UHGV virus genome: UHGV-0103155
Reading direction: 5' to 3' (one strand)
DNA from: a virus
Length of the DNA: 39,184 nt
Part shown: positions 1 through 39,184 of the stretch, piece by piece
How the letters are laid out: every line of letters starts with the position of its first letter
How positions within the stretch are numbered: position 1 is the stretch's first letter
Notes under the pieces: model-generated
Database searches by the model: none
Told to the model about the DNA's origin: nothing
Seen by the model: only the letters and a program-made list of their open reading frames with translations
Program-made: the position numbers and the translations under genes

Positions 1-59
1 ATCTGATGAAAAGCGTGGGCAAAGCAGAAGAGAACAAATCGGACAGCTGGTTTAACTAA
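1..59 (+). CDS. 3' end of an unidentified host gene (left flank)
   Basis: Open frame from window edge to TAA near 57-59 (…KSDSWFN-stop), followed by a hairpin terminator; lies outside the att repeat. Confidence 0.3.
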   Translation, partial: LMKSVGKAEENKSDSWFN

Positions 60-97
60 GCGATGTCAGTAACTTCAAGCCTATGATTCGTGAGTAT

Positions 98-130
98 AAA
101 AAACCCTCTGTAGTAACAGAGGGTTTTGTT
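98..130. terminator. Bidirectional rho-independent terminator hairpin (CCCTCTG-loop-CAGAGGG) flanked by A and T runs; probable original guaA terminator
   Basis: Perfect 7-bp stem with A5 upstream and T-rich tract downstream; near-identical stem recurs at 39041-39070. Confidence 0.5.
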
Positions 131-150
131 CATTCATAGTGCAGGGTTCA

Positions 151-167
151 AATCATTCCCACTCAAT
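151..167. repeat. Left att core copy (AATCATTCCCACTCAAT)
   Basis: Exact 17-bp direct repeat of 39109-39125; contains reverse complement of guaA terminal codons. Confidence 0.6.
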
Positions 168-277
168 TATTTACGGATACCATAACCAATTGAGTGATAA
201 CATTTTTCCAAAGATGAATTTTTCTCGTACCGTTTTATATACCGTCACCGGAAATCAGTACCATGAAAAATGCCATG

Positions 278-760
278 CTATCTGGTCAGGGTGTCGTACT
301 GTTTTTCGCAGACTCTTCCGGCTTCGGCTGCCCGGTCAGCATACTCTGCCAGTTGTCTATTTCTCTCGAGAGATTTGCTGAACACGTCGGCAAGCAAAAC
401 TCCGGTGTCTGCGGCTGACGACCCAGCGCCGACAATGGCGTTATAGTGCCTGAGCTGCTCACGGATGGCAACGAGCTGTTGCTGCAACCGGCCAGCGCGA
501 GCGGCAGCATCAAGAGCATCATTGCGCGCCTGGTCGATCCTCTGCTGCGCTTCACGTTCATTGATCGATTTCTCCTGTTCGTAGTGCTGACGAATTCTCT
601 CATCTTCGGTTTTGCGGTCTTCTTTCGCCTGTGCATACCCAGCGTCGTACTGACGACTGCCGTGCACATTCCAGGCAACAACTCCTGATATGACCAGAAC
701 AGCAAGCACCGCCATGATAATCAACTGTTTACGGTATGCTTTTACGAATGACCAGATCAT
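278..760 (-). CDS. Rz-like i-spanin
   Basis: N-terminal TM segment then long charged Gln/Arg/Glu/Ala-rich coiled-coil region; directly downstream of endolysin. Confidence 0.7.
286..561 (-). CDS. Rz1-like o-spanin (lipoprotein) in alternate frame within Rz
   Basis: Alternate-frame ORF with lipoprotein signal …MLPLALAGC and Pro/Ser-rich mature part; start placed at internal Met, uncertain. Confidence 0.5.
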   Translation of the reverse strand: MNVKRSRGSTRRAMMLLMLPLALAGCSNSSLPSVSSSGTITPLSALGRQPQTPEFCLPTCSANLSREIDNWQSMLTGQPKPEESAKNSTTP

Positions 761-1386
761 ACAGCCAGCACCTTACTGGCAGTGACGTACCGCGCGCGCC
801 GGTCGTCGATGCCATTCCTGCCACCATTGATAATCAGAGTTACACGTGCAATATCGCCGGTATACTTCATGCAACCTTTGCTGGAGAAGAACCACGCCGC
901 GCTACGAGCCGCGTATTCGTCCTGCGCCAACAGTTCAGGATTCTCCAGCAGGTCCACTTTCAGGCCGTTTCCGCAATCACGATAGTTATTCAAACCGGTA
1001 ATCTGGATAAGTCCGCGGCCACGGTAATTCCAGCCATCGCCGGGGGCATTGTTCCCCATGCGTTTGCTGTACACCAGATTGGCAATCGCTCGCTGGCGCT
1101 CGAGTGGCAATGGTGGTTCACCAGCATGGCGACCCAGTGCATTAGCCTGCCCCTGAGTGAGACGCCCAGCCCGAACGAAGTTAGCCAGTCCGCTGACACT
1201 GTAGTTGAAATTCTCCTGCAACCTGGTGAAGCCCCCAGACTCATGCCCGACTTGAGCAATAAACATTGCCTGATCTTCTGCTTTGCTGATACCAAACTCT
1301 TTCATCGCAGAAGTTATATGCGAGAACCAGCGTGCGGCCAGCGCCTCGCTAATACCAGCAGCTCGCTGGAATTGTTTAATCTCCAT
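757..1386 (-). CDS. Endolysin, glycoside hydrolase family 19 (chitinase-like lysozyme)
   Basis: Motifs [21 protein letters not shown] typical of GH19 phage endolysins; start set at internal ATG (MEIKQFQ…) preceded by GAGG. Confidence 0.85.
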
Positions 1387-1684
1387 GTTTAGACCTCGAT
1401 ATTTTGAAAATCTGAACAACGTTACCGCGTGTTTTAATAACCGCGGCAAGCATGACAGCGTTGATAATGACCTCAGATAAATCCACAGCCATTGGCGTGC
1501 GTAACCAGATTGCATAGACGACACGAACAGGAATACTGGCCGCAGCAACAATAAGGAAATAAGCAAGCCACCCTCCCCATCTTCGATGTTGAGAGCCGTT
1601 ACGCCGGAATGTGACAACGCGAATTGCTATGCCAGTACAAATAACTGCATTGGTGATAAGCAAAAAAAACTCATGCGTTACCAT
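1376..1684 (-). CDS. Small membrane protein, holin/antiholin-like
   Basis: About 100 aa with three hydrophobic segments and charged C-terminus; overlaps endolysin start. Confidence 0.5.
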
Positions 1685-2084
1685 CGTCTTTTCTCCCCGG
1701 AATTAAATCGCGTGGATTGTCTGAACGGTGGTAGAGCCATATACCAATACGCACAGCGACAATTGCTGACACGAATGCGCCAGCAGAGAAAACAATCCCT
1801 TTTTCAAAAGAGTCCTGCGTGATGGTAGGGATCAGGCTGGCTATGCCGATAAGAATTGATGCTGCTGGTTTGTAGAAAAGAAGTCCACAGAGAAAGCTAA
1901 GCATCGATAAGAGTACGCGACGATGAATTGGGTACTCTACCGCAGAGGTAACAAAAATTACCGCACCAGCAAGAGCACCGAGCGCCACCTCTGGCGGAAC
2001 GCCTACGATAACTGCAGCAAGAGAGCTCACACTAAGCCATTGATTTAAAGAATCAGTAGTTAGATGGGCTGACATAATGAACAC
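1671..2084 (-). CDS. Small polytopic membrane protein, holin-like
   Basis: About 135 aa, four hydrophobic helices, charged C-terminal tail; between tailspike and endolysin. Confidence 0.5.
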   Translation of the reverse strand: MFIMSAHLTTDSLNQWLSVSSLAAVIVGVPPEVALGALAGAVIFVTSAVEYPIHRRVLLSMLSFLCGLLFYKPAASILIGIASLIPTITQDSFEKGIVFSAGAFVSAIVAVRIGIWLYHRSDNPRDLIPGRKDDGNA

Positions 2085-2304
2085 CGTTTATTACGCATAA
2101 CAATCTCCTTACTATTGAAGATTCACACATAATAAACCATTTAAGGATAATAGTTACCTCAAAACGCTGTATTTCTACCTTCTACGGCAATGAAAATTTC
2201 GTTCAGAAAATGGTCTAGTGTACCTCTCAGTCACAATTAAAGAAGAAAGAAGCCGAACTTACTTCGTAATAAGCAAGCCGGCTACTAAGATTAATCCTCA
2301 ATAT

Positions 2305-5061
2305 TTAGCTACTTTCAAGCATTGCAAGACGTGATTCTATTTTTTCGATTCTTCTACGCAAATAAGCTGACTCAAGCCATAAACACTGGTCAGTACGGAT
2401 ACCCCACCTATTTCCAGCATTGCAAACCAGAGTTCGCTCTTCTGTTTCGTATTCTTCTTCCATCTCAATTTCGACGCCATCCACAACTTTAGTGATCATC
2501 CTTACCGCCATCACTGGCGCGTATTTATCATCCCATTCATCGTAACAGAGAAGGCCAAATCTGGTTCCATCAATCCCATGCGCGAGGAAAGTGTCTCTCA
2601 CTTGTTGTGCTATAACACCAAAATGCCAGCGGGCACCATCTCCCTTTTCCCTGACGGCATCAAGCCAGCGAAAAGCTACAATCCTGATATCTCCCCATGC
2701 ATCCAGAATTGCATCACCTTCATAACCACGAGACATATACAAGCTGAGCTCACTTGTACTAATCGGTTCACTTTTTTCTCTACCATCTGATGTGTTTATC
2801 GAACCGTTCGCAGAATAAACCTGTGCCCATCTAAATGATGGTGCACCAAGAGATTTGCTGTTATCAATAATTGGTGAAAAATTACCTTTAATGGCAATAT
2901 TTCCAGAGTCGCCGAATATATTAATAACTGCAGAGTCATCACCATGGTTTTTTACGCTTAAGTTTCTTGATGAAATATTTATATCTTTGTTATATCCACT
3001 AACATTAATCCATCTTTTACCATCAATGTGATACCCGTAAATATTTCCGTCTGATTGTTCGTCAGGTGACTCTCTAAGAACAATAGCATCTGCTCCAGAC
3101 GACCATTGTATTTTTGTATCTGTAGGCCTCCAGTTCTTTATAATGAACGAACCATCAGTAAACTCCGTTTTTATTTGTCTATTGTCTACAAATGCGTCTC
3201 TTGGTTTAAACTCACTTGTGTTAACGCTGCTCTGAAGATCAGAAGCAAAAAATCTAAGATTTCCTGTATAACCCTGAGTCTCGGTCAGGTTATACGCAAT
3301 CATAATTCCATTTTCAAACTCAGATGATGTTATTTTAACATCACGGCAATCACCAAAAATGCAATTTCCTTTATCAAATGTTGTTTGAGCTTTGAATTTA
3401 TCAAACCTTAAATTACGAACAGGGAAACCATCAACCTCTAATGCAAAGGATGCAGGAAGGCCAAAGTATTCTGATGGCTTACCTGATGTATGATCAAGAG
3501 TAGTGGCTACTGTATTCTCAAAAACAGTCCCGCTAAAATTATTACCAATTGACGGAAACCTGATTACACTTATTGTACCTTGTATTTCAGGAGAAATACC
3601 AGATAGTGTGATGTTAGCTCCATCAAATGATGCATCTGAATACGTATATACTGATTCACTGCCAGCAATTTTAAACTGTTTAACTGAAGTTATTCTCATC
3701 GACTTTTTATGTTTAAATGTCACTGAGCTTTCAGTATTACTTACAAGATCAATCTGAGGGCTATTCCTTATCGCGATCCCTGACTGGACATAAACGTTAT
3801 TAAAGTGCGTTTTTTCAGGATTTCCCTTCATTGAAAGGCTCCCGTCATTTTCTGTCAGTAGTAGTCCTTTTACCCTCCAATAGCCGACAATCTGTACGTT
3901 ATCAATAACTGAATCACAGCTATCGTATACATGCAACCCTATATCCCAGTCATCACCCAATGAATAAGAATCAGGGTTATTGTATCCTTCAATACCATTT
4001 TTACTTACCATTATTCTCAGGTTGCGTAACTGTGATGCCCTGTTGATACTAACAGCTACGCTCATGGCTTTTGGTGTAGCAGGAGTAACACCTACAGAAT
4101 CTTCATTTGTAAACTCAGTGAACTTACAAGATATCCCTTCAACAATTTTAACTGGTCTTTCATTAGAGATGTTAAAAAAATATTTGTTTTTTTCTCCATC
4201 ACCAGTAAATACAAGATGGGTTCCTTTACTCCAACTTTTTAATAATCTTTCAGGCGCTGGTCTATATGTATCCCAATAATCAATGCCATCACCAATTAAA
4301 GACACTCCAGGAGGCACATCTATGTTCTTAGAAATCATCCATTTACCTGCAGGTATTCTAACGACACTTGCACCAGAATTTATCGCATTAATTAACCATT
4401 CAGACGCATCAACTTCAAAATTTAATGCAGCATATCTTTGCTCAAACGGAACAAAATCAAGAGCGTTAACGTTATCCCGCATCTTATCCTGGAACGTTCG
4501 GTATACTGCTCCAGAACCATACTGAATAAACCAACCAAAACCACCAACAACTCCGGCGATTGCAGCATCAACATAATTGCGCATTGATCGATTATTTACA
4601 GCATCCTGCTCAAGTGATGGATCTGCAAGGTTAGAAATTTTGTTTTGCTTTGCATCGTAATATTTTGCAAGCAAAGATGGTTTCATCAATGCACGTCTGA
4701 ACCATCCAAAACATTGCTGGATCAGCATCGTCAGGTAGTCAAAGGCATCTTCATGCACTTCGGGGAAAAATTTCCCCTGATTGCGAAGGTCTGTCTCCTG
4801 CACCACATCAAGCACACGATCTATCGTAATTCGCCAGCCAGCAGCAAGCGGAGACGGAAGAACCACTGAACCGCCACTATAAGTGCCCGCCCCAGTTACC
4901 GTATAACCGGTATCCAGAACCAATTCTGTTACGTTCCCGTTCAGGTCAGACACCTGAACAACCAGGTCGGATTTTTTGAAAATACGGAAGGTATACGGAA
5001 ATGATGTCGTAGCGCCGTTACCGGTGTATTCGTTGTGGTCAACTTCGGTTGAGACCGTCAT
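2305..5061 (-). CDS. Tailspike/tail fiber receptor-binding protein with C-terminal intramolecular-chaperone-like domain
   Basis: 918 aa; N-terminal virion-anchoring type segment (…YTGNGATTSFPYTF…), long Ser/Thr/Gly/Asn-rich central region, C-terminal about 160 aa beginning SDGREK. Confidence 0.8.
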   Translation of the reverse strand: MTVSTEVDHNEYTGNGATTSFPYTFRIFKKSDLVVQVSDLNGNVTELVLDTGYTVTGAGTYSGGSVVLPSPLAAGWRITIDRVLDVVQETDLRNQGKFFPEVHEDAFDYLTMLIQQCFGWFRRALMKPSLLAKYYDAKQNKISNLADPSLEQDAVNNRSMRNYVDAAIAGVVGGFGWFIQYGSGAVYRTFQDKMRDNVNALDFVPFEQRYAALNFEVDASEWLINAINSGASVVRIPAGKWMISKNIDVPPGVSLIGDGIDYWDTYRPAPERLLKSWSKGTHLVFTGDGEKNKYFFNISNERPVKIVEGISCKFTEFTNEDSVGVTPATPKAMSVAVSINRASQLRNLRIMVSKNGIEGYNNPDSYSLGDDWDIGLHVYDSCDSVIDNVQIVGYWRVKGLLLTENDGSLSMKGNPEKTHFNNVYVQSGIAIRNSPQIDLVSNTESSVTFKHKKSMRITSVKQFKIAGSESVYTYSDASFDGANITLSGISPEIQGTISVIRFPSIGNNFSGTVFENTVATTLDHTSGKPSEYFGLPASFALEVDGFPVRNLRFDKFKAQTTFDKGNCIFGDCRDVKITSSEFENGIMIAYNLTETQGYTGNLRFFASDLQSSVNTSEFKPRDAFVDNRQIKTEFTDGSFIIKNWRPTDTKIQWSSGADAIVLRESPDEQSDGNIYGYHIDGKRWINVSGYNKDINISSRNLSVKNHGDDSAVINIFGDSGNIAIKGNFSPIIDNSKSLGAPSFRWAQVYSANGSINTSDGREKSEPISTSELSLYMSRGYEGDAILDAWGDIRIVAFRWLDAVREKGDGARWHFGVIAQQVRDTFLAHGIDGTRFGLLCYDEWDDKYAPVMAVRMITKVVDGVEIEMEEEYETEERTLVCNAGNRWGIRTDQCLWLESAYLRRRIEKIESRLAMLESS

Positions 5062-5165
5062 GTTAAATCTCCAGATAGTCGCAGCACCCGTTGCGCCGCA
5101 TATCTGGTTATTCTATTACCTGAAAAACCACATATGGATAGAAAGACTGTAAATACGAATAGATA

Positions 5166-5180
5166 TTACCTTTCGGGTAA
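5166..5180. promoter_or_regulatory. Palindromic operator-like site TTACCTTTCGGGTAA
   Basis: Perfect TTACC-N5-GGTAA upstream of LexA box and small antirepressor-type gene. Confidence 0.45.
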
Positions 5181-5217
5181 TTTGCAAAACGTGCTGGATA
5201 GCAAACAAATTATTTGC

Positions 5218-5237
5218 TACTGTATAAATATACAGTT
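5218..5237. promoter_or_regulatory. LexA box (TACTGTATAAATATACAGTT)
   Basis: CTGT-N8-ACAG with AT-rich spacer, near-consensus SOS box, about 20 bp upstream of the ATG at 5257. Confidence 0.7.
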
Positions 5238-5256
5238 ATTACATGGAGAAGATAAG

Positions 5257-5514
5257 ATGCAGCAGTATCACTATCCACTGGAAGACGGATTTACCGAAAG
5301 GATTCACACGCCGGGAGGCGTCAGGTCACTGGTGGAGGGATCGCACTTGATGAAATTACTCCGGGATCTCGATAAGGATGGATTTAATGTCGATGGCCCA
5401 CTTGCCGAACTGACTGCACTGATTAACTACGTCACCAGCTCACAGATGTCTATGCAGGATCTACAAACACATCTCGACTATTGTGCCGAACAATTACGAA
5501 AACAAACCAGATAA
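5257..5514 (+). CDS. Small antirepressor-type protein (C-terminal domain of the downstream antirepressor alone; Tum/Gifsy-antirepressor-like context)
   Basis: 85 aa from internal ATG; clearly similar to the C-terminus of the 5830-6540 product; LexA box immediately upstream. Confidence 0.55.
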   Translation: MQQYHYPLEDGFTERIHTPGGVRSLVEGSHLMKLLRDLDKDGFNVDGPLAELTALINYVTSSQMSMQDLQTHLDYCAEQLRKQTR

Positions 5515-5545
5515 GGTTTGCAATTACCAAGTGGAGTGCTTATAT

Positions 5546-5560
5546 TTACCTTTGAGGTAA
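5546..5560. promoter_or_regulatory. Palindromic operator-like site TTACCTTTGAGGTAA
   Basis: Perfect TTACC-N5-GGTAA, itself flanked by inverted repeat GGAGTGC/GCACTCC. Confidence 0.45.
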
Positions 5561-5651
5561 ATTTACAACGCACTCCTCTTATGCCATAGTAATCGGGCAC
5601 TGGCAAAATCCAGTGCCGGGATTGGCGTCCCGGGTTACTAAGTGGCGCATA

Positions 5652-5680
5652 CCACGCCAGACGTGGTTTTTTTATGCGTT
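5652..5680 (+). terminator. Rho-independent terminator
   Basis: Stem ACCACG/CGTGGT with 5-nt loop followed by T7-8 run, after the small antirepressor gene. Confidence 0.6.
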
Positions 5681-5829
5681 AAGCACAGCTATATCCGAAT
5701 TATGGTGGGCTGGGCAGGGGTCCGAAAGGACGCCGGTACCACTTAGGCCGGTACGCCAACCTTGTCCAGTTCACCACCAGTAATTGGCGTTGCGGTGGTG
5801 ATTAAAATCACTAAGTGGAGATAACCACC

Positions 5830-6540
5830 ATGGCTAATGCTCAAACTGCCATCTTCAAATTTGAATCTGTTAACCCTATCCGTTCCATCATTATCGATGG
5901 CCAACCATGGTTTGTAGCCCAAGACGTTTGTAGTGCGCTGCGTATCCAAAACGTCACCCAAGCACTTGAAAAACTGGATGATGATGAAAGGTCTATGTTC
6001 AACATAGGGCATGAACATCGTGCAATTTTTGACAGCCGAGTAAAAGAGATCAACATCATCTCCGAGTCAGGCCTCTACACACTGATCCTCCGCTGCCGCG
6101 ACGCAGTGACACCAGGCACTATCCCCTACCGCTTTCGTAAATGGGTTACAGGTGAGGTTCTTCCTCAGATCCGCCGCACCGGAAGTTACATTAAAAACTC
6201 GCTCCCGCAGGAAGAACGCATAAAGATGGTTGCCGACCAGGTAGCCAACGCCACGGCGTCAGCAGTAATGCAGGCGATGAAGATAGAGAACAAAACCTAC
6301 AGCGCCCCGCTGAAGCCCGGCTACCGCAGCCTGATTCACTCGCCGTCTGGTGTTCTCGGCCTGACGGAGAACTCACTGCTGATGAATCTGCTGAACCAGT
6401 TACAGGACGACGGGCACGACGTATCGGGCGCGGCGGCGGAGCTGACCACCATGTTCTGCTACATCGTCGGTGTGAGTAAATGCCTGCGTGATATCCAGAC
6501 CCACGCGGAATACATCAACGACAAAGCAGGGTTCTTCTGA
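5830..6540 (+). CDS. Antirepressor, Bro-N domain family with Ant-like C-terminal domain
   Basis: N-terminal region resembles Bro-N/phage antirepressor domains; C-terminal domain paralogous to 5257-5514; GGAG before ATG. Confidence 0.75.
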   Translation: MANAQTAIFKFESVNPIRSIIIDGQPWFVAQDVCSALRIQNVTQALEKLDDDERSMFNIGHEHRAIFDSRVKEINIISESGLYTLILRCRDAVTPGTIPYRFRKWVTGEVLPQIRRTGSYIKNSLPQEERIKMVADQVANATASAVMQAMKIENKTYSAPLKPGYRSLIHSPSGVLGLTENSLLMNLLNQLQDDGHDVSGAAAELTTMFCYIVGVSKCLRDIQTHAEYINDKAGFF

Positions 6541-6610
6541 CAGCGGCGGCACAGGGATGTGCCTTTAAATAATTCTGTACGATTGCAGACTGGGGGTGAA
6601 TAGCGTACTA

Positions 6611-6625
6611 TTACCTCAAGGGTAA
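6611..6625. promoter_or_regulatory. Palindromic operator-like site TTACCTCAAGGGTAA
   Basis: Perfect TTACC-N5-GGTAA about 60 bp upstream of the 6685 start. Confidence 0.45.
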
Positions 6626-6684
6626 GAAAGCATTTTTAATCTTCCCTTCAAAACGCGTCCTGTAGCCAAACATGGGAGGACGAA

Positions 6685-7317
6685 ATGAGAACAAATACAA
6701 CAAGAAAAGCGATGCCATACATTATCCCAGAAGCAGATTTCGATAGAAAACTGAACATGTCTGAGAAGAACACTAGTCACACCGAAAGCTACTTAGCGAA
6801 AGGTGTGGTTGATTTCGTTCTTCCGGGATTCACAACACCTTATGGTTATCGCCTTGTAAAATCTTGTAATGGCGATCATTACAGAATGATTACTACCAGC
6901 GATACTCCAGAAACGGTGTATGCGGTTAAGTTAATCTTTCGGGAAGATATCGTCGAAGCCAAAAGAACATGTACGCAGATCATGGTATGGCGTACGCCTA
7001 ATGTTATTCATGACCGTGCTGTTCATGGTTTGCCTCAGATTTTTTTTCAGTTCTTCCTAGAGCAATATGCGATCGTTGTATCTGATGAGCAACAAACAAT
7101 CGATGGGAGAAGATTCTGGGAAAGAATGATTTCTTGGGCTATAAACACCCCAGGATATAATGTATACGTTTCAGATGGCTCTGAAGAAGATAGACCTCTT
7201 AGCTTCATGACATCATGGGATGATTTCTATAGCCAGTGGGCTGATTTCTGTTGGGGCAGTGATAAAGATGTGCATACCCACAGACTACTGGTTATAAGCA
7301 AAGATAAACTGCATTAA
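6685..7317 (+). CDS. Hypothetical protein, AT-rich single-gene cargo (moron)
   Basis: 210-aa ORF with strong GGAGGA RBS, own upstream operator-like site and downstream terminator; Trp/Phe/Tyr-rich; no family recognised. Confidence 0.6.
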   Translation: MRTNTTRKAMPYIIPEADFDRKLNMSEKNTSHTESYLAKGVVDFVLPGFTTPYGYRLVKSCNGDHYRMITTSDTPETVYAVKLIFREDIVEAKRTCTQIMVWRTPNVIHDRAVHGLPQIFFQFFLEQYAIVVSDEQQTIDGRRFWERMISWAINTPGYNVYVSDGSEEDRPLSFMTSWDDFYSQWADFCWGSDKDVHTHRLLVISKDKLH

Positions 7318-7320
7318 TAG

Positions 7321-7345
7321 AAGCCCGCAGCGCGGGCTTTTTTGT
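7321..7345 (+). terminator. Rho-independent terminator
   Basis: Stem AGCCCGC/GCGGGCT then TTTTTTG. Confidence 0.6.
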
Positions 7346-7415
7346 GGACGAAACAAAAGTCAGTGCTACACTCATTGACGCCACATTGAGGTGGCTTATA
7401 GATGGAAATTTCACA

Positions 7416-7577
7416 ATGAAAAAAGCATTTGCTGCACTGTTCGTTTTGTTGTCTCTGGTAGCTTCAACTCAGGCCTTTGCCGGTCGTTGTCAGCACGACA
7501 GCGACACTGCTGCTGACGGCTCCCGCTGCGGTGGGCGTTCTGCGGATTCCCGCCCGGGTGGCGGTGGCATTCGTTAA
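7416..7577 (+). CDS. Small secreted peptide (53 aa, signal peptide plus about 31-aa Gly/Ser/Asp-rich mature part with 2 Cys)
   Basis: Internal ATG (MKKAFAALFVLLSLVASTQAFA…) with classical signal peptide; possible promoter TTGACG upstream; small-ORF call is tentative. Confidence 0.35.
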   Translation: MKKAFAALFVLLSLVASTQAFAGRCQHDSDTAADGSRCGGRSADSRPGGGGIR

Positions 7578-7579
7578 AA

Positions 7580-7598
7580 ACAAGGCCGCGAAAGCGGC
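7580..7598 (-). terminator. Hairpin GGCCGC-GAAA-GCGGCC with T-run on minus strand
   Basis: Perfect 6-bp GC stem; T-rich tract follows in minus-strand orientation, downstream of lipoprotein gene. Confidence 0.5.
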
Positions 7599-7600
7599 CT

Positions 7601-7612
7601 GTGACATGTCAC
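7601..7612. promoter_or_regulatory. 12-bp perfect palindrome GTGACATGTCAC (copy 1 of 3)
   Basis: Exact sequence also at about 25278 and 27542; sits where plus-strand cargo genes converge on the minus-strand lipoprotein gene end. Confidence 0.5.
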
Positions 7613-7989
7613 GCAACGCAATTATTACCGCGCCATGTAACATTTTTAATAATCTTATCAGCACCAAACTCAACGTAAACAGAGCAACTGAAATGGAGTG
7701 TATAACCGCCATCAGTTGTTGCGTATGTGTTTGAATATATAGTATTACCAATTAGATTAGACGTAGTATTATACGTTGTGGTTTGTGGTACGTTATAACT
7801 ACCAGAGCTTGAGTAAACATACACTCTGTTTCCATCTGGAGATGTAAGCTCTCCCTGAGGATACCCCCACTGCTGAACCATTGCGTCTATACTCTGCCCG
7901 CGCCACGTAAGCATATTTCTTTCAAACTGTGCAGCTGACTGGCATCCAACGAGAAGCATAAATCCAAAAATCAAAAATACTTTTCTCAT
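7609..7989 (-). CDS. Lipoprotein, function unknown (possible surface-modifying or superinfection-exclusion cargo)
   Basis: Signal peptide with lipobox LLVGC (MRKVFLIFGFMLLVGC…); Thr/Ser/Asn/Tyr-rich mature region; AT-rich gene. Confidence 0.6.
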   Translation of the reverse strand: MRKVFLIFGFMLLVGCQSAAQFERNMLTWRGQSIDAMVQQWGYPQGELTSPDGNRVYVYSSSGSYNVPQTTTYNTTSNLIGNTIYSNTYATTDGGYTLHFSCSVYVEFGADKIIKNVTWRGNNCVA

Positions 7990-8208
7990 AATTACCCCTA
8001 TCATGGAAAAACAGCACCAATCCACAAATTAACTAGTTATTTTATTATTCTTCCGAACAATACAATTCCGAATACTACAAAGCCGAACCATGCCGCTGCA
8101 CGCAACAGAGATTCCAATTGAAACCCATTTTTATCAAAATGTATGAATAGCATAAAAACGCTGCACATATTAGTACAATAAAAGTTATTTGAACCATCAT
8201 ATCTCCTT

Positions 8209-10683
8209 TTATTGCGGAGTGACATCCTGTGGTCGCCACCAGTATGTCTGGTTAAACTCTTTCTTCGAACGTTGCTCCATTTTACGTAAATAGCCTGGTG
8301 AAAAATACTCCTGCATCTGGTTAAAGATCATGTGATCGAGAGCCGCCTTCAAGTACCAGAGATTCGCACCAGGCATCAAACCTTTCCCCAGCTTCACCAG
8401 ATCACCACCAGTCTGCTCACTCTTCCCTTCCACAGCATTTAACGGTATGCCCTGAGCAATCTTCACTACGTCATCAACCAGACCAGCTACCGGGCCAAGC
8501 ATCGACGCCAGCGCGCCGCTTCCGTACCTAGTGTGATCTGACAATAAAAAGTCACCGTAAAGGCCAAGACCACCACCTTTCAGTAGAGCACCAAGCCAGA
8601 ATTTTGCGGCATCTTCTCCTGTCATCTCTCGAGGATTACGACCAGACGCAAGGTCGTTAAGTTGCTGCGACAAAGCGCCAAGAATGGTCGTACTGGCAAT
8701 AAACGTCGCAATATATGCCGCACGCCCACCAGCAGACGGCATACCCATAGCGCGTGACCAGTGACGCATAACAACCGAGATAGGGAACGATTTAAACAGG
8801 AAAACACTTCTCGTTAATTCACCTTTCCATGTTCCACGCTGAATACCAGAACCGGTTATCAGTTGCTCACGTGCTCCCGGTGTAATAACAGCCATATCAA
8901 CTTCTTCAGTTACGGCACCGAGCAGTTTACGCATTGCCTCAAATTTCACGCGTTCAGGCTCACCAAGATGTTTAACTGCTGAATCAGGGATACGCATAAT
9001 GCTTTCCGGTGTCAGCATCATATTATTACCGTTCCCCCAGTCCTCCTGTTTCGCCAGCTTCCATACGCTCCAGTCTGTGTCAGTAATCCCTTTGCTTTTC
9101 AGGATACGAAAATCAGAGTCATCGAGGCTACGAAGGTCTGGTGTCCGTGACACTACTTCTCCCAGGCTTCCCATCATGGTTACGCCATAGGCGCGCTTGT
9201 GCGCATCTGACCATGCTGTAAGCCCACTGGCACGCATTACCGCCGTTGCCGCCCAACGAGACACTGACGGCCCCATATTATCCATCGCCCAGCGGTTAAC
9301 GCTGCCAAGTAGAGATTCCATCGCCAGACCAGCGCGGCGCGCCCGCGCAAGTTCTGTACGGTTCGTTGGGTCCATAGCTTCAAGCTGGTTGCGGAATAAC
9401 TGGTTCATTGGAAGGTTGGTAACCTTCGCAGACAGATACATGGTTCCAAGATCAGAGAACGATGACAGCAACGCGGATCCGAGTCTGCTGGCAACCAGCC
9501 AGTTGCGGATATTGTCAGACCATCGCGCGATGTGCGGATTCGCTACAGGCTGTGTCTTTCCGGAAATAAAGTTGTACAGATTCTCTGTGTTGTTCGCCAG
9601 CCGCTCGACTTTACCGGTTTTACTCGGGTTAGCTGTTGCCGTTTCTGCCTTCACCTGATCAAGAAGAGAGCGGAAAACATGATCGGGGTTTGGGCCATAT
9701 GTTTCCACCAGTGCAATATCTTTACTGATACCTTCCAGGTGACCGACCATGATTTCCCATAGAGAGCGATCGCCATAAAGTTGCTGATATTGCAGATAGG
9801 AATCTGCATCTTTGAAATGTATCTGTCGTGATGCATTACCACGGTTAGCACGTGCGCCGGAAATTCGCATTCCGGTATCAGTAAGCTTATTCAGCCCACC
9901 AGTAGCGATCGTGTTATAAGCCTCTCCAAGAAATGAAGACAACTCGGCATCGTTCATCAGTTGTCCATCGGCTCGGATATAATATTTGCGATCCAGCTTA
10001 CCTATAACATCGCTAACCCACTTATCCTTTGATACTGCCCCAACCTTTTCCATAGAATGATGTTGAGGGATCCCCCAGTTTTCGAGATAGCCAATGTCCC
10101 CACCAGCATCATTAAACCGGCGGCGCAGCAGCTCTGTAACTTCTCTCCACGCCTTAGCACCGTTTCTTGCTTTAGCATTGCCAGTATTTTGCCCCCGCAT
10201 TTCATATACCAGGTCACGTACGCCCGCTTCATCTTCAAACAGACCAAAAAAGCGAGGATCAACTGCTTCGAATGCCTCCTGCAATTGACTCAATGCATAA
10301 TCACGGGTGGCTTTTGTTCTGGATTCAACAGAGAGGAAATTAGATTTACCGTCTGCATTAAAAGCTATAGTACGGTTAAGAGCGCCAAGTTTCCCATCAG
10401 CCCCTTGATAGCTATTGATAAATTTATCCAATCTCTGACGCGCGGCTATAGTGAGAGCCACACGACGTTTCTTTAATGCCGCTTCTCGCTGTAATTCTTC
10501 AGATGCCAATTGTGCTGCTCGATATAGCCGCTCTGATTCGGAAAGTTGTCGCCACGATATAGGGTCATCACGAGCAATGGAGCGCATATTTCGATAAATG
10601 CGGTCTTCAATGTTCTGTATTTCTCGCGCCGTTAACGTGCGCTGCGCCGCCTGCTGGACCGCTTGTATACATTCCTGTCTCAT
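8209..10683 (-). CDS. Large internal virion / DNA-ejection protein
   Basis: 824 aa, one of three consecutive large ORFs between tail-tube genes and tailspike, position equivalent to T7 gp15/gp16 core proteins. Confidence 0.55.
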   Translation of the reverse strand: MRQECIQAVQQAAQRTLTAREIQNIEDRIYRNMRSIARDDPISWRQLSESERLYRAAQLASEELQREAALKKRRVALTIAARQRLDKFINSYQGADGKLGALNRTIAFNADGKSNFLSVESRTKATRDYALSQLQEAFEAVDPRFFGLFEDEAGVRDLVYEMRGQNTGNAKARNGAKAWREVTELLRRRFNDAGGDIGYLENWGIPQHHSMEKVGAVSKDKWVSDVIGKLDRKYYIRADGQLMNDAELSSFLGEAYNTIATGGLNKLTDTGMRISGARANRGNASRQIHFKDADSYLQYQQLYGDRSLWEIMVGHLEGISKDIALVETYGPNPDHVFRSLLDQVKAETATANPSKTGKVERLANNTENLYNFISGKTQPVANPHIARWSDNIRNWLVASRLGSALLSSFSDLGTMYLSAKVTNLPMNQLFRNQLEAMDPTNRTELARARRAGLAMESLLGSVNRWAMDNMGPSVSRWAATAVMRASGLTAWSDAHKRAYGVTMMGSLGEVVSRTPDLRSLDDSDFRILKSKGITDTDWSVWKLAKQEDWGNGNNMMLTPESIMRIPDSAVKHLGEPERVKFEAMRKLLGAVTEEVDMAVITPGAREQLITGSGIQRGTWKGELTRSVFLFKSFPISVVMRHWSRAMGMPSAGGRAAYIATFIASTTILGALSQQLNDLASGRNPREMTGEDAAKFWLGALLKGGGLGLYGDFLLSDHTRYGSGALASMLGPVAGLVDDVVKIAQGIPLNAVEGKSEQTGGDLVKLGKGLMPGANLWYLKAALDHMIFNQMQEYFSPGYLRKMEQRSKKEFNQTYWWRPQDVTPQ

Positions 10684-10688
10684 TTAAT

Positions 10689-12491
10689 TTAACCTCTCAA
10701 GAAACACGCCACAGCGACATCAAACAGGCTGGAATCCTGTATTGCCTGCTCACTTTCCCTGTTCGCTTCATCCAGTACTTCACGCGCACTGCGCGATTGT
10801 GGATTACCATCATCATCCAGCACGGTGATTATCATGTCAGGTGATTCAAGCAGCGAGTCTTCAGCTATGCGCAGATCAATATCTCCTGCCTTATCTGACA
10901 TCATTTTTTGTTCTGCCTGTTGCAATATTTTATCAGGCTCAAAAGGAGCTACTTCGTCTGGCGTCCTGACCTCTGCTGTTTTATAGAATGAAACAGCCTG
11001 AGCATTAAGTTCACTTTCTGCCTGCTGTCGCCGTGCCAGTTCTGCTCGAGCTTCAAAAAACTGACCGCCAGGCTCATGCGGTGCCAACGCGTTACGAGAA
11101 AATTCCAGGCGTTCTTGTGCCTGCCGGATTCGTTGGTCAATATCGCGAAGTCTGGCCTGTTTATCTGATCGAGCACGAGATAAAGCCTTACCGCTACCGG
11201 TTGGCTCTTCTGCAAGAATTTGTGCGCGCTGTTCAGTGAGATTTTCAATAATTCGTTGGCTATTAGCGATTTCAGACTGGTAAACCTGTCTATCGCCACG
11301 CGGTAAAAGCTGCGCGGCCTGTTCTTCAAGCAACCGATTTTCTATAGCGCGCGCCGTTACTCCATCATCTACAGATGACAGAGCCTCATTAACTGCCTGA
11401 GACAGCAGACTCTTGCGCCCAGGAATTTCACTGAAAGATGCAGACTCAACAATGCTGGCAACGTCTACAGGTCTCCCCTGGCTAACATCAGACATAGCTT
11501 TTCGCATAGCCTGAATGTGAGAATTGCGCGAAAGCACGTTGATCGGCACGCCGGGCGCAATATCAATTTCAGCATGATGAGCGGCATTCGCCGCCAGTGC
11601 AGCATCAACATCAACTGGTGAAAAATTTGGTGCGCTTGTAGACTCGCCGCGAGAGTTAATAAATCTGCCGACACCACCAAACGCCACTCCAAGAACAGCA
11701 TCAATAGCAATTGCCTGTCGATCCAACACATCATACTGGTTAGCCATTTCGCTATAGCCACCATCACGAAGCGTTTTTGCAGTAAGCCCACGCTGTGCCA
11801 TACCGAACGCAATATTTGTACCTGCGGCATAGGCAATATCTGGCGTTGCACGTACTGCTGTTGCTGCGGCGCGTCGCACTGAACTTTCACCCGTCCGCGC
11901 AAGCTGAGCCGCCACACCTTCCGCCAGCGCACCACCAGCACGTAACCCGAGGCTCATAGGGATCAGTGTTCCGGCACCAGCAGTAATACCCTGCACTAAT
12001 CCCGCTTCCTGCGCCGTCCTGAAATCAACACCCTGTGCTGTAAGCCGTTCAAACTCAGAAAAACCCTGTAGAGAAGTTACCGCCGCAGCACCTCCGACCG
12101 GACCACCGAGCGTTGTACCGACAACAGCCTGCCCGCCCATATCGAACAACCCATAAAGGACCTGCCCGGCGGTTCCGGTTGTCGCGGCATCAGGCGTCAG
12201 CCGCTTAACCTGCTGCTCTGCTAGTTTTCTCTGCTCAGCAATGTATGAAACTGAAGTGTCATTGATCGAGGTGTTTTCGTTAACAAACTGAGCAATCGGG
12301 GATACGATTTTATCCATCCCTGCCCATAGCAACTGATCTGGCTTTGCCACCAGCCCGGAGTACAAACCAGACAATGCCGCTCCTACAGCATTGTCGAAAA
12401 AACCAACATCGCTGTTAAAGCCAGCTGGATTTGATGCTGCTTCGTCAAGCTGCTGATTCTGGTTTACTGGATTAAGGCCAAAGTAACTCAT
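10689..12491 (-). CDS. Internal virion / DNA-ejection protein
   Basis: 600 aa, Ala/Gly-rich, in the ejection-protein block; translationally coupled to upstream gene. Confidence 0.5.
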   Translation of the reverse strand: MSYFGLNPVNQNQQLDEAASNPAGFNSDVGFFDNAVGAALSGLYSGLVAKPDQLLWAGMDKIVSPIAQFVNENTSINDTSVSYIAEQRKLAEQQVKRLTPDAATTGTAGQVLYGLFDMGGQAVVGTTLGGPVGGAAAVTSLQGFSEFERLTAQGVDFRTAQEAGLVQGITAGAGTLIPMSLGLRAGGALAEGVAAQLARTGESSVRRAAATAVRATPDIAYAAGTNIAFGMAQRGLTAKTLRDGGYSEMANQYDVLDRQAIAIDAVLGVAFGGVGRFINSRGESTSAPNFSPVDVDAALAANAAHHAEIDIAPGVPINVLSRNSHIQAMRKAMSDVSQGRPVDVASIVESASFSEIPGRKSLLSQAVNEALSSVDDGVTARAIENRLLEEQAAQLLPRGDRQVYQSEIANSQRIIENLTEQRAQILAEEPTGSGKALSRARSDKQARLRDIDQRIRQAQERLEFSRNALAPHEPGGQFFEARAELARRQQAESELNAQAVSFYKTAEVRTPDEVAPFEPDKILQQAEQKMMSDKAGDIDLRIAEDSLLESPDMIITVLDDDGNPQSRSAREVLDEANRESEQAIQDSSLFDVAVACFLRG

Positions 12492-15001
12492 TGCGGAATA
12501 TCTCCGGAGAATCTCTGACGCTTCTGTGTCAGATTAAGAACAACGGGAGAACCATCATCTTTCAGCAGATAACCAGTACCAAGTTTCACCAGGTACTGAC
12601 TATCGCCGTAACTTTGCAAACCATACTGACCAGGCGGTGTTTTTATCCCGGAGCCGACAACTTGTTCATTCCAAGCCTGATTAACCTGCTTATCGAATTG
12701 CTCTGCAGACATTCCCCACGGCAAAAGGACATTCCCCATTCCGTTATAGTCATGCACGCCACCTGTAGCTACGTTAACAGCCTGTTTCCAGACATCATTG
12801 TCAATTTCGCCTGATACCACGCCTTTTTTCGCCATCACACCAGCGTAATAATCCTTTGCGATCTCGTATGCCATTGATGCGCCCTGAGCGTCACCAGCAA
12901 ATGCATCCTTCACCATGTCAGAAAACTCAAGGCGAAGATCAGCATCTTTAGGCATCGGAATACCTTTCGCATCATCAGTACCTTTACGAGCCGCCGCGCC
13001 AGCAAGAATTGTCTGCGCAGCGGTTTCAGGAGACACGGAAACATCCGGATTAAACCAGTTTTTTTCTGCCAAAATACCACCAGGCTTATCCATCAGTATC
13101 CCGGCAACGGCAGCAGATGGAGCGTTGGCACTGATCTGCTGTAGTGCTGACATATACACCTGCCCACCACCAGTGCTCTGCCTGATGGTATCGAGATATG
13201 CTGCCTGTTGGGAAACTGGAGCATCACGAAAGAAAACACCGATCTGATTGGCCTCGTCTTTGGAAAAGAACGTCAGTGGAGTGCCATATGACTTAGCAAG
13301 GTCACTGACCTGAGCGGCACGCAAGGCAACGCTCTGTCCAAAGTTATCCTTATTGCTCATGTCGATAGGCTTTGCCTGTCCGGAGGCAAGAGAGAACTGC
13401 ACAGGATCCGACTGCCGCTGCTTTATCACCTGATTTGCAGCCGAAACAACGTTGTCATAAAGAGTTGCGCGTGCCGCATACCCCTCCCCTGTATCACCAG
13501 TATCCGGGCGTAATTGCTCAACATATGCTGTAATGCTGCTTGTCGGCATGTTGCGGAAAGAGCCTATATACTGTCCGGCGATCTGCGTATTCTTAAACTC
13601 GGTATATCGCAGGTTTCCTTCTCTGACTCCATAAGCTGCAATAAAATCATCCTCACCAGGTGGGTTAGGAAATTCAATGCCACGCATATACGCAGCCGTC
13701 GCATCGCGAACCCGGCTGTCGAGCATCGTTTTATATTCAGCCTGCTGTTGTCTGGCTAGTGCATCAGTCTGTCGCAACACGCTGGCCTGATCTGATTCAC
13801 TTAAAGCATCGAACCAGGCTACACCGGTATAACGTTTATTTTTTGTCGGTAGCTGAGAAAGCCCCAGCGCAGCACTAACACCTGCAGTTAACTGCTGATC
13901 ACTGTATGGCTGGCTACCGTTTTCATGATGGATAATGGCTGCACAAAGCGCCTTCAGGGTATCAGGATTTGATGCATCGAGAGGCTCATCAGCAGAAACG
14001 CCAAGTTGTTCGCACACTGCTTTGATATACGACATAGTGTCATTTTTATCAGTAGGCGGTGCCCAGCGATTAATTATCTCGCTGACGGTATCAATACCCT
14101 GCCGCTGATACGACATCAGGTTCCGCCCTAATGCACGAATACCGTGTTCAGGGGTTTCGAATTTGGCAAAGCGACCATCATCACCAGTCTGCCCAACCCA
14201 CGGATTAGTTTTGCTGTATTCAAGATTGCCGGGGTTATTGTTGCGTATACCGCGGGTACGATCGGAAGAGCCACTATCTGCTACAGCACGGCGAGAACCA
14301 GCAGCAGTATCGCTTAACTCGCCGTTTTGCTGTCTTACCTGAAGATAGTTTGCTCCAATAGCATTTTGAGCAGTTGCTTTTGCTGTTGCTTCTTTAAACT
14401 CGATTTTCTTGGCCTGGATTTGCTCGTCACTCCAGCCATGTGCAATGCCGTAATCCTCAATTTGCTGGAAAGTTTGCTTATTAGCCAATACGTATGCGGC
14501 GTTGTCGCCATACAATGCTGCGGCATTTTTACCATTGTTCAGCAGCGTAGCCTGAAACTGGCCTTCTTCGTAGGCATTTATTTGCCCTATCTCGTGCCGC
14601 CCGGCCTGCGTAGTGAACTGAATGCGCTGCTGCTGCGCCTGCTGCATGAAAGCATTACGAGCCTGTTCATCCGGCAGCGACATAGCCAGTTGTTCGACCT
14701 GAGCATCAAACTGCTGCGTATACTCCTGACCTTTTCCAATAGCATTTTTCCCTTTCAGGTTAAGCAAACCTGTTTCAGGGTTATTCAGCAGATCGCTGCT
14801 TATCTGGCTTAAGCTAAGAGAAGCATCCTGAGCCATAGCAACATTCGCACGCTGTTTTGCCTGCGCAATAATACCTGCATATTGCTCTGCAACATCGCCA
14901 AGTACATCACCGACATTTGGTGTCTGAAACGATGAGAATCCCTGCGTCGAAATCCCTCTGCTCTGAACCTGACGGCCCGATGTTGTTGGTACAACTGGCA
15001 T
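12488..15001 (-). CDS. Large internal virion / DNA-ejection protein
   Basis: 837 aa; position and size match podoviral core proteins. Confidence 0.55.
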   Translation of the reverse strand: MPVVPTTSGRQVQSRGISTQGFSSFQTPNVGDVLGDVAEQYAGIIAQAKQRANVAMAQDASLSLSQISSDLLNNPETGLLNLKGKNAIGKGQEYTQQFDAQVEQLAMSLPDEQARNAFMQQAQQQRIQFTTQAGRHEIGQINAYEEGQFQATLLNNGKNAAALYGDNAAYVLANKQTFQQIEDYGIAHGWSDEQIQAKKIEFKEATAKATAQNAIGANYLQVRQQNGELSDTAAGSRRAVADSGSSDRTRGIRNNNPGNLEYSKTNPWVGQTGDDGRFAKFETPEHGIRALGRNLMSYQRQGIDTVSEIINRWAPPTDKNDTMSYIKAVCEQLGVSADEPLDASNPDTLKALCAAIIHHENGSQPYSDQQLTAGVSAALGLSQLPTKNKRYTGVAWFDALSESDQASVLRQTDALARQQQAEYKTMLDSRVRDATAAYMRGIEFPNPPGEDDFIAAYGVREGNLRYTEFKNTQIAGQYIGSFRNMPTSSITAYVEQLRPDTGDTGEGYAARATLYDNVVSAANQVIKQRQSDPVQFSLASGQAKPIDMSNKDNFGQSVALRAAQVSDLAKSYGTPLTFFSKDEANQIGVFFRDAPVSQQAAYLDTIRQSTGGGQVYMSALQQISANAPSAAVAGILMDKPGGILAEKNWFNPDVSVSPETAAQTILAGAAARKGTDDAKGIPMPKDADLRLEFSDMVKDAFAGDAQGASMAYEIAKDYYAGVMAKKGVVSGEIDNDVWKQAVNVATGGVHDYNGMGNVLLPWGMSAEQFDKQVNQAWNEQVVGSGIKTPPGQYGLQSYGDSQYLVKLGTGYLLKDDGSPVVLNLTQKRQRFSGDIPQ

Positions 15002-15013
15002 CTTATTATCCCC

Positions 15014-15553
15014 TTATCGACCGGTTGGAGTGCCAACAGCAGCAGAAATCGGCGCAGCCTTCTGAGAGAACGGGCTCCACGTTCCGCCGCCCATCTGGTA
15101 TGCACCGTATGCTTTTAGTGGTGCCGTTAACAAAGTGCTGGTCATCGATGATTTAGCAGCCGACTGAGCAGCAGCCCCCTGTGCCTGAGCATTCATTCCC
15201 TGAACCTGATACCCATATGCCTCACGCTGAGCATTATTCACTGTCGTTAACGCATCAAGAGTGCCGAACTGAGCATTATCCGCAAAAACGTCAAGAGCTG
15301 TTCCGCTACTTAATTCCGCACCGGTAGCCCCCATAGTGGCCGCCGCAGTGCCTGAGCGTTGACGCATTTCACGACGACGCTGATCCGCTTCAATATTCCC
15401 ACGATTGATTGAATCCTGTGCCTGAGCTTCAGCAATTTCAGCATTCCGATCAGCTATGGCTGACTGGTATTTTGCCTGCTTGCTCTGGCTGTACATTGAC
15501 GCGGCTGTGGATGCCACTGTGACGGCAACCAAAGCGATGGCTGGGTTACACAT
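15014..15553 (-). CDS. Internal virion protein with N-terminal membrane segment
   Basis: 179 aa, hydrophobic N-terminus then Ala/Gln-rich region; position like T7 gp14. Confidence 0.45.
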   Translation of the reverse strand: MCNPAIALVAVTVASTAASMYSQSKQAKYQSAIADRNAEIAEAQAQDSINRGNIEADQRRREMRQRSGTAAATMGATGAELSSGTALDVFADNAQFGTLDALTTVNNAQREAYGYQVQGMNAQAQGAAAQSAAKSSMTSTLLTAPLKAYGAYQMGGGTWSPFSQKAAPISAAVGTPTGR

Positions 15554-16017
15554 TATTTTCTCTCCATGTGAAATCTGTGGAAATTAAGACCAAGAGCACC
15601 ATAAGGCGCGGCTTCTTCAAGCCTGAATCCAAGCCAGTGCAGCCATGCTTTGGCAACATGGTTTCGCTCGTCGACGTAGTTTTCCAGGCGCGGATAAACT
15701 GCCAGCATCTGCTGCAATACAGGGCGGCAGTGGCGAAGAAATGTCTTCTGATATTTTTCGATACGGCTGGTTCCGACCAGCCAGGGCGTACCATTGCCAC
15801 CGATCATTGACGCCGGAGATACGCCAAACATGGTTACCAGTTCTCCGTTCGCAAATCCTGACCAAGCCATAGTCGCAGTACGCAGACCAACACGCAGCGC
15901 ATCTTCGGTAGTCATCAGCGATACCGCATACAGTTCGTCAATATCAGCCTGACGAACATCCGGCAAAATCATCTGAAGATGCTCTTCGGTAGCGGGAATA
16001 ATTCGAACATCGATCAT
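15553..16017 (-). CDS. Hypothetical virion-associated protein
   Basis: 154-aa ORF translationally coupled between tail-tube B and core genes. Confidence 0.4.
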   Translation of the reverse strand: MIDVRIIPATEEHLQMILPDVRQADIDELYAVSLMTTEDALRVGLRTATMAWSGFANGELVTMFGVSPASMIGGNGTPWLVGTSRIEKYQKTFLRHCRPVLQQMLAVYPRLENYVDERNHVAKAWLHWLGFRLEEAAPYGALGLNFHRFHMERK

Positions 16018-18488
16018 CAGAATCCCCCAACAGTAAGGCGAGGAATAACGGCAAGAACAGACAGCGGCAACGGGTCAAGCTGACGGATTCTTACACGTCC
16101 GTTTTTGCCCCAGTTACTGTCCAGTTTCACTTCTACTTTTCCGGTAGCGTCATCAACAGGATCATCGTAGAACTCGAATTCACGCTGTGGATATTCGTAC
16201 CATTTACCGCCGGGCGTAGTCGCCCAGATGCCGCGACTGGCATTCACAACCAGAGTAACGGAGGGGATCACCTGTTTTTTGTCCAGCAGCGTTTCCTGTC
16301 CGTTAATGTTGATATCCAGTGTTTCGAATTCAGCAGTTATTGGCAGGCCGATGTGCACTACAGCACCCGGAGATTCCAGCGTGACGGCACCTCCGGAAAC
16401 CACTTTCTGTGGTTCCACGTTCGCATCAGAGAGAATGTTTACGGTCTGGCCTTCAAGATGAGACAGGCCTCCAAATGTCCGGCGCGCCATCTGCCAGTTC
16501 GTGGTGGCCACATTCCTGAGGGATGGCGGGACGTTCCTGTTAGCACGAACCACTACAGCGGTATTGCTGGTTACAGAAATAATGTCGCAACGTAATTCTT
16601 TTGACACTTCATCGCCAGTATCAGGATCAGTTCCGGTATAAGGGAACTGTAGTTGAGCACCGACATCACTACTGGTGAAGTACGCACCACCAGAAACACT
16701 GATTGTATATTCCGCGCGGTAATCCCATTCACCAGAACCACCAGTGATGGTCATCGTTCTGTCAGACGTATTTCTTCCATCATAGCTAAGGCCAGAATCA
16801 ACAAAGAAAGCATCTTCATCGCTGGTAAATAAACGGCTGGACAGCCGCTCGATGTATCTCACTGTTTGCCCGTTAACGGTTCGGTTAACGACGAAATACA
16901 CCGCATCTTCATTGCCTTCGCTGATACTGCATGTGCTTTCATATTTTCCGGTACTGGATTGTGGTGCCCATGCAAAAACCTGCTGATCACGCAAATAGGT
17001 CATCACCAGTAATTTACCGTCATCACGAATGCAGAAGGCACTTGAGTAAGGGACAATCGAGAAGCACCAGTCAACAATGCTGTGCTTCTGAAAAAGATGA
17101 TTGGCAAGGATAGTAAGGTCGTTCCCCTGATAGCCGTCAACATCGAATGAGTAGGCCAGATCACGGACAACACTGCCTTTCTCCTGGACGAACAGAGCAA
17201 TATTCGCCACGGCAATTGGTGGGACATTGCTCGAGCCATTTGATCCCTGAGAGCTGAATGCAAATGATGATGGGGTTAACACTTTGTTCTGGTCGCCGGT
17301 GATGACGTACTCACCTCCGGAAGTCAGTGCCACCAGCGAACCAACATCAATCAGGTGGCGGATCTCATTAACCTGACGCCCGGCATAGGTGTAGATAATT
17401 CTGTCGTCATCCTGCGTAGGATTGCTTTTGCCAAAATCCTTATAATCCCCGGTACGGCTGGCCCAGATAGTCTGAGGGAACGCAGTCGATGCGGCGAAGT
17501 AAAGACGCTGTTGATAATAAACAACAGTGCCAGGATAACCATTAACACTGTTCCAGGCATATTTAGCCCATTTATAGCTGGCATTATCCTCGCCAACGAC
17601 CTGCGAAGGGATATAGGAAATCACCTCAGCAGTTGCAGTAGTGCCATTTACAGCAGTTATACGGGCAATGCCAAAACCACTGTGCAGATACTCCCACTCA
17701 ATGCCGGTATCATCATCACCGGCTCCGCCCCAGCCATCCCATGATGTGCCTTCTGTATGCGAAGGGCGCAAAGTACCTGTTTTGCCTGCTGTAACGGCGC
17801 GATAGTAGTTACTGTCTGCACGGCGAATATCGCCAATCGACGTACTCTTACTGGTTTCCCATACCGGCACAGAATCCACTGCAGGCTGTTCCAGGTAGAA
17901 CAATTTGCCTACCTGCTCCGCGCCAAAAATAGAGGCGCTTGCCGTTAACGTAATTGTCCCGGTGCTGGCGCTGGCATAAACCGTCACTGACTCGTCAATA
18001 TTGATATCTTCAAATGGCCCGTTCTTCGTTACCACATCAACCAGTTGCCAGTTGTCATGCGCATAGCGACGCAACTCTTTCGGCGGGTATGCCGGATGAA
18101 CCAGCGTAAGCACGTCGGCGCTTTGCGTGAATTTAATTCGGAACAGATCGGCTTCAGTATATGGCGTGGCAATTTCATAAATAACATTGCTGCTGTTCAG
18201 CACCAACGCACCATCTTTGATAACGCGCATGTACTGGTGTCCGAACTCCAGAGCATAGGTCTGAACCGTCGAGAACTGGAACGGGATCAGGCGGCATTTC
18301 CGATTTGGGTATTTGGCGGCACCGACAAAACGCGTACCAGGTCGATTCTCAACGCCGCCATACTGCCGCACGATAAAGTTATCGCACTTGCGCAATGCCA
18401 CCTGGTACTTCGCCATGTCAATACGCCCGTACAACGACGGTCCAATCTCACCACCGGCAAAGCTGGGCTGGATCCAACTGATAGCCAT
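16017..18488 (-). CDS. Tail tubular protein B-like (T7 gp12-like nozzle)
   Basis: 823 aa; segment …QQRLYFAASTAFPQTIWASRTGDYKDF… resembles the conserved gp12 region; follows gp11-like gene. Confidence 0.6.
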   Translation of the reverse strand: MAISWIQPSFAGGEIGPSLYGRIDMAKYQVALRKCDNFIVRQYGGVENRPGTRFVGAAKYPNRKCRLIPFQFSTVQTYALEFGHQYMRVIKDGALVLNSSNVIYEIATPYTEADLFRIKFTQSADVLTLVHPAYPPKELRRYAHDNWQLVDVVTKNGPFEDINIDESVTVYASASTGTITLTASASIFGAEQVGKLFYLEQPAVDSVPVWETSKSTSIGDIRRADSNYYRAVTAGKTGTLRPSHTEGTSWDGWGGAGDDDTGIEWEYLHSGFGIARITAVNGTTATAEVISYIPSQVVGEDNASYKWAKYAWNSVNGYPGTVVYYQQRLYFAASTAFPQTIWASRTGDYKDFGKSNPTQDDDRIIYTYAGRQVNEIRHLIDVGSLVALTSGGEYVITGDQNKVLTPSSFAFSSQGSNGSSNVPPIAVANIALFVQEKGSVVRDLAYSFDVDGYQGNDLTILANHLFQKHSIVDWCFSIVPYSSAFCIRDDGKLLVMTYLRDQQVFAWAPQSSTGKYESTCSISEGNEDAVYFVVNRTVNGQTVRYIERLSSRLFTSDEDAFFVDSGLSYDGRNTSDRTMTITGGSGEWDYRAEYTISVSGGAYFTSSDVGAQLQFPYTGTDPDTGDEVSKELRCDIISVTSNTAVVVRANRNVPPSLRNVATTNWQMARRTFGGLSHLEGQTVNILSDANVEPQKVVSGGAVTLESPGAVVHIGLPITAEFETLDININGQETLLDKKQVIPSVTLVVNASRGIWATTPGGKWYEYPQREFEFYDDPVDDATGKVEVKLDSNWGKNGRVRIRQLDPLPLSVLAVIPRLTVGGF

Positions 18489-19096
18489 CAGGACAACCTC
18501 GCAATGGTAAACTCATCAACCGGTGGCTGTGGTTCCTGTGATTCATTCTGGCTATGCGAGCCAGCACTAAGAATCACGCGATTGTACATATTGAGGGCAA
18601 ACGTACCGAGGTCTGCATTCCCAGTCAGCGCCATGTTAATAGCTGCCGCAAGACGCCAGGCCAACGCCTCCATAAAAATGGCATCAAACATGTTCACATC
18701 TGAAACGCGAGAGACATACTTGAGCCATGCCTGCGGCTGGTCTGTGTAGATCAACTTTCCTGTTCCGTTGGTGTCTGCACCAACTTCGTACTGAACGCGC
18801 ATTGCTGCTGTTGGATTGCGTACACCAGGAAGCATAATTTCAGTAATGCGCAGACAATCGGACGGGTACTGGTACGCATATTCCCAGTCAGGCGGTGGAT
18901 TGTTCGTATCTGCAAGCGCCACGCGTTTGGTAGCAAAGTTCCAGTCAAAATCAGAAAGCACAGCATCACGGCAGGCCTCAAAGTGCAGCGAACATTCCCC
19001 TGCTTCCTTGCTGGCTTCCGTCAGGCTGTTAATGCTGCGGCTGTTGCCAATATTGGACAGCGCACGATTACAGATCTCTACTACAGAGGCCATCAC
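18488..19096 (-). CDS. Tail tubular protein A-like (T7 gp11-like adaptor)
   Basis: 202 aa, immediately upstream of gp12-like gene, N-terminal similarity pattern to gp11. Confidence 0.5.
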   Translation of the reverse strand: MMASVVEICNRALSNIGNSRSINSLTEASKEAGECSLHFEACRDAVLSDFDWNFATKRVALADTNNPPPDWEYAYQYPSDCLRITEIMLPGVRNPTAAMRVQYEVGADTNGTGKLIYTDQPQAWLKYVSRVSDVNMFDAIFMEALAWRLAAAINMALTGNADLGTFALNMYNRVILSAGSHSQNESQEPQPPVDEFTIARLS

Positions 19097-19422
19097 TCAC
19101 CCCCGTTACCGTAGAGGGTTTCAGCCGCTGATTTTTCTACATCACCGGAAACAGGAGCGATTGCCATATCAGTGATCTGCAGATCGGCGCTGCGATTAAC
19201 ACCATCGTCAGTTTCTCTGGCAGACAGGCCTCGAATAACAGCCTTTGCAGTTATCATCACTTCTGTTCCGACGCCCTGAGGTTGCGCCTTCAGCTTATTC
19301 AATGTGTCGTTATTAAGAGTGATGCACAGCCCCCACGGGTATTCATCGCGAGTTCTGGTTTCTCCGCTCTCATCCTGGTAGCTGTCAGTGCCGGTTTTGA
19401 GGTTTACGAGTTCCATATACAC
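19093..19422 (-). CDS. Hypothetical structural-module protein
   Basis: 109-aa ORF coupled to gp11-like gene. Confidence 0.4.
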   Translation of the reverse strand: MYMELVNLKTGTDSYQDESGETRTRDEYPWGLCITLNNDTLNKLKAQPQGVGTEVMITAKAVIRGLSARETDDGVNRSADLQITDMAIAPVSGDVEKSAAETLYGNGGE

Positions 19423-19466
19423 TCCTGCAATAAAGGGGCCGAAGCCCCTTGTCGGATTCGCGAGGC

Positions 19467-19811
19467 TTACACGCCCAGTTCTTTACGCTTATCTGCGATC
19501 TTCTCGCGGAGCGTTTCGGCTTTAGCGTTATGGTGTGGCTTCTCGTTAAAGAGCAATTCGTACTCTTCACGGAGCTTATCCAGTTCACCATCATCTGACA
19601 CATCATTGATGATTTTGGTGCTGGTTGCTGCCATTGACACCTTTCCTGCAACTTTTGCTTTTGCCTGTCTGGCTGCATCGTTAACAGGTTCCAGTGCGCT
19701 ACCAGGCTCACCTTCGTATTCGATTTCTGCCCCCTCCGGCCACAGAGTGTTATGGATATGAGAGAGGCGCAGAACGCGGTATCTTGGTTTCTCACCTGAC
19801 ATCGATATCAC
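19467..19811 (-). CDS. Hypothetical structural-module protein
   Basis: 114-aa charged ORF; hairpin (about 19432-19451) separates it from the next gene. Confidence 0.4.
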   Translation of the reverse strand: MISMSGEKPRYRVLRLSHIHNTLWPEGAEIEYEGEPGSALEPVNDAARQAKAKVAGKVSMAATSTKIINDVSDDGELDKLREEYELLFNEKPHHNAKAETLREKIADKRKELGV

Positions 19812-19812
19812 C

Positions 19813-20250
19813 TTAACCAGTTACTTTTGAGCGGATCGGATACGGCGTATTGGCATCAACATCAAGGCTGATACCAGCAGAGAATTCGCCAGCCGTTAGT
19901 GGGCCAGTTGCGACGGAGTAGTTAACACGCAGATATCGCTGAACACCGGCAGGCACCTTTGCAGAAACAACTCGTTTACCTGCTGTCAGGGCGGTCTTTG
20001 CCAGTGCGCCACTATCATAAATAGTGGTCCATGAGCTGTTATTCTCACTCGTCTGCAACTGGATGTTTACAGTTGCATCACCGCTTGCCGCGGCGGCTGT
20101 GTTAACCAGCGCCCAAAACTCAAGCGGGTAACCCACGCCGATATCACGACGTTTTCCGTCAATTGGACCGAGATCGATTACGTCAGTAGAAGCCGCGGTA
20201 TTCGTAACCGCCTGAGCTTCGGAGAACATCAACAGTTTGTCGGTGATCAT
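19813..20250 (-). CDS. Hypothetical structural protein (possible capsid decoration/staple protein)
   Basis: 145 aa, Ala/Thr/Ser-rich, immediately downstream of major capsid gene. Confidence 0.4.
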   Translation of the reverse strand: MITDKLLMFSEAQAVTNTAASTDVIDLGPIDGKRRDIGVGYPLEFWALVNTAAAASGDATVNIQLQTSENNSSWTTIYDSGALAKTALTAGKRVVSAKVPAGVQRYLRVNYSVATGPLTAGEFSAGISLDVDANTPYPIRSKVTG

Positions 20251-20301
20251 CTTCTTTCTCCATTAGTGGGTCTGTTACGACCCACAGGTTAATAACAGGC
20301 G

Positions 20302-21294
20302 TTACACCACGCGGGCTTCTGTTTCCAGAAGCGCATCAGTTTCACGGATTGGTACACCACGGAATGAAGTCCACCACTCGCCTTCTGTCTCTTTTACGCT
20401 GATCGCCAGAGATGTTTTCTCCAGAGATTGCAGATCAAGAGCCTGGCCTACAGTGCGGTTCATGTAGAACACCGGGCGACCCATGCCACGGTTTGGAATT
20501 CGATGCAGTGCTTTAACCATCAACTTCGCAATATTTGCGGCAGAGGAAGGTTCTGAAAGATTGCTGACATCGATGTTTGCAATGCGAACAACATAACGCC
20601 AGTCACGCAGAGCAAGTCCGTTGTCCCATTTGTAATGGGTACGGTAGCCTTCGTACTTGCCGCCATTAGCATCTTCCAGTGTCACCTGGCCTTTATCTTC
20701 CATCTGGATGCCAGCCTTCTGCCCTTTCGGGAAGATGCCATGCACGGTGTTTTCGCCCCACACCACTAACCAGATTGAGGTGTTATCTGTCCCCGTGCCA
20801 CCAGCATCAATGATGTTCTGAGCATTACCCGCAGACAGGCTGGAATAGCGGGAGGACAGTCCCATAAACTGCTGAGGGTTAACGCTGGAATCACCATAAA
20901 ACAGCGTCTGCGCCATCTGCTGATTCATCGCTTCAATAAATGCGCGGTCTTCAGACAGGCGGAATTCGGCGGTATTGCCGTTCAGATCAGCCAGTGACTT
21001 ATCGACTTCAGCATAGGTTTCCAGCATGCCCACGGAATCGGTTACCTGCACTGTGGTTGATTTGCTTGGCTGTACGCCATAGTTCAGCAAACGCCAGGTA
21101 GCTGAAGGTAAACCAGAACGAATGGTGGTGCGGTGTCCGGTTGGAAGGTTGCCTTCGACAAAAGGCATATCCTGAAGGATCGGGTTAGTTTGACCGAGAA
21201 GCTCGATAATCTTATCGACTTTCCCGTTTGGATCGACGCGCTTACCCCAGTCAGCCAGCGTTAGCGCAGTTAAGCCTTTAACAGACATTGTCAT
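20302..21294 (-). CDS. Major capsid protein
   Basis: 330 aa, follows scaffold gene; sequence character of HK97-fold podoviral coat proteins. Confidence 0.75.
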   Translation of the reverse strand: MTMSVKGLTALTLADWGKRVDPNGKVDKIIELLGQTNPILQDMPFVEGNLPTGHRTTIRSGLPSATWRLLNYGVQPSKSTTVQVTDSVGMLETYAEVDKSLADLNGNTAEFRLSEDRAFIEAMNQQMAQTLFYGDSSVNPQQFMGLSSRYSSLSAGNAQNIIDAGGTGTDNTSIWLVVWGENTVHGIFPKGQKAGIQMEDKGQVTLEDANGGKYEGYRTHYKWDNGLALRDWRYVVRIANIDVSNLSEPSSAANIAKLMVKALHRIPNRGMGRPVFYMNRTVGQALDLQSLEKTSLAISVKETEGEWWTSFRGVPIRETDALLETEARVV

Positions 21295-21302
21295 TTCCTC
21301 TC

Positions 21303-22004
21303 TTATTTGCCATAGAGCACTTCGGCCGCACTACGCTGGCCTTCATTACCACCGGTGACCATGCCATCTTCAGACATCGCCTTTCCGATTTTCACGAACG
21401 TTTTGACCAGATCAGGGTGATTACCCAGCCCGGTGGTGTTCAGATATTCTTTGAGTTCAGGTGTCCCGAACTGGTCAAGCGCACGCTGTGCGGCGCTAAG
21501 GTTAGAAATCAACTTGTCGCCACCGATTTCTTTGTCAGCTTTTACATCCGCAGCCCACTGCTCGGTTGTTTTCTGCCAGGCTTCTGTCTGGCGCTGCTGA
21601 ACACCTGCCAGAATCTTCGGATAAGCATCAACCAGCTTTTGCGCTTGCTCGTTGGTCAGGTTAAGTTCTCGCGCCACCGGCTCGAATTCCTTCAACGCTT
21701 CTGTATCCAGCTCTACGCCTTCGGCAGCCTGAAACTCGTACTTCTCAGGCGCACCCTCTGGTTTATCGCCGTCCTTTTTTTCATCCTGCTTATCGTTTTC
21801 AGGCTTTTTGTCATCAGCAGGTTTATCGCCATCAGCAACAGGTTGTGGCTTATCACCTTCCTGTTGTGATGGATCACCAACTGGAGCAGGGTTATCACCT
21901 GCAGGCGCTGACGGTTCTGACGCAGCCGGAGCTGCTCCACCATCGACTGGTTGCTCATTGCAAAGACGGCTATACAGCAAACGCTCAAATAAATTCATGA
22001 TCAC
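21303..22004 (-). CDS. Scaffolding protein
   Basis: 233 aa, highly acidic Pro/Asp/Lys-rich low-complexity N-half and helical C-half; between portal and capsid. Confidence 0.65.
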   Translation of the reverse strand: MIMNLFERLLYSRLCNEQPVDGGAAPAASEPSAPAGDNPAPVGDPSQQEGDKPQPVADGDKPADDKKPENDKQDEKKDGDKPEGAPEKYEFQAAEGVELDTEALKEFEPVARELNLTNEQAQKLVDAYPKILAGVQQRQTEAWQKTTEQWAADVKADKEIGGDKLISNLSAAQRALDQFGTPELKEYLNTTGLGNHPDLVKTFVKIGKAMSEDGMVTGGNEGQRSAAEVLYGK

Positions 22005-22297
22005 TCCTGTTCACTGGCCTCTTTGGCCATCTTCAAATACTGTTCAGGGCAATGCGCCATAACGCGCTGAAACAGTTCCAGCGCCAGATTGCGTTGCCCC
22101 TCATTAAATGCCATTGCCATAGCGTCCATCGGTGAGATAGCGGAAAACACACGGCCTTTCTCCAGCACCGACCAGACAACGCGACGCCCCTGTTCACTGC
22201 TCATGACAAAGCGAATGTCATCAATTTCACGCTGTGCCATGTCACGTTGCTTACGGGCGTTTTCTTCTTTCAGTTGATCGTCTTCGTAATCTGTCAT
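22001..22297 (-). CDS. Hypothetical head-module protein
   Basis: 98-aa charged ORF coupled between portal and scaffold genes. Confidence 0.4.
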   Translation of the reverse strand: MTDYEDDQLKEENARKQRDMAQREIDDIRFVMSSEQGRRVVWSVLEKGRVFSAISPMDAMAMAFNEGQRNLALELFQRVMAHCPEQYLKMAKEASEQE

Positions 22298-23973
22298 TGT
22301 GATTGCCCACCCTGACCACTAACTGCATTAGCCATAGCTGACAAAACACTCGGATCCGAAGTTTTAGCTTCGCTTAGCGTCTTGGCACCCTGTGCCGCCG
22401 CCATCCCCATCGCCATCATTTGTTGCTGCTGTTGCTGCTGTGCCCGTTGCTGGCGAGCCTGCTCAACCTGTTCCTGCGGAACAATGACGGTTGGAGACAC
22501 TCCGGACATATCAGCGAATGCATCGATCGCCTGATCAACGTTGAGTTTGTCGAGAGCTTCTGGTTTCGCTTGCGCAAGTTGACCAATGAAGTTAACCGTG
22601 GACGCCAGACTGGACAGGCCGATAGACTTCTGCGCCTGAGCCATGACGGAAATGTATTCGACCTTCAGGGGCATACCTTCCATCGCGTCAGGCGGTGGCG
22701 GCAGCATGTTTTTACGCACCATCATCGAGAAAGCGCGGTCAATGAGAGGGTTAAGACATTCGTCGTTCAGACGCTCCAGAACCGGCCCCAACATCAGAAG
22801 CTTTTCTTCTTTCATTTCGATCACTGCTTCAACAGGCATCGAGCGGGTATTGATGTTCTGCAACATCATGAACAGATCGACAAAGTAGGCGCTGTTAATG
22901 ATTTGACGGGTGTCCTGAATGTCTGCTACCAAATCTGCTGTACTGGGGTTAACCAGATAAGCAGGCCTGAAGCAATCCTGACCAGTAATCTGATCGATAT
23001 ACGTGATGTCGCCAGGAAGAAGGGAGGCGCGCTGATTCTTGAGGGAAGTCGGAGCAACCATCGGCGGATCGGTGGCTTTATCAATCAACTGCGACTTGCG
23101 CTTCTGGAGAAGCTGCAATGCCTTAACAGGTCCAAGCGCCAGCATACCCGGGCATGATGATCCATAAACATCTTCGCCGTTAACTTCCCAGCGCGGAGCC
23201 ATAATTGGAAACTCATCGAATCCGGACTCACGCAACAACTTGTCGTTATCGCCACCAACCTCGTAATAAACCGATTTGAATGGCTTGTTCTTGCTATCCA
23301 GCTTCGATGTATCGCGGTCAATGTTCGGGTAAACCGAATGCATCACTTCAATCCACTTCTCGTAGGTGCCGCTTTCCCACATGCTTTTTACGGATTCGCT
23401 GACGTTATTTAGCCCGAACTCCTGAACAAGCTGACGAACAGTCATAGAGAACTTGCGAAAACAGGTGTCCACACTGCCACGAGGTGAGTTAGCCAGGTAG
23501 TAACTGCCTATCGGGAATGGCATTGTGCGAATGATGTCCTCGTCATCCTCCAGCACCGCCATTGCACCAGTGCTGTATGTGCCGAGGCTTCCGTATAACT
23601 GCGGAAGAGACTGGTAGAGATTCGACTTATTGAACATATCGTTCATGCGGTTCTGCACCGCCTCAAGCCACAACTTAACAGGGCCATAATCCATCATTTC
23701 AGGATCTGGCGTAGCCAGGCGAAACCACGGACGCGCGGGGCTTGTGATGCCTGACATCATGCCGCTGGCGAGAGTGCGCGCCGCCATAGTCCCGGTCGAA
23801 TCAATAATGCGTGTATTGCGTCGATCGTTACGGTTGACCTCAGAAGTCAGAAAGCGGGAACCACGCGGGTTGATGTAATCACTCAACTCGCGCCAGTGCG
23901 GCTCGAACGACTGACGCTCGCTTTCAAGTTGTGCGAACTGTTTGTTCAATCGCTCTTTAGTTGTTTCCGCCAT
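22294..23973 (-). CDS. Portal protein
   Basis: 559 aa, downstream of large terminase, Gln/Ala-rich C-terminal tail, upstream of scaffold/capsid. Confidence 0.8.
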   Translation of the reverse strand: MAETTKERLNKQFAQLESERQSFEPHWRELSDYINPRGSRFLTSEVNRNDRRNTRIIDSTGTMAARTLASGMMSGITSPARPWFRLATPDPEMMDYGPVKLWLEAVQNRMNDMFNKSNLYQSLPQLYGSLGTYSTGAMAVLEDDEDIIRTMPFPIGSYYLANSPRGSVDTCFRKFSMTVRQLVQEFGLNNVSESVKSMWESGTYEKWIEVMHSVYPNIDRDTSKLDSKNKPFKSVYYEVGGDNDKLLRESGFDEFPIMAPRWEVNGEDVYGSSCPGMLALGPVKALQLLQKRKSQLIDKATDPPMVAPTSLKNQRASLLPGDITYIDQITGQDCFRPAYLVNPSTADLVADIQDTRQIINSAYFVDLFMMLQNINTRSMPVEAVIEMKEEKLLMLGPVLERLNDECLNPLIDRAFSMMVRKNMLPPPPDAMEGMPLKVEYISVMAQAQKSIGLSSLASTVNFIGQLAQAKPEALDKLNVDQAIDAFADMSGVSPTVIVPQEQVEQARQQRAQQQQQQQMMAMGMAAAQGAKTLSEAKTSDPSVLSAMANAVSGQGGQSQ

Positions 23974-23987
23974 TTCAATGACTCCGG

Positions 23988-24194
23988 TTACTGACCAAGC
24001 AGCGTTTTACCGCTGGTATTAGCGGTTGATTTGTCGCCCTGAGAACCGGTAAGCAGCGTAGAACTACGACCAGCAGCAGCGCGACGGCGACGAGTTTCTT
24101 CGTCGCGGGCATCAACAACGGCGGCATCCTGCTCCTGTGGTGCTGCCTGAACTTCTGGTGTTGCAGGCACTGATGGTGAGCTACCCATGCACAT
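23988..24194 (-). CDS. Hypothetical small protein upstream of portal
   Basis: 68 aa; its RBS/start context (GGAGTCATTGAT-ATG) nearly duplicates that of portal. Confidence 0.35.
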   Translation of the reverse strand: MCMGSSPSVPATPEVQAAPQEQDAAVVDARDEETRRRRAAAGRSSTLLTGSQGDKSTANTSGKTLLGQ

Positions 24195-24262
24195 ATCAAT
24201 GACTCCGTACGCAATTAAACTATTACCAATTTAACCACATATGATTTATTTATCGTAGATAG

Positions 24263-24299
24263 TTGACATTTAACGCACAAATTATTACCTTTCAGGTAA
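24263..24299 (+). promoter_or_regulatory. Promoter (-35 TTGACA) with overlapping operator-like site TTACCTTTCAGGTAA
   Basis: Consensus -35 hexamer followed about 17 bp later by AT-rich -10 region overlapping a perfect TTACC-N5-GGTAA palindrome. Confidence 0.45.
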
Positions 24300-24620
24300 C
24301 CAAAGAGTTCATTCCGGTTACTAACCTGACTGGCTTGTCGTTAAATTGAACAGGTGGAGTGAGCTTTTATTTTGAGCAGTACGGCGTATGGCACATGCGC
24401 CGGTAGCGGTCTGGATACGTTTAAGGGGCACCCTCCCTTGCTCGGGAAAACGAACCAGGTAGCCGGAATGTGCAAGTCGAGCGGTTTTATTCCGCGCACG
24501 GGGATTCACCATCCCGGCGATTCGGTGTGACGCCTCGGAAGAGACGAGGGTACAACGATGAGAGCATTTATGGAGCCGCGACAAAGTGTGGCGCCTTAAC
24601 AGGCTAAGTGCTCTCAGCGT
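24300..24620 (+). ncRNA. Unassigned GC-rich structured non-coding leader upstream of tRNA-Arg (candidate ncRNA or degenerate tRNA remnant)
   Basis: No credible ORF on either strand; several internal inverted repeats; lies between promoter and tRNA. Confidence 0.2.
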
Positions 24621-24621
24621 T

Positions 24622-24698
24622 GTGGCATTAGCTCAGTTGGACAGAGCAACCGCCTTCTAAGCGGTTGGTCGCAGGTTCGAATCCTGCATGCCACGCCA
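24622..24698 (+). tRNA. tRNA-Arg (anticodon UCU)
   Basis: Cloverleaf readable: acceptor GTGGCAT/ATGCCAC, D-loop AGCTCAGTTGG, anticodon loop CTTCTAA, T-loop GGTTCGAATCC, 3' GCCA. Confidence 0.9.
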
Positions 24699-24742
24699 GA
24701 ATCACGCCTAAGGACCGTGATGCCAGAAGTTCCAGGGGCTTG

Positions 24743-24790
24743 GCGGTGATGGTTTCCCTTGAAGGGCTATCACCGCCCTTTTTACAGCAG
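24743..24790 (+). terminator. Hairpin GGCGGTGAT…ATCACCGCC followed by CTTTTT
   Basis: 9-bp stem with larger loop and T-run, just downstream of tRNA. Confidence 0.4.
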
Positions 24791-24857
24791 GACGCCATTG
24801 CGATGACTTCATGCTGTAAACCAGTACAGCCACGGAAGGCATAACTCATTGCTTCCA

Positions 24858-24882
24858 GTTCGCCCGGTTCGCCGGGCATTTT
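24858..24882 (+). terminator. Hairpin GCCCGG-TTCG-CCGGGC followed by ATTTTTTT (terminator or attenuator directly before the Gp49-like gene RBS)
   Basis: Perfect 6-bp GC stem, tetraloop, T7 run. Confidence 0.5.
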
Positions 24883-24901
24883 TTTAAGGTGAGATTAGAC
24901 T

Positions 24902-25273
24902 ATGAGTGACAAAGACATTGAATCTGAAATTCAGGCTAAAGGTTTAGCCGCGCCGCGCGTTACGCCAGACCATATCGAGAGCATTATTGCTCAGGAGGCA
25001 TATTTCACAGCAGAAGATGGTGTCTTTGGCGTAGCCATAAAAGCGAAACATACTGGCGGAGAGGTAAACTACCAGCCGCACGAATCACTTTCTCTGCTGA
25101 CGTTCTGCGTTCTGGTGCTGCGCAACGGCTTCACCGTCACCGGAGAGAGCGCCTGTGCAAGCCCGGAAAACTTTGATGCGGAAATTGGTCGGAAGATTGC
25201 CCGGCAGAATGCTGTAAACAAAATCTGGATGCTTGAAGGTTACTTGCTGAAGCAGAAGTTAAGCGAGCAATAA
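24902..25273 (+). CDS. Gp49-like phage protein (function unknown)
   Basis: 123 aa with AAGGTGAG RBS; sequence recalls the Gp49-type small phage proteins; opposite strand to flanking structural genes. Confidence 0.5.
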   Translation: MSDKDIESEIQAKGLAAPRVTPDHIESIIAQEAYFTAEDGVFGVAIKAKHTGGEVNYQPHESLSLLTFCVLVLRNGFTVTGESACASPENFDAEIGRKIARQNAVNKIWMLEGYLLKQKLSEQ

Positions 25274-25277
25274 CACC

Positions 25278-25289
25278 GTGACATGTCAC
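25278..25289. promoter_or_regulatory. 12-bp perfect palindrome GTGACATGTCAC (copy 2 of 3)
   Basis: Immediately after the Gp49-like stop codon, in the convergent gap facing the large terminase gene. Confidence 0.5.
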
Positions 25290-25320
25290 AAACAGCCAGC
25301 CGATGAGCTGGCTTTGTTTT
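25290..25320 (+). terminator. Rho-independent terminator
   Basis: Stem AGCCAGC/GCTGGCT then TTTGTTTT. Confidence 0.55.
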
Positions 25321-25363
25321 ATCCTCACCAGAGGATATCTCCGTCATTATCCCCGCTAACGGA

Positions 25364-26839
25364 TTAAGCATAGGGATCGTAATCTGTGATGGCCTTGCCT
25401 TGCTGGTTCTGCTGACCGGGAATTCGCAGACGCTTCGACACAGGGAACGCAAACGTCAGCAGTAGCGCATCGCCTTTACCAGGAGAACGCCCAAGCCGCT
25501 CTTTGATATCTTCCTTCGGTTCGATAACGATTTTACCGTCCACTCGAACTTTGTACTCTGCCGCCGACAGGTCGTCCGCTGTTTCATGGTCATCCAGCAT
25601 GCCGCCAAGCCTCAGCCATGTCTTGCATGAGTTGAACATCTCCCCACGCTTGTTGAGCATCTGCGGGTCAGTAGACGCGCCACCGAACGGAACAAGTTGC
25701 CATGTACGACCCCAGCCGTCACCGATTGACTTCAAACCGGTTCCGTAACCAAAGTCGATGAACACCGCGTCAGCCTGATACTGGTCTTCAAAGTCAGCGA
25801 TACGCTTCGCCATAATCAGATCGTCGGTAGTCTTGTTTCCAGTCCACAGCACCTTACTGTGTAGCCCCTGCCGCAGGTATATCACCGCGTCATCAACGCC
25901 TGAATATGCCGGGTCAACGCCGATTATCACCGGAGCATGTGCAACCTGCGCAGCGGTTACCACCCGTTTCATTGCCTCGTCAGTAAGGCCGGTAGGGATA
26001 AACTGCAATTCAGATGCATCAGGGAATATGCCACGCACACGGATTTTAACGAAGTCGCTGTCTTCCCCGTAGTCATCAACCCATTTCTGCAACTGCTGTT
26101 TGTTGGTACCTTCCACCGTCCGACTGTCAATCTGCGCAGTTTTCCAGCGGTGTTTATACTTGCGGAAACATTCACGGAAACGTCCGGTATTACGCGTCGG
26201 GTTTCCGAACGCCACCCAGATAATCTCAGTGTCTTCGTCCGTTAGCGCACCCTCGGCAACTTCCCACACCAGATCCGCAATGTTCGACGCTTCATCGAAT
26301 ACCACGATGATGCGTTTGCGCTCATTGTGTAATCCGGCGAATGCCTCAGTGTTGTGCTCAGACCAGGGGATTGCGTCAGCTCGCCACCGCTTGTCGTGCC
26401 CAGGGTCATTGCTGTACATCGCGGTAGCGGTACAGGTAAACCAGTCTTTCGTGATAGCAAGGTTCGACCACTTGATAATTTCCGGCCATGTCTTCGTTCG
26501 TAGCTGGTTGTCGGTGTTGGCGGTCACCACGACCTTACAATCCTCGCAAGTGGACATGCCCCAGTTGATCAGCATTGAGATGAATGCGGATTTACCAATA
26601 CCGTGACCCGAAGCACGTGCCAGCATAAGCGGCTGATAGCGCGTCTCTGGATTCTGCAGGTGGTCACGTATCTCTCGGAACGCATCGGCCTGCCACTGAC
26701 GTGGACCGGTGGCATGTGCCAGTTCAGTCCCCTCTTCCCCCCACGGGAACGCATAGAGGGCATAGCCAAGCGGATCGTGAGTGAACCCTGCAATATCCTC
26801 GATCAACTGCTCTTCAGGAGATAACGCTGTATCTGTCAC
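25364..26839 (-). CDS. Terminase large subunit
   Basis: 491 aa; N-terminal ATPase region with Walker A-like GHGIGKS and C-terminal nuclease-like region; coupled to small subunit gene (ATGA overlap). Confidence 0.85.
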   Translation of the reverse strand: MTDTALSPEEQLIEDIAGFTHDPLGYALYAFPWGEEGTELAHATGPRQWQADAFREIRDHLQNPETRYQPLMLARASGHGIGKSAFISMLINWGMSTCEDCKVVVTANTDNQLRTKTWPEIIKWSNLAITKDWFTCTATAMYSNDPGHDKRWRADAIPWSEHNTEAFAGLHNERKRIIVVFDEASNIADLVWEVAEGALTDEDTEIIWVAFGNPTRNTGRFRECFRKYKHRWKTAQIDSRTVEGTNKQQLQKWVDDYGEDSDFVKIRVRGIFPDASELQFIPTGLTDEAMKRVVTAAQVAHAPVIIGVDPAYSGVDDAVIYLRQGLHSKVLWTGNKTTDDLIMAKRIADFEDQYQADAVFIDFGYGTGLKSIGDGWGRTWQLVPFGGASTDPQMLNKRGEMFNSCKTWLRLGGMLDDHETADDLSAAEYKVRVDGKIVIEPKEDIKERLGRSPGKGDALLLTFAFPVSKRLRIPGQQNQQGKAITDYDPYA

Positions 26840-27432
26840 TGATTACCATCCTGACGTTCTTTGAGTCGCTTCCTGGCTGCCGCTATGCGATCAGCAATTG
26901 TCACATTCACATTAACATCCAGGCGTTCTTTGAACGCGTTGACGTCGACGTGCTTACCAATCAGTTCGAGGTTCTTCACCTTGTCAGGCCATTTAATTTT
27001 TTTGAGGATTGTCTCTATCGAATCCTCGTTCATGTTCATGATGGTCGATGACAGATCAAAGCCACTAAGCGTAGTGCGCCAGATTTTCGGCCACTCGCGG
27101 ATTGGCTTAAGGCTCCCATCGTCGTTGAGGATGTCGATCACGTCCATCTGGTCGATCTCCACCAGGCGCATGAGAACGTAATCAGCACTGACGCGCATTC
27201 GTTTGTTGCGCTCCTCCATCAACTCGGCAATCCGTTTTTGAATGCGTTCATCGCGCATCATGACACTGGCTTTAACTGCCGCTGTATTTGGGGAGAATCC
27301 TGCGTTAATCGCTGCCTGAGTCTGGTTTTCAGGCGTTTTGATGTATGACTGGCAATAAGCCTCCTGCATTGCTGTTAGTGGCTTAAATTGCGTTGATTTG
27401 CGTTTATAGGTTTTAGGTTCAGCAGGCATCAT
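26836..27432 (-). CDS. Terminase small subunit
   Basis: About 200 aa from internal start (MMPAEPK…) with AAGGTGG RBS; immediately upstream of and coupled to large terminase. Confidence 0.6.
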   Translation of the reverse strand: MMPAEPKTYKRKSTQFKPLTAMQEAYCQSYIKTPENQTQAAINAGFSPNTAAVKASVMMRDERIQKRIAELMEERNKRMRVSADYVLMRLVEIDQMDVIDILNDDGSLKPIREWPKIWRTTLSGFDLSSTIMNMNEDSIETILKKIKWPDKVKNLELIGKHVDVNAFKERLDVNVNVTIADRIAAARKRLKERQDGNQ

Positions 27433-27449
27433 AACCACCTTGGTAATAG

Positions 27450-27464
27450 TTACCGTTGTGGTAA
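27450..27464. promoter_or_regulatory. Palindromic operator-like site TTACCGTTGTGGTAA in small-terminase leader
   Basis: Perfect TTACC-N5-GGTAA about 20 bp upstream of the small terminase start, with additional half-sites around. Confidence 0.4.
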
Positions 27465-27541
27465 TAGTACCATGCAAAATAAAGCCGCCATAGTTGGCGG
27501 CAGTATTCAAAACCATCAAATTCATCATGCATAATCTACTC

Positions 27542-27553
27542 GTGACATGTCAC
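27542..27553. promoter_or_regulatory. 12-bp perfect palindrome GTGACATGTCAC (copy 3 of 3)
   Basis: Overlaps the stop codon of the 27550-27888 gene at the early/late boundary upstream of the terminase genes. Confidence 0.5.
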
Positions 27554-27888
27554 ACTATTAATTTCGTTTCATGCCAGCCTTTAGTCACCCAGCATTGCGA
27601 GTCACCATCACACGGGCATGAATTCACAGGAACTCTCTCGCCGCACTTACCGCAACGTTTTCTGCTGATCGATTTTATACGCCCGTGCACGCGTGCATCA
27701 TCCTGGCGGATCAGTAACGCTATATACTCACCAAATTCGTAAGGCGCACGCCCGGGGCGACGCGTGGCACAGTTACGCTCCAGCATTTCAATTTCCTGAG
27801 CATCAAGCACAATTTCCAGCTTACGCACACCAGATGCAGCTTGTCTGGCTCTCTGAGCGGCTTTGCGCTCTGCTGCTGATTTAGCCAT
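27550..27888 (-). CDS. Small basic protein with C-terminal Cys-rich zinc-ribbon-like motif (candidate DNA-binding regulator)
   Basis: About 112 aa; Arg/Ala-rich N-terminus, C-terminal CGKCG…CPCDG; last gene before terminase. Confidence 0.4.
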   Translation of the reverse strand: MAKSAAERKAAQRARQAASGVRKLEIVLDAQEIEMLERNCATRRPGRAPYEFGEYIALLIRQDDARVHGRIKSISRKRCGKCGERVPVNSCPCDGDSQCWVTKGWHETKLIV

Positions 27889-28162
27889 CAATATTCACCT
27901 TTATCGCGAACACCTTTACCGGTTTATCTCCGAAGTGCGGATGTGTGATTGTCTTGATTTCATACCCTTCATACGGGACGTCTATTCTGCGGCTGGAATC
28001 GTCGCGCTTCGGATATCCCTTTGTGATAATCAGGCGGTCATACTCGCGGAACATAATTCGCTTATTCCAGTAGTCATTACACAGGCGATACTCTTCCGTT
28101 TTCTCTCCGCGAATCATGGCATCGAAGTATTCACCTTTAACGGCAAGTTGCAGGTTAGCCAC
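27881..28162 (-). CDS. Hypothetical protein
   Basis: 93-aa ORF in tightly packed early-gene array, start/stop coupled to neighbours. Confidence 0.4.
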   Translation of the reverse strand: MANLQLAVKGEYFDAMIRGEKTEEYRLCNDYWNKRIMFREYDRLIITKGYPKRDDSSRRIDVPYEGYEIKTITHPHFGDKPVKVFAIKVNIDG

Positions 28163-28802
28163 GGTTAACCTCCTGCGGTGGTTTTGGTAGCGGCATCCAG
28201 TGGGTTACGTCATCCAAGATATTTCCTGATAAATACGTGAAAGCTCTATATTTTTTGTAATCAATTGGATTTACAACCCAGTTCCAATATGCGGCCACGA
28301 TTTCACCTTGACTAAATGCCAGTAACATTTTGGTGTCTTCCGGCATTCGATCACTACAGCTTATCCAACCATCCGGAATTACCGGAGAGTTGCCGGGTTC
28401 TTTAATGTGCAAGCGAGGCTCACCATCTTTTGGCTCAGGCCACTGGCGCTCCATGTTGATCTTCAATTTATCTTCCATAGCAGCGGTAATTTCAGCATCG
28501 CTGATGCCAGCACGGCGCTGTGCATCCCACAACAGAAACTGCATATCAGCCCACTCGCTAAGATCTTCTGGTTCGGCTGCGGCTTCCAGTGCCTCTTTTG
28601 AGAGGTGTTTCAGTGGACCAATGGGGCCAACGCAGCCAAATGTGGAGTCAGACCATTTGGCATGCTCGTGGCGAATCTGTTCGCGTTCCAGCGATGCCAG
28701 TGCGATTTCATAAGCCAGGCGCTCAATATTGTCTCGCACGTCCAGGCTGCCGATTCGCTCTCTGATTTCTTTAATCAGTTCTTTGTCGGTAAAAGTAGTC
28801 AT
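28155..28802 (-). CDS. DUF550/DUF551-type phage protein
   Basis: 215 aa; C-terminal …THWMPLPKPP… motif typical of DUF551 prophage proteins. Confidence 0.45.
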   Translation of the reverse strand: MTTFTDKELIKEIRERIGSLDVRDNIERLAYEIALASLEREQIRHEHAKWSDSTFGCVGPIGPLKHLSKEALEAAAEPEDLSEWADMQFLLWDAQRRAGISDAEITAAMEDKLKINMERQWPEPKDGEPRLHIKEPGNSPVIPDGWISCSDRMPEDTKMLLAFSQGEIVAAYWNWVVNPIDYKKYRAFTYLSGNILDDVTHWMPLPKPPQEVNRG

Positions 28803-28805
28803 GTG

Positions 28806-29114
28806 TTAGTCCTCATCCACTTCAACGCCATCTTTCAGCGTGATGCCGTGCCAATCATCAGCCCAACTGGTTAGTCCTGGCGCATCAATGCTAGGCATAT
28901 AGACGCTTGCAGTGTGGTAGCCCTTATCGTTATCAATGCTGGCAACGTGCTCGCCGTTGTATGCGCTCAGCGTGTCCAGGACGCTATAAAACTTTCCTCC
29001 GGCTGCCCTGAAATCCTTTACAGCCTTCACAAGGCGATTCCACGCTTTTTCCTGTTCTGGCGTCAGGTCGATTAATTCCTGCAAAGTTGCCATATCACTC
29101 TCCTTTGATGCCAA
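28806..29114 (-). CDS. Hypothetical protein
   Basis: 102-aa acidic ORF in early array. Confidence 0.4.
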   Translation of the reverse strand: MASKESDMATLQELIDLTPEQEKAWNRLVKAVKDFRAAGGKFYSVLDTLSAYNGEHVASIDNDKGYHTASVYMPSIDAPGLTSWADDWHGITLKDGVEVDED

Positions 29115-29451
29115 TGTTTACAGCCTGACAAGCCTCTTTGAGCACCCAGTCAACAGCGTCTTTCCATGCTCCGGTTTCGACTGGCGGATTTTCACTCTTA
29201 ACCTGTTCATAGAAGCGCACCGCTTTAATCAATCCTTCGGGTGTCAGTGGCACAGGCTGGGCCGTGAATAACGCCTGAATTTCATAGTTCGGCCTGTCGT
29301 TGCAATCCTCTTTTGTCGGTACATATTTCCAGTCACCAACCCACGGCTTCTCCTGAAGCGCCGTGTATTCAGCATCATGCTCAAGGGATTTTGCCAGTGC
29401 TGCACATGGTTCTATCTTATTGCCATTAATTTGGCATTTCGACTCGCTCAC
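29095..29451 (-). CDS. Hypothetical protein
   Basis: 118-aa ORF in early array, overlapping neighbours. Confidence 0.4.
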   Translation of the reverse strand: MSESKCQINGNKIEPCAALAKSLEHDAEYTALQEKPWVGDWKYVPTKEDCNDRPNYEIQALFTAQPVPLTPEGLIKAVRFYEQVKSENPPVETGAWKDAVDWVLKEACQAVNIGIKGE

Positions 29452-29753
29452 TGGTTGCCTCCTTTGCGAAGTTTCGCGGCAAAATCAGCCGCAACCTCTT
29501 TGACCATATTGGAAAGCGGAGTGCCACCTCCGAATTTTTCTGAGAACATCTCCACGCCCTGCGCCCTCACTTCAGCCAGGAAAGCATCGGTGGCTGGGGT
29601 TTCGACATTAGGTCGAAGCTCATAATCACAAACTCTTTCAATCCATGGTGATACTCTGTCGCATTTCCTCTTCTTGCGTTCACCGACCTTGGTTGCCTGC
29701 TGAATAATTACCCCCAGCAAATGCTTTCGACCTCTTCGCTCCATCCATCGCAA
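29448..29753 (-). CDS. Hypothetical protein
   Basis: About 100-aa basic ORF in early array. Confidence 0.35.
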   Translation of the reverse strand: MRWMERRGRKHLLGVIIQQATKVGERKKRKCDRVSPWIERVCDYELRPNVETPATDAFLAEVRAQGVEMFSEKFGGGTPLSNMVKEVAADFAAKLRKGGNQ

Positions 29754-30130
29754 GCATCGCCTCTATAGTCGTCAATTGCAGCCTCAGCAGCAGCGATAGC
29801 CTCCTCAGCAGTTTTGTGACACTCGAAACTAAATTCAGAGCCATATGAGAAATACATAGCCCCGGCCTTCAGCGCCGCATTCTCCGCTGCCAGCTCCGAA
29901 AACTTCTCGTGTGCCAACTTAACAGCCGAATCAGCCTGCTTAATTGACTCAATCGCTTTCTGCTGGTCTTCGGCCATCGCATTAGCACGCACCAGTTGCA
30001 CTTCCAGTTGCGTTGCCAAATCGCTGATCAGCTTTGCCACACTGCGCATATCAACGGCACCACATTCTGCTTTCAGTTCCGAAGCCATCTCATGCCCGGC
30101 GGCAACTAACCCTTTGATATTACTTTCCAT
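29708..30130 (-). CDS. Hypothetical protein
   Basis: 140-aa Ala/Glu-rich helical ORF. Confidence 0.4.
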   Translation of the reverse strand: MESNIKGLVAAGHEMASELKAECGAVDMRSVAKLISDLATQLEVQLVRANAMAEDQQKAIESIKQADSAVKLAHEKFSELAAENAALKAGAMYFSYGSEFSFECHKTAEEAIAAAEAAIDDYRGDACDGWSEEVESICWG

Positions 30131-30191
30131 CTTTACCCTCGCTTATCCACATAACTTATTGATTACATTGATAACTAAAAAGATCGTCGAT

Positions 30192-30536
30192 TCAGAACTC
30201 TTCGATGTTCCAGCCACCACCTGCTTTCTTTGGTTTAACCGTTACCCCGATGATTCGGAACGGATACTGATCTGCGGCGACTTTGGTTTTCACCCTGGCG
30301 TCGTCGGTCCAGAAACCTTTCACTTCGTGCAGTTCCATCTCGCCGGTGGCGAGCATCACAGCAAAATCTGGCGTATAGAACGTGTTGTCAGCTAACCGCA
30401 GCTTGATACCCTCAAATCGATACCAGACGATTTCTCCTGCACGTTTACGCAACTCAAGGTGCTGGCAATACGCAGATTCTGTTTTGTTCATCTGGCCTGT
30501 TTTGAGTCGACCAAGAGCCTGTATCTGTTTTCTCAT
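30192..30536 (-). CDS. DUF1064-type phage protein
   Basis: 114 aa, sequence pattern of DUF1064 prophage proteins; operator-like palindrome overlaps its RBS. Confidence 0.45.
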   Translation of the reverse strand: MRKQIQALGRLKTGQMNKTESAYCQHLELRKRAGEIVWYRFEGIKLRLADNTFYTPDFAVMLATGEMELHEVKGFWTDDARVKTKVAADQYPFRIIGVTVKPKKAGGGWNIEEF

Positions 30537-30539
30537 AAT

Positions 30540-30616
30540 TTACCCCTGAGGTAATTAAAAACCACATAAGACACGAAATCAATAGAGTTTAGAATACTTT
30601 GTTACCCAGAAGGTAA
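30540..30616. promoter_or_regulatory. Two palindromic operator-like sites (TTACCCCTGAGGTAA and TTACCCAGAAGGTAA) about 60 bp apart
   Basis: Two perfect TTACC-N5-GGTAA copies in the gap between replication gene P and the DUF1064 gene. Confidence 0.45.
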
Positions 30617-30653
30617 CTATCAAGGCGTAAAAAAATGCGCTATCGCGCTGGTA

Positions 30654-31454
30654 TTACTTGATAAATCCTGCCGCCTTTCCCCGCCTGTATTCCTCCATCA
30701 GCCACTGTGCCGGTGTTATTCCCCCCAATGTGGCGGCGTTAGGCATACACCCGAAACTTCGCCCTGGTGGATGGTAAACGTCTCTCCCTGTGTCCGGAGG
30801 CGTACTCATGGGTTCTGGCTTTGCCTGTATGCTGATCACCGGATCGGGTATCTGCTGTCCGGAAGCTACCTTTTTCGCCCAATCATCGAGCAGCCTGCGC
30901 GCGTGTTTCTCAACCTCAATCTCGCTAAGCTGGCGCTGATACATTGCACGGCGGGTATCACATACGACCCAGTACATAACCGGATGTCGCCACGGGAATC
31001 TTTCGGGACCACCAGGATATAAACTTTTTTCCTTGCTGTACCGGTGAAACTCCGCCATCACATCGTCAATGGTGACGCCAAGAACCATCTTGCTGTCTTT
31101 ACACCACTTGATGAATTGCCCTGGCGACGGCCAGAACGGAGATTCACTGGCGCGGGCGTGGCGCATACCAGCAGAAACCTGTTCACGGGTTCGGATCCCC
31201 CCTTCGGCAAACGCAGCAATCCACTGCTGTTTTGCAGCGACTTCCTGCTCTGGCGTCTTCAGGTTGGTTACCACTGCCGCCGGAAACAGTTGTTTCAGCT
31301 GTTTGAAAAGGGCATCAACAAGCCTCTCTGCTGACATGTTCACCACGTTGTCATTGTTGGTGTACTGATGCTCATAACCTGACATGCGAGAAAGGGCTTC
31401 TCCGTCACGGTTTTGTATCGCGGTAAAAACGTTGTTCACAAGAAATCCTCCCAT
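30654..31454 (-). CDS. Replication protein P-like (helicase loader, lambda P family)
   Basis: Recognisable similarity to lambda P (…GMR.AR…PF.PSPGQF..WC…); overlaps end of O-like gene. Confidence 0.75.
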   Translation of the reverse strand: MGGFLVNNVFTAIQNRDGEALSRMSGYEHQYTNNDNVVNMSAERLVDALFKQLKQLFPAAVVTNLKTPEQEVAAKQQWIAAFAEGGIRTREQVSAGMRHARASESPFWPSPGQFIKWCKDSKMVLGVTIDDVMAEFHRYSKEKSLYPGGPERFPWRHPVMYWVVCDTRRAMYQRQLSEIEVEKHARRLLDDWAKKVASGQQIPDPVISIQAKPEPMSTPPDTGRDVYHPPGRSFGCMPNAATLGGITPAQWLMEEYRRGKAAGFIK

Positions 31455-32251
31455 GCTTCAGGGCTGTTCCAGTGCGGAACGTTGTTATCAGGTAATGTTG
31501 ATAGCTTCTGTCTGCTAATCTGCAGCCGCCTTGCCAGCTTCTGCTCCCACTGTGCCTGATGGTATGCCTTACCCTCAGCCATCCAGTAAATTCTGAACTC
31601 TGCAAGTTCCTGTGCCGTTGGCAGACTGTCCAGGTAGATCCCCTGCAATGAGCTTTTCCGAAGAAAGTCATCTGATGGTTGCCATTGTTCATGCATGACA
31701 AATTTGCCTAATTGCCCTGGCCCACCAGGATGAACAAAGTTATTCATCACGGCGTTGTTTGCGCCGGGGTCATGAGGCACAGAATCCCCGGTTTTTGTCC
31801 TGCTCTCCCTCTCTTGGTTAAATGACTGGTTATATGACTGGTTCTGGATCCCGTTTTTGGGATCATTCAACATCCCGTTTTTGGGATCATTCAACATCCC
31901 GTTTTTGGGTATATTCCCGTTTTCGGGAACATTACCGTTTTCGGGTTCATTACGTCCTTCTAGGTTGCCTTTAATGTTCCCTTTTTTGGTTATATTAAGA
32001 GAGAAAACCCGCACTCTTTTCGTCGCTCCCTTTCTCTCTCCGGTATCTGAAATAAGCCCCATTTTCATGAGCGATATAAGCCCGGCCTGCACGGTTTTTT
32101 TATTCAGGCAAGTGTCTTTAACGAGGCGTTCTATGCTGGGGTAGCAGAGGTTATATTCATCGGCTCTGTCAGCCATCGAGAGCAGTATGAGCTTTAATGA
32201 CGAGCTACCTGGATCTGTCTCCCAGGCCCAATCTGTTGCATGTCTGCTCAT
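31436..32251 (-). CDS. Replication initiation protein O-like (N-terminal HTH, internal Asn/Gly/Pro repeat region)
   Basis: 271 aa; N-terminal wHTH-like region; internal protein repeats NGNVPENGNIPKNGMLNDPKNG encoded by DNA iterons; precedes P. Confidence 0.6.
   Translation of the reverse strand: MSRHATDWAWETDPGSSSLKLILLSMADRADEYNLCYPSIERLVKDTCLNKKTVQAGLISLMKMGLISDTGERKGATKRVRVFSLNITKKGNIKGNLEGRNEPENGNVPENGNIPKNGMLNDPKNGMLNDPKNGIQNQSYNQSFNQERESRTKTGDSVPHDPGANNAVMNNFVHPGGPGQLGKFVMHEQWQPSDDFLRKSSLQGIYLDSLPTAQELAEFRIYWMAEGKAYHQAQWEQKLARRLQISRQKLSTLPDNNVPHWNSPEAWEDFL
31847..31995. repeat. Origin-like iteron array inside the O-like gene
   Basis: Tandem repeats ATCCCGTTTTTGGG (x3, about 24-bp period) then CCGTTTTCGGG (x2) and an AT-rich tract. 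Confidence 0.6.
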
Positions 32252-32266
32252 GATTAATCTCCGCTA

Positions 32267-32467
32267 TCAGCTTGAGTGTTGTGGGGAGGAATTAATCATG
32301 ATCTGCTTAATCTCTGCCCTGATGCGACGGTTTGATTCCATGGTGCACTCAACACAGTGTCCGTTGTAAACCCAGCGTTCACTGTCATGTCCGTGCTTAC
32401 ATGGTTTTCCGGTGTAGTAGCGTTTAAGTCCGCGCTTTGCGGCATCAATACGTGTAATGATTTCCAT
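32267..32467 (-). CDS. Small Cys-containing protein (zinc-finger-like), early regulator candidate
   Basis: About 66 aa from internal ATG; CKHGH…CVEC motif; between cro-like and O-like genes. Confidence 0.4.
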   Translation of the reverse strand: MEIITRIDAAKRGLKRYYTGKPCKHGHDSERWVYNGHCVECTMESNRRIRAEIKQIMINSSPQHSS

Positions 32468-32546
32468 GGTAAGCCCTGTTATTAGTATTGGGATTACGGT
32501 TATTTTGTGCTGACACAAAAAAAAGATCAACCAGATTTGGTTTTTT

Positions 32547-32561
32547 GTTACCTTTTAGGTA
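32547..32561. promoter_or_regulatory. Imperfect operator-like site TTACCTTTTAGGTAC
   Basis: One mismatch to TTACC-N5-GGTAA; between cro-like gene and next early gene. Confidence 0.3.
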
Positions 32562-32617
32562 CGAATAGATATGAAAAGACCGCCGGATGGCGGTCTACAG
32601 AGGGTTGTGGCTGGATA

Positions 32618-32848
32618 TCATGAGTAGAAGAAGTACGCCAGTTCTGCTTTTGAGCGCAGCCATCGTCTTGTTTTACAGGCTTTAAAAAGCCCATTCATCA
32701 ATACCTTACCTGGCATTTTGCGCTTACCTGTTAAGTGAGTCTGGATATAGTGACTCGTCGTTCCGGCTTCCTGTGCGAAGGCTTCACGCTCATCCGGAGT
32801 AAGTGCAAGCCAGTGTTTTTTGAAATCGAAATGTCCGTTATCGCTCAT
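32618..32848 (-). CDS. Cro-like regulator (YdaS-type HTH)
   Basis: 76 aa, divergent from repressor gene; sequence pattern of YdaS/Cro-like small HTH proteins. Confidence 0.55.
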   Translation of the reverse strand: MSDNGHFDFKKHWLALTPDEREAFAQEAGTTSHYIQTHLTGKRKMPGKVLMNGLFKACKTRRWLRSKAELAYFFYS

Positions 32849-32884
32849 AGCTATTGCCTGATATTTATTTCAGATAATAAATAT

Positions 32885-32947
32885 TCACCCATAAGGTAAC
32901 AAAAATCAAGGATAGTTACCCATGGGGTGCATTTACCTGTTGGGTAA
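32885..32947. promoter_or_regulatory. Immunity-region operator cluster: three TTACC-N5-GGTAA-type sites between divergent cro-like and repressor genes
   Basis: Sites near 32885-32899 (1 mismatch), 32916-32930 (2 mismatches), 32933-32947 (perfect); first lies between a TTGATT -35 and -10 of the leftward promoter. Confidence 0.55.
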
Positions 32948-33002
32948 TATTGCTTTAAATTGAATCATCTACTGATTCATATATGAGGCGATTTTCCAGA
33001 AA

Positions 33003-33587
33003 ATGAAAAGTATCCAGGACGTCCGCAGGCAAAATCTCAACGACTTGATCGACCGTGAATTCAATGGTGTTCAGACGCGGATGGCAGAAAAACTTGGAAC
33101 TCAGGCAAATCTGGTAAACCGCTGGGCTCTTGGCAAGAAGGTTATCGGCGACCAGGTTGCGCGAAAAATTGAAGCTGCCGCCAATAAACCCCGTAACTGG
33201 CTTGATATCGATCGCTCGCTTTCTCAGGAAGGTTTTCAGCCTGTCGGCCCAAGCGACATTGGTCAGCTGGCGGCTCACAACCTGGAACGCTGGATGAGCG
33301 AAAGCCGCGACCTTTCAACACAGGGAAAACTTCACCGCGCATCCGGCGTCGCCCAGGTGACAATCAGCCGCCTGTTAAACAATGAGGTCAGCGTTTCCAT
33401 TTCCACCCTGGAGAATGTTGCATCCGCATTCGGGCGTCACGGCTATGAATTACTGATTCACCCGCACGACCCTGCGACTATCAACTATGACCGCTCGCGC
33501 TACGCATTGTTACCCGAAACAGAGAAGGCAAAGATCGAAAGTTACATTGAATTTATCATCAGCCAGAACGAAAAAAACAAACAATAA
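33003..33587 (+). CDS. Prophage repressor with two HTH domains, no S24 peptidase domain
   Basis: 194 aa; two XRE-like HTH segments; no Ser/Lys autocleavage motifs; divergent from cro-like gene across operator cluster. Confidence 0.7.
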   Translation: MKSIQDVRRQNLNDLIDREFNGVQTRMAEKLGTQANLVNRWALGKKVIGDQVARKIEAAANKPRNWLDIDRSLSQEGFQPVGPSDIGQLAAHNLERWMSESRDLSTQGKLHRASGVAQVTISRLLNNEVSVSISTLENVASAFGRHGYELLIHPHDPATINYDRSRYALLPETEKAKIESYIEFIISQNEKNKQ

Positions 33588-33610
33588 AATCATATTTTTC
33601 AGTAAGTAAG

Positions 33611-33632
33611 CCGCCTCATGGCGGCTTTTTTA
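33611..33632 (+). terminator. Rho-independent terminator
   Basis: Stem GCCGCC/GGCGGC with 4-nt loop then T6. Confidence 0.6.
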
Positions 33633-33644
33633 TTGCCAGCAAGA

Positions 33645-33720
33645 TTACCTTATGGGTAATTTTTTTAACTCATATCTATTGACATCAAACCAGATACGCA
33701 TAATAATTACCTCAACGGTA
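33645..33720 (+). promoter_or_regulatory. Rightward promoter region (TTGACA -35) with two operator-like sites (TTACCTTATGGGTAA, TTACCTCAACGGTAA)
   Basis: Two perfect TTACC-N5-GGTAA palindromes bracketing a TTGACA hexamer upstream of the recombination operon. Confidence 0.45.
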
Positions 33721-33740
33721 ACAGACCGAGGTAACAAATT

Positions 33741-33893
33741 ATGCAGTGGAAAATCATCAACGGTTGGTACTGCGTTACTGCATGCGGATTCATGAGCTGG
33801 AAGTTCCGCACCTTACAGGAAGGCATTAAGTGGGCTTTCGTCAGCAAAGAAGCTCGCGATGTGGCCAACGATAACGAGATATGGGAGGGCTGA
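33741..33893 (+). CDS. Small ORF (50 aa), first gene of rightward operon
   Basis: ATG with GAGG SD; Trp/Cys-containing peptide; below ORF-track size cutoff, tentative. Confidence 0.3.
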   Translation: MQWKIINGWYCVTACGFMSWKFRTLQEGIKWAFVSKEARDVANDNEIWEG

Positions 33894-33895
33894 TA

Positions 33896-34195
33896 ATGAA
33901 CGTTAATCAGCAGAAAAATCTTCAAAAAATCATGCTGGCATTCGACAAGGACTACCGCCTGTCAGAACAGCTATATGACCGACAAGTTGAACTGATTGAG
34001 AGCATCCGACTTCATCAACTGTCCTCAACTTTCGACGTTGTAACAGGCAAAGGCGTTCGCCAAGAAGTACTGGAGGCTGCTAAAGACAGCCCTGAGTTCG
34101 AAGAACTGATGGATGCCTATCGGCGAGAGGCAATGGCAATTATCGCCCGCTGGGATCTGGCGGATAAGCTTGATGGACAGAGGGACGCGGCATGA
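33896..34195 (+). CDS. Hypothetical protein
   Basis: 99 aa from internal ATG with GGGAGGG RBS. Confidence 0.45.
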   Translation: MNVNQQKNLQKIMLAFDKDYRLSEQLYDRQVELIESIRLHQLSSTFDVVTGKGVRQEVLEAAKDSPEFEELMDAYRREAMAIIARWDLADKLDGQRDAA

Positions 34196-35091
34196 TGCGG
34201 AACGCTGGAATCATGGATAGAACAAAATACATCGGAGGAAGCGATGTTGCAGGGATTCTTGGAATTAGCCCATGGCGCACCCCGCTTGAGGTTTATCTGG
34301 ATAAGGTCCAGCCACGTGTCAAACCAGTAGACCAAAGCAAGCAGAAAGTTTTCACGCGTGGCCAGCGTATGGAGCCATACGTAATAGACCTGCTTTCTGA
34401 GGAAACAGGGATGGAAATCGTTCATCGCGGAAACCGCTATATCCACCGTGATTACGATTTTATTGCAGCTGAGATCGATGCAGAAGCAGCGTCAGGCGAG
34501 AACATTGAGATCAAAACAGTTAGTCCGTTCAAGGCCAAAGAATGGGGAGAAATCCAGACAGATGCAATTCCTGTGCATTACACGGCCCAGGCCATGCACG
34601 GGTTGATGGTTACAAACAAACAGGTATGCGTTTTCGGTGTGCTTATCGGTGGCGACGACTTCCGAATCTATCGGGTTGAGCGTGATGAAGAAACTATCCA
34701 GGCGATCTTAGAAAAAGAAATCGCTTTCTGGGACCGAGTGAAAAATCTTAACCCGCCGGAAGCTACCAGCGTAAGCGATGTATCGCTGATGTTTGAGAAA
34801 GATGCCGGGACAAGTATCGAGGCTGACGGAAAGGCACTCGCACTATTCAACGATCTACGAGACATGAAATCACGCAGAAAATCACTGGAAGAAGAAATAG
34901 CTATATCAGAAGAGAAGCTGAAGATGTACATGCAAGAGCACTCAGTCCTGACCCTGGACGGAAAGCCGCTCTGCACATGGAAATCTCAGATCAGCAACAG
35001 ATTCGACCAGAAGCTATTCCAGTCAGTACACCCTGAGTTATTCGAAAAATTCAAAACAACAACGACACAACGCGTCTTCAGAATGAAGTAA
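34192..35091 (+). CDS. YqaJ-like viral recombinase exonuclease
   Basis: 299 aa; sequence pattern of YqaJ/lambda-Exo-type PD-(D/E)XK nucleases; immediately upstream of RecT. Confidence 0.7.
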   Translation: MMRNAGIMDRTKYIGGSDVAGILGISPWRTPLEVYLDKVQPRVKPVDQSKQKVFTRGQRMEPYVIDLLSEETGMEIVHRGNRYIHRDYDFIAAEIDAEAASGENIEIKTVSPFKAKEWGEIQTDAIPVHYTAQAMHGLMVTNKQVCVFGVLIGGDDFRIYRVERDEETIQAILEKEIAFWDRVKNLNPPEATSVSDVSLMFEKDAGTSIEADGKALALFNDLRDMKSRRKSLEEEIAISEEKLKMYMQEHSVLTLDGKPLCTWKSQISNRFDQKLFQSVHPELFEKFKTTTTQRVFRMK

Positions 35092-35100
35092 GGAGAAAAA

Positions 35101-36123
35101 ATGTCTATCAATGCACTTAAGGCAGCGGCTACCGGTAACCAAGTTGCACATCATAATGAGAAACCAACAACTCTGGCCGGACTTCTGGCAGACCCAAAAA
35201 TTAAAGCTCAGATGGCTTTGGCACTTCCAAAGCACATGACAGCAGACCGTCTGGCGCGCATAGCAACCACAGAGATCAGAAAGGTTCCAAAACTTGCATC
35301 ATGCGACCAAGCCAGCTTCCTGGGGGCAATTATGCAATGTGCCCAATTGGGTCTTGAACCAGGCGGAGCTCTTGGACACGCTTACCTGATACCGTTCGAC
35401 AAACGCCAGAAAGTAAATGGAAGATGGGAAACCGTATCTACAGAAGCACAGCTGATTATCGGCTATCGCGGAATGATTGACCTTGCCCGCCGCTCTGGGC
35501 AGATCCTGAGTATCTCGGCTCGTACCGTACATACAAACGACAAATTCAGCTACTCATACGGCCTGGAAGAAACGCTCGAGCATTTACCTTGCGAAACAGG
35601 TGACCGCGGAGAATTAACGCACGTTTACGCCGTTGCACGACTGAAAGATGGCGGAGTCCAATTTGAAGTTATGAGCCGGGCAGACGTTGAGAAAGTTCGT
35701 GCACTGAGCAAAGCCGGTAGCAGTGGCCCATGGGTTGATCACTTCGATGAGATGGCTAAAAAAACAGTAATTCGCCGACTGTTCAAATATCTTCCTGTTT
35801 CTATTGAAATGCAGAAGGCTGTTGTTATGGATGAGCGCGCTGAAGCTGGACTTAGCCAAGATAACGCAGCTGTTATCACTGGTGAATATTCCGTAGTTGA
35901 CGATGAGCGTCAACACCTGTCGCCAATTTCAGATTCAGAACGAGAAGAAGCTCGAGAATATATCATCGCGATACTTAATAGCCTGGATCCATCTGCTGAA
36001 GATGCAAAAACGATGTTCAAGCGCGCTGAAAATGAAATTAACACCATGGCTGAAAAGCTCGGTGATGAATATCACCAAAAATTCATGATGACGCTTAACG
36101 ATATGCGTCCAGAATTCGAGTAA
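35101..36123 (+). CDS. recT: RecT-family single-strand annealing protein
   Basis: 340 aa with clear RecT-family character; paired with upstream exonuclease. Confidence 0.8.
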   Translation: MSINALKAAATGNQVAHHNEKPTTLAGLLADPKIKAQMALALPKHMTADRLARIATTEIRKVPKLASCDQASFLGAIMQCAQLGLEPGGALGHAYLIPFDKRQKVNGRWETVSTEAQLIIGYRGMIDLARRSGQILSISARTVHTNDKFSYSYGLEETLEHLPCETGDRGELTHVYAVARLKDGGVQFEVMSRADVEKVRALSKAGSSGPWVDHFDEMAKKTVIRRLFKYLPVSIEMQKAVVMDERAEAGLSQDNAAVITGEYSVVDDERQHLSPISDSEREEAREYIIAILNSLDPSAEDAKTMFKRAENEINTMAEKLGDEYHQKFMMTLNDMRPEFE

Positions 36124-36172
36124 CCACCACCGCGGCGCCACGTGCGCCGCACTGCAACCAAGAGAGGTATTC

Positions 36173-36421
36173 ATGAAAGGTGCATTAGGTAAGAAAGAAC
36201 TCCTGGCGGTGGTGCCACTGTCATGGAGCACTATCGACCGTATGGAGCGCGCAGGGGAATTTCCTAAACGCTGGTATATCACCGATAAACGCTGCGCATG
36301 GAACCGTGATGAAGTTGAGCGTTGGCTTGATGAACGTCAGGCAGCAAGCCCGGCAGAGTTCCAGGGTAAAAAGCCTCCTGTTCAGCAACGTGTATATCGT
36401 CCCGTGAGCAACGCTGCATGA
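36173..36421 (+). CDS. AlpA-family HTH regulator / putative excisionase
   Basis: 82 aa; AlpA/Xis-like pattern (…LSWSTIDRMERAGEFPKRWYI…). Confidence 0.6.
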   Translation: MKGALGKKELLAVVPLSWSTIDRMERAGEFPKRWYITDKRCAWNRDEVERWLDERQAASPAEFQGKKPPVQQRVYRPVSNAA

Positions 36422-36530
36422 GTGCGCTGCTAAGGCACTGGAGCAAATGGTCAGGATGGTACTTATTCCTGGCCTCTGTTTCAGCATGGCTTTATCTGCT
36501 GGCATTAATTTTCAGAGAGGGTTGGATTAA

Positions 36531-36830
36531 GTGAGAAAGTTAAGCCGACTTGAAAAATATCACATGAATAAGGTTTCAATGCGCAGTCCGTCAAAGATTG
36601 TCGCCGTTACTCCTGCGGCGATAGAGATCGAAAAACGCGCGATTGAAAGAGAGAAAAAAGGGCAATTCCGCATTGCCGCTCACCTTTGGCTTCAGTGTAT
36701 GGATGTTGCTTCTGGTGATGTTGAACGTGCAAGGATCGCGGTTCGCAGGGACCAATGTATCACAAAAGGTAACGGCCTTCGCCGTGGCGACTATAGCGGC
36801 ATAGGATGTTGTGGGGTGGTTTATGACTAA
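36531..36830 (+). CDS. PerC/Pch-family transcriptional regulator-like protein
   Basis: About 90-99 aa; segment …FRIAAHLWLQCMDVASGDVERARIAVRRDQC… matches the PerC-family signature pattern. Confidence 0.45.
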   Translation: MRKLSRLEKYHMNKVSMRSPSKIVAVTPAAIEIEKRAIEREKKGQFRIAAHLWLQCMDVASGDVERARIAVRRDQCITKGNGLRRGDYSGIGCCGVVYD

Positions 36831-37473
36831 GAAATACACACTAATCTATGCAGATCCACCCTGGGTATACCGGGACAAAGCCGCAGATGGTAATCGCGGT
36901 GCCGGTTTTAAATATCCGGTTATGAGTGTGCTGGATATCTGCCGCCTTCCTGTGTGGGATTTGGCCGATGAAAACTGTCTGTTGGCCATGTGGTGGGTGC
37001 CAACACAACCACTCGAAGCACTAAAAGTTGTTGAAGCCTGGGGATTCCGTCTGATGACGATGAAGGGCTTCACGTGGATAAAATGTGGTAGTCGACAACC
37101 AGATAAACTGGTTATGGGTATGGGACACATGACTCGCGCCAATAGTGAAGATTGCCTGTTTGCGGTAAAGGGAAAACTACCTACGCGCATTAATGCAGGG
37201 ATCGTTCAGTCATTTACCGCACCGCGGCTTGAGCATTCAAGAAAGCCAGATATCGTTCGTGAAAAACTTGTGCAATTATTAGGCGATGTTTCTCGCATTG
37301 AACTGTTCGCCCGCCAGACGTCTCATGGCTTCGATGTTTGGGGTAATCAGTGCGAAGACCCGGCAGTGCAACTACACCCTGGATACGCGTTGGATATTGG
37401 CGGATTAACAAATGCATTCAGCAATGCTCCGCTGTCACCAACAGACATCCAGGGGCGGGAGCGTGCTGCATGA
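36823..37473 (+). CDS. MT-A70 family DNA N6-adenine methyltransferase
   Basis: DPPW catalytic motif near N-terminus (…LIYADPPWVY…); about 216 aa. Confidence 0.75.
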   Translation: MTKKYTLIYADPPWVYRDKAADGNRGAGFKYPVMSVLDICRLPVWDLADENCLLAMWWVPTQPLEALKVVEAWGFRLMTMKGFTWIKCGSRQPDKLVMGMGHMTRANSEDCLFAVKGKLPTRINAGIVQSFTAPRLEHSRKPDIVREKLVQLLGDVSRIELFARQTSHGFDVWGNQCEDPAVQLHPGYALDIGGLTNAFSNAPLSPTDIQGRERAA

Positions 37474-37664
37474 ACAGGGCATCACCAGCAGATTTAAGAA
37501 AATGCCTTGAAACTGCAAACATGCTTGCACACAGCGGGATCAGGTTTGTTCCAATTCCCGCTGTCACTGATGCTGAATTTGCAACACTGTCAGCAATATT
37601 CGAAAACAAAATTGAATCACTGGCAGCAGAAGCAGAGATGGAAGAAAATCAGCAGAACTATTAA
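37470..37664 (+). CDS. Hypothetical protein, translationally coupled to methyltransferase
   Basis: ATGA overlap with methyltransferase stop; 64-aa ORF. Confidence 0.4.
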   Translation: MNRASPADLRKCLETANMLAHSGIRFVPIPAVTDAEFATLSAIFENKIESLAAEAEMEENQQNY

Positions 37665-37667
37665 ACG

Positions 37668-38918
37668 TTATTCCCCCGCCATCCACTTCTCAAACTTCGA
37701 CGGGGAGAACGGAATCAGATCCGTATGCTCCCCGTCAATCCATGAATCAATCATATCGGCCCACTGCTGCAACATGTAGGCGCGCTGTCTGGCGTATTCC
37801 GCTTTGTTATATACGGCGCGCACACCTTTCTGCTCATGTGCCAGAGCCTTTTCAATCCAGTCTGAAGGATAACCAGCCTCATGCAACAACGTACTGGCTG
37901 TACGGCGCATATCATGTACAGTGAAGTCCTGAATATGCTCACCATCTTCATTTATTATTTTCACCGTTCTGTCGATCAGAGAGTTCAGCGCGGCATTAGA
38001 TAATGGCTTCCGGAAATTGTAACGACCAGGAACCAGATATTCACTTCCACCAGCGCACATCTGCAACCCGATTAATATATCCTGTGCCTGTTTAGGCAGG
38101 TAAATAACGTGCGCCCGACTTCCCTTCATGCGGTCTGAAGGAATTGTCCATGTCCATTTTTTAAAATCTATTTCATCCCACGTTGCATTGGTGAATTCGC
38201 CTTTACGAACCATAGTGATAAGCACCAGCTTTAAAGCCATTTTCATAGTGCCCATAGCACCAATGGCATCCAGCGTGCGGAAGAACAGACCAATTTCTTC
38301 TGGTGTCAGTGTTCGCTCTCGTGGTTTAAATATGGCGATAGACGAAGGTTTAATGTCAGCCGCAGGATTAAACAAACCATGACCACGGTCATTGGCGTGA
38401 CGGTATACGCTGCTGATGATCTCCCTGGCCTGCACTGCTGTTGCCCGACCACCGCGTTCGACAATCCGGTCACACAAATCACGAACCATCGATGTGGTAA
38501 TTTCAGCCATTATTTTGTTGCCAAGAACCGGAAGTATGTCACGGTCGATCACCGCCTGCTTCATTGCGCGGGTACTGTCAGCCAGGATGACGTGTTTCAT
38601 ATAACTGTCGGTATGTACCGCAAACGTCTCGGCACCACGAATCTTTTTGATACCGTCACGTTTAGCCGCAGCCGGCGACTGGCCTGCTTTAAGCAGCTTC
38701 TTTGCAGCAATCAGTTCTTCTCGCGCTTCTGCCAGGCTGATACCGTCACGCCCATACTGCCCGATTACCAGTGTTTCGCGGCGACCGTTGATACGGTAGT
38801 CATAGCGAAACGAGACCGTGCCTGACGTAAGCACAGCTACATACAGCCCGTCACGATCGGAGACCTTGTACAGTTTGTCCTGCGGCTTGAGGTTTTTTAA
38901 TTTTGTATCGGTAAGCAC
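37668..38918 (-). CDS. int: Tyrosine integrase (P4-like family)
   Basis: 416 aa; N-terminal arm-binding-type segment and C-terminal catalytic region (…HDMRRT…, …LAHE…); adjacent to right att core. Confidence 0.85.
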   Translation of the reverse strand: MLTDTKLKNLKPQDKLYKVSDRDGLYVAVLTSGTVSFRYDYRINGRRETLVIGQYGRDGISLAEAREELIAAKKLLKAGQSPAAAKRDGIKKIRGAETFAVHTDSYMKHVILADSTRAMKQAVIDRDILPVLGNKIMAEITTSMVRDLCDRIVERGGRATAVQAREIISSVYRHANDRGHGLFNPAADIKPSSIAIFKPRERTLTPEEIGLFFRTLDAIGAMGTMKMALKLVLITMVRKGEFTNATWDEIDFKKWTWTIPSDRMKGSRAHVIYLPKQAQDILIGLQMCAGGSEYLVPGRYNFRKPLSNAALNSLIDRTVKIINEDGEHIQDFTVHDMRRTASTLLHEAGYPSDWIEKALAHEQKGVRAVYNKAEYARQRAYMLQQWADMIDSWIDGEHTDLIPFSPSKFEKWMAGE

Positions 38919-38960
38919 AATTCACCCGTATAGAAACCATTTTCATGACGGTATGAGAGT

Positions 38961-38975
38961 ATACCTTTAAGGTAA
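38961..38975. promoter_or_regulatory. Imperfect operator-like site ATACCTTTAAGGTAA upstream of integrase
   Basis: One mismatch to TTACC-N5-GGTAA, about 45 bp upstream of the int start. Confidence 0.3.
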
Positions 38976-39040
38976 TACCGTCACCTGTACCGCCGAAAAA
39001 TATGGTGTAGAGTGAATAGAAATGAATACATAAAAACAAA

Positions 39041-39070
39041 AACCCTCTGCAAAAACAGAGGGTTGAGTTG
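39041..39070 (-). terminator. Phage-supplied replacement terminator for guaA (hairpin CCCTCTG-loop-CAGAGGG)
   Basis: Same stem as the 98-130 hairpin with a different loop; T-run follows on minus strand, downstream of guaA stop. Confidence 0.5.
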
Positions 39071-39108
39071 GCATCTGAATAGGAATGATTTGCTATGAGT
39101 TAGCTGTT

Positions 39109-39125
39109 AATCATTCCCACTCAAT
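39109..39125. repeat. Right att core copy (AATCATTCCCACTCAAT)
   Basis: Exact 17-bp direct repeat of 151-167; overlaps guaA stop codon. Confidence 0.6.
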
Positions 39126-39184
39126 AGTCGCTGGCGGCTTGCCGCTGATGTCATACACCACGCGGGAAATACCGTTCACTTCAT
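39111..39184 (-). CDS. guaA: GMP synthase, 3' end (partial; continues beyond window)
   Basis: Reverse-strand translation of window end reads …VYDISGKPPATIEWE-stop, the conserved GuaA C-terminus. Confidence 0.75.
   Translation of the reverse strand, partial: EVNGISRVVYDISGKPPATIEWE

Follow-up and report, generated by a model that had tools for sequence, protein, structure and literature searches.

The endosialidase tailspikes of K1F (endoNF) and CUS-3 (MEROPS S74; PDB 3gw6) follow a common logic, in which a modular anchor and an enzymatic body are joined to a chaperone that is cleaved off, and a Ser/Lys dyad has been assigned a role in this cleavage (PMC3742443). CUS-3 is a temperate, P22-like prophage whose K1-specific endosialidase tailspike is directed against a group-2 capsule (PMC5380687). 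The tailspike of the Uetakevirus phiV10 is specific for the O157 O-antigen and has been described as an endorhamnosidase (PMC5380687). Beta-helix capsule depolymerases are represented by the K5 lyase KflA (2x3h) and by Klebsiella and Acinetobacter tailspikes.

The tailspike gene described here lies on the virus genome UHGV-0103155, of which a stretch of 39,184 nucleotides was analysed (the window; features in Table 1). Its architecture is ordinary, since tailspikes with an S74 chaperone and a beta-helix body are already well known. With the endosialidases it shares the C-terminal domain, the Ser/Lys dyad, the HFGVIAQ core and the overall logic, cleavage being predicted in our case. However, the endosialidases carry a sialidase beta-propeller body that acts on polysialic acid, whereas the window spike combines an anchor of the epsilon15/phiV10 type with an unrelated right-handed beta-helix of the pectate-lyase-3 type, and its substrate is presumably a K14-type capsule. 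The virion backbone and the N-terminal anchor family are those of phiV10 and epsilon15, but unlike the O157-specific phiV10 spike, the window body tracks a capsule locus while the O types of its hosts vary. KflA and the other beta-helix capsule depolymerases are only 8-16% identical to the body, none of known specificity is close, and a lyase or hydrolase mechanism is therefore not transferable from them. The product is probably the only tailspike of a temperate E. coli podovirus that resembles phiV10 and epsilon15 (Uetakevirus). It is composed of anchor, body and S74 chaperone, and we consider it probable that it targets a group-2 capsule, with K14 as the most probable type, instead of the O-antigen.

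Table 1. Features of the tailspike gene and its product, with positions in the window.
Feature	Position	Strand	Basis or description
Tailspike gene	2305..5061	(-)	ORF list: 918 codons + stop; precursor 102.4 kDa
N-terminal virion anchor, Uetakevirus/epsilon15 type, aa 1-~205	4447..5061	(-)	DNA identity, PHROG and PDB matches
Receptor-binding/enzymatic body (enzymatic role probable), aa ~206-730	2872..4446	(-)	Right-handed parallel beta-helix, then beta-rich distal part
Exchanged cassette, aa 258-750	2812..4290	(-)	Near-identical to body of P22-like prophage tailspike
Neck/stalk segment, aa 731-757, ahead of predicted cleavage site	2791..2871	(-)	Covered by 3gw6 match
Predicted self-cleavage motif S758-D-G-R-E-K763 (Ser/Lys dyad)	2773..2790	(-)	Translation, 3gw6 alignment
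Intramolecular chaperone/Peptidase_S74 domain, aa 758-918, 18.6 kDa	2308..2790	(-)	PF13884, PDB matches, Foldseek

Between window positions 8000 and 32000, 83-89% of the sequence matches Uetakeviruses (phiv142-3, O157 typing phages 9 and 10, PAS61, ZX5, HEMP4) at 97-98% identity, and phiV10 matches 78% of the same region at 97.5% identity. PHROG 1171, annotated as tail spike protein, matches aa 1-917 of the product (E=1e-299), and many further PHROG tail families match aa 1-~165/203 alone. The N-terminal domain of PDB 28lx/8ck1 matches aa 1-180 (E=5.6e-32). At the DNA level, the first ~540 to 610 bases of the gene are 94-97% identical to the tail-fibre genes of phiv142-3, ZX5 and HEMP4, and similarity to tailspike genes of Uetakevirus-like phages ends after gene bases ~173-610. 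The protein thus carries an anchor typical of the genus within a Uetakevirus genome; in this anchor a helical linker of low prediction confidence follows a small beta domain (aa ~8-82), and its G+C content (~50%) is like that of the remaining prophage. The lysis cassette adjoins the tailspike gene. Among the ORFs flanking the tailspike gene, Pfam found none that would modify O-antigen or capsule (such as an acyltransferase), and a scan for promoters and terminators around it gave no usable result.

Since full-length Foldseek gave low TM-scores for the body, aa 195-757 were modelled separately, and this model shows the right-handed parallel beta-helix known from tailspike depolymerases, which bears out the preliminary description of a beta-helical, depolymerase-type body. 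A Pfam search found no match to PF12708 in the window protein at E<=1; precomputed matches to this family exist in many homologues with 45-73% identity to it. Seven acidic residues (D373, D406, E416, E542, D563, D574, E583) are invariant and are candidate catalytic or binding residues. The solved relatives are all <=17% identical, so that a hydrolase and a lyase are indistinguishable for this body by comparison with them. A body with 53% identity occurs in a Vectrevirus, and some phages of this genus are specific for the K1 capsule; a literature search on phages DIJ06P1 and LF31P3 returned no paper.

The body is carried on two unrelated prophage backbones, and one protein cluster with this body (P0001) has 654 members by itself. 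Using megablast, gene bases 774-2278 were found to be 98.8% identical to genes annotated as phage tailspike protein in other E. coli genomes, where the setting is a P22-like prophage at argW (in both NCCP12480 and E50). BLASTP against this P22-like, Lederbergvirus-type version (WP_213666884 of E. coli NCCP12480 and relatives) revealed near identity from G259 to S750 (~99%) and a sharp drop on either side. The two tailspikes occur in the same K14-type hosts, at times in the same genome, but they differ in the N-terminus, which is of the P22 head-binding type in the P22-like version (PF09008 in homologues), in the S74 domain, which has diverged, and in the site of integration, the window-type prophage being located beside yfgI. 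In the P22-like version the S74 domain has been swapped as a whole, with the boundary lying precisely at T-S-D, and it has its own motif, TSDETLK, as would be expected if the mature spike keeps just the part upstream of the Ser. The copy in strain ECONIH2 is annotated by PGAP as a pseudogene that lacks the C-terminus; direct comparison identified this as an artefact, the ORF being intact with 918 codons and four amino-acid differences.

The preliminary description had recognised, in a C-terminal region opening with SDGREK, the Ser/Lys spacing of an S74-like chaperone domain, and translation, alignment and HMM search all confirmed it. PF13884 matches aa 758-829 with 40.6 bits (cut-off 22), and 3gw6 matches by phmmer (E=6.4e-34) with the dyad and the HFGVIAQ core aligned; 9vvr, 3gud and 4uw8 are further PDB matches. 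In a Foldseek search with the full model, the best six matches were chains of 3gw6 (E=5e-12, probability 1.0), and 3gud and 4uw8 were found as well; the TM-scores of the domain are low because a monomer model was compared with an intertwined trimer. The monomer model likewise has low pLDDT in the neck/stalk, as expected of a trimeric stalk. PF12219 (End_tail_spike) matches aa 715-757 weakly and below its cut-off (E=0.0027). The G+C content of the S74 domain is 42-48%. S758 and K763 align with the K1F dyad in 3gw6, and each is conserved in 36 of 37 homologues, as is the HFGVIAQ core, over a range of 31-78% identity. From this motif, cleavage is predicted immediately before S758 with release of the domain after trimer folding, and the calculated products are 83.8 and 18.6 kDa.

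The hosts of this body were analysed in 29 complete E. coli genomes that carry it at ~99% identity. Their O types were determined with chimeric BLAST queries, in which the body was joined to O6 wzy, O15 wzy or O25 wzx, and by direct reading of rfb loci, where PGAP names the O6, O15 and O25 wzx/wzy genes. The carriers do not share an O serogroup: six are O6, three O15, six O25 and fourteen none of these. An analogous query, in which the body was followed by 1 kb of the kps region-2 glycosyltransferase gene of ECONIH2, gave a different picture. The appended capsule gene adds exactly one match per carrier, with the single exception of GF43, and the match counts sum exactly (141 places). Hence the same region-2 gene is present in 28/29 carriers, as against 108/5,426 genomes overall (2%; odds ratio 1861, Fisher p=1.5e-48), a p-value that overstates the evidence since the carriers are not phylogenetically independent (e.g. 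four near-identical CREC/CRKP and three E20/E50/E67 genomes). The kps locus was also read directly in the O6 carrier ECONIH2 and the O25 carrier CREC-U3. The annotation of CREC-U3 marks its region-2 genes as broken, so that this lysogen may not make capsule, a sequencing error being equally possible.

Region 2 of the ECONIH2 kps locus encodes an acetyltransferase, a GalE-type epimerase and a protein of 761 aa with a GT-A domain at its N-terminus, whose gene PGAP labels as KpsS/LipB-family in other genomes. K14 is a polymer of GalNAc and Kdo bearing O-acetyl groups. The published K14_8 is likewise 761 aa long, and its GT-A domain spans residues 2-227 (PMC13171606 supplement); K14 has been reported with Kdo and GT99/GT107-like Kdo transferases (PMC13171606), and it was found in O6:H31/ST127 and O25:H4/ST131 (PMC13171598 supplement). 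The capsule type is therefore most probably K14, a label that derives from gene length, domain content and epidemiology and not from sequence comparison with a K14 reference. The strain names JJ1886 and ECONIH2 were not found in the supplements of the K-typing papers.

The preliminary description took the O-antigen as the probable target, and there is precedent for such a reading: tailspikes of Uetakevirus and Lederbergvirus generally recognise the O-antigen, and those of prophages usually fit the O type of the host (PMC10408124). On this reading the body would be an O-antigen-specific depolymerase as in phiV10 (O157), epsilon15, P22 and HK620, with a specificity that names the host O serogroup. 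O6 is indeed mildly enriched among the carriers (6/29 vs 2.8% overall, p=1e-4), but this is expected from the linkage of K14 to O6:H31/ST127. The distribution over at least four O types, of which the most frequent accounts for <=21% of carriers as against 97% for one capsule gene, contradicts that proposal and makes O-antigen specificity very improbable. Several host O types together with near-perfect co-occurrence with one capsule gene favour the capsule (a K antigen of group 2, exported by the kps-encoded, ABC-transporter-dependent route) as the better-supported target, although the link is correlative. Since it is, and since one carrier is without the gene and the catalytic residues of the body are candidates, the body might instead bind without degrading or be directed at another lineage-linked glycan (colanic acid, enterobacterial common antigen, LPS core or a non-K14 capsule); moreover, Pas et al. 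found Uetakevirus tailspike subtypes across several serogroups and suggested a non-O-antigen receptor that they did not name. We regard this as unlikely. The first three of these glycans occur in far more than 2% of genomes and would not be expected to produce the pattern described above, and the probe gene comes from the region of the kps locus that determines the serotype. The other common capsule type found in multiple lineages, K52, was rejected because its published gene numbering reaches 13 (K52_13) as compared with 11 genes in the locus studied here.

A separate question is whether the C-terminal domain is still a protease or a degenerate S74 relic, uncleaved and serving as a folding aid or as a retained distal binding domain. 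R744, which sits 14 residues ahead of S758 and aligns with the Arg of K1F in 3gw6, is conserved in just 26/37 homologues (the neighbouring W745 in 36/37), and relative to K1F there is a 12-residue insertion right after the dyad; both features would be compatible with such decay. Yet the retention of Ser, Lys and core in all but one homologue, even at low identity, and the replacement of the entire domain in the P22-like tailspike, with the T-S-D junction as its exact boundary, make a relic hardly probable.

For a capsule-specific, self-processing tailspike, the following course may be proposed. The anchor would join the spike trimer to the tail, and the beta-helix body would bind and most probably depolymerise the surface polysaccharide of the host. 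The S74 chaperone would aid trimer folding and then cut itself out via S758/K763, leaving a mature spike of ~84 kDa and a released fragment of ~18.6 kDa. The likeliest chemistry would be an endo-glycanase (hydrolase) cut in the K14 backbone, and such cutting would allow the virion, with its short tail, to bore through the capsule and reach the outer membrane.

The added value of this tailspike lies in its probable specificity and not in its architecture. K14 is among the commonest and most invasion-associated K types of extraintestinal E. coli (PMC13171598; PMC13171606), and no sequence of a K14 depolymerase was found in the literature searched. On balance, we lean towards the view that the body represents the first sequence-defined K14 depolymerase, a portable cassette shared by two unrelated temperate podovirus lineages whose 3' junction coincides with the S74 cleavage site, and that the Uetakeviruses include capsule-specific members. 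A cloned K14 depolymerase could be of use in capsule typing, as an anti-virulence enzyme and for the retargeting of phages or tailocins. If this view is correct, the conserved T-S-D...K motif would double as processing site and as module boundary for exchange. The finding also calls for caution, since for Uetakevirus and P22-like prophages the tailspike receptor is often equated with the O type of the host, an assumption that fails here whereas the K type fits; the Uetakeviruses, which are mostly regarded as phages of the O-antigen, would on this view have capsule-specific members among them.

On homology grounds, the C-terminal part of the tailspike is a clear member of the Peptidase_S74 family. 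The preliminary description had placed a Ser followed five residues later by a Lys, in SDGREK, at the start of the last roughly 160 residues, and translation bears this out: the motif is encoded at window nucleotides 2773-2790, the Ser is residue 758, the Lys residue 763, and 161 residues run from S758 to the C-terminus. The spacing alone is no evidence, because S-x4-K occurs three times in the tailspike against about four occurrences expected by chance; the evidential weight lies, as far as sequence comparison goes, in the homology around the motif. Indeed, the S74-type domain proposed for this region was recovered in the Pfam search: PF13884 (Peptidase_S74, "chaperone of endosialidase") matches residues 758-829 with 40.6 bits (gathering score 22), and PDB 3gw6, the intramolecular chaperone of the K1F endosialidase, matches residues 709-917 (E=6.4e-34). 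In this alignment S758 faces an Ala and K763 a Lys of the construct, an S911A mutant in which that Lys is K916. Further matches to solved S74-domain tail proteins were 9vvr, phi29 gp12 (3gud), T5 pb1 (4uw8), 7y5s and 6eu4. Across 37 homologues (31-78% identity), T757, S758, K763, H813, G815 and Q819 are each conserved in 36, A818 in 35 and D759 in 34; the single exceptional homologue lacks PF13884 in its precomputed Pfam annotation. A short neck precedes the domain, and its R744, conserved in 26 of the 37, aligns with an Arg of K1F. Structure prediction led to the same domain, the best Foldseek matches of the full-length AF2 model being 3gw6 chains (E=5e-12), and the earlier structural reading, including the beta-helical body, was right.

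The tailspike consists of three modules that differ from one another in base composition. The G+C content steps at the module borders, with the body at 34-40% and the remaining prophage at about 50%, which is consistent with separate origins for the three modules. The anchor DNA is 94-97% identical to Uetakevirus tail-fibre genes, the similarity ending past gene bases ~540-610; this region alone is matched by many PHROG tail families, and it resembles the N-terminal domain found in solved spikes 28lx/8ck1.

Features of the tailspike gene and its surroundings (nucleotide positions in the window unless stated otherwise)
Feature	Position	Strand	Remarks
Tailspike ORF	2305..5061	-	918 aa encoded
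Virion anchor, Uetakevirus genus type	aa 1-~205	-	G+C about 50%
Shared beta-helix body	2812-4290	-	about 99% identical in P22-like tailspike (locus L001, 5423-7897)
S74 domain	aa 758-918	-	G+C 42-48%
Lysis cassette, directly downstream of tailspike	278-2084	-	Phage_holin_8, 3TM holin, GH19 endolysin, DUF2514 protein
Small accessory ORF block between tailspike and tail genes	5134-8025		
BRO-N domain protein, accessory block	5815-6540	+	
210-aa ORF, accessory block	6685-7317	+	no Pfam match
Likely lipoprotein, accessory block	7609-8025	-	signal-peptide/Cys motif

Judging from sequence comparison, the cassette formed by the body is mobile: a stretch about 98.8% identical to gene bases 774-2278 is present within genes annotated "phage tailspike protein" in other E. 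coli genomes, and these genes belong to P22-like prophages at argW. The two proteins are almost identical between G259 and S750, with a sharp loss of identity at either end of that span, and the P22-like protein combines a head-binding end of P22 type with a diverged S74 domain of its own, which starts TSDETLK; the 3' junction, a few codons at most from the T-S-D cleavage motif, therefore coincides with the predicted self-cleavage site. Moreover, body homologues are fused to N-terminal adaptors of at least four types (PF09008, P22-like; PF18668; PF03906, T7-like; and the Uetakevirus type), with an S74 domain attached almost always. The O15 genome O15_8X has, besides a P22-like copy, a Uetakevirus-type tailspike gene (NZ_CM182542.1, 1284277-1286222) with an identity of only 81.7% across gene bases 1-1946; this host thus has a diverged variant of the body as well.

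In temperate podoviruses of these kinds, the spike of the prophage is normally expected to match the surface glycan of its lysogen (PMC10408124). Chimeric BLAST queries, each made of the 1.5-kb body and a 1-kb stretch from a candidate host gene, were used to search a set of 5,426 complete E. coli genomes, and extra matches were tallied genome by genome. The body was found in 29 genomes, in a Uetakevirus gene in 13 and a P22-like gene in 16, with two copies in 4 of them. The O antigen, previously suggested as the probable receptor, is very probably the wrong glycan: O6 wzy is present in 6 carriers (154 genomes overall), O15 wzy in 3 (100 overall) and O25 wzx in 6 (459 overall), while 14 have none of these, and the O loci read directly are O6 in ECONIH2, O15 in NCCP12480 and O25 in CREC-U3. 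This spread rules out one O antigen as receptor. The group-2 capsule locus of ECONIH2 comprises kpsFEDUCS, three region-2 genes and kpsTM. With a 1-kb piece of the region-2 glycosyltransferase gene from this locus as the appended probe, all carriers but GF43 gained exactly one extra match, the counts reconciling exactly (141 places); the gene is thus present in 28 of the 29 carriers, as compared with 108 of all 5,426 genomes (odds ratio 1861; Fisher p=1.5e-48, a value inflated by clonal non-independence). The association extends over no fewer than four O types and over both prophage backbones, and CREC-U3 has the same region-2 architecture as ECONIH2.

The sole carrier without the K14-type region-2 gene, GF43 (NZ_CP172127.1), comes from chicken meat and also has none of O6, O15 and O25. 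In the capsule locus of CREC-U3 (NZ_CP200005.1, 1153575-1157595), the K14-type region-2 glycosyltransferase is broken into a pair of ORFs and an internal stop interrupts galE; in the rfb cluster, an ORF that is possibly O25 wzy is also marked as frameshifted. These broken genes may reflect capsule loss in the lysogen or simply long-read sequencing errors. Two separate matches to the body occur in each of NZ_OZ040490.1, NZ_CP019243.1 (Combat2C1), NZ_CP121153.1 (E57) and NZ_CP196906.1 (ECE170), presumably one in a Uetakevirus and the other in a P22-like prophage. If so, prophages of the same receptor specificity coexist in one genome, a point against exclusion based on the receptor.

The products of region 2 are a CatB-like O-acetyltransferase, a GalE-type 4-epimerase and a 761-aa protein with an N-terminal GT-A domain, labelled "LipB/KpsS family" by PGAP in other genomes. 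The K14 polysaccharide is a polymer of ->6)-beta-GalNAc-(1->5)-beta-Kdo-(2-> with O-acetyl groups on part of it; such a structure would be consistent with an epimerase, an acetyltransferase and a bifunctional GalNAc/Kdo transferase. K14 has been counted among the Kdo-containing types that have GT99/GT107-like Kdo transferases in their gene clusters (PMC13171606); its structure was reported from a strain O6:K14:H31, and it has been found in ST127 O6:H31, ST131 O25:H4 and many lineages (PMC13171598). K52 is unlikely: its genes are numbered up to 13, and the ECONIH2 locus has 11 genes. Provided that the capsule link holds, the capsule is probably K14.

The C-terminal domain would help the 102.4 kDa precursor to trimerise; S758, activated by K763, would then attack the peptide bond just before it and so release the 18.6-kDa domain, leaving a mature subunit of 83.8 kDa (calculated masses). 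Such a dyad role and the idea of a folding sensor have been described (PMC3742443). Spikes on the virion would bind and cut the capsule, by which the short tail would gain the outer membrane. As cleavage chemistry, hydrolysis would be likelier than beta-elimination, because the K14 structure given above has no 4-linked uronic acid. Phage enzymes acting as hydrolases on ketosidic linkages of Kdo in further E. coli capsules have reportedly been described in older work; our literature search for such enzymes found phiK5/phiK20-type references alone. In the homologue alignment D373, D406, E416, E542, D563, D574 and E583 are invariant and D370 and E404 near-invariant, and all nine are active-site candidates.

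Window positions 8000-32000 are covered to 83-89% at 97-98% identity by the Uetakeviruses phiv142-3, O157 typing phages 9 and 10, PAS61, ZX5 and HEMP4, and 78% matches phiV10. The same prophage adjoins yfgI in ECONIH2, where the tailspike copy (NZ_CP014667.1; L002 6001-8757) has 918 intact codons and only 4 amino-acid differences from the window protein; its PGAP label as a pseudogene "missing C-terminus" is thus an annotation artefact. No glycan-modifying enzyme was detected in the accessory block, which lies upstream of the tailspike.

The architecture of the tailspike is already known and ordinary. Its overall design parallels the K1 endosialidase spikes, most closely that of the temperate P22-like prophage CUS-3, which targets the K1 capsule (PMC5380687; PMC3046976), whereas its body is a beta-helix and theirs a sialidase propeller; with phiV10 and epsilon15 only the anchor is shared. 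Body relatives are few among isolated phages (SD2, 62%; Vectrevirus DIJ06P1, 53%), and Phi05_1387 B has essentially the same tailspike gene. The value of this tailspike lies in its probable K14 specificity, a correlative result from genome comparison. Pas et al. found some Uetakevirus spike subtypes in lysogens of several serogroups and considered another receptor probable (PMC10408124); the present tailspike supplies a concrete candidate receptor for such multi-serogroup spikes.

Follow-up and report, generated by a model that had tools for sequence, protein, structure and literature searches.

Among the switches closest to the one analysed here is the Rep-Ant pair of Salmonella phage SPC32H, reportedly the subject of Kim & Ryu 2013 and Kim et al. 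2016. According to PMC9638917 and PMC9986798, SPC32H Rep is a tetramer on palindromic DNA from which Ant releases it, and the repression mechanism has been described as not extensively characterised (PMC9986798). The SPC32H structures (PDB 5D50 and 5D4Z) are without DNA. Overexpression of the ZX5 repressor, which is 99% identical to the Rep studied here, resulted in no free phage and brought the mRNAs of holin and endolysin down by over 99.9% (PMC9782041).

Other phages offer partial parallels to the prophage analysed here, which we call the window (UHGV virus genome UHGV-0103155, taken at its whole length of 39,184 nucleotides). The lambda CI/Cro system likewise has a divergent repressor and cro gene with three operators between them, operators over early promoters and possible cooperative binding across integral helical turns. 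However, lambda has only two operator regions, expresses its late genes by N/Q antitermination and has a CI with an S24 self-cleavage domain, whereas the window has 11 operator loci and a Rep lacking S24. In mycobacteriophage L5, the gp71 "stoperators" are many repressor sites in short intergenic gaps across the genome, as in the window, but they are asymmetric and orientation-dependent and block elongation inside operons, whereas the window sites are symmetric and mostly on promoters. Phage P1 resembles the window in using one repressor, C1, for many separate operons with operators spread over the genome, in having this repressor inactivated by a protein antagonist, and in its immI region (c4-icd-ant), where the C4 antisense RNA lies upstream of the antirepressor gene. 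In contrast to the palindromes of the window, P1 operators are asymmetric 17-mers (ATTGCTCTAATAAATTT), and C1 is monomeric, whereas Rep is tetrameric. P1 has 22 C1 operators (PMC8546580).

Relationship to epsilon15 and SPC32H

Inserted in guaA, the prophage of the window is complete and of the phiV10/epsilon15-like type (Uetakevirus). It shares its genus and the palindrome ATTACC-N5-GGTAAT with Salmonella phage epsilon15, whose gp38 repressor and annotated binding sites are reportedly connected with the study of Kropinski et al. 2007 (Virology 369:234). The epsilon15 GenBank record (AY150271.2) holds seven dispersed "protein_bind / repressor / lysogeny" features with this sequence. Six of them are syntenic to window positions 27450 (12-27 in the record), 24285 (2931-2947), 5166 (19895-19911), 33645, 33707, and 30602, and there is one more. 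The TTACC-N5-GGTAA operator system is thus a rediscovery of sites already annotated in epsilon15, with the same site spacings and the same dispersed positions at the small terminase, portal operon, tailspike/ant, and recombination-operon promoter and after the replication genes. The three rep-cro sites and the promoter-proximal site after the replication genes are unmarked in the record and were found by our scan. The two phages differ in that epsilon15 Rep is only 42% identical overall to the window Rep and in that epsilon15 is without the extra cargo-unit operators (5546 and 6611) of the Escherichia coli clade. The window, for its part, has lost the operator ahead of the lysis cassette that its relatives have, so it is not strictly true that every unit carries one.

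SPC32H and the window have homologous Rep and Ant proteins and TTACC-N5-GGTAA at the same places; in both, the ant promoter bears a LexA box, a perfect one in the window, and an autocleavage domain is missing. Different from SPC32H is an additional Bro-N/Ant-like antirepressor, putatively Rep-gated, behind IsrK-like and C4 RNAs. The repressors of phiV10 and ZX5 share 99% identity with the window Rep, whose recognition-helix stretch NLVNRW is the same throughout the genus. The sequence-only reading had called Rep a tandem helix-turn-helix repressor. This description does not hold, since by homology to SPC32H Rep (PMC9986798) only the N-terminal domain binds DNA, and the Pfam HTH_3 match (residues 106 to 147) falls in the dimerisation domain. 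The Cro-like protein shows 58 to 83% identity within the genus, keeps the stretch AGTTSHYIQ.HLT unchanged, and is probably a second reader of the same operators.

Distribution of the palindrome

Perfect copies of TTACC-N5-GGTAA start at window positions 5166, 5546, 6611, 24285, 27450, 30540, 30602, 32933, 33645, and 33707, against 0.00 in 100 dinucleotide-preserving shuffles. With up to one and up to two mismatches, the window held 15 and 38 matches, compared with 0.72 and 11.1 expected, and among all 5+5 palindromes with spacers of 0 to 12 this one ranked first (10 copies; runner-up, 4). Four one-mismatch sites (27432, 32548, 32885, and 38961) and one two-mismatch site (32916) are conserved, and we defined the operator set as these five degenerate copies plus the 10 perfect ones, giving 15 sites at 11 loci (Table 1). 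A further one-mismatch match at 1937 lies within coding sequence, is without counterpart in phiV10 or epsilon15, and is probably due to chance. On the gene map of the prophage, of which 7.9% is non-coding, all 15 sites fall outside coding genes (P ~1e-11 for the 10 perfect sites alone), and the control genomes, lambda and Sodalis phage phiSG1, had no perfect site. The sequence-only reading had listed about 15 copies as far too frequent for chance and restricted to intergenic or leader DNA; the scan recovered the same list and coordinates, and the shuffles, the control genomes and the gene map bear out its frequency and its placement.

Table 1. Operators, promoter elements and switch genes in the window
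Feature	Position	Strand	Remarks
Operator between tailspike gene (start 5061, -) and ant (start 5257, +)	5166..5180		Divergent region
LexA box CTGTATAAATATACAG in ant promoter spacer	5220..5235		Ant promoter TTGCTA-17-TATTAC, 5214-5242; kept in all 7 genomes
Ant, small antirepressor	5257..5514	+	88% identical to SPC32H Ant
Operator upstream of IsrK-like RNA, C4 RNA, Bro-N antirepressor unit	5546..5560		-10 of TTGCAA-17-TATATT (5518-5546) ends on first T
Operator before cargo gene 6685-7317	6611..6625		TACTAT of TTGCAG-17-TACTAT (6583-6611) ends on first T
Operator between portal operon (-) and tRNA-Arg + gp49/66-family gene (+)	24285..24299		Divergent region
Weak second terminase operator (1 mismatch)	27432..27446		18 bp from 27450; overlaps small-terminase Shine-Dalgarno
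Operator, small-terminase promoter	27450..27464		Extended -10 TGgTACTAT (27472-27464, minus strand) has the operator's first T as its last base
Proximal operator, DUF1064 gene	30540..30554		Abuts -10 of TTGATT-17-TTTAAT, 30582-30554, minus strand
Distal operator between P-like replication gene and DUF1064 gene	30602..30616		62 bp from proximal site in all genomes
Weak operator (TTACCTTTTAGGTAC, 1 mismatch)	32548..32562		Directly past cro terminator, before next early-right gene
Cro-like small helix-turn-helix protein, divergent from rep	32618..32848	-	phrog_35 "transcriptional repressor", E 1e-12
Operator, cro-proximal (TCACCCATAAGGTAA, 1 mismatch)	32885..32899		Fills spacer and -10 region of predicted cro promoter
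Operator, rep-cro middle, degenerate (TTACCCATGGGGTGC, 2 mismatches)	32916..32930		Perfect in Salmonella and Klebsiella relatives
Operator, rep-proximal, perfect (TTACCTGTTGGGTAA)	32933..32947		Half-sites invariant in 80/80 IMG/VR prophages
Rep repressor gene	33003..33587	+	phmmer vs PDB: 5D50_A "Repressor" (SPC32H), E 5.6e-42, residues 1-190 aligned
Rep domains: N-terminal helix-turn-helix DNA-binding, middle dimerisation, C-terminal tetramerisation/Ant-binding	33003..33587	+	By SPC32H homology
Distal operator, leftward-type early (recombination) operon promoter	33645..33659		19 bp upstream of -35
Recombination-operon promoter TTGACA-17-AATAAT	33679..33707	+	Promoter scan match 11/12
Proximal operator, recombination operon	33707..33721		First T = last T of -10 hexamer; covers start-site region
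Weak operator-like site (ATACC...GGTAA)	38961..38975		Ends 43 bp upstream of int start codon, within att arm

Promoter geometry

Promoters were predicted from consensus. At five of them (33707, 30554 [minus], 5546, 27464 [minus], and 6611), the last base of the -10 element is also the first T of the operator. Together with 32885 in the cro promoter, for which TTGATT (32909-32904) and TTGTTA (32902-32897) on the minus strand are the -35 candidates, this makes six loci where the operator abuts or overlaps the -10 element or the promoter spacer, a predicted geometry that fits promoter occlusion; the promoter elements at all six are conserved in seven genomes. In the recombination-operon promoter, the CTATTGAC block and the -10 element are conserved in seven genomes; an intrinsic terminator (27501-27484) lies just upstream of the small-terminase promoter and operator; the DUF1064 gene (ATG at 30536) has its Shine-Dalgarno sequence inside the 30540 operator; and 2 nt past the 5546 operator begins the -35 element of TTTACA-17-CATAGT (5562-5590).

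The tailspike/ant, portal, and int operators overlap no convincing sigma-70 core promoter, the 5166 site missing both the predicted tailspike and the predicted ant promoter, and simple occlusion is therefore not supported there. At 24285, a conserved TTGACA (24263-24268) stands 16 nt upstream of the operator, with the -10 position within the left half-site. On the proposal that direct repression replaces an antitermination cascade, searches of 20 window ORFs against Pfam and of 10 against PHROGs detected no N- or Q-like gene. However, the portal and tailspike operators overlap no recognisable core promoter, and a second conserved motif comes after them, so that the late genes may have an additional regulator.

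Conservation and domain swap

TTACC-N5-GGTAA is the top 5+5 palindrome in all seven Uetakevirus genomes compared, with 8 to 11 perfect copies each at syntenic places, although Rep identity drops to 41%, and spacings of 62, 17 plus 30/31, and 18 bp are conserved across the genus. The comparison with related prophages that the sequence-only reading had proposed thus found both synteny and spacing preserved. Operators 33645 and 33707 are 62 bp apart in all seven genomes (63 in BUCT711), the 32916 site keeps its distances of 17 bp to 32933 and 31 bp to 32885 throughout, and the 18 bp between 27432 and 27450 are kept in six. Syntenic copies of both 5546 and 32548 occur in phiV10, Tyrion, and BUCT711, and the latter has the same offset in 52 of 80 IMG/VR prophages, 50 of which share the GGTAC mismatch. 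The mismatch of 32885 is identical in 80/80 prophages, and that of 38961 is the same, at the same place, in all seven genomes.

Among 78 to 80 near-identical IMG/VR prophages, half-site pi was 0 to 0.015, and the distal-operator spacer and flank varied freely. All half-site departures in the seven genomes and 80 prophages were one-sided and broke the pairing (TCACC/GGTAA, GGTAC, GGTGA, TTCCC, AGTAA, and GATAA), with no compensatory change. Where lambdoid cI genes of Pseudomonas carry a DNA-binding domain resembling that of Rep, TTACC-N4-GGTAA occurred at -73 and -34 in 12/12 loci and at about +830 in 11/12, the twelfth locus ending first. Relatives with the same C-terminal but other N-terminal domains had TTAGC-N4-GCTAA or TTATC-N5-GATAA at these positions and no TTACC site. 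By this comparison of loci, the TTACC half-site travels with the Rep-like DNA-binding domain in unrelated Pseudomonas phages and is replaced upon domain swap.

Weighing of alternative explanations

The 15-bp palindromes are very probably operators through which the SPC32H/epsilon15-type lysogeny repressor Rep acts on many separate promoters. The epsilon15 annotation, synteny, spacing, invariant half-sites, geometry and co-variation of half-site and DNA-binding domain agree on one repressor for many promoters, as had been claimed. From the motif statistics, conservation pattern, promoter overlap and protein homologies we infer physical Rep binding, cooperativity or looping, and a hierarchy of sites. 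The 5-bp stem and 5-nt loop could instead form in 5' leader RNA and control translation or stability, an alternative offered with the original observation. Several sites adjoin or cover ribosome-binding sites (30540 and 27432), and the 21-mers fold at -1 to -7.6 kcal/mol, but this is highly improbable, since the half-site sequence itself is invariant beyond complementarity and all its changes are one-sided. Moreover, transcripts at 33707, 30554, 5546, 27464, and 6611 would miss the 5' arm because the last -10 base is already the first base of the site, and the overlap at the six loci excludes a hairpin at those sites; the distal sites 33645 and 30602 lie upstream of the -35 element, single sites serve divergent genes (5166 and 24285), no Rfam family matched at any site, and in unrelated phages the half-site accompanies a protein DNA-binding domain, its spacer there being N4. 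A chance repeat, generic extragenic palindrome, or restriction/methylation motif has a negligible likelihood: the phage encodes an MT-A70 methylase and the motif is palindromic in form, but we rejected these candidates on the 10 copies observed versus 0 expected, the non-coding confinement, the synteny in seven genomes and the absence from lambda and phiSG1.

That another phage protein is the main reader, either the Cro-like protein or an AlpA- or PerC-like regulator, is unlikely. The Cro-like protein has an invariant helix-turn-helix and co-varies with the motif as Rep does, and the Pseudomonas TTACC-N4-GGTAA operators also stand beside a Cro-like "GTT" helix-turn-helix gene, as read from sequence. 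Rep and the Cro-like protein being equally conserved, comparison favours neither as the reader of any one site. However, what the half-site follows in the domain-swap comparison is the repressor's own N-terminal domain, the epsilon15 curators gave the sites to the repressor, and SPC32H Rep binds palindromic sites as a tetramer (PMC9638917). Since operators are shared by Cro and repressor in classical switches, a Cro-like reader would be more a complement than a rival. Somewhat less doubtful, but still improbable, is that the late-gene, ant, and int sites act without occlusion, as looping anchors or roadblocks like P1 and L5 sites or, at int, as a recombination or RNA-processing element. No core promoter overlaps 5166, 24285 (late direction), or 38961; at exactly 62 bp from 24285 there is a pseudo-site (24223-24237), one half of which is a perfect TTACC; the tetramerisation domain of Rep is p53-like and has been linked to DNA looping (PMC9986798); and at the int position the epsilon15 annotation has, in place of a repressor site, an integrase site (26873-26882) and an RNase III site (26874-26912). 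On the other hand, the corresponding distance is 50 bp at the tailspike locus and 53 bp at the lysis locus of relatives, so a common phasing is absent; the sites are palindromic and without orientation bias, unlike stoperators; and 24285 does cover the place of the -10 element in the divergent promoter with the conserved TTGACA.

Proposed regulation of the prophage

Under repressor control of the operators, Rep would be non-self-cleaving and work as a tetramer, with one N-terminal helix-turn-helix domain reading each TTACC half-site. Operators at the early and terminase promoters begin on the last -10 base or occupy the spacer, so that bound Rep would block RNA polymerase. The second operator that two promoters have exactly 62 bp (six helical turns) upstream of the first and the 17- and 31-bp distances of the rep-cro sites suggest that one tetramer, or neighbouring ones, may bind site pairs cooperatively. 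The conserved weak mismatched sites probably set the order of derepression and autoregulation. In the lysogen, Rep would directly shut nearly every transcription unit through its own operator, namely the cro/replication and recombination operons, the DUF1064 "nin-like" unit, terminase, tRNA/gp66, the second antirepressor unit, and the cargo gene, with further operators adjoining the portal, tailspike, and int genes. Upon induction, the small LexA-controlled Ant would pull Rep off the DNA, and during lytic growth the Cro-like protein would probably use the same sites.

Distribution of the palindrome in the prophage

Megablast assigned the window to the genus Uetakevirus (epsilon15/phiV10-like podophages), with an early half 97 to 98% identical to Escherichia phages phiv142-3, PAS61, ZX5, TL-2011b, and phiV10. 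The prophage is bounded by two directly repeated copies of the att core ATTGAGTGGGAATGATT, which is reported for phage ZX5 at the guaA 3' end (PMC9782041). The window thus contains a single complete prophage (about 39 kb), flanked by host DNA from the 3' end of guaA.

The palindrome TTACC-N5-GGTAA occurred in 10 perfect copies, compared with 0.00 in shuffled sequences, and the numbers of copies with at most one or two mismatches were 15 (0.72 expected) and 38 (11 expected). When every 5+5 palindrome with a spacer of 0 to 12 was counted without bias, it ranked first, its 10 copies being followed by 4 for the runner-up. With a genus-derived weight matrix, 13 sites scored above 12 bits, versus 0.2 in shuffles, and the extended consensus was wATTACC-wwWww-GGTAATw. 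With conserved degenerate copies included, the total was 15 sites at 11 loci, all of them within the 7.9% of the prophage outside the gene map. The sequence-only reading had placed the palindrome at about 15 noncoding positions and judged it too frequent for chance; the scan agrees with its list and bears out both the excess and the location. Also in keeping with it, no perfect copy was found in lambda or in Sodalis phage phiSG1, an outgroup without Rep that had 0 sites; phiSG1 is a degraded mosaic and therefore serves as a frequency control only. A one-mismatch copy inside the first lysis gene is probably due to chance, since it is intragenic and lacks a counterpart in phiV10 and epsilon15. 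Location and statistics are inconsistent with chance, a generic or extragenic palindrome, methylation or restriction sites, and a host transcription factor motif as explanations of the set.

Features of the prophage and of related genomes (window coordinates unless stated)
Feature	Position (strand)	Details
att core direct repeats	151-167; 39109-39125	
Intragenic copy	1937-1951	one mismatch
Lysis locus without operator	2085-2304	
Second motif	5114-5136 (-); 24221-24243 (-)	further entries: epsilon15 (L002) 24751; phiV10 (L004) 24739
Second LexA-like box	5147-5162	
Tailspike operator	5166	
LexA box	5220-5235	perfect; inside TTGCTA-17-TATTAC promoter
Small antirepressor gene, ant	5257-5514 (+)	
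Operator	5546	TTGCAA-17-TATATT; -10 ends on operator
Promoter-like element	5562-5590	TTTACA-17-CATAGT
IsrK-like sRNA	5597-5673 (+)	67.7 bits
56-aa ORF	5613-5783	
C4 antisense RNA	5698-5781 (+)	66 bits (gathering score 45)
Bro-N antirepressor gene	5815-6540 (+)	
Operator	6611	TACTAT; -10 ends on operator
Portal operator	24285	
tRNA-Arg	24622-24698	
Conserved degenerate operators	27432, 32548, 32885, 32916, 38961	32916 has two mismatches
Small-terminase operator	27464	extended -10 TGgTACTAT directly after intrinsic terminator; -10 ends on operator
DUF1064 unit (-)	30602-30616; 30540-30554	operator, 19 bp, TTGATT, 17 bp, TTTAAT, operator
Tandem 24-bp units	31858-31901 (+)	TGGGATCATTCAACATCCCGTTTT...
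Cro-like protein gene	32618-32848 (-)	
cro-proximal operator	32885	occupies spacer and -10 region of cro promoter
Rep gene	33003-33587 (+)	
Multiallelic patches	33616-33619, 33637-33644, 33650-33654, 30607-30611 and flank	pi 0.28-0.40
Recombination operon	33645-33659; 33707-33721	operator, 19 bp, TTGACA, 17 bp, AATAAT, operator
PerC-like activator gene	36531-36830	
Pseudomonas lambdoid cI	L009 11010-12000	

Rep, its probable antagonists, and the known operators

This is a known system, with the same operators already curated for epsilon15 and solved structures available for the repressor and antirepressor. The epsilon15 GenBank record (AY150271.2) holds seven features labeled 'protein_bind, repressor, lysogeny', all reading ATTACC-N5-GGTAAT, and its repressor note cites PDB 5D50 (the Rep protein from Salmonella phage SPC32H). 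These sites are found upstream of the small terminase and of the portal operon, in the gap separating the tailspike from ant, around the recombination-operon promoter (three sites), and after the replication genes (one site), the same kinds of places as the window operators. A text search for the motif and for 'SPC32H', covering literature other than the primary epsilon15 and SPC32H reports, found no paper describing the operators; they are unlisted in the phiV10 GenBank record and in the 2022 ZX5 regulatory paper, and the ZX5 overexpression paper maps none (PMC9782041).

Residues 1 to 190 of the window Rep aligned to 5D50_A (E value, 5.6e-42) across the DNA-binding, dimerization, and tetramerization domains. 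As described in PMC9638917, SPC32H Rep is a tetramer on palindromic sites, with N-terminal domains pairing across dimers, and tetrameric Ant frees it from DNA; PMC9986798 describes its C-terminal part as a p53-like tetramerization domain. Overexpression of the ZX5 repressor (99% identical) gave no free phage and lowered the holin and endolysin transcripts by over 99.9% (PMC9782041). Rep homology, an (A)TTACC-N5-GGTAA(T) operator as in epsilon15, and syntenic dispersed sites with conserved spacing agree with an epsilon15/SPC32H-type (Uetakevirus) Rep operator regulon.

The small antirepressor showed 88% identity to SPC32H Ant, and its gene is preceded by a LexA box that lies within a promoter and is kept across the genus; a second LexA-like box was dropped as unconserved in relatives. 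Pfam assigned Rep to HTH families only, with no S24 peptidase or self-cleavage domain, whereas the repressor of the lambda CI/Cro pair has a LexA-like S24 self-cleavage domain. Induction is predicted to proceed by the small LexA-controlled antirepressor and not by self-cleavage. A second antirepressor combines a Bro-N domain with a C-terminal region that shares 42% identity with the small Ant, belongs to the same PHROG (450), and sits behind Rep operator 5546. As a Rep-repressed antagonist of Rep, it would produce positive feedback after the onset of induction. Rfam placed an IsrK-like sRNA and a C4 antisense RNA between the two antirepressor genes, so the 56-aa ORF there is probably not coding, and a promoter-like element would start transcription at about 5597, just where the IsrK-like RNA has its 5' end. 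The C4 RNA upstream of the Bro-N gene is a feature shared with P1 immI; however, the P1 C1 operator is an asymmetric 17-bp sequence (ATTGCTCTAATAAATTT), and the window sites are symmetric 15- to 17-mers of different sequence.

Operators and promoters

Most of the promoter arrangements are listed in the table, and the promoter elements at operator sites are kept across the genus. In the recombination operon, the -10 element and the proximal operator share one T, the last of the former and the first of the latter, and operator 30540-30554 also contains the Shine-Dalgarno sequence of the DUF1064 unit. Operator 24285 has a conserved TTGACA 16 nt ahead of it on the strand of tRNA-Arg and a gp49/66-family gene, and the -10 position therefore falls inside a half-site. 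The simplest mechanism would be a steric block of RNA polymerase by operator-bound Rep. The 31- and 62-bp spacings, equal to three and six helical turns, suggest that site pairs may be bound cooperatively by the Rep tetramer.

Conservation across relatives

The motif was the top palindrome in all seven genomes compared (the window, phiv142-3, phiV10, Tyrion, BUCT711, epsilon15, and SPC32H), with 8 to 11 perfect copies each at syntenic loci, which speaks for functional protein-binding sites. Center-to-center spacings were retained as well: the promoter of the recombination operon and the one following the replication genes each had a spacing of 62 bp, the rep-cro sites were 17 and then 30 to 31 bp apart, and those upstream of the small terminase were 18 bp apart. 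Rep itself was 41 to 46% identical between clades (41 to 99% genus-wide), with an invariant N-terminal NLVNRW. A scan of viral contigs with a Rep DNA-binding-domain alignment returned only 80 identical E. coli loci and thus no diversity among wider relatives of the domain. The same 80 IMG/VR prophages, identical in the Rep N-terminal domain, served for a conservation footprint: half-sites were essentially unaltered (pi, 0 to 0.015), and distal-operator spacers existed in 13 to 21 forms (pi, 0.28 to 0.40 for the distal spacer and upstream flank, versus 0.01 to 0.12 at neighboring third codon positions).

Among 78 near-identical E. coli prophages, multiallelic patches were seen in the distal-operator spacers, in 7 to 8 nt upstream, and in the rep terminator loop. 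Spacer hypervariability did not hold up as a general feature, being clear in the E. coli clade, weak in the Salmonella-type clade, and confounded by mosaicism in the 64 to 65% clade.

Since several copies lie in 5' leaders, the earlier reading had offered cis-regulatory RNA hairpins as an alternative to repressor operators, and we reject it. The half-sites are conserved as sequence and not as pairing; the rare changes in the 80 prophages, like every other variant, were one-sided, and the compensatory changes expected of a hairpin, which would also need both arms transcribed, were not found. Two distal sites lie upstream of the -35 element, the -10 element at five sites ends on the first base and would leave the 5' arm untranscribed, a single site can serve divergent genes, and Rfam had no match at any operator site. 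The Cro-like protein probably shares the operators with Rep; it is conserved as strongly as Rep, and the comparative data do not separate the two.

Half-sites and DNA-binding domains in Pseudomonas phages

PseuP_224, an unrelated lambda-like siphovirus of Pseudomonas, encodes a cI in which a Rep-like N-terminal domain (39% identity) is joined to an S24 peptidase domain. Relative to the cI start, all 12 related viral contigs with this N-terminal domain carried TTACC-N4-GGTAA at -73 and -34, and 11 carried it again about 830 bp downstream, the twelfth locus being too short to reach so far. Contigs that pair this C-terminal domain with other N-terminal domains had TTAGC-N4-GCTAA or TTATC-N5-GATAA at the same positions and no TTACC site. 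Pseudomonas lambdoid cI proteins (viral contigs L090 to L136, and L009) combine one S24 C-terminal domain with at least three N-terminal domains, each type with its own half-site at -73/-34 (TTACC-N4, TTAGC-N4, or TTATC-N5). This comparison links the half-site to the DNA-binding domain, and these phages offer a clear case of modular immunity swapping.

Late, lysis, and int loci

The tailspike operator and the portal operator (late direction) lie about 55 to 90 bp upstream of the likely start regions, and no clear core promoter overlapping either was found. A second motif, CATATGTGGTT-N5-GGTAATA, was found twice in the window (0.01 expected); it starts 30 to 42 bp after the tailspike and portal operators in all seven genomes, and four relatives have a variant ahead of their lysis genes. 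The motif may be a late-promoter element requiring another factor, or an activator site; the window also has a PerC-like activator gene. Common phasing at the late operons was rejected, as the operator-to-second-motif distances (62, 50, and 53 bp) are inconsistent.

No operator precedes the window lysis cassette; relatives have one about 120 bp upstream of theirs, and the window lacks O-antigen modification genes here. The int-proximal site bears an identical mismatch in all genomes. Its syntenic counterpart in the epsilon15 record is annotated for integrase and for RNase III and not for the repressor. Within the DnaT-like primosomal gene, two identical tandem units (TGGGATCATTCAACATCCCGTTTT...) that had been flagged as terminator-like hairpins could be replication-origin iterons.

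Implications

Binding of Rep at the candidate operators and repression of the adjoining promoters are predicted, with indirect support from the ZX5 repressor overexpression and from secondary accounts of SPC32H Rep. The proposal that the repressor silences many separate promoters directly gains support from the epsilon15 annotation, synteny, half-site conservation, promoter overlap, and the domain swap. Its further claim, direct repression instead of an antitermination cascade, may apply in part: no N- or Q-type antiterminator was found among 20 ORFs (Pfam) and 10 (PHROGs), a search that novel types would escape, but the late operators do not overlap core promoters.

The chief value of the finding is to confirm that raw sequence read without tools can yield a genuine operator set that had been curated before. 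New in this analysis are a complete map of the operators in the phiV10-like E. coli clade, the rule of promoter overlap, the conserved pairing at 62 bp, and the evidence from the Pseudomonas domain swap. Testable design rules follow: an operator starts on the last base of the -10 element, paired operators stand 62 bp apart, and weak sites are conserved at cro, at int, and at the ribosome-binding site of the terminase gene. Such rules leave current understanding unchanged and are useful for engineering phiV10-type reporter phages or for studies of Rep-Ant switching.

Every Uetakevirus sampled, from E. coli, Salmonella, Klebsiella, and Enterobacter, had the same recognition helix and half-site; Pseudomonas phages have just three operators and change specificity freely. 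A speculative and rather doubtful extension starts from the control of essentially every transcription unit by one tetrameric repressor through about 15 operators, which may have frozen the operator code. If so, the whole genus would form a single immunity group, and lytic timing would depend on the strength and pairing of operators (perfect versus conserved weak sites and 62-bp pairs), with no antitermination or activator cascade behind it.

Follow-up and report, generated by a model that had tools for sequence, protein, structure and literature searches.

A probable anti-immunity locus in a phiV10-like Escherichia coli prophage, with one antirepressor gene behind a LexA box and a second, putatively RNA-gated, beside it

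How is a temperate phage induced when its repressor shows no self-cleaving peptidase domain, and what are two related antirepressor genes doing side by side, away from that repressor? The locus that raises these questions lies at positions 5,166 to 6,540 of a stretch of 39,184 nucleotides (UHGV virus genome UHGV-0103155; the whole stretch is referred to below as the window). The window belongs to a temperate podophage of the phiV10/epsilon15-like type (Uetakevirus). The antirepressor module is flanked by the tailspike gene (2305-5061, minus strand) and an injection-protein gene (8209-10683, minus strand), in agreement with its predicted position between ejection genes and tailspike, and every element that the original prediction listed was found in its place. 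The reading we favor, to which we give a probability of roughly 0.8, is that the region is an anti-immunity locus with two antirepressor cassettes, both directed against the lysogeny repressor Rep (33003-33587).

The first gene of the module, ant (5257-5514, plus strand, with GGAG 8 nt upstream of its ATG), encodes an antirepressor of 85 amino acids that is an ortholog of Ant of phage SPC32H: its product matches chain E of PDB 5D50 ('Anti-repressor protein') over residues 2-84 with an E-value of 4.1e-47, and is 88% identical to the SPC32H/SPC32N product annotated 'ant'. Ant belongs to PHROG family phrog_450; no model for it was found in Pfam or NCBIfam (a DUF724 match stayed under its cutoff), and a PADLOC scan returned nothing useful. 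The proposed paralogy between this ORF and the C-terminus of the neighboring Bro-N protein is borne out, as Ant is 42% identical over 74 amino acids (residues 155-228, E = 2e-15) to the C-terminal part of the 5830-6540 product. A word-indexed protein search with Ant recovered close stand-alone homologs only; a full HMM search gathered 62 clusters, composed of stand-alone proteins of about 85 residues and of C-terminal domains of proteins of 130-319 residues, and the matches to the long repeat proteins P0156, P0159 and P0171 in that search are probably spurious. Two other ORFs were set aside: a 126-residue ORF starting at ATG 5134 was rejected as a mis-start, as it would cross the operator and the LexA box described below (the solved protein has 86 residues), and the small ORF that follows ant in Klebsiella phage ST512-KPC3phi13.3 is no duplicate of Ant (19% identity). 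In RefSeq, ant is labelled 'hypothetical protein'.

The presumed target of Ant, by analogy with SPC32H, is the 194-residue product of rep (33003-33587, plus strand), which matches chain A of the same structure, PDB 5D50 ('Repressor'), over residues 1-190 (E = 5.6e-42). Pfam finds HTH_3 with two stretches in Rep and a weak YdaS/HTH match at residues 21-61, and Peptidase_S24 is absent in Pfam even at E ≤ 1, which confirms the early description of this protein as a repressor with HTH domains and no S24 signature. Identity to Rep is 99% for the phiV10/ZX5 repressor and 41-43% for SPC32H Rep; in the latter comparison it amounts to 52% in residues 1-75 and again in residues 160-190, and to 32% in residues 98-150. 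Given that identity to SPC32H Rep of only 41-43%, Ant-Rep binding in the window is extrapolated from SPC32H. There, according to reviews (PMC7380047), Ant is controlled by LexA and inhibits the repressor through protein-protein contact; SPC32H Ant is described as a tetramer binding two Rep dimers (PMC9638917), with the contact in the tetramerisation domain at the C-terminus of Rep (PMC9986798). Ant and Rep co-occur among phage records (35 with Ant, 36 with Rep).

The CTGT-N8-ACAG motif that had been reported directly before the 85-residue ORF is confirmed as a LexA box, TACTGTATAAATATACAGTT (5218-5237), which shares 18 of its 20 positions with the consensus and precedes the ant start codon by 20 bp. 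With two mismatches to TACTGTATATATATACAGTA, it is the sole site in the window within three mismatches of that consensus, and none of 100 shuffled sequences yielded a match. The further CTGT-N8-ACAG occurrences at 4040, 20272 and 24814 were judged to be due to chance, having poor flanks and GC-rich spacers and lying in or beside coding sequence. The box aligns with that of SPC32H, and the homologous site of SPC32N is one base off (ACAG to AAAG); Kim and Ryu reportedly found in 2013 that the SPC32N box mutation leads to constitutive Ant and pushes this phage into lytic growth. The full motif stands before ant in 74 of 80 IMG/VR loci whose Ant is at least 99% identical, and in six of nine enterobacterial prophages of other genera, the other three having the right half-site only; the genera that keep the box are Citrobacter, Erwinia, Pseudocitrobacter, Scandinavium and Buttiauxella. 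The box may overlap the ant promoter; a consensus scan of 5062-5256 found no sigma-70 promoter, and several weak -35/-10 pairs picked out by eye before ant were dropped because none of them is conserved between E. coli and Salmonella phages.

Since Ant and Rep match two chains of PDB 5D50, the LexA box can be aligned with that of SPC32H, and Rep lacks S24, the reading of the region as an SOS-LexA-Ant-Rep circuit is supported, and the logic first proposed for it (LexA cleavage releasing a small antirepressor that inactivates a non-cleavable repressor) gains its support through direct SPC32H orthologs. The first cassette (about 5165-5514) would act as the SOS trigger. With host LexA bound at 5218-5237, ant would be silent in the lysogen; DNA damage would activate RecA, LexA would cleave itself, and ant would be transcribed. 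Ant would then attach to Rep at its C-terminal tetramerisation domain and remove the repressor from TTACC-N5-GGTAA sites at OL, OR and other transcription units, so that the lytic genes would be turned on while Rep itself stayed uncleaved. The evidence obtained in the window consists of homology, the presence and conservation of motifs, and RNA complementarity with covariation; that for the binding of Rep by Ant, for control by LexA and for induction on DNA damage comes from relatives, and by analogy the same induction steps probably operate in the window phage. Treatment of a ZX5 lysogen with mitomycin C raised the titer 100-fold, from 1e7 to 1e9 PFU/mL (PMC9782041), and the DNA-damaging microcin Mcc1229 gives a 21- to 47-fold induction of Uetakevirus prophages.

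The circuit is an already known system, of which the window provides a new E. coli ortholog and no new biology: the mechanism has been solved in SPC32H, whose Ant/Rep pair is the closest known system (Kim & Ryu, J Virol 2013; Kim et al., PNAS 2016; PDB 5D50, 5D4Z). The two phages share orthologous Ant (~88%) and Rep (41-43%), the same gene positions in an epsilon15-like genome, a LexA box 20 bp before ant, and an ATTACC-N5-GGTAAT operator 37 bp further upstream. They differ in that Rep has strongly diverged whereas Ant and the operator half-sites have not, in that SPC32H lacks the Bro-N gene, isrK and C4, and in the host, which is Salmonella for SPC32H and E. coli for the window phage. The ant gene and its LexA box explain the response of such prophages to mitomycin C, quinolones and DNA-damaging bacteriocins.

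The sites from which Ant would displace Rep are abundant. TTACC-N5-GGTAA, which the original prediction had noticed in the region, is present in 10 exact copies in the window and at 15 sites when up to one mismatch is allowed, compared with 0.72 expected; copies flank rep and precede most transcription units, and exact ones occur in the module region at 5166, 5546 and 6611. The motif is identified as the Rep operator, and the epsilon15 site homologous to 5165-5181 is annotated 'protein_bind repressor'. That operator, ATTACCTTTCGGGTAAT (5165-5181, an exact match), is found between the divergent tailspike and ant genes, about 37 bp before the LexA box. It keeps its position in phiV10, ZX5, SPC32H and epsilon15 and likewise in prophages of Citrobacter, Erwinia, Pseudocitrobacter, Scandinavium, Kluyvera and Klebsiella. 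The copy at 6611-6625 lies over a promoter-like TTGCAG-17-TACTAT, read by eye and under the threshold of the consensus scan, before a gene of unknown function (6685-7317). Around the repressor gene, OR-like operators (32885-32947, with sites at 32885, one mismatch, and 32933, exact) occupy the space between rep (plus strand) and a cro-like gene (32618-32848, minus strand), and an OL-like pair 62 bp apart (33645-33721) separates rep from the recombination operon, its member at 33707 coming directly after TTGACA-16-TAATAA. No strand is assigned to the LexA box or to any of these operators, and the roles of the operators beside each cassette are ones that we infer.

Two other accounts of the first cassette have to be weighed. 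In one, Rep would be inactivated by RecA-stimulated self-cleavage, like lambda CI, and the LexA box would be incidental. We found no support for this beyond the default expectation for a lambdoid phage, and it becomes extremely improbable with S24 missing at E ≤ 1, with Rep orthologous to SPC32H Rep, where the C-terminus forms a tetramerisation domain, and with a LexA box that is conserved across genera and statistically unique in the window. The other account is true dual control, in which the operator at 5165-5181 would serve a second, upstream ant promoter; Rep and LexA would both repress ant, and loss of Rep would feed back positively and lock the switch. The distance between operator and LexA box is fixed in all relatives examined, the operators at 5546, 6611, 27450 and 33707 directly follow a -10-like hexamer, and the context of 5166 (TAGAAA-17-GATATT+ACC, read by eye) shares that layout. 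The putative upstream promoter is, however, a weak one that the scan did not report and that Salmonella phages do not share; moreover, complete repression of ant by Rep would block SOS induction, as SOS could then not trigger it, and the 5165-5181 site might just as well belong to the divergent tailspike gene or act as a looping partner for a Rep tetramer. We regard dual control as a tentative proposal with the odds leaning against it, and retain LexA control of ant as the preferred reading of the first cassette.

The second antirepressor gene (5830-6540, plus strand) encodes 236 amino acids. The Bro-N antirepressor predicted there is confirmed by Bro-N (PF02498) at residues 17-112 (E = 9.5e-20), and is completed by an Ant-like C-terminal domain (residues 155-231) that also matches 5D50_E (E = 2.2e-13). 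The original prediction had called the module as a whole SOS-wired. This holds for ant, with its LexA box, and fails for the Bro-N gene, which has no LexA box and is preceded by isrK and C4 RNAs instead; the SOS wiring covers only the ant half of the module, and the gene at 5830-6540 stands outside it. The Bro-N protein is 81% identical to ORF4 of ZX5, the two being identical from about residue 75 on. Overexpression of ORF4 lowers the lysogen count about 1000-fold, and ORF4 reduces rep transcription by 75% (PMC9782041). The fusion protein in the window probably binds the same Rep via its Ant-like domain. In phiV10 the Bro-N gene is truncated within that domain, and six of 80 close relatives have no Bro-N cassette, which indicates that the second cassette is dispensable.

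Between ant and the Bro-N gene lies an array of putative regulatory RNA elements. Two tandem promoter-like sites (5518-5590, plus strand), TTGCAA-17-TATATT at 5518-5546 and TTTACA-17-CATAGT with TG at 5562-5590, were picked up by consensus scan and stand around a matched Rep operator (core 5546-5560); they presumably function as promoters, and the start predicted from the second, near 5597, coincides with position 1 of the isrK model. The isrK-type sRNA, or c4-a1b1 element (5597-5673, plus strand; Rfam RF01394, 67.7 bits against a gathering threshold of 50), contains the decoy sites a1 (TTGGCGT, 5622-5628) and b1 (CTAAGTGG, 5638-5645) and an intrinsic terminator (5651-5667 plus a T-run). It is followed by a C4 antisense RNA (5698-5781, plus strand; Rfam RF01695, 66 bits, gathering 45) that ends 49 nt before the Bro-N ATG and has a predicted fold of -43.6 kcal/mol in which the b' loop (CCACTTAG, 5739-5746) and a' (ACGCCAA, 5753-5759) are both unpaired. 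The C4 target sites (5784-5820, plus strand) are a2 (TTGGCGT, 5784-5790) and b2 (CTAAGTGG, 5811-5818), the latter overlapping the Shine-Dalgarno GGAG (5817-5820) of the Bro-N gene; complementarity between C4 and its targets is exact, with 7-nt and 8-nt matches that include the Shine-Dalgarno sequence. At the b sites the covariation is three-way (window CTAAGTGG/CCACTTAG, phiV10 CTAAAAGG/CCTTTTAG, and further alleles in Klebsiella and Nitrosomonas). Three-way compensatory a/b changes are found in phiV10, ZX5, TL-2011b, Klebsiella and Nitrosomonas, all of which have the order isrK-C4-Bro-N in common, and at least seven a/b allele combinations occur in 73 IMG/VR loci whose Ant is at least 99% identical. 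No translationally coupled leader ORF of the icd/orf45 type was found: an ORF in C4 (ATG 5700) stops at 5744 after 14 codons, a 56-residue ORF with a GTG start runs to 5783, both fall short of ATG 5830, and the Shine-Dalgarno sequence under b2 is that of the antirepressor gene itself.

These elements suggest that the second cassette (about 5518-6540) is an RNA-gated antirepressor. A single transcript would give the isrK-type RNA, the C4 RNA and the Bro-N mRNA; a' and b' of C4 would pair with a2 and b2 over the Shine-Dalgarno sequence, so that the Bro-N gene would be transcribed and left untranslated; and the isrK decoys a1 and b1, identical to a2 and b2, could titrate C4. By analogy the cassette most likely works like immI of P1/P7, in that an infecting phage or a non-SOS signal would overcome Rep unless C4 of the matching allele is present. 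In P1, Heinrich and colleagues reportedly found in 1995 that C4 is processed from the antirepressor mRNA transcript, with a1/b1 sites upstream and a2/b2 sites downstream over the ribosome binding site. As judged by sequence, the window shares with P1/P7 immI (c4, icd, ant) and with isrK-orf45-anrP of Gifsy-1 a predicted C4 antisense RNA on the antirepressor transcript, a1/b1 decoys upstream and a2/b2 downstream over the ribosome binding site, allele-specific pairing that varies among close relatives, and a repressor operator in the promoter region of the operon. It differs from both in that b2 lies over the antirepressor's own Shine-Dalgarno sequence rather than a leader gene (icd/orf45), the C4 ORF having only 14 codons and ending at 5744; in that the antirepressor has a C-terminal domain like SPC32H Ant; and in that the cassette adjoins a separate LexA-controlled antirepressor. 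In Gifsy-1 the isrK promoter drives the downstream antirepressor gene, which is transcribed but untranslated until IsrK acts (PMC4825925).

The division of labor between the two genes could be otherwise. The sole paper on an E. coli relative (ZX5, PMC9782041) credits the Bro-N gene, taking it by assumption as the main antirepressor, and leaves LexA and the small Ant unmentioned; the 85-residue Ant would then be an accessory or modulator, for example in mixed oligomers with the fusion. Overexpressed ZX5 ORF4 does tilt the balance to lysis, and Ant and the fusion share the oligomerising domain. SPC32H and epsilon15, however, carry the small Ant only, the cassette is missing from six of 80 close relatives and its gene truncated in phiV10, the LexA box stands before ant only, and translation of the Bro-N gene is predicted to be blocked by C4; together these make the Bro-N protein an improbable main agent of induction. 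A different role for the fusion, against the repressors of other resident prophages (cross-talk) or outside antirepression through the Bro-N DNA-binding domain, would fit the documented action of trans-acting antirepressors on non-cognate repressors in Gifsy and Fels-1 (PMC3121763), the identity of just 42% between its C-terminal domain and Ant, and the occurrence of a similar c4-Bro-N fusion in a different element of Nitrosomonas. Yet ZX5 ORF4, identical to the window protein across the entire Ant-like domain, acted on ZX5's own lysogeny and cut rep transcription by 75%, and we consider such a role unlikely. Ant as the SOS-responsive antirepressor and the Bro-N protein as a second one against the same Rep is the arrangement that we prefer.

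The systems to which the locus was first likened are more distant. The logic of Gifsy prophages and of 186 Tum does apply: Gifsy-1/2/3 (GfoA, GftA, GfhA), 186 Tum and N15 AntC likewise combine a small LexA-repressed antirepressor gene outside the immunity region with a non-cleavable repressor (PMC3121763). As closest system, however, they give way to SPC32H Ant/Rep, as no Tum/DinI or Gifsy-type match to the 85-residue protein was found among the database models of Pfam, PHROG and NCBIfam, there is no adjacent dinI homolog in the window, and Rep consists of two HTH-like domains and a tetramerisation domain, unlike the DicA/RacR-like repressors of those phages. The comparison with immI of P22 (ant, arc, mnt, sar) is apt for the position of an antirepressor locus among late genes beside the tailspike, and less so for its control, which in the window would lie with LexA and C4 and is closer to P1/P7 immI; no Arc or Mnt was identified in the window, nor any match to sar RNA (RF00262). 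TL-2011b has P22-type ant/arc/sar in the same slot, with sar RNA detected there.

A broader view, offered tentatively and rather less probable than even, is that phiV10-like prophages carry a two-key anti-immunity locus, in which a shared Rep-binding Ant domain answers to SOS/LexA in one gene and to C4/IsrK signals in the other, and in which polymorphic a/b alleles reassort among phages with near-identical Rep and Ant, giving P1/P7-style immI heteroimmunity within one Rep group. If so, a phage that carries another C4 allele could overcome the immunity that Rep confers on a resident relative, and the prophage could also be induced by non-SOS cues that work through isrK; in Salmonella, IsrK rises in stationary phase and at low Mg2+. 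A C4-gated antirepressor with polymorphic alleles could then set the outcome of superinfection between otherwise homoimmune prophages of gut E. coli. Matches to the module were found in 535 of 5426 complete E. coli genomes (~10%).

The region is 92-98% identical to the phiV10/epsilon15-group Escherichia phages (genus Uetakevirus), including phiV10, vB_EcoP_ZX5 (ZX5), phiv142-3 and TL-2011b. Since a 918-aa gene (2305-5061; annotated counterparts: the phiV10 tail fiber and the epsilon15 tailspike) and an 824-aa gene (8209-10683; counterpart of phiV10 gp20 and, by position, of epsilon15 gp17) are both on the minus strand, the antirepressor locus is a short plus-strand island inside a minus-strand late region. 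Its first gene, ant, runs from an ATG at 5257 to a stop at 5514 on the plus strand (85 codons; ribosome-binding GGAG 8 bases upstream), and the second encodes a 236-aa antirepressor (5830-6540) with an N-terminal Bro-N domain (PF02498, E 9.5e-20), whose residues 155-228 are 42% identical to Ant (E 2e-15). The original prediction combined this short ORF, as a paralogue of the Bro-N protein's C-terminal domain, with a near-consensus LexA box ahead of it, nearby TTACC-N5-GGTAA sites and a helix-turn-helix repressor without an S24 signature; all of these elements were recovered, and its reading of them, in which LexA controls an antirepressor of a non-cleavable repressor, is supported by orthology to the Ant/Rep system of the Salmonella phage SPC32H and by conservation of the box.

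Ant matches chain E of PDB 5D50 ('Anti-repressor protein') over nearly its full length (E 4.1e-47), and Rep, the 194-aa repressor (33003-33587), matches chain A ('Repressor', E 5.6e-42); this structure is the SPC32H Rep-Ant complex, and the SPC32H homologues are annotated ant and rep in GenBank. SPC32H Ant is described in citing papers as made after LexA self-cleavage and as blocking the repressor through protein-protein contact (PMC7380047), with the Ant-binding site reported in the C-terminal tetramerisation domain of Rep (PMC9986798). The two proteins co-occur among phages (35 records with Ant, 36 with Rep). Rep gave helix-turn-helix matches and no Peptidase_S24 match even at E<=1; it is 99% identical to ZX5 and phiV10 Rep and 41% identical overall to SPC32H Rep, with residues 1-75 and 160-190 each at 52% and residues 98-150 at 32%, as would be expected if the DNA-reading head and the Ant-binding tail were both conserved. 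Conservation is much stronger in Ant than in the repressor it targets (84-88% between E. coli and Salmonella phages, against 41%). A 126-aa version of Ant starting at ATG 5134 (found, for example, in a database cluster of 833 member sequences) would have the LexA box and the Rep operator within its reading frame; its start has almost certainly been called wrongly.

The LexA box, TACTGTATAAATATACAGTT (5218-5237), has two mismatches to the E. coli consensus TACTGTATATATATACAGTA; it is the only site in the 39-kb window within three mismatches, and none of 100 dinucleotide-preserving shuffles yields a match. It aligns column for column with the SPC32H and SPC32N boxes, and is kept in phiV10, ZX5, SPC32H and epsilon15. 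Upstream of ant, SPC32H and SPC32N differ solely in the right half-site, where SPC32N has AAAG for ACAG, in agreement with the single base by which Kim and Ryu (J Virol 2013) reportedly separated the two phages; the SPC32N change is said to make Ant constitutive and the phage lytic. Among 80 IMG/VR loci with Ant at least 99% identical, 74 carry a full CTGT-N8-ACAG box ahead of ant (the window's own box in 55), and most of the others are cut by contig ends. In Superficieibacter, Kluyvera and Klebsiella prophages the left half-site is ATGT, not CTGT (TATATGTATAT..ATACAGT, about 40 bp before ant), which could weaken the site for LexA or improve it as a -10 element. Elsewhere in the window, CTGTAAACCAGTACAG (24814-24829) precedes a Phage_gp49_66 family gene on the plus strand (24902-25273) by about 75 bp; it fits LexA poorly in flanks and spacer and is probably a chance occurrence.

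The TTACC-N5-GGTAA sites are exact at 5166, 5546 and 6611, and the window holds 10 exact copies and 15 sites with at most one mismatch (0.72 expected). Because the seven exact ATTACC-N5-GGTAAT sites of epsilon15 coincide one for one with the 'protein_bind: repressor' features of its GenBank record, one of them before the ant ortholog gp19, these sites are taken to be the Rep operators. They flank rep (32885/32933 toward a cro-like gene; 33645/33707 toward recombination genes), and stand ahead of the terminase, portal-region and Holliday-junction-resolvase units; the sites outside the antirepressor locus and the rep flanks are at 1937, 24285, 27432/27450, 30540/30602, 32548 and 38961. A plus-strand tRNA-Arg gene (anticodon TCT; 24622-24698), opposite the late genes, adjoins the 24285 site. 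Operators thus precede most transcription units, a dispersal also seen for P1 C1 and previously noticed in epsilon15.

The operator at 5165-5181 has several possible roles. It is kept about 37 bp upstream of the LexA box, as ATTACC-N5-GGTAAT, in phiV10, ZX5, SPC32H and epsilon15, and also before ant in Citrobacter, Candidatus Erwinia dacicola, Pseudocitrobacter, Scandinavium, Superficieibacter, Kluyvera and Klebsiella prophages; a Buttiauxella prophage keeps the LexA box with merely a degenerate operator-like site. Full repression of ant by Rep would defeat SOS induction. The operator may belong to a second ant promoter giving positive feedback: several operators lie directly behind a -10-like hexamer, and a weak promoter with the same layout can be drawn by eye at 5139-5167, but it was unreported by the consensus scan and has no conserved counterpart among the Salmonella phages. 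It may equally control the divergent tailspike gene, or serve as a looping partner for a Rep tetramer, whose binding may also be suited by the spacing of exactly 62 bp within the pairs 30540/30602 and 33645/33707. Directly upstream of this operator, 5146-5165 (GACTGTAAATACGAATAGAT) reads as a degenerate CTGT-N8-ATAG; its counterpart is CTGT-N8-ACAG in two IMG/VR relatives, where it may act as a further, weak LexA-like site.

Under the SOS reading, DNA damage would lead through RecA to LexA cleavage and ant transcription, and Ant would then bind the Rep tail and free the operators for lytic growth. Judging by orthology and conservation, we give this route a probability of about 0.82. Induction by DNA-damaging bacteriocins is on record for related Uetakevirus prophages. 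Every sequence-testable feature of the SPC32H system is present at the locus, Ant-Rep binding being predicted by homology; for the overlap of LexA box and ant promoter, the consensus scan reports no promoter. Antirepression of this kind was known previously, and the window contributes a member from E. coli; the module is matched in 535 of 5426 complete E. coli genomes, whose annotations leave ant as hypothetical, and the practical gain is its improved annotation.

Two RNAs overlooked in the sequence-only reading lie in the 315 bp that separate ant from the Bro-N gene: isrK (5597-5673; Rfam, 67.7 bits, gathering score 50) and the C4 antisense RNA (5698-5781; 66 bits, gathering score 45). The operator at 5546-5560 is bracketed by two promoter-like sites in tandem, and from the second of these transcription would begin at base 1 of the isrK model. 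Loops of C4 are complementary to isrK sites and to the Bro-N ribosome-binding site: single-stranded a' (ACGCCAA, 5753-5759) faces TTGGCGT in the isrK hairpin loop (a1, 5622-5628) and downstream of C4 (a2, 5784-5790), and b' (CCACTTAG, 5739-5746), in the loop of the second hairpin, faces CTAAGTGG in isrK (b1, 5638-5645) and downstream (b2, 5811-5818), where b2 overlaps the GGAG (5817-5820) serving the ATG at 5830. The pairing is supported by covariation, since b1/b'/b2 read CTAAAAGG / CCTTTTAG / CTAAAAGG in phiV10, ZX5 and TL-2011b, and yet other matched sets occur in a Klebsiella phage and in a Nitrosomonas element. The cassette would thereby offer a second route, yielding an antirepressor with an Ant-like domain that is translated solely when C4 is absent or titrated. 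Control of the Bro-N gene by C4 is likely; that the fusion acts on the window's Rep is an even proposition. The C-terminal 80 residues of the fusion match 5D50 chain E directly (E 2.2e-13).

C4 is matched in 73 of the 80 relatives, and these comprise at least seven a/b combinations, drawn from at least four b alleles (CTAAGTGG, CTAAAAGG, CTAGTAG, CTACA(A/G)AGG) and three or more a alleles (TTGGCGT, TTGGTCT, TTTGCAC). The pairing alleles are thus polymorphic and reassort among phages with Ant at least 99% identical, a pattern suggestive of diversifying selection acting on immI-type specificity inside a single Rep immunity group; heteroimmunity in the manner of P1/P7 is a tentative, rather doubtful extension. 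The lead to follow, in our view, is this gating of a second antirepressor with a shared Ant domain by a polymorphic C4. The Bro-N protein and ZX5 ORF4 share 81% identity overall and do not differ beyond about residue 75: between 5830-6050 and ZX5 locus 2328-2550 the differences are confined to the first 75 residues, with a breakpoint just downstream of b2, so that C4 allele and Bro-N N-terminal segment appear to have been exchanged together. When ZX5 ORF4 was overexpressed, the prophage count fell from 1e9 to 1e6 per mL and repressor transcription by 75%, and mitomycin C raised a ZX5 lysogen from 1e7 to 1e9 PFU/mL (PMC9782041); 'LexA' has zero occurrences in that paper, and the 85-aa gene is absent from its text. 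In phiV10 the Bro-N 'anti-immunity protein' (gp23, locus 3328-3912) no longer follows the window's sequence beyond residue 181 and is 194 aa long, losing most of the Ant-like domain, with a 30-aa ORF (gp22) next, and is probably a frameshifted, defective copy. This truncation, and the complete absence of the cassette from 6 of the 80 relatives, mark it as accessory rather than the core trigger; SPC32H has no isrK or C4 RNA and no Bro-N gene.

In the immI operon of P1 and P7, C4 RNA is cut from the leader and blocks expression of the downstream antirepressor. The window's cassette has the same architecture and RNA elements but lacks the coupled leader ORF of P1, an ORF inside C4 stopping after 14 codons at 5744. 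Its architecture is also that of the Gifsy-1 isrK locus, where the isrK promoter drives the antirepressor AnrP, transcribed yet untranslated until IsrK acts in trans (PMC4825925). The original prediction likened the induction logic to Gifsy and 186 Tum, and the location to that of P22 immI. The logic is indeed common to Gifsy GfoA/GftA, 186 Tum and N15 AntC, but no Pfam, PHROG or NCBIfam link joins these to Ant; the tailspike-side position likewise stands, but with no sar RNA match in the window the locus is not of the P22 type. In TL-2011b the equivalent slot near the tailspike gene (locus coordinates 5519-6703) contains a P22-type ant together with sar RNA and an Arc-like repressor, on top of ant and the C4/Bro-N cassette, making three antirepressor systems in one locus.

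The cassette extends well past enterobacterial podophages: in Nitrosomonas oligotropha (locus coordinates 1867-2791), c4-a1b1/isrK and C4 precede a Bro-N protein whose C-terminus is distantly Ant-like, adjoining an 810-aa primase-like gene. Downstream in the window, a 210-aa gene of unknown function (6685-7317; phrog_1349; no match in Pfam, NCBIfam or PADLOC) follows a Rep operator (6611-6625) lying over a promoter-like site, and its slot varies among relatives, with other ORFs in ZX5 and a YafO toxin in TL-2011b.

Follow-up and report, generated by a model that had tools for sequence, protein, structure and literature searches.

Closest described systems

The closest described counterpart of the locus studied here is the immunity system of epsilon15, phiV10 and SPC32H, with which it shares the operator ATTACC-N5-GGTAAT in dispersed and syntenic copies, homologous repressor (Rep) and antirepressor (Ant) proteins, and a LexA box before the ant gene. 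The Rep-Ant mechanism was reportedly established for SPC32H by Kim and Ryu in 2013 and Kim et al. in 2016. In the related phage ZX5, overexpression of the repressor lowered the holin and lysin transcripts by more than 99.9% (PMC9782041), which is consistent with a global repressor. Compared with phiV10 and epsilon15, the prophage described below appears to add an operator-gated unit that carries foreign cargo.

One repressor with many intergenic sites across the genome is also known from mycobacteriophage L5, in the stoperators of gp71. The sites reported here are likewise numerous and spread over the intergenic regions of the genome but, unlike the asymmetric and oriented sites of L5, they are palindromic and mostly lie just downstream of -10 elements.

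Morons such as lambda bor and lom, and the P22 sieA/immI region, which sits between ejection and tailspike genes, provide the other point of comparison. ORF210, the 210-aa ORF that we examine here, resembles them in being one extra gene inserted between conserved late genes, with deviant composition (GC), presence in some related phages and absence from others, and a promoter-like element and a terminator on its flanks. However, the promoter-like element, the operator and the terminator belong to the slot, and are common to the other cargo that the slot can hold. Moreover, the slot promoter carries the operator of the prophage repressor, so that expression would be expected at induction and not in the lysogen; since the Rep operator abuts the -10 element, the expression from a repressed prophage that marks a moron is predicted to be missing.

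The prophage and its repressor sites

Judged from its sequence, the window (the whole stretch of 39,184 nt that was analysed) holds a prophage of the phiV10/epsilon15-like type (Uetakevirus), complete and integrated at guaA. The 17-bp att core described for phiV10, epsilon15 and ZX5 (PMC9782041) has matches at both ends of the window (151-167 and 39109-39125), and in E. coli APEC O1 the same prophage adjoins yfgI, which together indicate that the prophage at guaA is complete. The immunity region shares 98% identity with that of phage phiV10 (genus Uetakevirus), and the Rep and Ant proteins of the window both match PDB entry 5d50, the Rep-Ant complex of SPC32H. The immunity genes and the surroundings of ORF210 are the following:

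2305-5061, - strand: tailspike gene, neighbour of the ORF210 region
5166-5180: predicted Rep operator ahead of the small antirepressor gene; the syntenic epsilon15 site is annotated at 19895-19911
5218-5237: near-consensus LexA box TACTGTATAAATATACAGTT, directly upstream of ant
5257-5514, + strand: small antirepressor Ant, SPC32H-type, 85 aa (PDB 5d50_E 'Anti-repressor protein', E 4e-47)
5546-5560: predicted Rep operator ahead of the Bro-N gene, associated with the promoter TTTGCA-18-TATATT
5815-6540, + strand: Bro-N protein with an Ant-like C-terminal domain (PF02498, E 1e-19; phrog_130 and phrog_450), probable ATG at 5830
7419-7577, + strand: conserved gene for a 52-aa secreted peptide, right flank of the slot, with no operator
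8209-15001, - strand: three large core/ejection protein genes, neighbours of the ORF210 region
33003-33587, + strand: immunity repressor Rep, tandem-HTH, 194 aa, with two HTH regions (PDB 5d50_A 'Repressor', E 6e-42)

The Bro-N gene lies directly 5' of the slot that ORF210 occupies, and the slot is two genes downstream of ant. ORF210 is on the + strand, opposite in orientation to the tailspike and core/ejection genes that flank it, in agreement with the initial annotation, which had placed it between ejection proteins and tailspike, against the direction of the late genes.

The same annotation regarded the palindrome upstream of ORF210 as the gene's own operator, in an autonomous unit with its own terminator. 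The motif is however not confined to this gene: the window has 10 exact copies of TTACC-N5-GGTAA and 15 at one mismatch or less, with 0.72 expected, and copies are found at syntenic places in phiV10 (14) and epsilon15 (15). Outside the long ORFs, which make up 90% of the sequence, lie 11 of the 15 sites of the window (p ~8e-9). Seven such sites bear the label 'protein_bind: repressor; lysogeny' in the RefSeq record of epsilon15 (NC_004775.2). Three of the syntenic sites are located between rep and the divergent cro-like gene, which is the classic layout of an immunity region. Others stand in front of int, ant and the Bro-N gene, the replication region, the early-left operon, and the operons for terminase and portal. 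With its multiple, intergenic copies in synteny with annotated repressor sites, the consensus ATTACC-N5-GGTAAT has the characteristics of the Uetakevirus Rep operator, and the copy at 6611 is presumably bound by Rep. An operator private to ORF210 is ruled out by the multiple copies in the window, phiV10 and epsilon15, and by those next to other cargos. Since the operator is that of the phage Rep, the gene is probably wired into the immunity circuit, and the notion of an autonomous unit is not supported.

A fixed frame with exchangeable cargo

The slot itself is made up of these elements:

6583-6611, + strand: weak sigma-70 promoter, TTGCAG (6583-6588), 17-nt spacer, TACTAT (6606-6611)
6611-6625: predicted Rep operator copy TTACCTCAAGGGTAA, left edge of the exchangeable cargo
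6674-6680, + strand: Shine-Dalgarno sequence GGGAGGA, 5 nt before the ATG
6685-7317, + strand: ORF210, 210 aa, ATG start, PHROG 1349, predicted 24.6-kDa soluble acidic protein
7321-7345, + strand: intrinsic terminator AAGCCCGC-AGC-GCGGGCTT followed by a T-run, right edge of the cargo slot

The ORF, its ribosome binding site, the palindrome and the terminator are thus all where the initial annotation had seen them. The slot promoter in the window matches the consensus at 7 of 12 positions only, and a generic promoter scan did not call it at 6583-6611. A better version, TTGGCG-18-TAATAT, is found in IHE3034 and E8, and ORF210 occurs behind both promoter versions, behind TTGCAG-17-TACTAT and, in IHE3034, behind TTGGCG-18-TAATAT. 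The last T of the -10 hexamer is also the first T of the operator, and at six sites, that at 6611 among them, the first T of the palindrome closes a -10-like hexamer in this way. A -10 element abutting the operator is the geometry expected for a repressor that blocks initiation.

A 3.1-kb query over the region recovered related sequence from ~562 genomes of E. coli. No more than 93 of these carry ORF210, and in other prophages different genes stand at exactly the same place, which bears out the earlier description of a single-gene cargo in a variable slot. The slot holds a DUF4760 protein in strain F11, a 55-aa and a 147-aa ORF in strain E8, and a 108-aa ORF with a DUF2335 membrane protein in strain IR53017; PADLOC gave no match for these alternative cargos. 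The operator and the terminator on either side are the same for the four cargo types. In the alignments, conservation of the left flank extends through the GGTAA half-site, after which the variants immediately diverge, and a Rep-type site is directly upstream of every alternative cargo. At the other end, the hairpin AAGCCCGC-NNN-GCGGGCTTTTTTGTG is directly 3' of the stop codon in all five cargo variants, which are identical from the hairpin onward. In the window its stem (AAGCCCGC/GCGGGCTT, 7321-7339) is an 8-bp GC-rich helix with the loop AGC, and folds at -16.8 kcal/mol (z -3.2). Phages phiV10, epsilon15 and those of the ZX5 type are without ORF210, and in related prophages the same region has a YafO-family toxin and other orphan genes.

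Since the operator and the terminator stay constant while the cargo between them varies, they form a frame that is part of the phage backbone, with ORF210 as one of the interchangeable inserts of this expression slot. What had looked like a mystery moron is better described as cargo in an expression socket that the repressor would control. We consider it likely that this regulatory and architectural part of our reading is correct, i.e. that the slot is repressor-gated and coupled to induction. The repressor site was already known from its annotation in epsilon15.

The ORF210 gene and its predicted fold

ORF210 has a GC content of 40.8%, compared with 48.7% for the window, where it falls at the 5th percentile of 633-bp windows, and with 49-51% for the adjacent ejection-protein genes, so that the low GC noted initially is confirmed. 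It matches PHROG 1349 with an E-value of 3e-113, residues 1-210 on positions 1-210 of the full-length HMM. It has 63 close relatives in Enterobacterales (37-100% identity) and 918 more distant ones, counted as cluster representatives at 50% identity in an exhaustive profile search, and the pairwise dN/dS with homologues is ~0.07, with synonymous sites at or near saturation. These results show that ORF210 is not a chance reading frame but a genuine gene under strong purifying selection. The motif GGAGGAC is kept across homologues. The leader has a fold with a z of -2.4 in the window and RNAalifold found no consensus leader structure; a leader hairpin that sequesters the Shine-Dalgarno sequence was considered and dropped, the pairing of that sequence being 0.62 versus 0.64 in shuffles (28 homologues).

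The product (24.6 kDa, pI 6.0) has no hydrophobic or transmembrane segment and should therefore be soluble. No family had been recognised in the initial annotation, and our searches agree: Pfam, NCBIfam and PADLOC did not match ORF210, Pfam and PADLOC did not match 54 distant relatives, and the PDB gave no match to the family, whether by sequence or by profile. All 54 sampled relatives match PHROG 1349. This family and PHROG 3307, a distant match, are phage families without annotation, and membership says nothing on function. A literature search by accession and PHROG identifier returned nothing on the family.

The profile and fold searches that had been suggested thus upheld the lack of homology to a known family, while on the structural side they yielded only a faint resemblance to the GNATs (Gcn5-related N-acetyltransferases, the acyl-CoA N-acyltransferase superfamily). 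An AlphaFold2 model (35-sequence alignment, pLDDT 78.6, pTM 0.74) has the order alpha-alpha, four antiparallel strands, alpha, beta, alpha, beta, alpha, beta. Its predicted alpha-alpha-beta4-alpha-beta-alpha-beta core resembles that of GNATs such as NatD/Naa40 (4ua3), Hat1 (1bob) and RimI (5isv), the reference fold being beta1-alpha1-alpha2-beta2-4-alpha3-beta5-alpha4-beta6. Foldseek against the PDB retrieved GNATs only, and those weakly (TM 0.30-0.36, E of 5e-3 or above), the top structural matches being GNAT-superfamily proteins or GNAT-like domains throughout. Among viral models (BFVD), distant members of the family, themselves uncharacterised phage proteins, scored best (TM 0.63-0.73), with NAT_SF proteins next. 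An hhalign comparison with a RimI-based GNAT profile gave a probability of 0.2%, and placed the family segment 'G-L-A/P...FF..LL' on motif A of RimI. In that motif (Q/R-x-x-G-x-G/A, the GNAT pyrophosphate-binding element of the beta4-alpha3 loop) ORF210 has R111-A-V-H-G115-L-P117, so that G-x-A/P is present and the Q/R at -3 is not; the wider family has 'GLA' in place of G115-L-P117. Conserved positions include T97-Q98 on the strand before the long helix, S-D134-x-x-Q-T138-x-x-G141-x-R143-F-W145 after the next strand, D164-G and W190-G, and the chromosomal branch has Ala in place of C96. The model thus suggests that the core of ORF210 is a very divergent GNAT-like alpha/beta fold, with a marginal resemblance that concerns the fold only, and acyltransferase activity is a tentative and rather doubtful proposition.

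Relatives in other phages and in chromosomes

The lambdoid siphovirus LLS and Enterobacter prophages carry a copy with 84% identity, located between Rz/Rz1 and cos/terminase. In LLS it keeps the TACTAT -10 element and an exact operator, the only exact copy in the 42.9-kb genome, and its terminator differs from that of the window. No Rep or Cro-like homologue was found in LLS, which rules out a shared repressor, and the LLS copy can therefore not be Rep-gated in cis by its own phage. Other homologues occupy the tailspike/ejection slot of further Uetakevirus-like prophages (Klebsiella grimontii and a metagenomic host), beside Rha or Bro-N, or, in Serratia siphovirus prophages, a place between the tail-assembly genes and the tape measure, beside P22-type ant and arc. 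ORF210 is thus mobile between unrelated phage types, and occurs in at least three phage architectures.

In the lambdoid, Serratia siphovirus and Symbiopectobacterium contexts, all of which lack a Rep homologue, a site at zero or one mismatch is still found 45-112 nt ahead of the gene; the N5 spacer differs each time and synonymous sites are saturated. The operator-like site is absent from more distant homologues. The simplest reading is that promoter, operator and ORF were recently exported together from unsampled Uetakevirus donors, and in these contexts the site may act through a co-resident Rep in trans or through a host factor.

Solo chromosomal orthologues (~50-60% identity) are inserted among housekeeping genes. 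In Enterobacter, Leclercia, Lelliottia, Silvania and Huaxiibacter the orthologue adjoins nfsB as an intact and highly conserved 200-aa ORF, and in Photorhabdus it adjoins hda and bepA. Their presence suggests a function that is useful to the cell without the phage, which is a poor fit to an induction-specific role. Distant family members adjoin ArdC-like or polyvalent-protein genes, some occur as tandem paralogues, and the family is also represented in the jumbo phage Agrobacterium Atu_ph07, which is presumably lytic. Clustering of the neighbours of 68 loci gave no conserved neighbour gene, the biggest clusters being housekeeping genes (17 loci). With no neighbour conserved across contexts, ORF210 would by gene order act without a dedicated partner gene. 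Rare domain fusions were also seen (SRA-like, an MqsA-type N-terminus in P0153, DUF5397, and a C-terminal tail in P0218), and were set aside as a clue to function, being too rare and weak.

Proposed mechanism and alternative explanations

In the lysogen, Rep would sit on 6611-6625 and keep ORF210 off, which we infer from the operator copies that are also present in the intergenic regions ahead of other phage operons. Upon DNA damage LexA would leave the ant promoter, Ant would be made, and by disassembling or otherwise inactivating Rep it would allow ORF210 to be transcribed alongside the other units under Rep control; early transcription should likewise follow when the phage infects a naive cell. 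During the lytic switch the product, a predicted soluble cytoplasmic protein, could then bind or acylate a target of the cell or of a rival phage. ORF210 thus probably comes on when the prophage is induced and not while the lysogen rests, and its predicted silence in the lysogen contradicts a classical lysogen-expressed moron. The chances of the whole explanation, cargo of a Rep-gated slot, induction coupling and such a target taken together, seem to us about even. It makes the clear prediction that lysogens do not express ORF210, and that induction turns it on at the same time as the antirepressors.

Its main rival, which we nevertheless regard as unlikely, is that ORF210 is a moron expressed in the lysogen for defence or superinfection exclusion, for example by abortive infection. 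The position of the slot is analogous to that of P22 sieA/immI, the YafO-family toxin and orphan genes of related prophages occupy the same region, and the long-kept chromosomal orthologues imply a benefit to the host; furthermore, the LLS-type copy after Rz, in a bor-like late slot with a promoter and no cognate repressor, is probably constitutive. However, the Rep operator abuts the -10 element in every Uetakevirus copy, PADLOC recognised neither the protein nor its 54 relatives, and family members in the presumably lytic Atu_ph07 and beside ArdC and polyvalent-protein genes fit host defence badly. The latter neighbours, which are anti-defence proteins, speak instead for an early counter-defence or takeover factor, a non-catalytic GNAT-like pseudo-enzyme that would bind a host immunity or repair protein and so block it without acylation. 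The predicted early, induction-coupled expression beside the antirepressors goes in the same direction, as do the tandem paralogues, suggestive of arms-race diversification, and the loss of the canonical CoA motif, with a Trp at the place of the motif-B Tyr in a manual alignment. Against it are the stable orthologues outside any phage, the conserved polar residues Q98, D134, Q137, T138 and R143, which are compatible with a ligand or active site, and the lack of a match to a known anti-defence family in the libraries searched, none of them dedicated to anti-defence; we judge this pseudo-enzyme improbable.

A GNAT-type toxin of a toxin-antitoxin pair (TacT/AtaT/KacT-like), which would acetylate aminoacyl-tRNA and arrest growth, could be evoked by the fusions in P0153, where the MqsA-type part is an antitoxin zinc ribbon, and in P0218, whose C-terminal tail looks HigA-antitoxin-like by eye, although Pfam found no match in that tail. 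This reading is unlikely since no antitoxin-like neighbour is conserved at the 68 loci, and as the gene also stands alone in core chromosome contexts, has no sequence similarity to the toxins and is structurally closer to other GNATs, which outscore them, we give it hardly any credence. Finally, the palindrome could be bound by a conserved host factor, or in trans by the Rep of a co-resident Uetakevirus, and be truly the gene's own element, as the upstream sites of the Rep-less contexts, kept despite differing N5 spacers and saturated synonymous sites, would suggest. The three sites between rep and the divergent cro-like gene, the annotation of the motif as a repressor site in the epsilon15 record and the absence of the site from more distant homologues all point the other way, and recent export from unsampled donors explains the pattern more simply, which leaves little room for this binder, somewhat more than for the toxin.

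The Rep-gated, induction-coupled slot, which we prefer, can be taken further. ORF210 could found a widespread family (more than 900 clusters at 50% identity) of divergent GNAT-like effectors, carried by temperate phages as induction-coupled cargo, that acylate or sequester a host or competitor target in counter-defence or takeover, with the frame as a reusable docking site for cargo and the Enterobacter-Leclercia branch as a domesticated offshoot; taken as a whole this is a speculative proposal with rather low odds of being right. If it were true, any cargo docked between the immunity-repressor operator and the terminator would fire only at lytic commitment or upon fresh infection. Independently of this proposal, a repressor-controlled slot implies that the alternative cargos (DUF4760, DUF2335 and the small ORFs) should share the regulation of ORF210, and perhaps a biological theme. 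A function assigned to this large family, which Pfam lacks and which spans at least three phage architectures besides being fixed in several bacterial chromosomes, would annotate thousands of genes. On the right flank of the slot, the gene of the 52-aa secreted peptide is preceded by a promoter-like element of its own, TTGACG-16-TATAGA at 7375-7402.

Prophage boundaries and regulatory sites

The Uetakevirus att core ATTGAGTGGGAATGATT occurs as direct repeats at 151-167 and 39109-39125, and the window thus holds the whole prophage with both its junctions. The features around the cargo slot and in the immunity region are listed below, together with those of an insert found in related prophages.

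Features of the prophage and of the related loci L088 and L091
5166-5180: Rep operator, 5′ of the 85-aa antirepressor gene
5218-5237: near-consensus LexA box, 5′ of the 85-aa antirepressor gene
5651-5667: terminator-like hairpin between the small antirepressor (Ant) and Bro-N genes
within 7375-7577: phrog_14503 gene for a secreted 52-aa peptide, signal peptide ends in AFA|G
within 7609-8225, minus strand: 138-aa lipoprotein, LLVGC lipobox, phrog_3716, GC 40%
within 7609-8225, minus strand: 62-aa membrane ORF, GC 34%
32885-32899: Rep site, cro-like/rep interval
32916-32930: degenerate Rep site, cro-like/rep interval
32933-32947: Rep site, cro-like/rep interval
33645: Rep site, further immunity-region copy
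33707: Rep site, further immunity-region copy, under a TTGACA-17-AATAAT promoter
L088 1978-2917 and L091 1977-2916, opposite strand: YafO-family toxin and 147-aa ORF

Three of the sites for the immunity repressor Rep lie in the interval that separates rep from the divergent cro-like gene (32885-32947). To the left of the slot, the 85-aa product matches the SPC32H antirepressor (PDB 5d50_E, E 4e-47), and the stretch 5166-5514, comprising Rep operator, LexA box and antirepressor gene, seems to act as the prophage's SOS-sensing switch. The C-terminal domain of the neighbouring Bro-N protein (5815-6540) is homologous to small Ant, both matching phrog_450, so that the prophage may have a tandem pair of genes for antirepressor-type proteins.

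Genes in and beside the cargo positions

In some related E. coli prophages, a YafO-family toxin and a 147-aa ORF are found on the opposite strand between ant and the Bro-N gene. A Rep site with one mismatch lies upstream of this insert (L088, L091), and the ant/Bro-N interval is a putative second cargo position, predicted to be gated by the same operator as the slot of the 210-aa cargo gene ORF210.

On the right of that slot, the 52-aa secreted peptide gene is conserved in IHE3034, E8 and IR53017, the three checked E. coli variants with the same right flank; F11 lacks it. It is served by a promoter-like TTGACG-16-TATAGA at 7375-7402, where there is no Rep operator, and is a better candidate than ORF210 for expression in the lysogen. 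The low-GC lipoprotein and membrane ORF that follow are both missing from phiV10 and, adjoining the ejection genes, are possible exclusion-type surface proteins.

The tailspike (2305-5061, 918 aa) differs from that of the APEC O1 prophage, which is nearly identical elsewhere but has an endosialidase tailspike of 1039 aa (L001 3345-6464). The distal two-thirds of the window tailspike have a GC content of only 38.6%, and it looks as if the receptor-binding module has been swapped.

Relatives of ORF210 and another GNAT-like protein

Members of the ORF210 family also occur in tandem, as 221-aa and 205-aa proteins (L086 851-2148, L087 4186-5480; hhalign probability 100%). A 202-aa ORF of comparable size follows the family member P0216 and may form a similar pair with it. 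In the Yersinia, Photorhabdus and Serratia homologues (L006-L016, L077-L080), the 5′ leader contains a terminator-like hairpin and U-run about 40 nt upstream of the start, followed by a conserved GTCAGAAGTACTCCG; this hairpin may act as an attenuator, or it may terminate the upstream unit.

For the internal virion protein gp13 of epsilon15 (L096 11122-11586), which is syntenic with 15553-16017 of the window, the sequence record mentions a GNAT match by HHpred. The phage group thus has another GNAT-like protein, distinct from ORF210, carried in the virion and encoded at an unrelated position.

Follow-up and report, generated by a model that had tools for sequence, protein, structure and literature searches.

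A lipoprotein gene and a secreted-peptide gene in a variable slot beside the ejection genes of an epsilon15-like prophage: candidates for superinfection exclusion

What do two small genes for envelope-directed proteins do between the ejection genes and the antirepressor of a podovirus prophage? The question is raised by the window, a stretch of 39,184 nucleotides (UHGV virus genome UHGV-0103155) which is a Uetakevirus (epsilon15/phiV10-like) prophage, its sequence here being identical to that of E. coli CE10. The first-pass annotation had placed both genes between ejection genes and an antirepressor cluster, and this location is correct: on one side lie the internal-virion genes, coding for a T7 gp14-family protein, a transglycosylase-type protein of 837 aa and proteins of 600 and 824 aa, the last of these (8209-10683, minus strand; phrog_684) being the product of the gene that closes the late structural operon; on the other side lies a BRO-N antirepressor gene (5815-6540, plus strand). 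Another variable cargo gene (6685-7317, plus strand), for an uncharacterised 210-aa protein of phrog_1349, is found upstream of the peptide cassette.

The two cargo cassettes occupy a hypervariable slot reaching from the ejection-protein operon to the antirepressor/tailspike region, and both ORFs are genuine genes for predicted envelope-directed proteins, uncharacterised so far. By inference, the two genes probably shield the lysogen from further phage infection, superinfection exclusion being the best-supported candidate function.

The lipoprotein gene and its product

The gene at 7609-7989 (minus strand) encodes a predicted outer-membrane lipoprotein precursor of 126 aa, as judged from its translation (MRKVFLIFGFMLLVGC, followed by QSAAQ...), its homologues, an AlphaFold2 model and RefSeq; it is the same as the RefSeq CDS WP_157905739.1 of CE10 and belongs to phrog_3716. 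The N-terminus, MRK-VFLIFGFMLLV-GC, comprises a basic n-region (MRK), a hydrophobic core of 11 residues and the lipobox L-V-G-C16. This lipobox, described earlier as classical, indeed fits the pattern [LVI][ASTVI][GAS]C applied near the N-terminus, and its Cys is retained in at least 90% of the family members aligned. By signal and lipobox the protein is a putative substrate of Lgt, LspA and Lnt, with lipidation and cleavage by signal peptidase II. Under the Lol-avoidance rule, a lipoprotein without Asp at +2 is sorted to the outer membrane; the +2 residue here is Gln (Gln or Ala in the homologues), which predicts outer-membrane sorting. The start codon, ATG 7989, has GGGG just 5' and agrees with the starts of the homologues; a start at GTG 8025 (138 aa) is an over-extension.

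The mature domain had been noted as rich in Thr, Ser, Asn and Tyr; these residues account for 39% of it, and for 63% of residues 60-100, against a background of 21% in the long ORFs of the window. The signal peptide is the only hydrophobic segment, the remainder being predicted by the structure model to be soluble and beta-rich. Other conserved features are Cys102, Cys124 and the motifs WGYP, GN.VY.Y and GNNC.

The family is large and has no Pfam model: 37 close homologues were found, and 3705 clusters at 50% identity (E ≤ 0.001). Loci were retrieved with alignment A1, the broad alignment A2 being too diverse. Scans of the lipoprotein against Pfam, NCBIfam and PADLOC gave nothing usable, and among 40 diverse members scanned the sole family-relevant Pfam result was one match to LPAM_1, a generic lipid-attachment motif. 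The AlphaFold2 model (pLDDT 84) has a predicted BamE/BLIP-like fold with the alpha-alpha-beta3 arrangement of BamE; no match to the Pfam model of BamE, SmpA_OmlA (PF04355), was obtained, and structural and remote sequence similarity extends to BLIP-like, DUF4309 and SCP-family N-terminal domains (4ifa, 4h0a). Identity to all these BamE/OsmE/BLIP-like domains is 10-20%, and the phage protein differs from them in its much longer, Thr/Ser/Asn/Tyr-rich beta-hairpins, its conserved Cys102-Cys124 pair and its C-terminal GNNC motif; moreover, nothing ties it to the BAM complex. The bulk of the family consists of chromosomal genes in unrelated bacteria, with varied neighbours, which argues that the ancestral function was not anti-phage.

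The secreted peptide

The second gene (7416-7577, plus strand; WP_000708858.1, annotated as 'transmembrane anchored protein'; phrog_14503, phrog_3117) encodes a predicted small protein of 53 aa, secreted or N-terminally anchored. A signal-peptide-bearing, Cys-containing peptide had been suggested here as a possibility, and the comparison with 57 homologues across Enterobacterales bears it out. The translation, MKKAFAALFVLLSLVASTQAFA followed by GRCQHDSDTAADGSRCGGRSADSRPGGGGIR, carries a typical Sec signal with an A-x-A cleavage motif: residues 1-22 consist of MKK, AFAALFVLLSLVA and STQ-A-F-A preceding Gly, with small residues at -3 and -1, and the mature part of 31 aa contains two Cys (Cys-loop). 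The cleavage motif is present in 20 of 21 aligned homologues, in which the signal is variable and the mature part almost invariant; a crude dN/dS was 0.05 in the mature part as against 0.17 in the signal. A 77-aa version starting at GTG 7344 is unlikely, as it starts within the T-run of the upstream terminator. Structure prediction returned the signal helix only, with low confidence (pLDDT 63), and nothing usable came from Pfam, NCBIfam and PADLOC, the only match being a sub-threshold one in NCBIfam, to HxsA3 (E = 0.07).

The peptide is a separate, independently mobile cassette. Of 5426 E. coli genomes, 422 have it (about 8% of complete genomes), which makes it far commoner than the lipoprotein (34 of 5426), and it is found in three phage types, namely podovirus, P22-like and myovirus prophages. 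The variable presence and atypical composition of morons (transcriptionally autonomous phage cargo) are seen both in the peptide cassette, with a G+C content of 57% vs 49% for the phage, and in the lipoprotein gene, with 40% and a presence in 34 of about 312 genomes that have the adjoining ejection gene. As in morons, the peptide cassette has a terminator on one side and a hairpin on the other, varies in presence between otherwise near-identical prophages and moves between phage types; unlike in morons, the peptide promoter is only inferred and the lipoprotein gene seems dependent on late-operon read-through. An arbitrium-like signalling peptide was rejected, since no receptor gene co-travels and it is the Cys loop that is invariant, not a lineage-specific tail.

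Terminators, palindrome and promoter candidates

The peptide gene is isolated transcriptionally by the intrinsic terminator of the 210-aa gene (7321-7345, plus strand; AAGCCCGC-AGC-GCGGGCTT plus T6), which has a z of -3.55, with 0 of 200 shuffles folding equally well. Its candidate promoter and leader (7345-7402, plus strand) come from reading the sequence and from comparison: TGGACG (7345-7350), 16 nt and TACACT (7367-7372) are partly conserved in Klebsiella versions, and an alternative, TTGACG (7375-7380), 16 nt and TATAGA (7397-7402), is not conserved. The leader also holds a conserved hairpin, GCCAC-N6-GTGGC, at 7380-7395. The automatic promoter scan called neither candidate and found nothing above background there or upstream of the lipoprotein gene, and an Rfam search of 6500-8700 gave nothing credible.

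The two convergent genes have in common a seven-pair G+C-rich hairpin, AGGCCGC-GAAA-GCGGCCT (7583-7600, minus strand), followed by UUGUUUUU on the minus strand. It had been called a bidirectional terminator, and half of this stands: the U-run is found on the minus strand only, none being present on the plus strand, so that the lipoprotein gene has in it a canonical intrinsic terminator, and the peptide gene no more than a bare hairpin. The same hairpin is also found after alternative cassettes in other prophages. The palindrome previously seen between the two ORFs is real; it is the 12-bp GTGACATGTCAC (7601-7612), which includes the lipoprotein stop codon TGA, and since unrelated cassette genes of other prophages end in it too, it is the mark of a conserved cassette junction. 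A LexA box was dismissed on inspection, the palindrome reading CTG-N10-CGC, not CAG. No terminator was found separating the lipoprotein gene from the late operon, with which it looks co-transcribed, seemingly relying on its read-through.

A polymorphic slot joined to the ejection genes

In the window and in over 30 related loci, the lipoprotein gene comes directly after that of the 824-aa internal virion protein; in epsilon15-like phages it is repeatedly joined to the internal-virion (ejection) operon, and in very diverged phages it stays joined to the ejection-protein genes. In Salmonella it begins 10 nt past the 824-aa homologue, in locus L011 it overlaps the preceding gene, in loci L067-L069 the 600- and 824-aa homologues flank it, and a Burkholderia phage has it in the same slot on the opposite strand. 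Next to guaA in Enterobacter, an intact lipoprotein gene with its terminator sits beside a decayed ejection-gene remnant. In Klebsiella phages the lipoprotein is 79% identical whereas their 824-aa protein is only 28% identical, which disfavours a specific fit of the lipoprotein to this ejection protein. The same two values do not count against a conserved host target.

The slot cassettes are mutually exclusive envelope proteins, the lipoprotein on one hand and small inner-membrane proteins on the other. Among the approximately 312 E. coli genomes in which this ejection gene is present, 34 have the lipoprotein and about 205 have two-helix and four-helix membrane proteins; in phiV10 the slot holds a 46-aa two-helix protein. 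In the window, an A+T-rich spacer (8037-8225, minus strand; 34% G+C) contains two overlapping small ORFs without RefSeq annotation. The 41-aa ORF (8075-8200) has one transmembrane helix and a strong AAGGAG ribosome-binding site right after the stop of the 824-aa gene; the 62-aa ORF (8037-8225) has one transmembrane helix, C-terminal. One additional A in an A5 run would join them into a 54-aa two-helix membrane protein, comparable to those at the same position in phiV10 and H10407; the small membrane gene may be frameshifted, and we conjecture that a single two-helix gene gave rise to both ORFs. When the hypothetical fusion was used as a tblastn query, no intact phage homologue was recovered, and the small membrane ORFs yielded no usable match in Pfam, NCBIfam or PADLOC.

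Comparison with known exclusion systems

On the P22 map, sieA follows the ejection-protein genes directly and precedes the antirepressor region and the tailspike, a position to which the slot corresponds; the lipoprotein gene, directly after ejection-protein genes, is its positional analogue. SieA itself is a polytopic inner-membrane protein, while the lipoprotein has no membrane helix beyond its signal and no homology to it; SieA is resembled more in kind by the alternative slot cassettes (46-aa, 57-aa and 98-118-aa membrane proteins). SieA acts on ejection proteins, blocking DNA delivery (PMC10883804).

Precedent also exists for exclusion lipoproteins of the outer membrane encoded inside the virion structural cluster or at its edge (PMC11893012, PMC9586334, PMC12685063). 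T5 Llp, Cor (phi80/N15/HK022), Rtp45 and mEpimmI Lpp are, likewise, small lipoproteins of the inner leaflet of the outer membrane, the location predicted here, and a role in blocking entry is plausible for the present protein. The present lipoprotein differs from them in its approximately 110 mature residues with a predicted BamE/BLIP-like fold, in its linkage to ejection-protein genes and not to a receptor-binding protein gene, and in belonging to an O-antigen- or capsule-specific podovirus without a known protein receptor. The protein resembles none of Cor, Llp, Bor, TraT and SieA, and PADLOC gave no match; homology of the Cor/Llp/Rtp45 type, by sequence or structure, was absent from Pfam, NCBIfam, PHROGs and a profile search of PDB chains.

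An o-spanin (Rz1-type) role was rejected because the lysis cassette has a real spanin pair, the o-spanin candidate (lipobox LAGC) being embedded in the DUF2514 i-spanin gene at 286-705 (minus strand), 7 kb off; the spanins of epsilon15 and phiV10 have been classified (PMC6139136).

Superinfection exclusion and its alternatives

We propose that the lipoprotein would present a compact, disulfide-stabilised BamE/BLIP-like domain to the periplasm, where it would bind a conserved component of the envelope required by incoming epsilon15-like phages to build their trans-envelope DNA conduit, or the conduit itself, and thereby exclude superinfecting relatives. As it would also be made with the late operon, protection would extend to infected cells, and progeny would be spared wasteful ejection into debris. 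The peptide, an independently mobile moron, would be cleaved after AFA, freeing its invariant 31-aa Cys-loop into the periplasm, and would most likely bind another conserved envelope target. Taken as a whole (two cargo cassettes, a lipoprotein excluding relatives and a peptide acting as periplasmic moron), the explanation is a tentative one, falling somewhat short of probable. What the analysis establishes is that the genes are real, together with their targeting signals, fold, distribution, synteny and selection; localisation, binding partners and exclusion are predictions. Circumstantially, exclusion is favoured by the correspondence in position with the P22 sieA locus, by the polymorphism of the slot for mutually exclusive envelope-protein cassettes, by the joining of the lipoprotein gene to ejection genes in very diverged phages and by the intact copy that persists in an otherwise decayed prophage; the targeting signals of both proteins, conserved across homologues, the low G+C content of the lipoprotein gene, the precedents of SieA and of exclusion lipoproteins encoded in structural clusters, and, for the peptide, the low dN/dS of its mature part and its spread over E. 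coli genomes and phage types point the same way. Against it, a lysogen promoter for the lipoprotein was not identified and its gene seems to share the late transcript, the two genes form independent cassettes and not a unit, and the terminator is not truly bidirectional. No exclusion phenotype is on record for any member of the lipoprotein or peptide family, and our literature search found no paper on either one.

In a stronger form, which we consider quite unlikely, the lipoprotein would be an outer-membrane-anchored, immunity-like protein against the podovirus ejectosome, binding internal virion proteins or their host dock as the outer-membrane counterpart of SieA, and its repeated capture beside or between ejection genes in Enterobacterales, Burkholderia and other hosts would represent effector-immunity-like coupling.

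The genetic arrangement would also suit a lytic-cycle accessory of the ejection module, made late, acting as a periplasmic immunity-type inhibitor or chaperone-like partner. It might neutralise peptidoglycan-degrading or membrane-active ejection proteins of phages attacking the infected cell, or stop progeny from ejecting into debris, which T5 Llp prevents. The late-operon strand without intervening terminator, the tight spacing in Salmonella and overlap in L011, and the embedding between two ejection genes in L067-L069 all agree with such a role, as do the transglycosylase-type internal protein in the module and the enzyme inhibitors and a T6SS immunity protein among the fold relatives. We nevertheless regard it as doubtful, though a real possibility, since the gene is kept intact in a decayed prophage that could not express it late, lies on the opposite strand in the Burkholderia phage, is lacking in most E. 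coli relatives, and adjoins the 824- and 600-aa genes rather than that of the transglycosylase-bearing 837-aa protein.

Exclusion has also to be weighed against lysogenic conversion unrelated to phages, in which the host envelope would be modified by the lipoprotein, perhaps with the peptide, much as by Bor, OsmE or BamE-like lipoproteins, to the benefit of extraintestinal E. coli, through stress tolerance, serum or antimicrobial resistance or outer-membrane biogenesis. The widespread and mainly chromosomal family, the fold common to BamE and OsmE, hosts that include K1 meningitis and avian pathogenic strains, a family member adjoining DivIC-like and M23 peptidase genes in gut alphaproteobacteria, and the frequency of the peptide across phage types are compatible with this explanation. 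It is unlikely, as it leaves the recurrent ejection-gene linkage in diverged phages unexplained, and small inner-membrane proteins take its place in other copies of the slot, a pattern shared with exclusion loci; moreover, so few E. coli genomes carry the lipoprotein.

The two genes could be imagined as one two-part system, for instance with the peptide modulating, or bound by, the lipoprotein, which would explain their convergence on a shared hairpin. Both the window and 29 E. coli genomes have them side by side in convergent orientation, both products are periplasm-directed and a diverged viral contig (L059) carries both; their distribution largely refutes the idea, which we find very improbable, about 390 E. 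coli genomes, TL-2011b, phiv142-3, H10407 and a myovirus prophage having the peptide but not the lipoprotein, and Salmonella and Klebsiella prophages, L047 and L049 having the lipoprotein but not the peptide. Finally, that one or both ORFs are chance or non-functional remnants is hardly credible, for although both are annotated as hypothetical only, lack a Pfam match and adjoin a small membrane ORF that appears frameshifted, homologues in their thousands that keep motifs and Cys residues speak against it, as do a confidently predicted lipoprotein fold, strong purifying selection on the peptide, and intact ribosome-binding sites and terminators.

Significance

To our knowledge, the passage of podovirus DNA across the periplasm and its blocking by prophages are understood at the molecular level for very few systems, P22 SieA being the main example, and we know of no outer-membrane or periplasmic blocker in epsilon15-like phages. 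A lipoprotein joined to ejection genes across very diverged phages is thus a concrete and cheaply testable blocker candidate, and the peptide is among the commoner unexplained genes of E. coli prophages. Should neither gene affect phages or the envelope, the region would be ordinary cargo. The polymorphic slot offers a natural experiment on exclusion specificity in prophages of pathogenic E. coli (K1, APEC), Salmonella and Klebsiella, and bears on the host range of phages in therapy. Study of the lipoprotein would provide a first access to the function of a large family of lipoproteins that lacks annotation and, if the immunity-like ejectosome reading were true, would make it the founding functional member of a BamE/BLIP-fold family of more than 3000 clusters.

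Prophage identity and gene order

Nucleotides 7300-8260 matched the CE10 chromosome (E. coli O7:K1) and several other complete E. coli genomes at 100% identity, APEC O1 at 99.9%, and two Uetakevirus phages, vB_EcoP_ZX5 and Phi05_1387, at 99.4-99.7%; by gene order and homology the window belongs to the epsilon15/phiV10 group. The minus-strand series begins with a tail protein, followed by a pair of small internal virion proteins (one a member of the T7 gp14 family), an internal protein of 837 aa with PHROG matches of transglycosylase/endolysin type, a 600-aa protein and, at its end before the lipoprotein region, an 824-aa "virion structural protein" (8209-10683, minus strand). On the other side are a 210-aa protein (6685-7317, plus strand; phrog_1349, unknown function, 41% G+C) and a BRO-N antirepressor (5815-6540, plus strand), past which lie the tailspike (2305-5061, minus strand) and then the lysis cassette. 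Since the region is flanked by internal-virion genes and by the BRO-N antirepressor, the first-pass annotation was right in placing it between the ejection genes and the antirepressor cluster.

Several neighboring genes deserve mention. The gene of the 210-aa protein is another swappable cargo gene, relatives carrying a DUF2335 protein, a YafO-family toxin or other small ORFs there. Upstream of the antirepressor, a 126-aa ORF (5134-5514, plus strand) has a C-terminal domain in common with it (phrog_450 and phrog_15539 match both); the RefSeq annotation of CE10 has just a shorter form of 85 aa. The tailspike clearly matched the Peptidase_S74 intramolecular chaperone domain, whereas its match to the endosialidase catalytic domain was weak and below threshold (E = 0.0027); in CE10 its counterpart bears the annotation endosialidase; the prophage looks like a K1-capsule-specific, epsilon15-like element resident in K1 strains (CE10, APEC O1). 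A candidate o-spanin lipoprotein was also seen at 286-705 (minus strand), out of frame within the DUF2514 i-spanin gene (278-760).

The lipoprotein and its family

The lipoprotein gene at 7609-7989 (minus strand) is real, although RefSeq lists its product as hypothetical and PHROGs as phrog_3716, of unknown function. The 126-aa precursor begins MRKVFLIFGFMLLVGC and continues QSAAQ, with Gln at position +2. Both features first ascribed to it hold: the lipobox is canonical in translation, with its Cys conserved in family alignments, and the mature chain is rich in Thr, Ser, Asn and Tyr, which amount to 39% of its residues (63% at residues 60-100) versus 21% in the window's long ORFs. A word-indexed search returned 37 homologues, in Enterobacteriaceae only, and a full profile search returned a family of 3705 clusters at E <= 0.001 and 1089 at E <= 1e-10, counted at 50% identity. 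Besides the lipobox Cys, the alignments conserve the motifs W-G-Y-P, G-N-x-V-Y-x-Y and G-N-N-C together with Cys 102 and Cys 124, which presumably form a disulfide. No match to a Pfam domain family was obtained for any of 40 diverse family members.

An AlphaFold2 model built from the family alignment (mean pLDDT 84) displays a sheet of long hairpins with two helices packed on it. Its fold matches, with scores, were the extracellular SCP-domain protein 4ifa (9.4), YjgB/DUF4309 and the putative beta-lactamase inhibitor protein 3d4e (7.5 each), BamE (6.7), and OsmE and the T6SS immunity protein BtiO (6.6 each). Foldseek ranked BamE chains at the top against the PDB and recovered phage SmpA/OmlA lipoproteins from BFVD; moreover, at the sequence level the family profile matched 4h0a over residues 36-110 (E = 3.9e-5). 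From the model matches and this profile match, the lipoprotein is predicted to be a small BamE/BLIP-like domain, a fold that mostly serves protein binding or inhibition. No relative of Cor, Llp, Rtp45, Bor or TraT was found for it in any sequence or structure search.

The predicted secreted peptide

The claim that a small signal-peptide-bearing, Cys-containing product is encoded at 7416-7577 (plus strand) was borne out by translation, by 57 homologues and by a conserved mature part. The 53-aa product has a Sec-type signal (MKK, hydrophobic core, A-F-A|G), and its mature part, of 31 aa, contains two Cys separated by 12 residues. Homologues, the majority of them named "transmembrane anchored protein", occur in Escherichia, Shigella, Klebsiella, Citrobacter, Cronobacter, Salmonella, Pectobacterium and Dickeya. 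The stretch C-Q-H-D-x-D-T-A-A-D-G-S-R-C-G-G-R-S-A-D-S-R-P-G-G is near-invariant among them while the signal peptide drifts; among ten distinct DNA versions the variation in mature codons is mostly synonymous, with a crude dN/dS of 0.05 for the mature part and 0.17 for the signal. Structure prediction gave no fold besides the signal helix, and a literature search found no paper on this protein.

The peptide cassette was detected in 422 of 5426 E. coli genomes, in settings that include Uetakevirus prophages with other slot contents, the P22-like TL-2011b (beside ant/arc) and the end of a myovirus prophage; in Salmonella and Klebsiella the lipoprotein occurs without the peptide. Given this separate occurrence, the two are independent modules that happen to lie side by side in the window.

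Expression signals

Only on the minus strand does a U-run follow the hairpin at 7583-7600. This hairpin terminates the lipoprotein gene, so the terminator reported earlier stands for that gene, while calling it bidirectional was an overstatement; with this correction, the first-pass observation is confirmed. No terminator was found to separate the 824-aa gene from the lipoprotein gene, and no promoter-like site beyond the shuffled background upstream of the latter, which makes its late co-transcription likely. Ahead of the peptide gene lies a strong terminator (7321-7345), so the gene needs a promoter of its own. When its leader (7345-7395, plus strand) was aligned between E. coli and Klebsiella, TGGAYG and TAcAcT boxes were partly conserved and a hairpin, GCCAC-N6-GTGGC, was conserved, but a stronger-looking TTGACG/TATAGA pair was not. 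We infer that the conserved boxes are candidate promoter elements; the conserved elements may also represent leader structure.

A polymorphic slot with a conserved junction

The 824-aa gene type is present in about 312 of 5426 complete E. coli genomes. In 34 of these the slot holds the lipoprotein cassette, every copy at 99% identity or more, and in about 205 an alternative cassette whose products are a two-helix protein of 57 aa and a four-helix membrane protein of 98 aa; in phiV10 the slot is occupied by a two-helix protein of 46 aa. The palindrome GTGACATGTCAC (7601-7612) ends both the lipoprotein gene and the unrelated gene of the 98-aa membrane protein, its TGA being their stop. Among the E. 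coli prophage cassettes examined it is followed by the same hairpin (GGCCGC-GAAA-GCGGCC), and the Salmonella and Enterobacter copies retain the junction motif with downstream hairpins of their own. The palindrome, also present at the junction in retrieved loci L076, L009 and L012, has the appearance of a conserved site at which cassettes are exchanged by recombination.

The window has, between its lipoprotein and 824-aa genes, a 220-bp spacer (34% G+C) that holds two overlapping small ORFs (8037-8225, minus strand), unannotated in RefSeq and with one hydrophobic helix each. If an A5 run were longer by one A, the two would read as a single two-helix protein of 54 aa, resembling those at the same position in phiV10 and H10407. 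No intact homologue of the fused version was found in phages, so these ORFs may be a frameshifted relic. The slot behaves as a diversifying locus.

Linkage to the ejection module and possible function

Related phages have the lipoprotein gene attached to the ejection module. In Salmonella prophages, whose lipoprotein has entries in 930 assembly-collection blocks, it starts 10 nt past the stop of the 824-aa homologue, and in locus L011 it overlaps the preceding gene by 4 nt. In Klebsiella phages the lipoprotein (79% identical) comes after a structural protein just 28% identical to the 824-aa protein, and in viral contigs L067-L069 it lies between the 600- and 824-aa homologues. Burkholderia phage vB_E332 has a member with lipobox LIGC in the same slot, in convergent orientation. 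In Enterobacter quasihormaechei (locus L012, 5560-6420), an epsilon15-like prophage next to guaA has been lost except for a decayed 3' end of its ejection gene and, after it, a lipoprotein gene that is intact and still has a ribosome-binding site and a terminator, which suggests that the gene is retained because it benefits the host.

Both proteins are conserved, selected and envelope-directed, and the lipoprotein combines a binder-type fold, as modeled, with persistent linkage to ejection genes. The lipoprotein would sit in the outer membrane facing the periplasm, where it would block the envelope-crossing step of incoming related phages, either because it occupies a conserved host component or because it binds the ejectosome. 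A host target is favored because the lipoprotein is highly conserved whereas the 824-aa proteins are very divergent. Superinfection exclusion by the lipoprotein is plausible by analogy with systems that are not its relatives: exclusion lipoprotein genes sit within structural clusters (PMC11893012), T5 Llp and Rtp45 work at the outer membrane from its periplasmic face (PMC9586334, PMC12685063), and P22 SieA acts on ejection proteins (PMC10883804). Synteny and slot polymorphism somewhat strengthen this reading.

The leading alternative is that the lipoprotein serves late in the lytic cycle, as an accessory or immunity factor linked to the ejection module. An envelope fitness role unrelated to phages ranks third. 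An o-spanin role was rejected because the spanin pair is located in the lysis cassette.

The family is also represented outside phages, in Planctomycetota, Nitrospirota, Campylobacterota, alphaproteobacteria and others, where the neighboring genes are unrelated. In two gut alphaproteobacterial MAGs (L026 and L028, around 6001-8153), a chromosomal member lies directly upstream of DivIC/FtsB-like and M23 peptidase genes, an arrangement that hints at a link of the family with the septal peptidoglycan machinery. We conclude that the lipoprotein family is old and chromosomal, and that epsilon15-like phages recruited members of it and kept them near their ejection genes.

Follow-up and report, generated by a model that had tools for sequence, protein, structure and literature searches.

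A conserved palindrome at operon ends of epsilon15-like prophages and its probable ribbon-helix-helix/zinc-knuckle binding protein

The perfect 12-bp palindrome GTGACATGTCAC occurs in three exact copies in the 39,184-nucleotide stretch of the virus genome UHGV-0103155 analyzed here (henceforth the window), which derives from an epsilon15/phiV10-like prophage (Uetakevirus). Judging from sequence and conservation, it is most likely a specific protein-recognition site, with the general form GTGAC-N2-GTCAC. Our preferred reading, to which we give a probability of about one half, is that a phage protein and its cognate operator act together at the boundaries of transcription units. That the protein encoded at 27550-27888 on the minus strand binds the GTGAC-N2-GTCAC sites is probable; that the outcome is transcriptional insulation or a roadblock, rather than antitermination, DNA bridging or packaging, is a tentative proposal.

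A palindrome at three operon ends

The three copies lie at 27542-27553 (site A), 25278-25289 (site B) and 7601-7612 (site C), as the preliminary description of this sequence had reported. Its contention that they exceed chance also holds: the expectation is 0, with copies in 0 of 100 dinucleotide-preserving shuffles versus 3 in the window, and Markov estimates for GTGAC-N2-GTCAC are 0.018-0.029 against the 3 observed. No mention of either the 12-mer or the general motif was found in the literature.

Site A marks the end of the early-right operon, with its bases 2-4, read on the minus strand, forming the TGA stop of the last early-right gene, which codes for the putative cognate binding protein (27550-27888, minus strand; 112 aa from its ATG). 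An intrinsic terminator, with the stem-loop GCCGCCAACTATGGCGGC followed by TTTATTTT (27484-27501, minus strand), lies 40 nt downstream, closing this operon and preceding the small terminase gene TerS (Terminase_2; 26836-27431, minus strand). The listed ORF (26836-27528) is too long for TerS: ATG 27431, preceded by a Shine-Dalgarno sequence and an operator-like repeat, is the likely start (compare the epsilon15 annotation), and the terminator is therefore intergenic. The region from the terminator to the TerS start contains operator-like ATTACC/GGTAA repeats (27443-27470), which are distinct from the 12-mer; annotated Rep repressor sites of this type are found at the homologous place in epsilon15.

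Site B is located at a convergent junction, where it is faced by the 3' end of the large terminase gene TerL (25364-26839, minus strand). On its other side, a moron of the N4 Gp49/Sf6 gp66 family (PF13876; 24902-25273, plus strand) has its stop 4 nt before the site, and a bidirectional terminator, the stem-loop AGCCAGCCGATGAGCTGGCT flanked by an A-run upstream and a T-run downstream (25294-25313, plus strand), follows 4 nt past it in the direction of the moron. The late structural operon ends at site C, within which lies the TGA stop of a lipoprotein gene (7609-7989, minus strand; 126 aa from MRKVF...LVGC; signal MRKVFLIFGFMLLVGC; phrog_3716), which is the last late-operon gene here. Site C directly abuts a unidirectional terminator of that operon, the stem-loop AGGCCGCTTTCGCGGCCT followed by TGTTTTT (7583-7600, minus strand). 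The convergent plus-strand cluster, with a Bro-N antirepressor (5815-6540) and a last gene at 7344-7577, has no T-run terminator on the plus strand before site C. The placement of the copies at operon junctions beside terminator hairpins, as originally noted, is thus matched by a terminator at every site: the three 12-mers lie 0-40 nt upstream of those closing the early-right operon, the moron/TerL junction and the late structural operon.

Read with transcription, a stop codon always comes first, then the 12-mer and then the terminator, which would suit an RNA element. Here, a GUGA/UCAC hairpin 5' of each terminator, bound by an arginine-rich N-terminus in the manner of N/nut, would allow read-through: at site A, early transcription would continue into the late genes, and at site C, that of the late operon would reach the tailspike and lysis genes. 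The N-terminus of the candidate protein, AERKAAQRARQ, is indeed arginine-rich and helical, and there is no Q or N homologue in epsilon15-like phages. Nevertheless, we consider both the hairpin and the read-through at the two sites highly improbable. The hairpin has just 4 bp and folds at -1.2 kcal/mol, no better than shuffles (z = -0.03), and the palindrome is perfect through its center, which an RNA loop does not need. The asymmetric center of the N15 and phiKO2 motifs occurs in either orientation relative to transcription, and the modeled fold of the protein is a DNA-binding one. Further, the epsilon15 repressor operators precede TerS, gp3 and the tailspike gene, suggesting separate promoters rather than read-through. 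The perfect palindrome, the variable center between fixed half-sites and the unexceptional RNA hairpin together point to recognition at the DNA level.

Conservation amid mosaic change

The check in related prophages gave a strongly positive result. In epsilon15, SPN1S, ZX5, PAS61 and Klebsiella BUCT711/Kp4865-1, relatives spanning three host genera (E. coli, Salmonella and Klebsiella), all three homologous positions carry the unchanged 12-mer, and 79 of 80 IMG/VR relatives retain it. This invariance is established against diverged surroundings: the sequences flanking sites B and C cannot be aligned despite the identical 12-mer, and the terminator stems, including that at 25294-25313, have diverged with compensatory changes. 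Across the relatives, the flanks of the 12-mer show no consistent extension of its stem. TL-2011b lacks site B, and phiV10 has a single mismatch in site A, indicating that individual sites are dispensable.

All three 12-mers fall on mosaic joints. Several modules occur on the TerS side at site A; at site B, at least eight unrelated genes replace the PF13876 moron, each ending at the same 4 nt from the 12-mer; and at site C, several different genes occupy the place of the lipoprotein gene. A recombination hotspot for cargo exchange had been among the roles first suggested. The coincidence with joints makes that idea apt as a description, but nothing shows the 12-mer causing recombination, and 12 bases plus a hairpin constitute a short homology; 12 bases are too short for efficient homologous exchange. 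In a related explanation, the 12-mer is a linker devoid of a binding function of its own, conserved at the module boundaries of RecE/RecT cargo exchange and carried along with the terminators. The joints, the precise 4-nt spacing of the unrelated morons and the RecE/RecT-type recombinases encoded by the phage are all in keeping with this. We nonetheless deem it quite unlikely as it accounts neither for 12/12 conservation while the adjacent hairpins drift, nor for half-sites with different centers in ZF40, N15, Yersinia and Vibrio phages, nor for the strict 2-bp spacer and the placement of copies on stop codons of a single gene family.

The motif and its gene family in unrelated phages

Beyond the preliminary description, we observe that the motif generalizes to GTGAC-N2-GTCAC in unrelated phages, with constant half-sites (including an invariant C5/G8 in all lineages) around a center that varies by lineage (AT, GC, TG/CA or AC). 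Unrelated phages that carry homologues of the candidate protein, namely ZF40, N15, phiKO2 and Vibrio phages, have approximately 3 copies each versus 0.02-0.04 expected, an enrichment of about 100 times that is established along with the strict 2-bp spacing: a spacer of 2 alone is enriched, and spacers of 0, 1 and 3-6 are essentially absent. Lambda, P22 and P2, all of which lack the homologue, have no spacer-2 motif.

The co-occurrence of motif and gene family across unrelated phages extends to the stop codon of the homologue, which usually carries one motif copy. Thus, one of the 3 copies in ZF40 lies 2 nt past this stop; N15 and phiKO2 each have 3 copies at conserved places, one of them on the stop; and the single copy of a Yersinia P2-like phage is also on it. 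In the Vibrio phage K303 and the prophage L105, with 3 copies each, one is 11-19 nt ahead of the TerS ATG. In the reverse direction, 120 viral stretches picked solely by TGTGACATGTCACA fell into 48 context clusters, of which 14 have the homologue and 7 have the motif at most 15 nt from its stop.

The pairing is not exclusive, and this speaks against a cognate pair: the motif is present in E. coli phage SaltyDalty (2 copies) and in Klebsiella phage ST16-OXA48phi5.3 (1 copy), whose complete genomes yield no homologue even at HMM E<=10. Likewise, some distant homologues (in Aeromonas 13AhydR10PP, the P2-like L104 and the Mu-like L100) have no motif within 10 kb.

In genomes with about 90% coding sequence, about 60% of the sites fall between genes or at gene ends, a distribution of the regulatory type. 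In phages other than the epsilon15 group, they do not adjoin terminators and are often intragenic (e.g., in ZF40 gp08 and gp12 and in N15 repA); hence, the terminator association may be confined to the epsilon15 lineage.

The motif has a close counterpart in the host. The matS consensus is a 13-bp palindrome, GTGAC[AG]N[TC]GTCAC, bound by the ribbon-helix-helix (RHH) protein MatP (PMC8669397, PMC3603311); its half-sites are identical to those of the 12-mer, which is the E. coli consensus GTGACATTGTCAC less one central base. Accordingly, a host protein, be it a MatP tolerating a 12-bp matS or some other factor, might read the motif, with the phage using it or being restrained by it at operon boundaries. 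The hosts of the motif-bearing phages, all of them Enterobacterales or Vibrio, where MatP occurs, would agree with this, as would the two phages, SaltyDalty and ST16-OXA48phi5.3, that have the motif without the phage gene. These cases are otherwise explicable, since the copy within Q codes for a conserved V-T-C-H, and that at cro forms a TGA-C-ATG stop/start junction. Also, the spacer is strictly 2: the window has no spacer of 3, and neither do 10 of the 11 related or carrier genomes. Canonical matS does not occur in 500 Escherichia/Salmonella prophages (PMC3603311). A host reader would furthermore leave the stop-codon copy in many diverged lineages unexplained, and we regard this possibility as unlikely.

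The candidate binding protein

The probable cognate protein, another departure from the preliminary description, is the product of the gene whose stop is overlapped by site A. Its family (PHROG 536) includes epsilon15 gp49, phiV10 p55 and N15 gp46; despite the similar name, it is not the PF13876 'Gp49-like' moron. A confident AlphaFold2 model (pLDDT 91) comprises a basic helix, an RHH unit and a C-terminal Cys knuckle, and the RHH fold is established at the level of this model by the beta-alpha-alpha core that dimerizes into a two-stranded sheet, as is characteristic of the superfamily. An RK..QR.R signature in the N-terminal helix is nearly invariant across the family, matching the invariant half-sites. 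The Pfam models RHH_5 and RHH_1 match 2 and 1 of the 58 family members, respectively, albeit weakly (E 0.013-0.07), and NCBIfam returns a weak match to a LexA-regulated YbfE-type protein (E 0.05).

The C-terminal half aligns with F-plasmid TraR, including the pattern CxxCGxx(I/L)P...G...C. In searches of the family profile against PDB sequences, the matches to TraR (E 0.03) and YbiI (E 0.055) are weak, and hhalign against TraR gives a probability of 67%; 3 of the 4 Cys of the DksA/TraR zinc finger align, and DksA/TraR was not seen among the top Pfam families for the 58 members. Hence, at the sequence level, the knuckle appears weakly TraR/DksA-like, a lead rather than an established membership. 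The TraR/DksA family consists of secondary-channel RNA polymerase binders, including phage proteins of the lambda Orf73 and P2 Orf82 type. In contrast to our candidate, TraR has no DNA-binding domain, and its channel-entering helix corresponds to the second RHH-core helix here.

The resemblance to MatP may extend to a reading head of similar layout in the model, with the basic helix and RHH strand that MatP inserts into the major groove of its GTGAC half-sites, and to a dimeric reader (the dimer being predicted here) of few dispersed sites. Nonetheless, we rule out the 12-mer as a true matS, as all copies are 12 bp with a 2-bp spacer and not 13 bp. At the sequence level, the protein also fails as a MatP family member: true MatPs carry both PF06303 and PF17414, whereas it has neither the PF06303 four-helix bundle nor the PF17414 RHH domain. 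No Pfam MatP domain was found in the window protein or among the top families for the 58 members, and comparing the family profile with E. coli MatP in hhalign yields no significant similarity (probability 0.6%). The C-terminal coiled coil of MatP, used in tetramerization and ZapB contact, is absent and replaced by the Cys knuckle and a short helix; and matS sites lie in the chromosome terminus (the Ter macrodomain), in contrast to the phage operon boundaries here.

These parallels raise an architectural alternative, wherein the phage protein bridges or marks the three sites to organize, condense or protect the DNA, or to guide terminase to the packaging start, with no transcription control. 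It draws on the matS-identical half-sites and similar reading head, and on the roughly 3 scattered sites that each lineage has per genome, often intragenic, where a transcription signal is unexpected. Moreover, sites A and B enclose precisely the terminase genes, and a site just upstream of TerS recurs in the epsilon15 group and two Vibrio lineages. However, the lack of the MatP four-helix bundle and coiled coil, the presence instead of a Zn knuckle with weak similarity to an RNA-polymerase-binding module, and the regulatory-type distribution of the sites make this alternative doubtful.

Among other RHH proteins, the repressors Arc, Mnt, CopG, MetJ, PutA, AmrZ and the toxin-antitoxin antitoxins likewise recognize short dyad-symmetric targets, and such small regulators are borne by phages or plasmids. 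They differ in that the sites of our candidate lie not at its promoter but at the 3' terminus of its gene and at remote operon ends, and in that it has an additional N-terminal basic helix and a C-terminal Zn domain.

A proposed action at operon boundaries

Under the preferred reading of a cognate protein/operator pair, the dimeric RHH/zinc-knuckle protein whose stop codon falls in site A would be produced from the early-right operon in lytic growth. The bound dimer would act on RNA polymerase as a roadblock or insulator that tightens each boundary in both directions, and its TraR/DksA-like C-terminal zinc finger might touch the polymerase directly. At site A, the protein could feed back on the 3' end of its own mRNA. 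The proposed regulator of elongating polymerase at defined sites is reminiscent of the LacI/O3 roadblock (with tmRNA tagging), lambda Q/qut and N/nut. As with site A, the LacI O3 site lies at the 3' end of the gene for its own regulator; and the gene for lambda Q is the last of the early operon, just ahead of the late genes. Conversely, LacI, Q and N have no homology to the window protein, the promoter-proximal pause context of Q/qut is lacking and there is no boxA/boxB-type RNA; ZF40 and N15 also encode their own Q. Of the roles proposed at the outset, a roadblock or termination-factor site is a tentative candidate; a late-gene regulator site finds no backing in promoter geometry at sites B and C. 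An objection to the boundary reading is that a roadblock upstream of a terminator is partly redundant with that terminator.

A more speculative possibility, which we rate as rather improbable, is that temperate phages infecting enterobacteria and vibrios have a private, orthogonal 'mini-matS', with the RHH unit and TraR/DksA-like knuckle forming a DNA-tethered secondary-channel factor. If so, the protein docked on GTGAC-N2-GTCAC would load onto or arrest passing RNA polymerase, thereby deciding whether transcription crosses operon boundaries; the sites, one base shorter than host matS, would be invisible to MatP; and the protein would limit its own synthesis through polymerase stalled on its stop codon.

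Several other elements were rejected as identities of the 12-mer. It is not an intrinsic terminator, given its fold of -1.2 kcal/mol (z = -0.03) and lack of a U-run, with the real terminators being separate neighboring hairpins; nor is it a lambda boxB, which has a 5-bp stem, a GNRA-like loop and boxA versus the marginal 4-bp stem here. The SlmA site GTGAGTACTCAC is similarly a 12-bp palindrome dispersed in the replicon, starting with GTG and ending with CAC, but is identical at 8 of 12 positions and has G5/C8 in place of the invariant C5/G8. The N15 SopB centromere repeats GTGCGACCNNGGTCGCAC are dispersed 18-bp palindromes with the same termini; these repeats (IR1-4) have a different core and occupy positions distinct from the three GTGACTGGTCAC sites of N15, with one example, GCGACCATGGTCGC, in the N15 gene-46 locus. 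Finally, a one-mismatch copy of the 12-mer, GTGCCATGTCAC, is present at 22234-22245 within the coding ORF 22001-22297; it is a candidate site only, and E. coli relatives retain it.

Three invariant palindromes at transcription-unit ends

The window represents a complete epsilon15/phiV10-like prophage (genus Uetakevirus) whose structural genes lie on the minus strand; in the regions compared, it is 94-98% identical to the E. coli phages ZX5, PAS61, phiV10 and the O157 typing phages 9 and 10, and about 80% identical to Salmonella epsilon15, SPN1S and the Klebsiella relatives. It carries exactly three exact copies of the palindrome GTGACATGTCAC, at 27542-27553 (site A), 25278-25289 (site B) and 7601-7612 (site C), against none in any of 100 dinucleotide-preserving shuffles, which upholds the proposal in the preliminary description that their number exceeds chance. 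Its placement of the copies beside terminator hairpins is also borne out, with good intrinsic terminators abutting site C (7600-7583, minus strand), 4 nt from site B (25294-25313, plus strand) and 40 nt from site A (27501-27484, minus strand), as are the neighbors it named: the lipoprotein gene, the PF13876 'Gp49-like' moron (an exchangeable cargo gene) and the last early gene ahead of the terminase genes. Along the direction of transcription, the order at all three sites is stop codon, 12-mer, terminator, with the TGA stop lying within the palindrome at sites A and C and the stop lying 4 nt upstream of it at site B. Throughout the epsilon15 group, all three sites are transcription-unit ends with terminators, two of them at convergent junctions.

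One correction concerns the small terminase (TerS) gene next to site A: its start is most likely 27431, so that both the terminator of site A and a repeat resembling an operator are intergenic. The mechanically called ORF (26836-27528) runs 97 nt upstream of that start, through the terminator hairpin, and relatives annotate the gene inconsistently as 594 or 675 nt. The ATTACC/GGTAA-type repeats (tactATTACCacaacGGTAActATTACC, 27443-27470) lie between the terminator and the TerS start, and the homologous place in epsilon15 holds annotated Rep repressor operators of the same type; together, these suggest that the terminase operon may have its own repressor-controlled promoter. Elsewhere in the window, a single-mismatch copy, GTGCCATGTCAC, is found at 22234-22245 in the coding region of a small ORF downstream of the portal gene and is kept identically in phiV10, ZX5, PAS61 and TL-2011b. 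A tRNA-Arg(tct) predicted by ARAGORN at 24622-24698 (plus strand) overlaps ORF 24628-24879 (minus strand; phrog_4647); relatives have a tRNA-Arg annotated in the same interval, in phiv142-3 on the structural-gene strand.

The search of related prophages that had been called for found the 12-mer at all three corresponding positions in epsilon15 (2142, 19517 and 39612), SPN1S, ZX5 and PAS61, at no fewer than two of these positions in the Klebsiella phages, phiv142-3 and TL-2011b, and in 79 of 80 IMG/VR relatives. No base of the 12-mer varies among the E. coli, Salmonella and Klebsiella representatives, whereas the 40-nt flanks of sites B and C can essentially not be aligned on either side and the adjoining terminator stems show compensatory substitutions. 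On these comparative grounds, we take this to mean that selection acts on the 12-mer sequence itself, rather than on RNA structure or a coding frame. Additional copies also occur. In SPN1S, the Rz stop codon that closes the lysis cassette is overlapped by a near-copy, GTGACATGTCAT (locus L089, 26722); the corresponding stretch of the window reads ATAGCATGGCAT, making the near-copy lineage-specific. The Klebsiella Uetakeviruses possess an extra exact 12-mer within the gp13-like internal virion protein gene and further variants with the 2-bp spacer (GTGACGTGTCAC, GTGACCCGTCAC) in structural genes (BUCT711, locus L090, 26462 and 23066; Kp4865-1, locus L091, 24674 and 36317).

The 12-mers coincide with module joints, in keeping with part of the earlier suggestion of a recombination hotspot for cargo exchange. 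At site B (window 25267-25289 and loci L009-L091), at least eight unrelated morons stop exactly 4 nt before the 12-mer, their ends including TAAcacc, TAAcgcc, TAGctct, TAGcgcc and TGAtgtc, each followed by GTGACATGTCAC. We read the joints not as the function of the 12-mer but as what results when cargo is exchanged around a functional element that is itself conserved.

A probable duplex-DNA site distinct from known elements

As RNA, the 12-mer would form a stem of only 4 bp (-1.2 kcal/mol, z = -0.03). The palindrome is perfect through its center; the central dinucleotide varies by lineage (AT, GC, TG/CA, AC) while the half-sites never do, and in N15 and phiKO2 an asymmetric center occurs in both orientations relative to transcription. 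This combination fits a site read as duplex DNA by a symmetric dimer.

Several known elements were considered and rejected. The annotated epsilon15 Rep operators (ATTACC-N5-GGTAAT) differ in sequence from the 12-mer and adjoin site A without coinciding with it. The phiV10 record, whose end falls within the motif, is merely linearized past the last stop codon, which disposes of a physical genome end or pac site. Nor does the motif share the sequence of the N15 SopB centromere or of the SlmA site. A sigma-70 promoter is rejected despite the likeness of GTGACA to a -35 box and one weak promoter-like match beginning in site A, as sites B and C have no usable -10 box and total matches are at shuffle level. 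The ACATGT hexamer, a potential restriction/methylation site, is not enriched (8 observed versus 12 expected). Our literature search recovered no paper that gives the 12-mer or any variant of it in connection with phages, nor any description of phage MatP-like proteins or matS-like sites; the ZX5 paper does not mention the motif and the epsilon15 and phiV10 GenBank annotations do not mark it. The sites would constitute a regulatory layer missing from the published annotations of epsilon15/phiV10-type phages, which serve in O157 and Salmonella typing and biocontrol.

The motif travels with the PHROG 536 family

The stop codon within site A ends the gene at 27550-27888 (minus strand), which encodes a 112-aa member of PHROG 536, the family of epsilon15 gp49, phiV10 p55 and N15 gp46; this gene is distinct from the site B moron, the PF13876 'Gp49-like' one. 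Homologues are present in otherwise unrelated phages, and every well-conserved one examined comes with the generalized motif GTGAC-N2-GTCAC at about 100 times the Markov expectation (0.02-0.04 per genome). The Pectobacterium myovirus ZF40 (homologue at 66% identity) has three copies of GTGACATGTCAC, one of them 2 nt past the homologue's stop; N15 and phiKO2 (36-39%) have three of GTGACTGGTCAC at conserved places, namely on the homologue's stop, within repA and upstream of the antirepressor operon; a Yersinia P2-like phage (42%) has GTGACGCGTCAC on the homologue's stop; and Vibrio K303 and a Vibrio-like prophage (32-38%) have three copies each, one of which lies 11-19 nt before the TerS start codon. 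In the same genomes, only the 2-bp spacer is enriched, spacers of 0, 1 and 3-6 bp being essentially absent, and lambda, P22 and P2, all devoid of a PHROG 536 gene, have no motif with the 2-bp spacer. In the reverse direction, 120 viral-contig stretches picked solely by the 14-mer TGTGACATGTCACA formed 48 sequence-context clusters, 14 of which encode a family homologue within the short stretch, with the motif at most 15 nt from its stop in seven of these. Set against a family of just 151 clusters (50% identity) in a library of 1.8 billion proteins, this is a very strong association. No motif was found within 10 kb of some distant homologues (Aeromonas, one P2-like and one Mu-like).

Some individual sites deserve mention. 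The motif lies in frame in the CII-like gp12 of ZF40 (locus L092, 7622) as Cys-Asp-Met-Ser-Gln, and in the same frame in a 20-member cluster of other viral contigs (locus L158, 8929), indicating a site conserved inside an early-right-operon coding family. In an N15-like prophage (locus L102, 5060-5100), the repA-internal GTGACTGGTCAC has an F sopC-like palindrome (tgggaccacggtccca) about 10 nt away, placing two different dyad sites side by side. Lambda has two GTGAC-N1-GTCAC sites (locus L106, 9747 and 19010; about 0.05 expected) and none with other spacers; these may be chance.

A rival that we keep alive is that a host factor reads the motif. The E. coli phage SaltyDalty (two copies; locus L229, 18870 and 15420) and the Klebsiella phage ST16-OXA48phi5.3 (one copy; locus L230, 7537), both complete lambdoid genomes, have no homologue even at HMM E<=10. 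Their cro-proximal copy falls precisely where the cro stop meets the start of the following gene (G-TGA-C-ATG-TCAC), and the SaltyDalty copy within Q encodes V-T-C-H, with only the synonymous third base varying among relatives. Such motif-only copies may be coding coincidences from the scan of a huge collection or real sites with another reader. We place the probability that the phage protein binds the 12-mer at roughly three in four. This would furnish a precise predicted DNA target for a family spread across podo-, sipho- and myoviruses of Enterobacterales and Vibrio, which is annotated only as 'transcriptional regulator' and has no characterized member, known target or Pfam family.

A probable matS-like pair outside the MatP family

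AlphaFold2 yielded a useless model from the single sequence (pLDDT 47) and required a 58-sequence alignment to give a confident one (pLDDT 91). The latter shows an Arg/Lys/Gln-rich helix (residues 5-19) that hardly varies in the family, followed by an extended segment, a pair of helices, a Cys knuckle and a short helix. There is weak similarity between the C-terminal half and the TraR/DksA zinc finger (E 0.03 for the profile against PDB; hhalign probability 67%); Pfam, NCBIfam and PDB sequence searches gave nothing else, and Foldseek found no significant match to the model in PDB. The resemblance hints that the TraR-like knuckle may contact RNA polymerase directly, which, if true, would amount to a novel means of bringing a secondary-channel factor to defined places in a genome.

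The closest functional precedent is the host protein MatP, which reads the E. coli matS consensus (GTGACATTGTCAC, GTGAC[AG]N[TC]GTCAC) through helix alpha4 and the RHH strand beta1 (PMC8669397; PMC3603311). The window 12-mer equals this consensus minus one central base, and the model of the phage protein suggests the same layout of a basic helix followed by a ribbon-helix-helix (RHH) strand. In contrast, the site length is wrong, and the protein lacks the MatP Pfam domains, four-helix bundle and coiled coil. A profile comparison of the phage family with E. coli MatP gave no significant match, a diverse MatP profile being impossible with homologues all at least 97% identical except one aberrant 197-aa entry at 69%. 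On these counts the phage protein fails as a member of the MatP family; the phage pair is probably matS-like in how it works. Canonical matS is absent from 500 Escherichia/Salmonella prophages (Bobay et al.; PMC3603311), and by being one base shorter, the phage sites may stay orthogonal to MatP. This one-base difference raises the questions of how RHH readers gauge half-site spacing and whether phages deliberately stay orthogonal to, or disturb, host MatP/MukBEF.

Possible roles of the sites if bound

Granted binding, we only tentatively propose a boundary roadblock or RNA-polymerase modulator. The plus-strand antirepressor cluster at site C has no U-run terminator of its own, so that protein bound there would make the boundary bidirectional. 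That a site recurs on the stop codon of the protein's own gene is suggestive of feedback in cis: polymerase stalled before that stop would leave a non-stop mRNA. LacI and O3 offer an analogy for a site at the end of a regulator's own gene. The main alternative to a roadblock or modulator is an architectural, MatP-like role. In ZF40 and N15, which have their own Q, the other sites lie within genes, and this speaks against a terminator-centered role. Nevertheless, of all the sites observed, about 60% fall between genes or at gene ends, even though coding sequence makes up about 90% of these genomes, a bias that still points to regulation.
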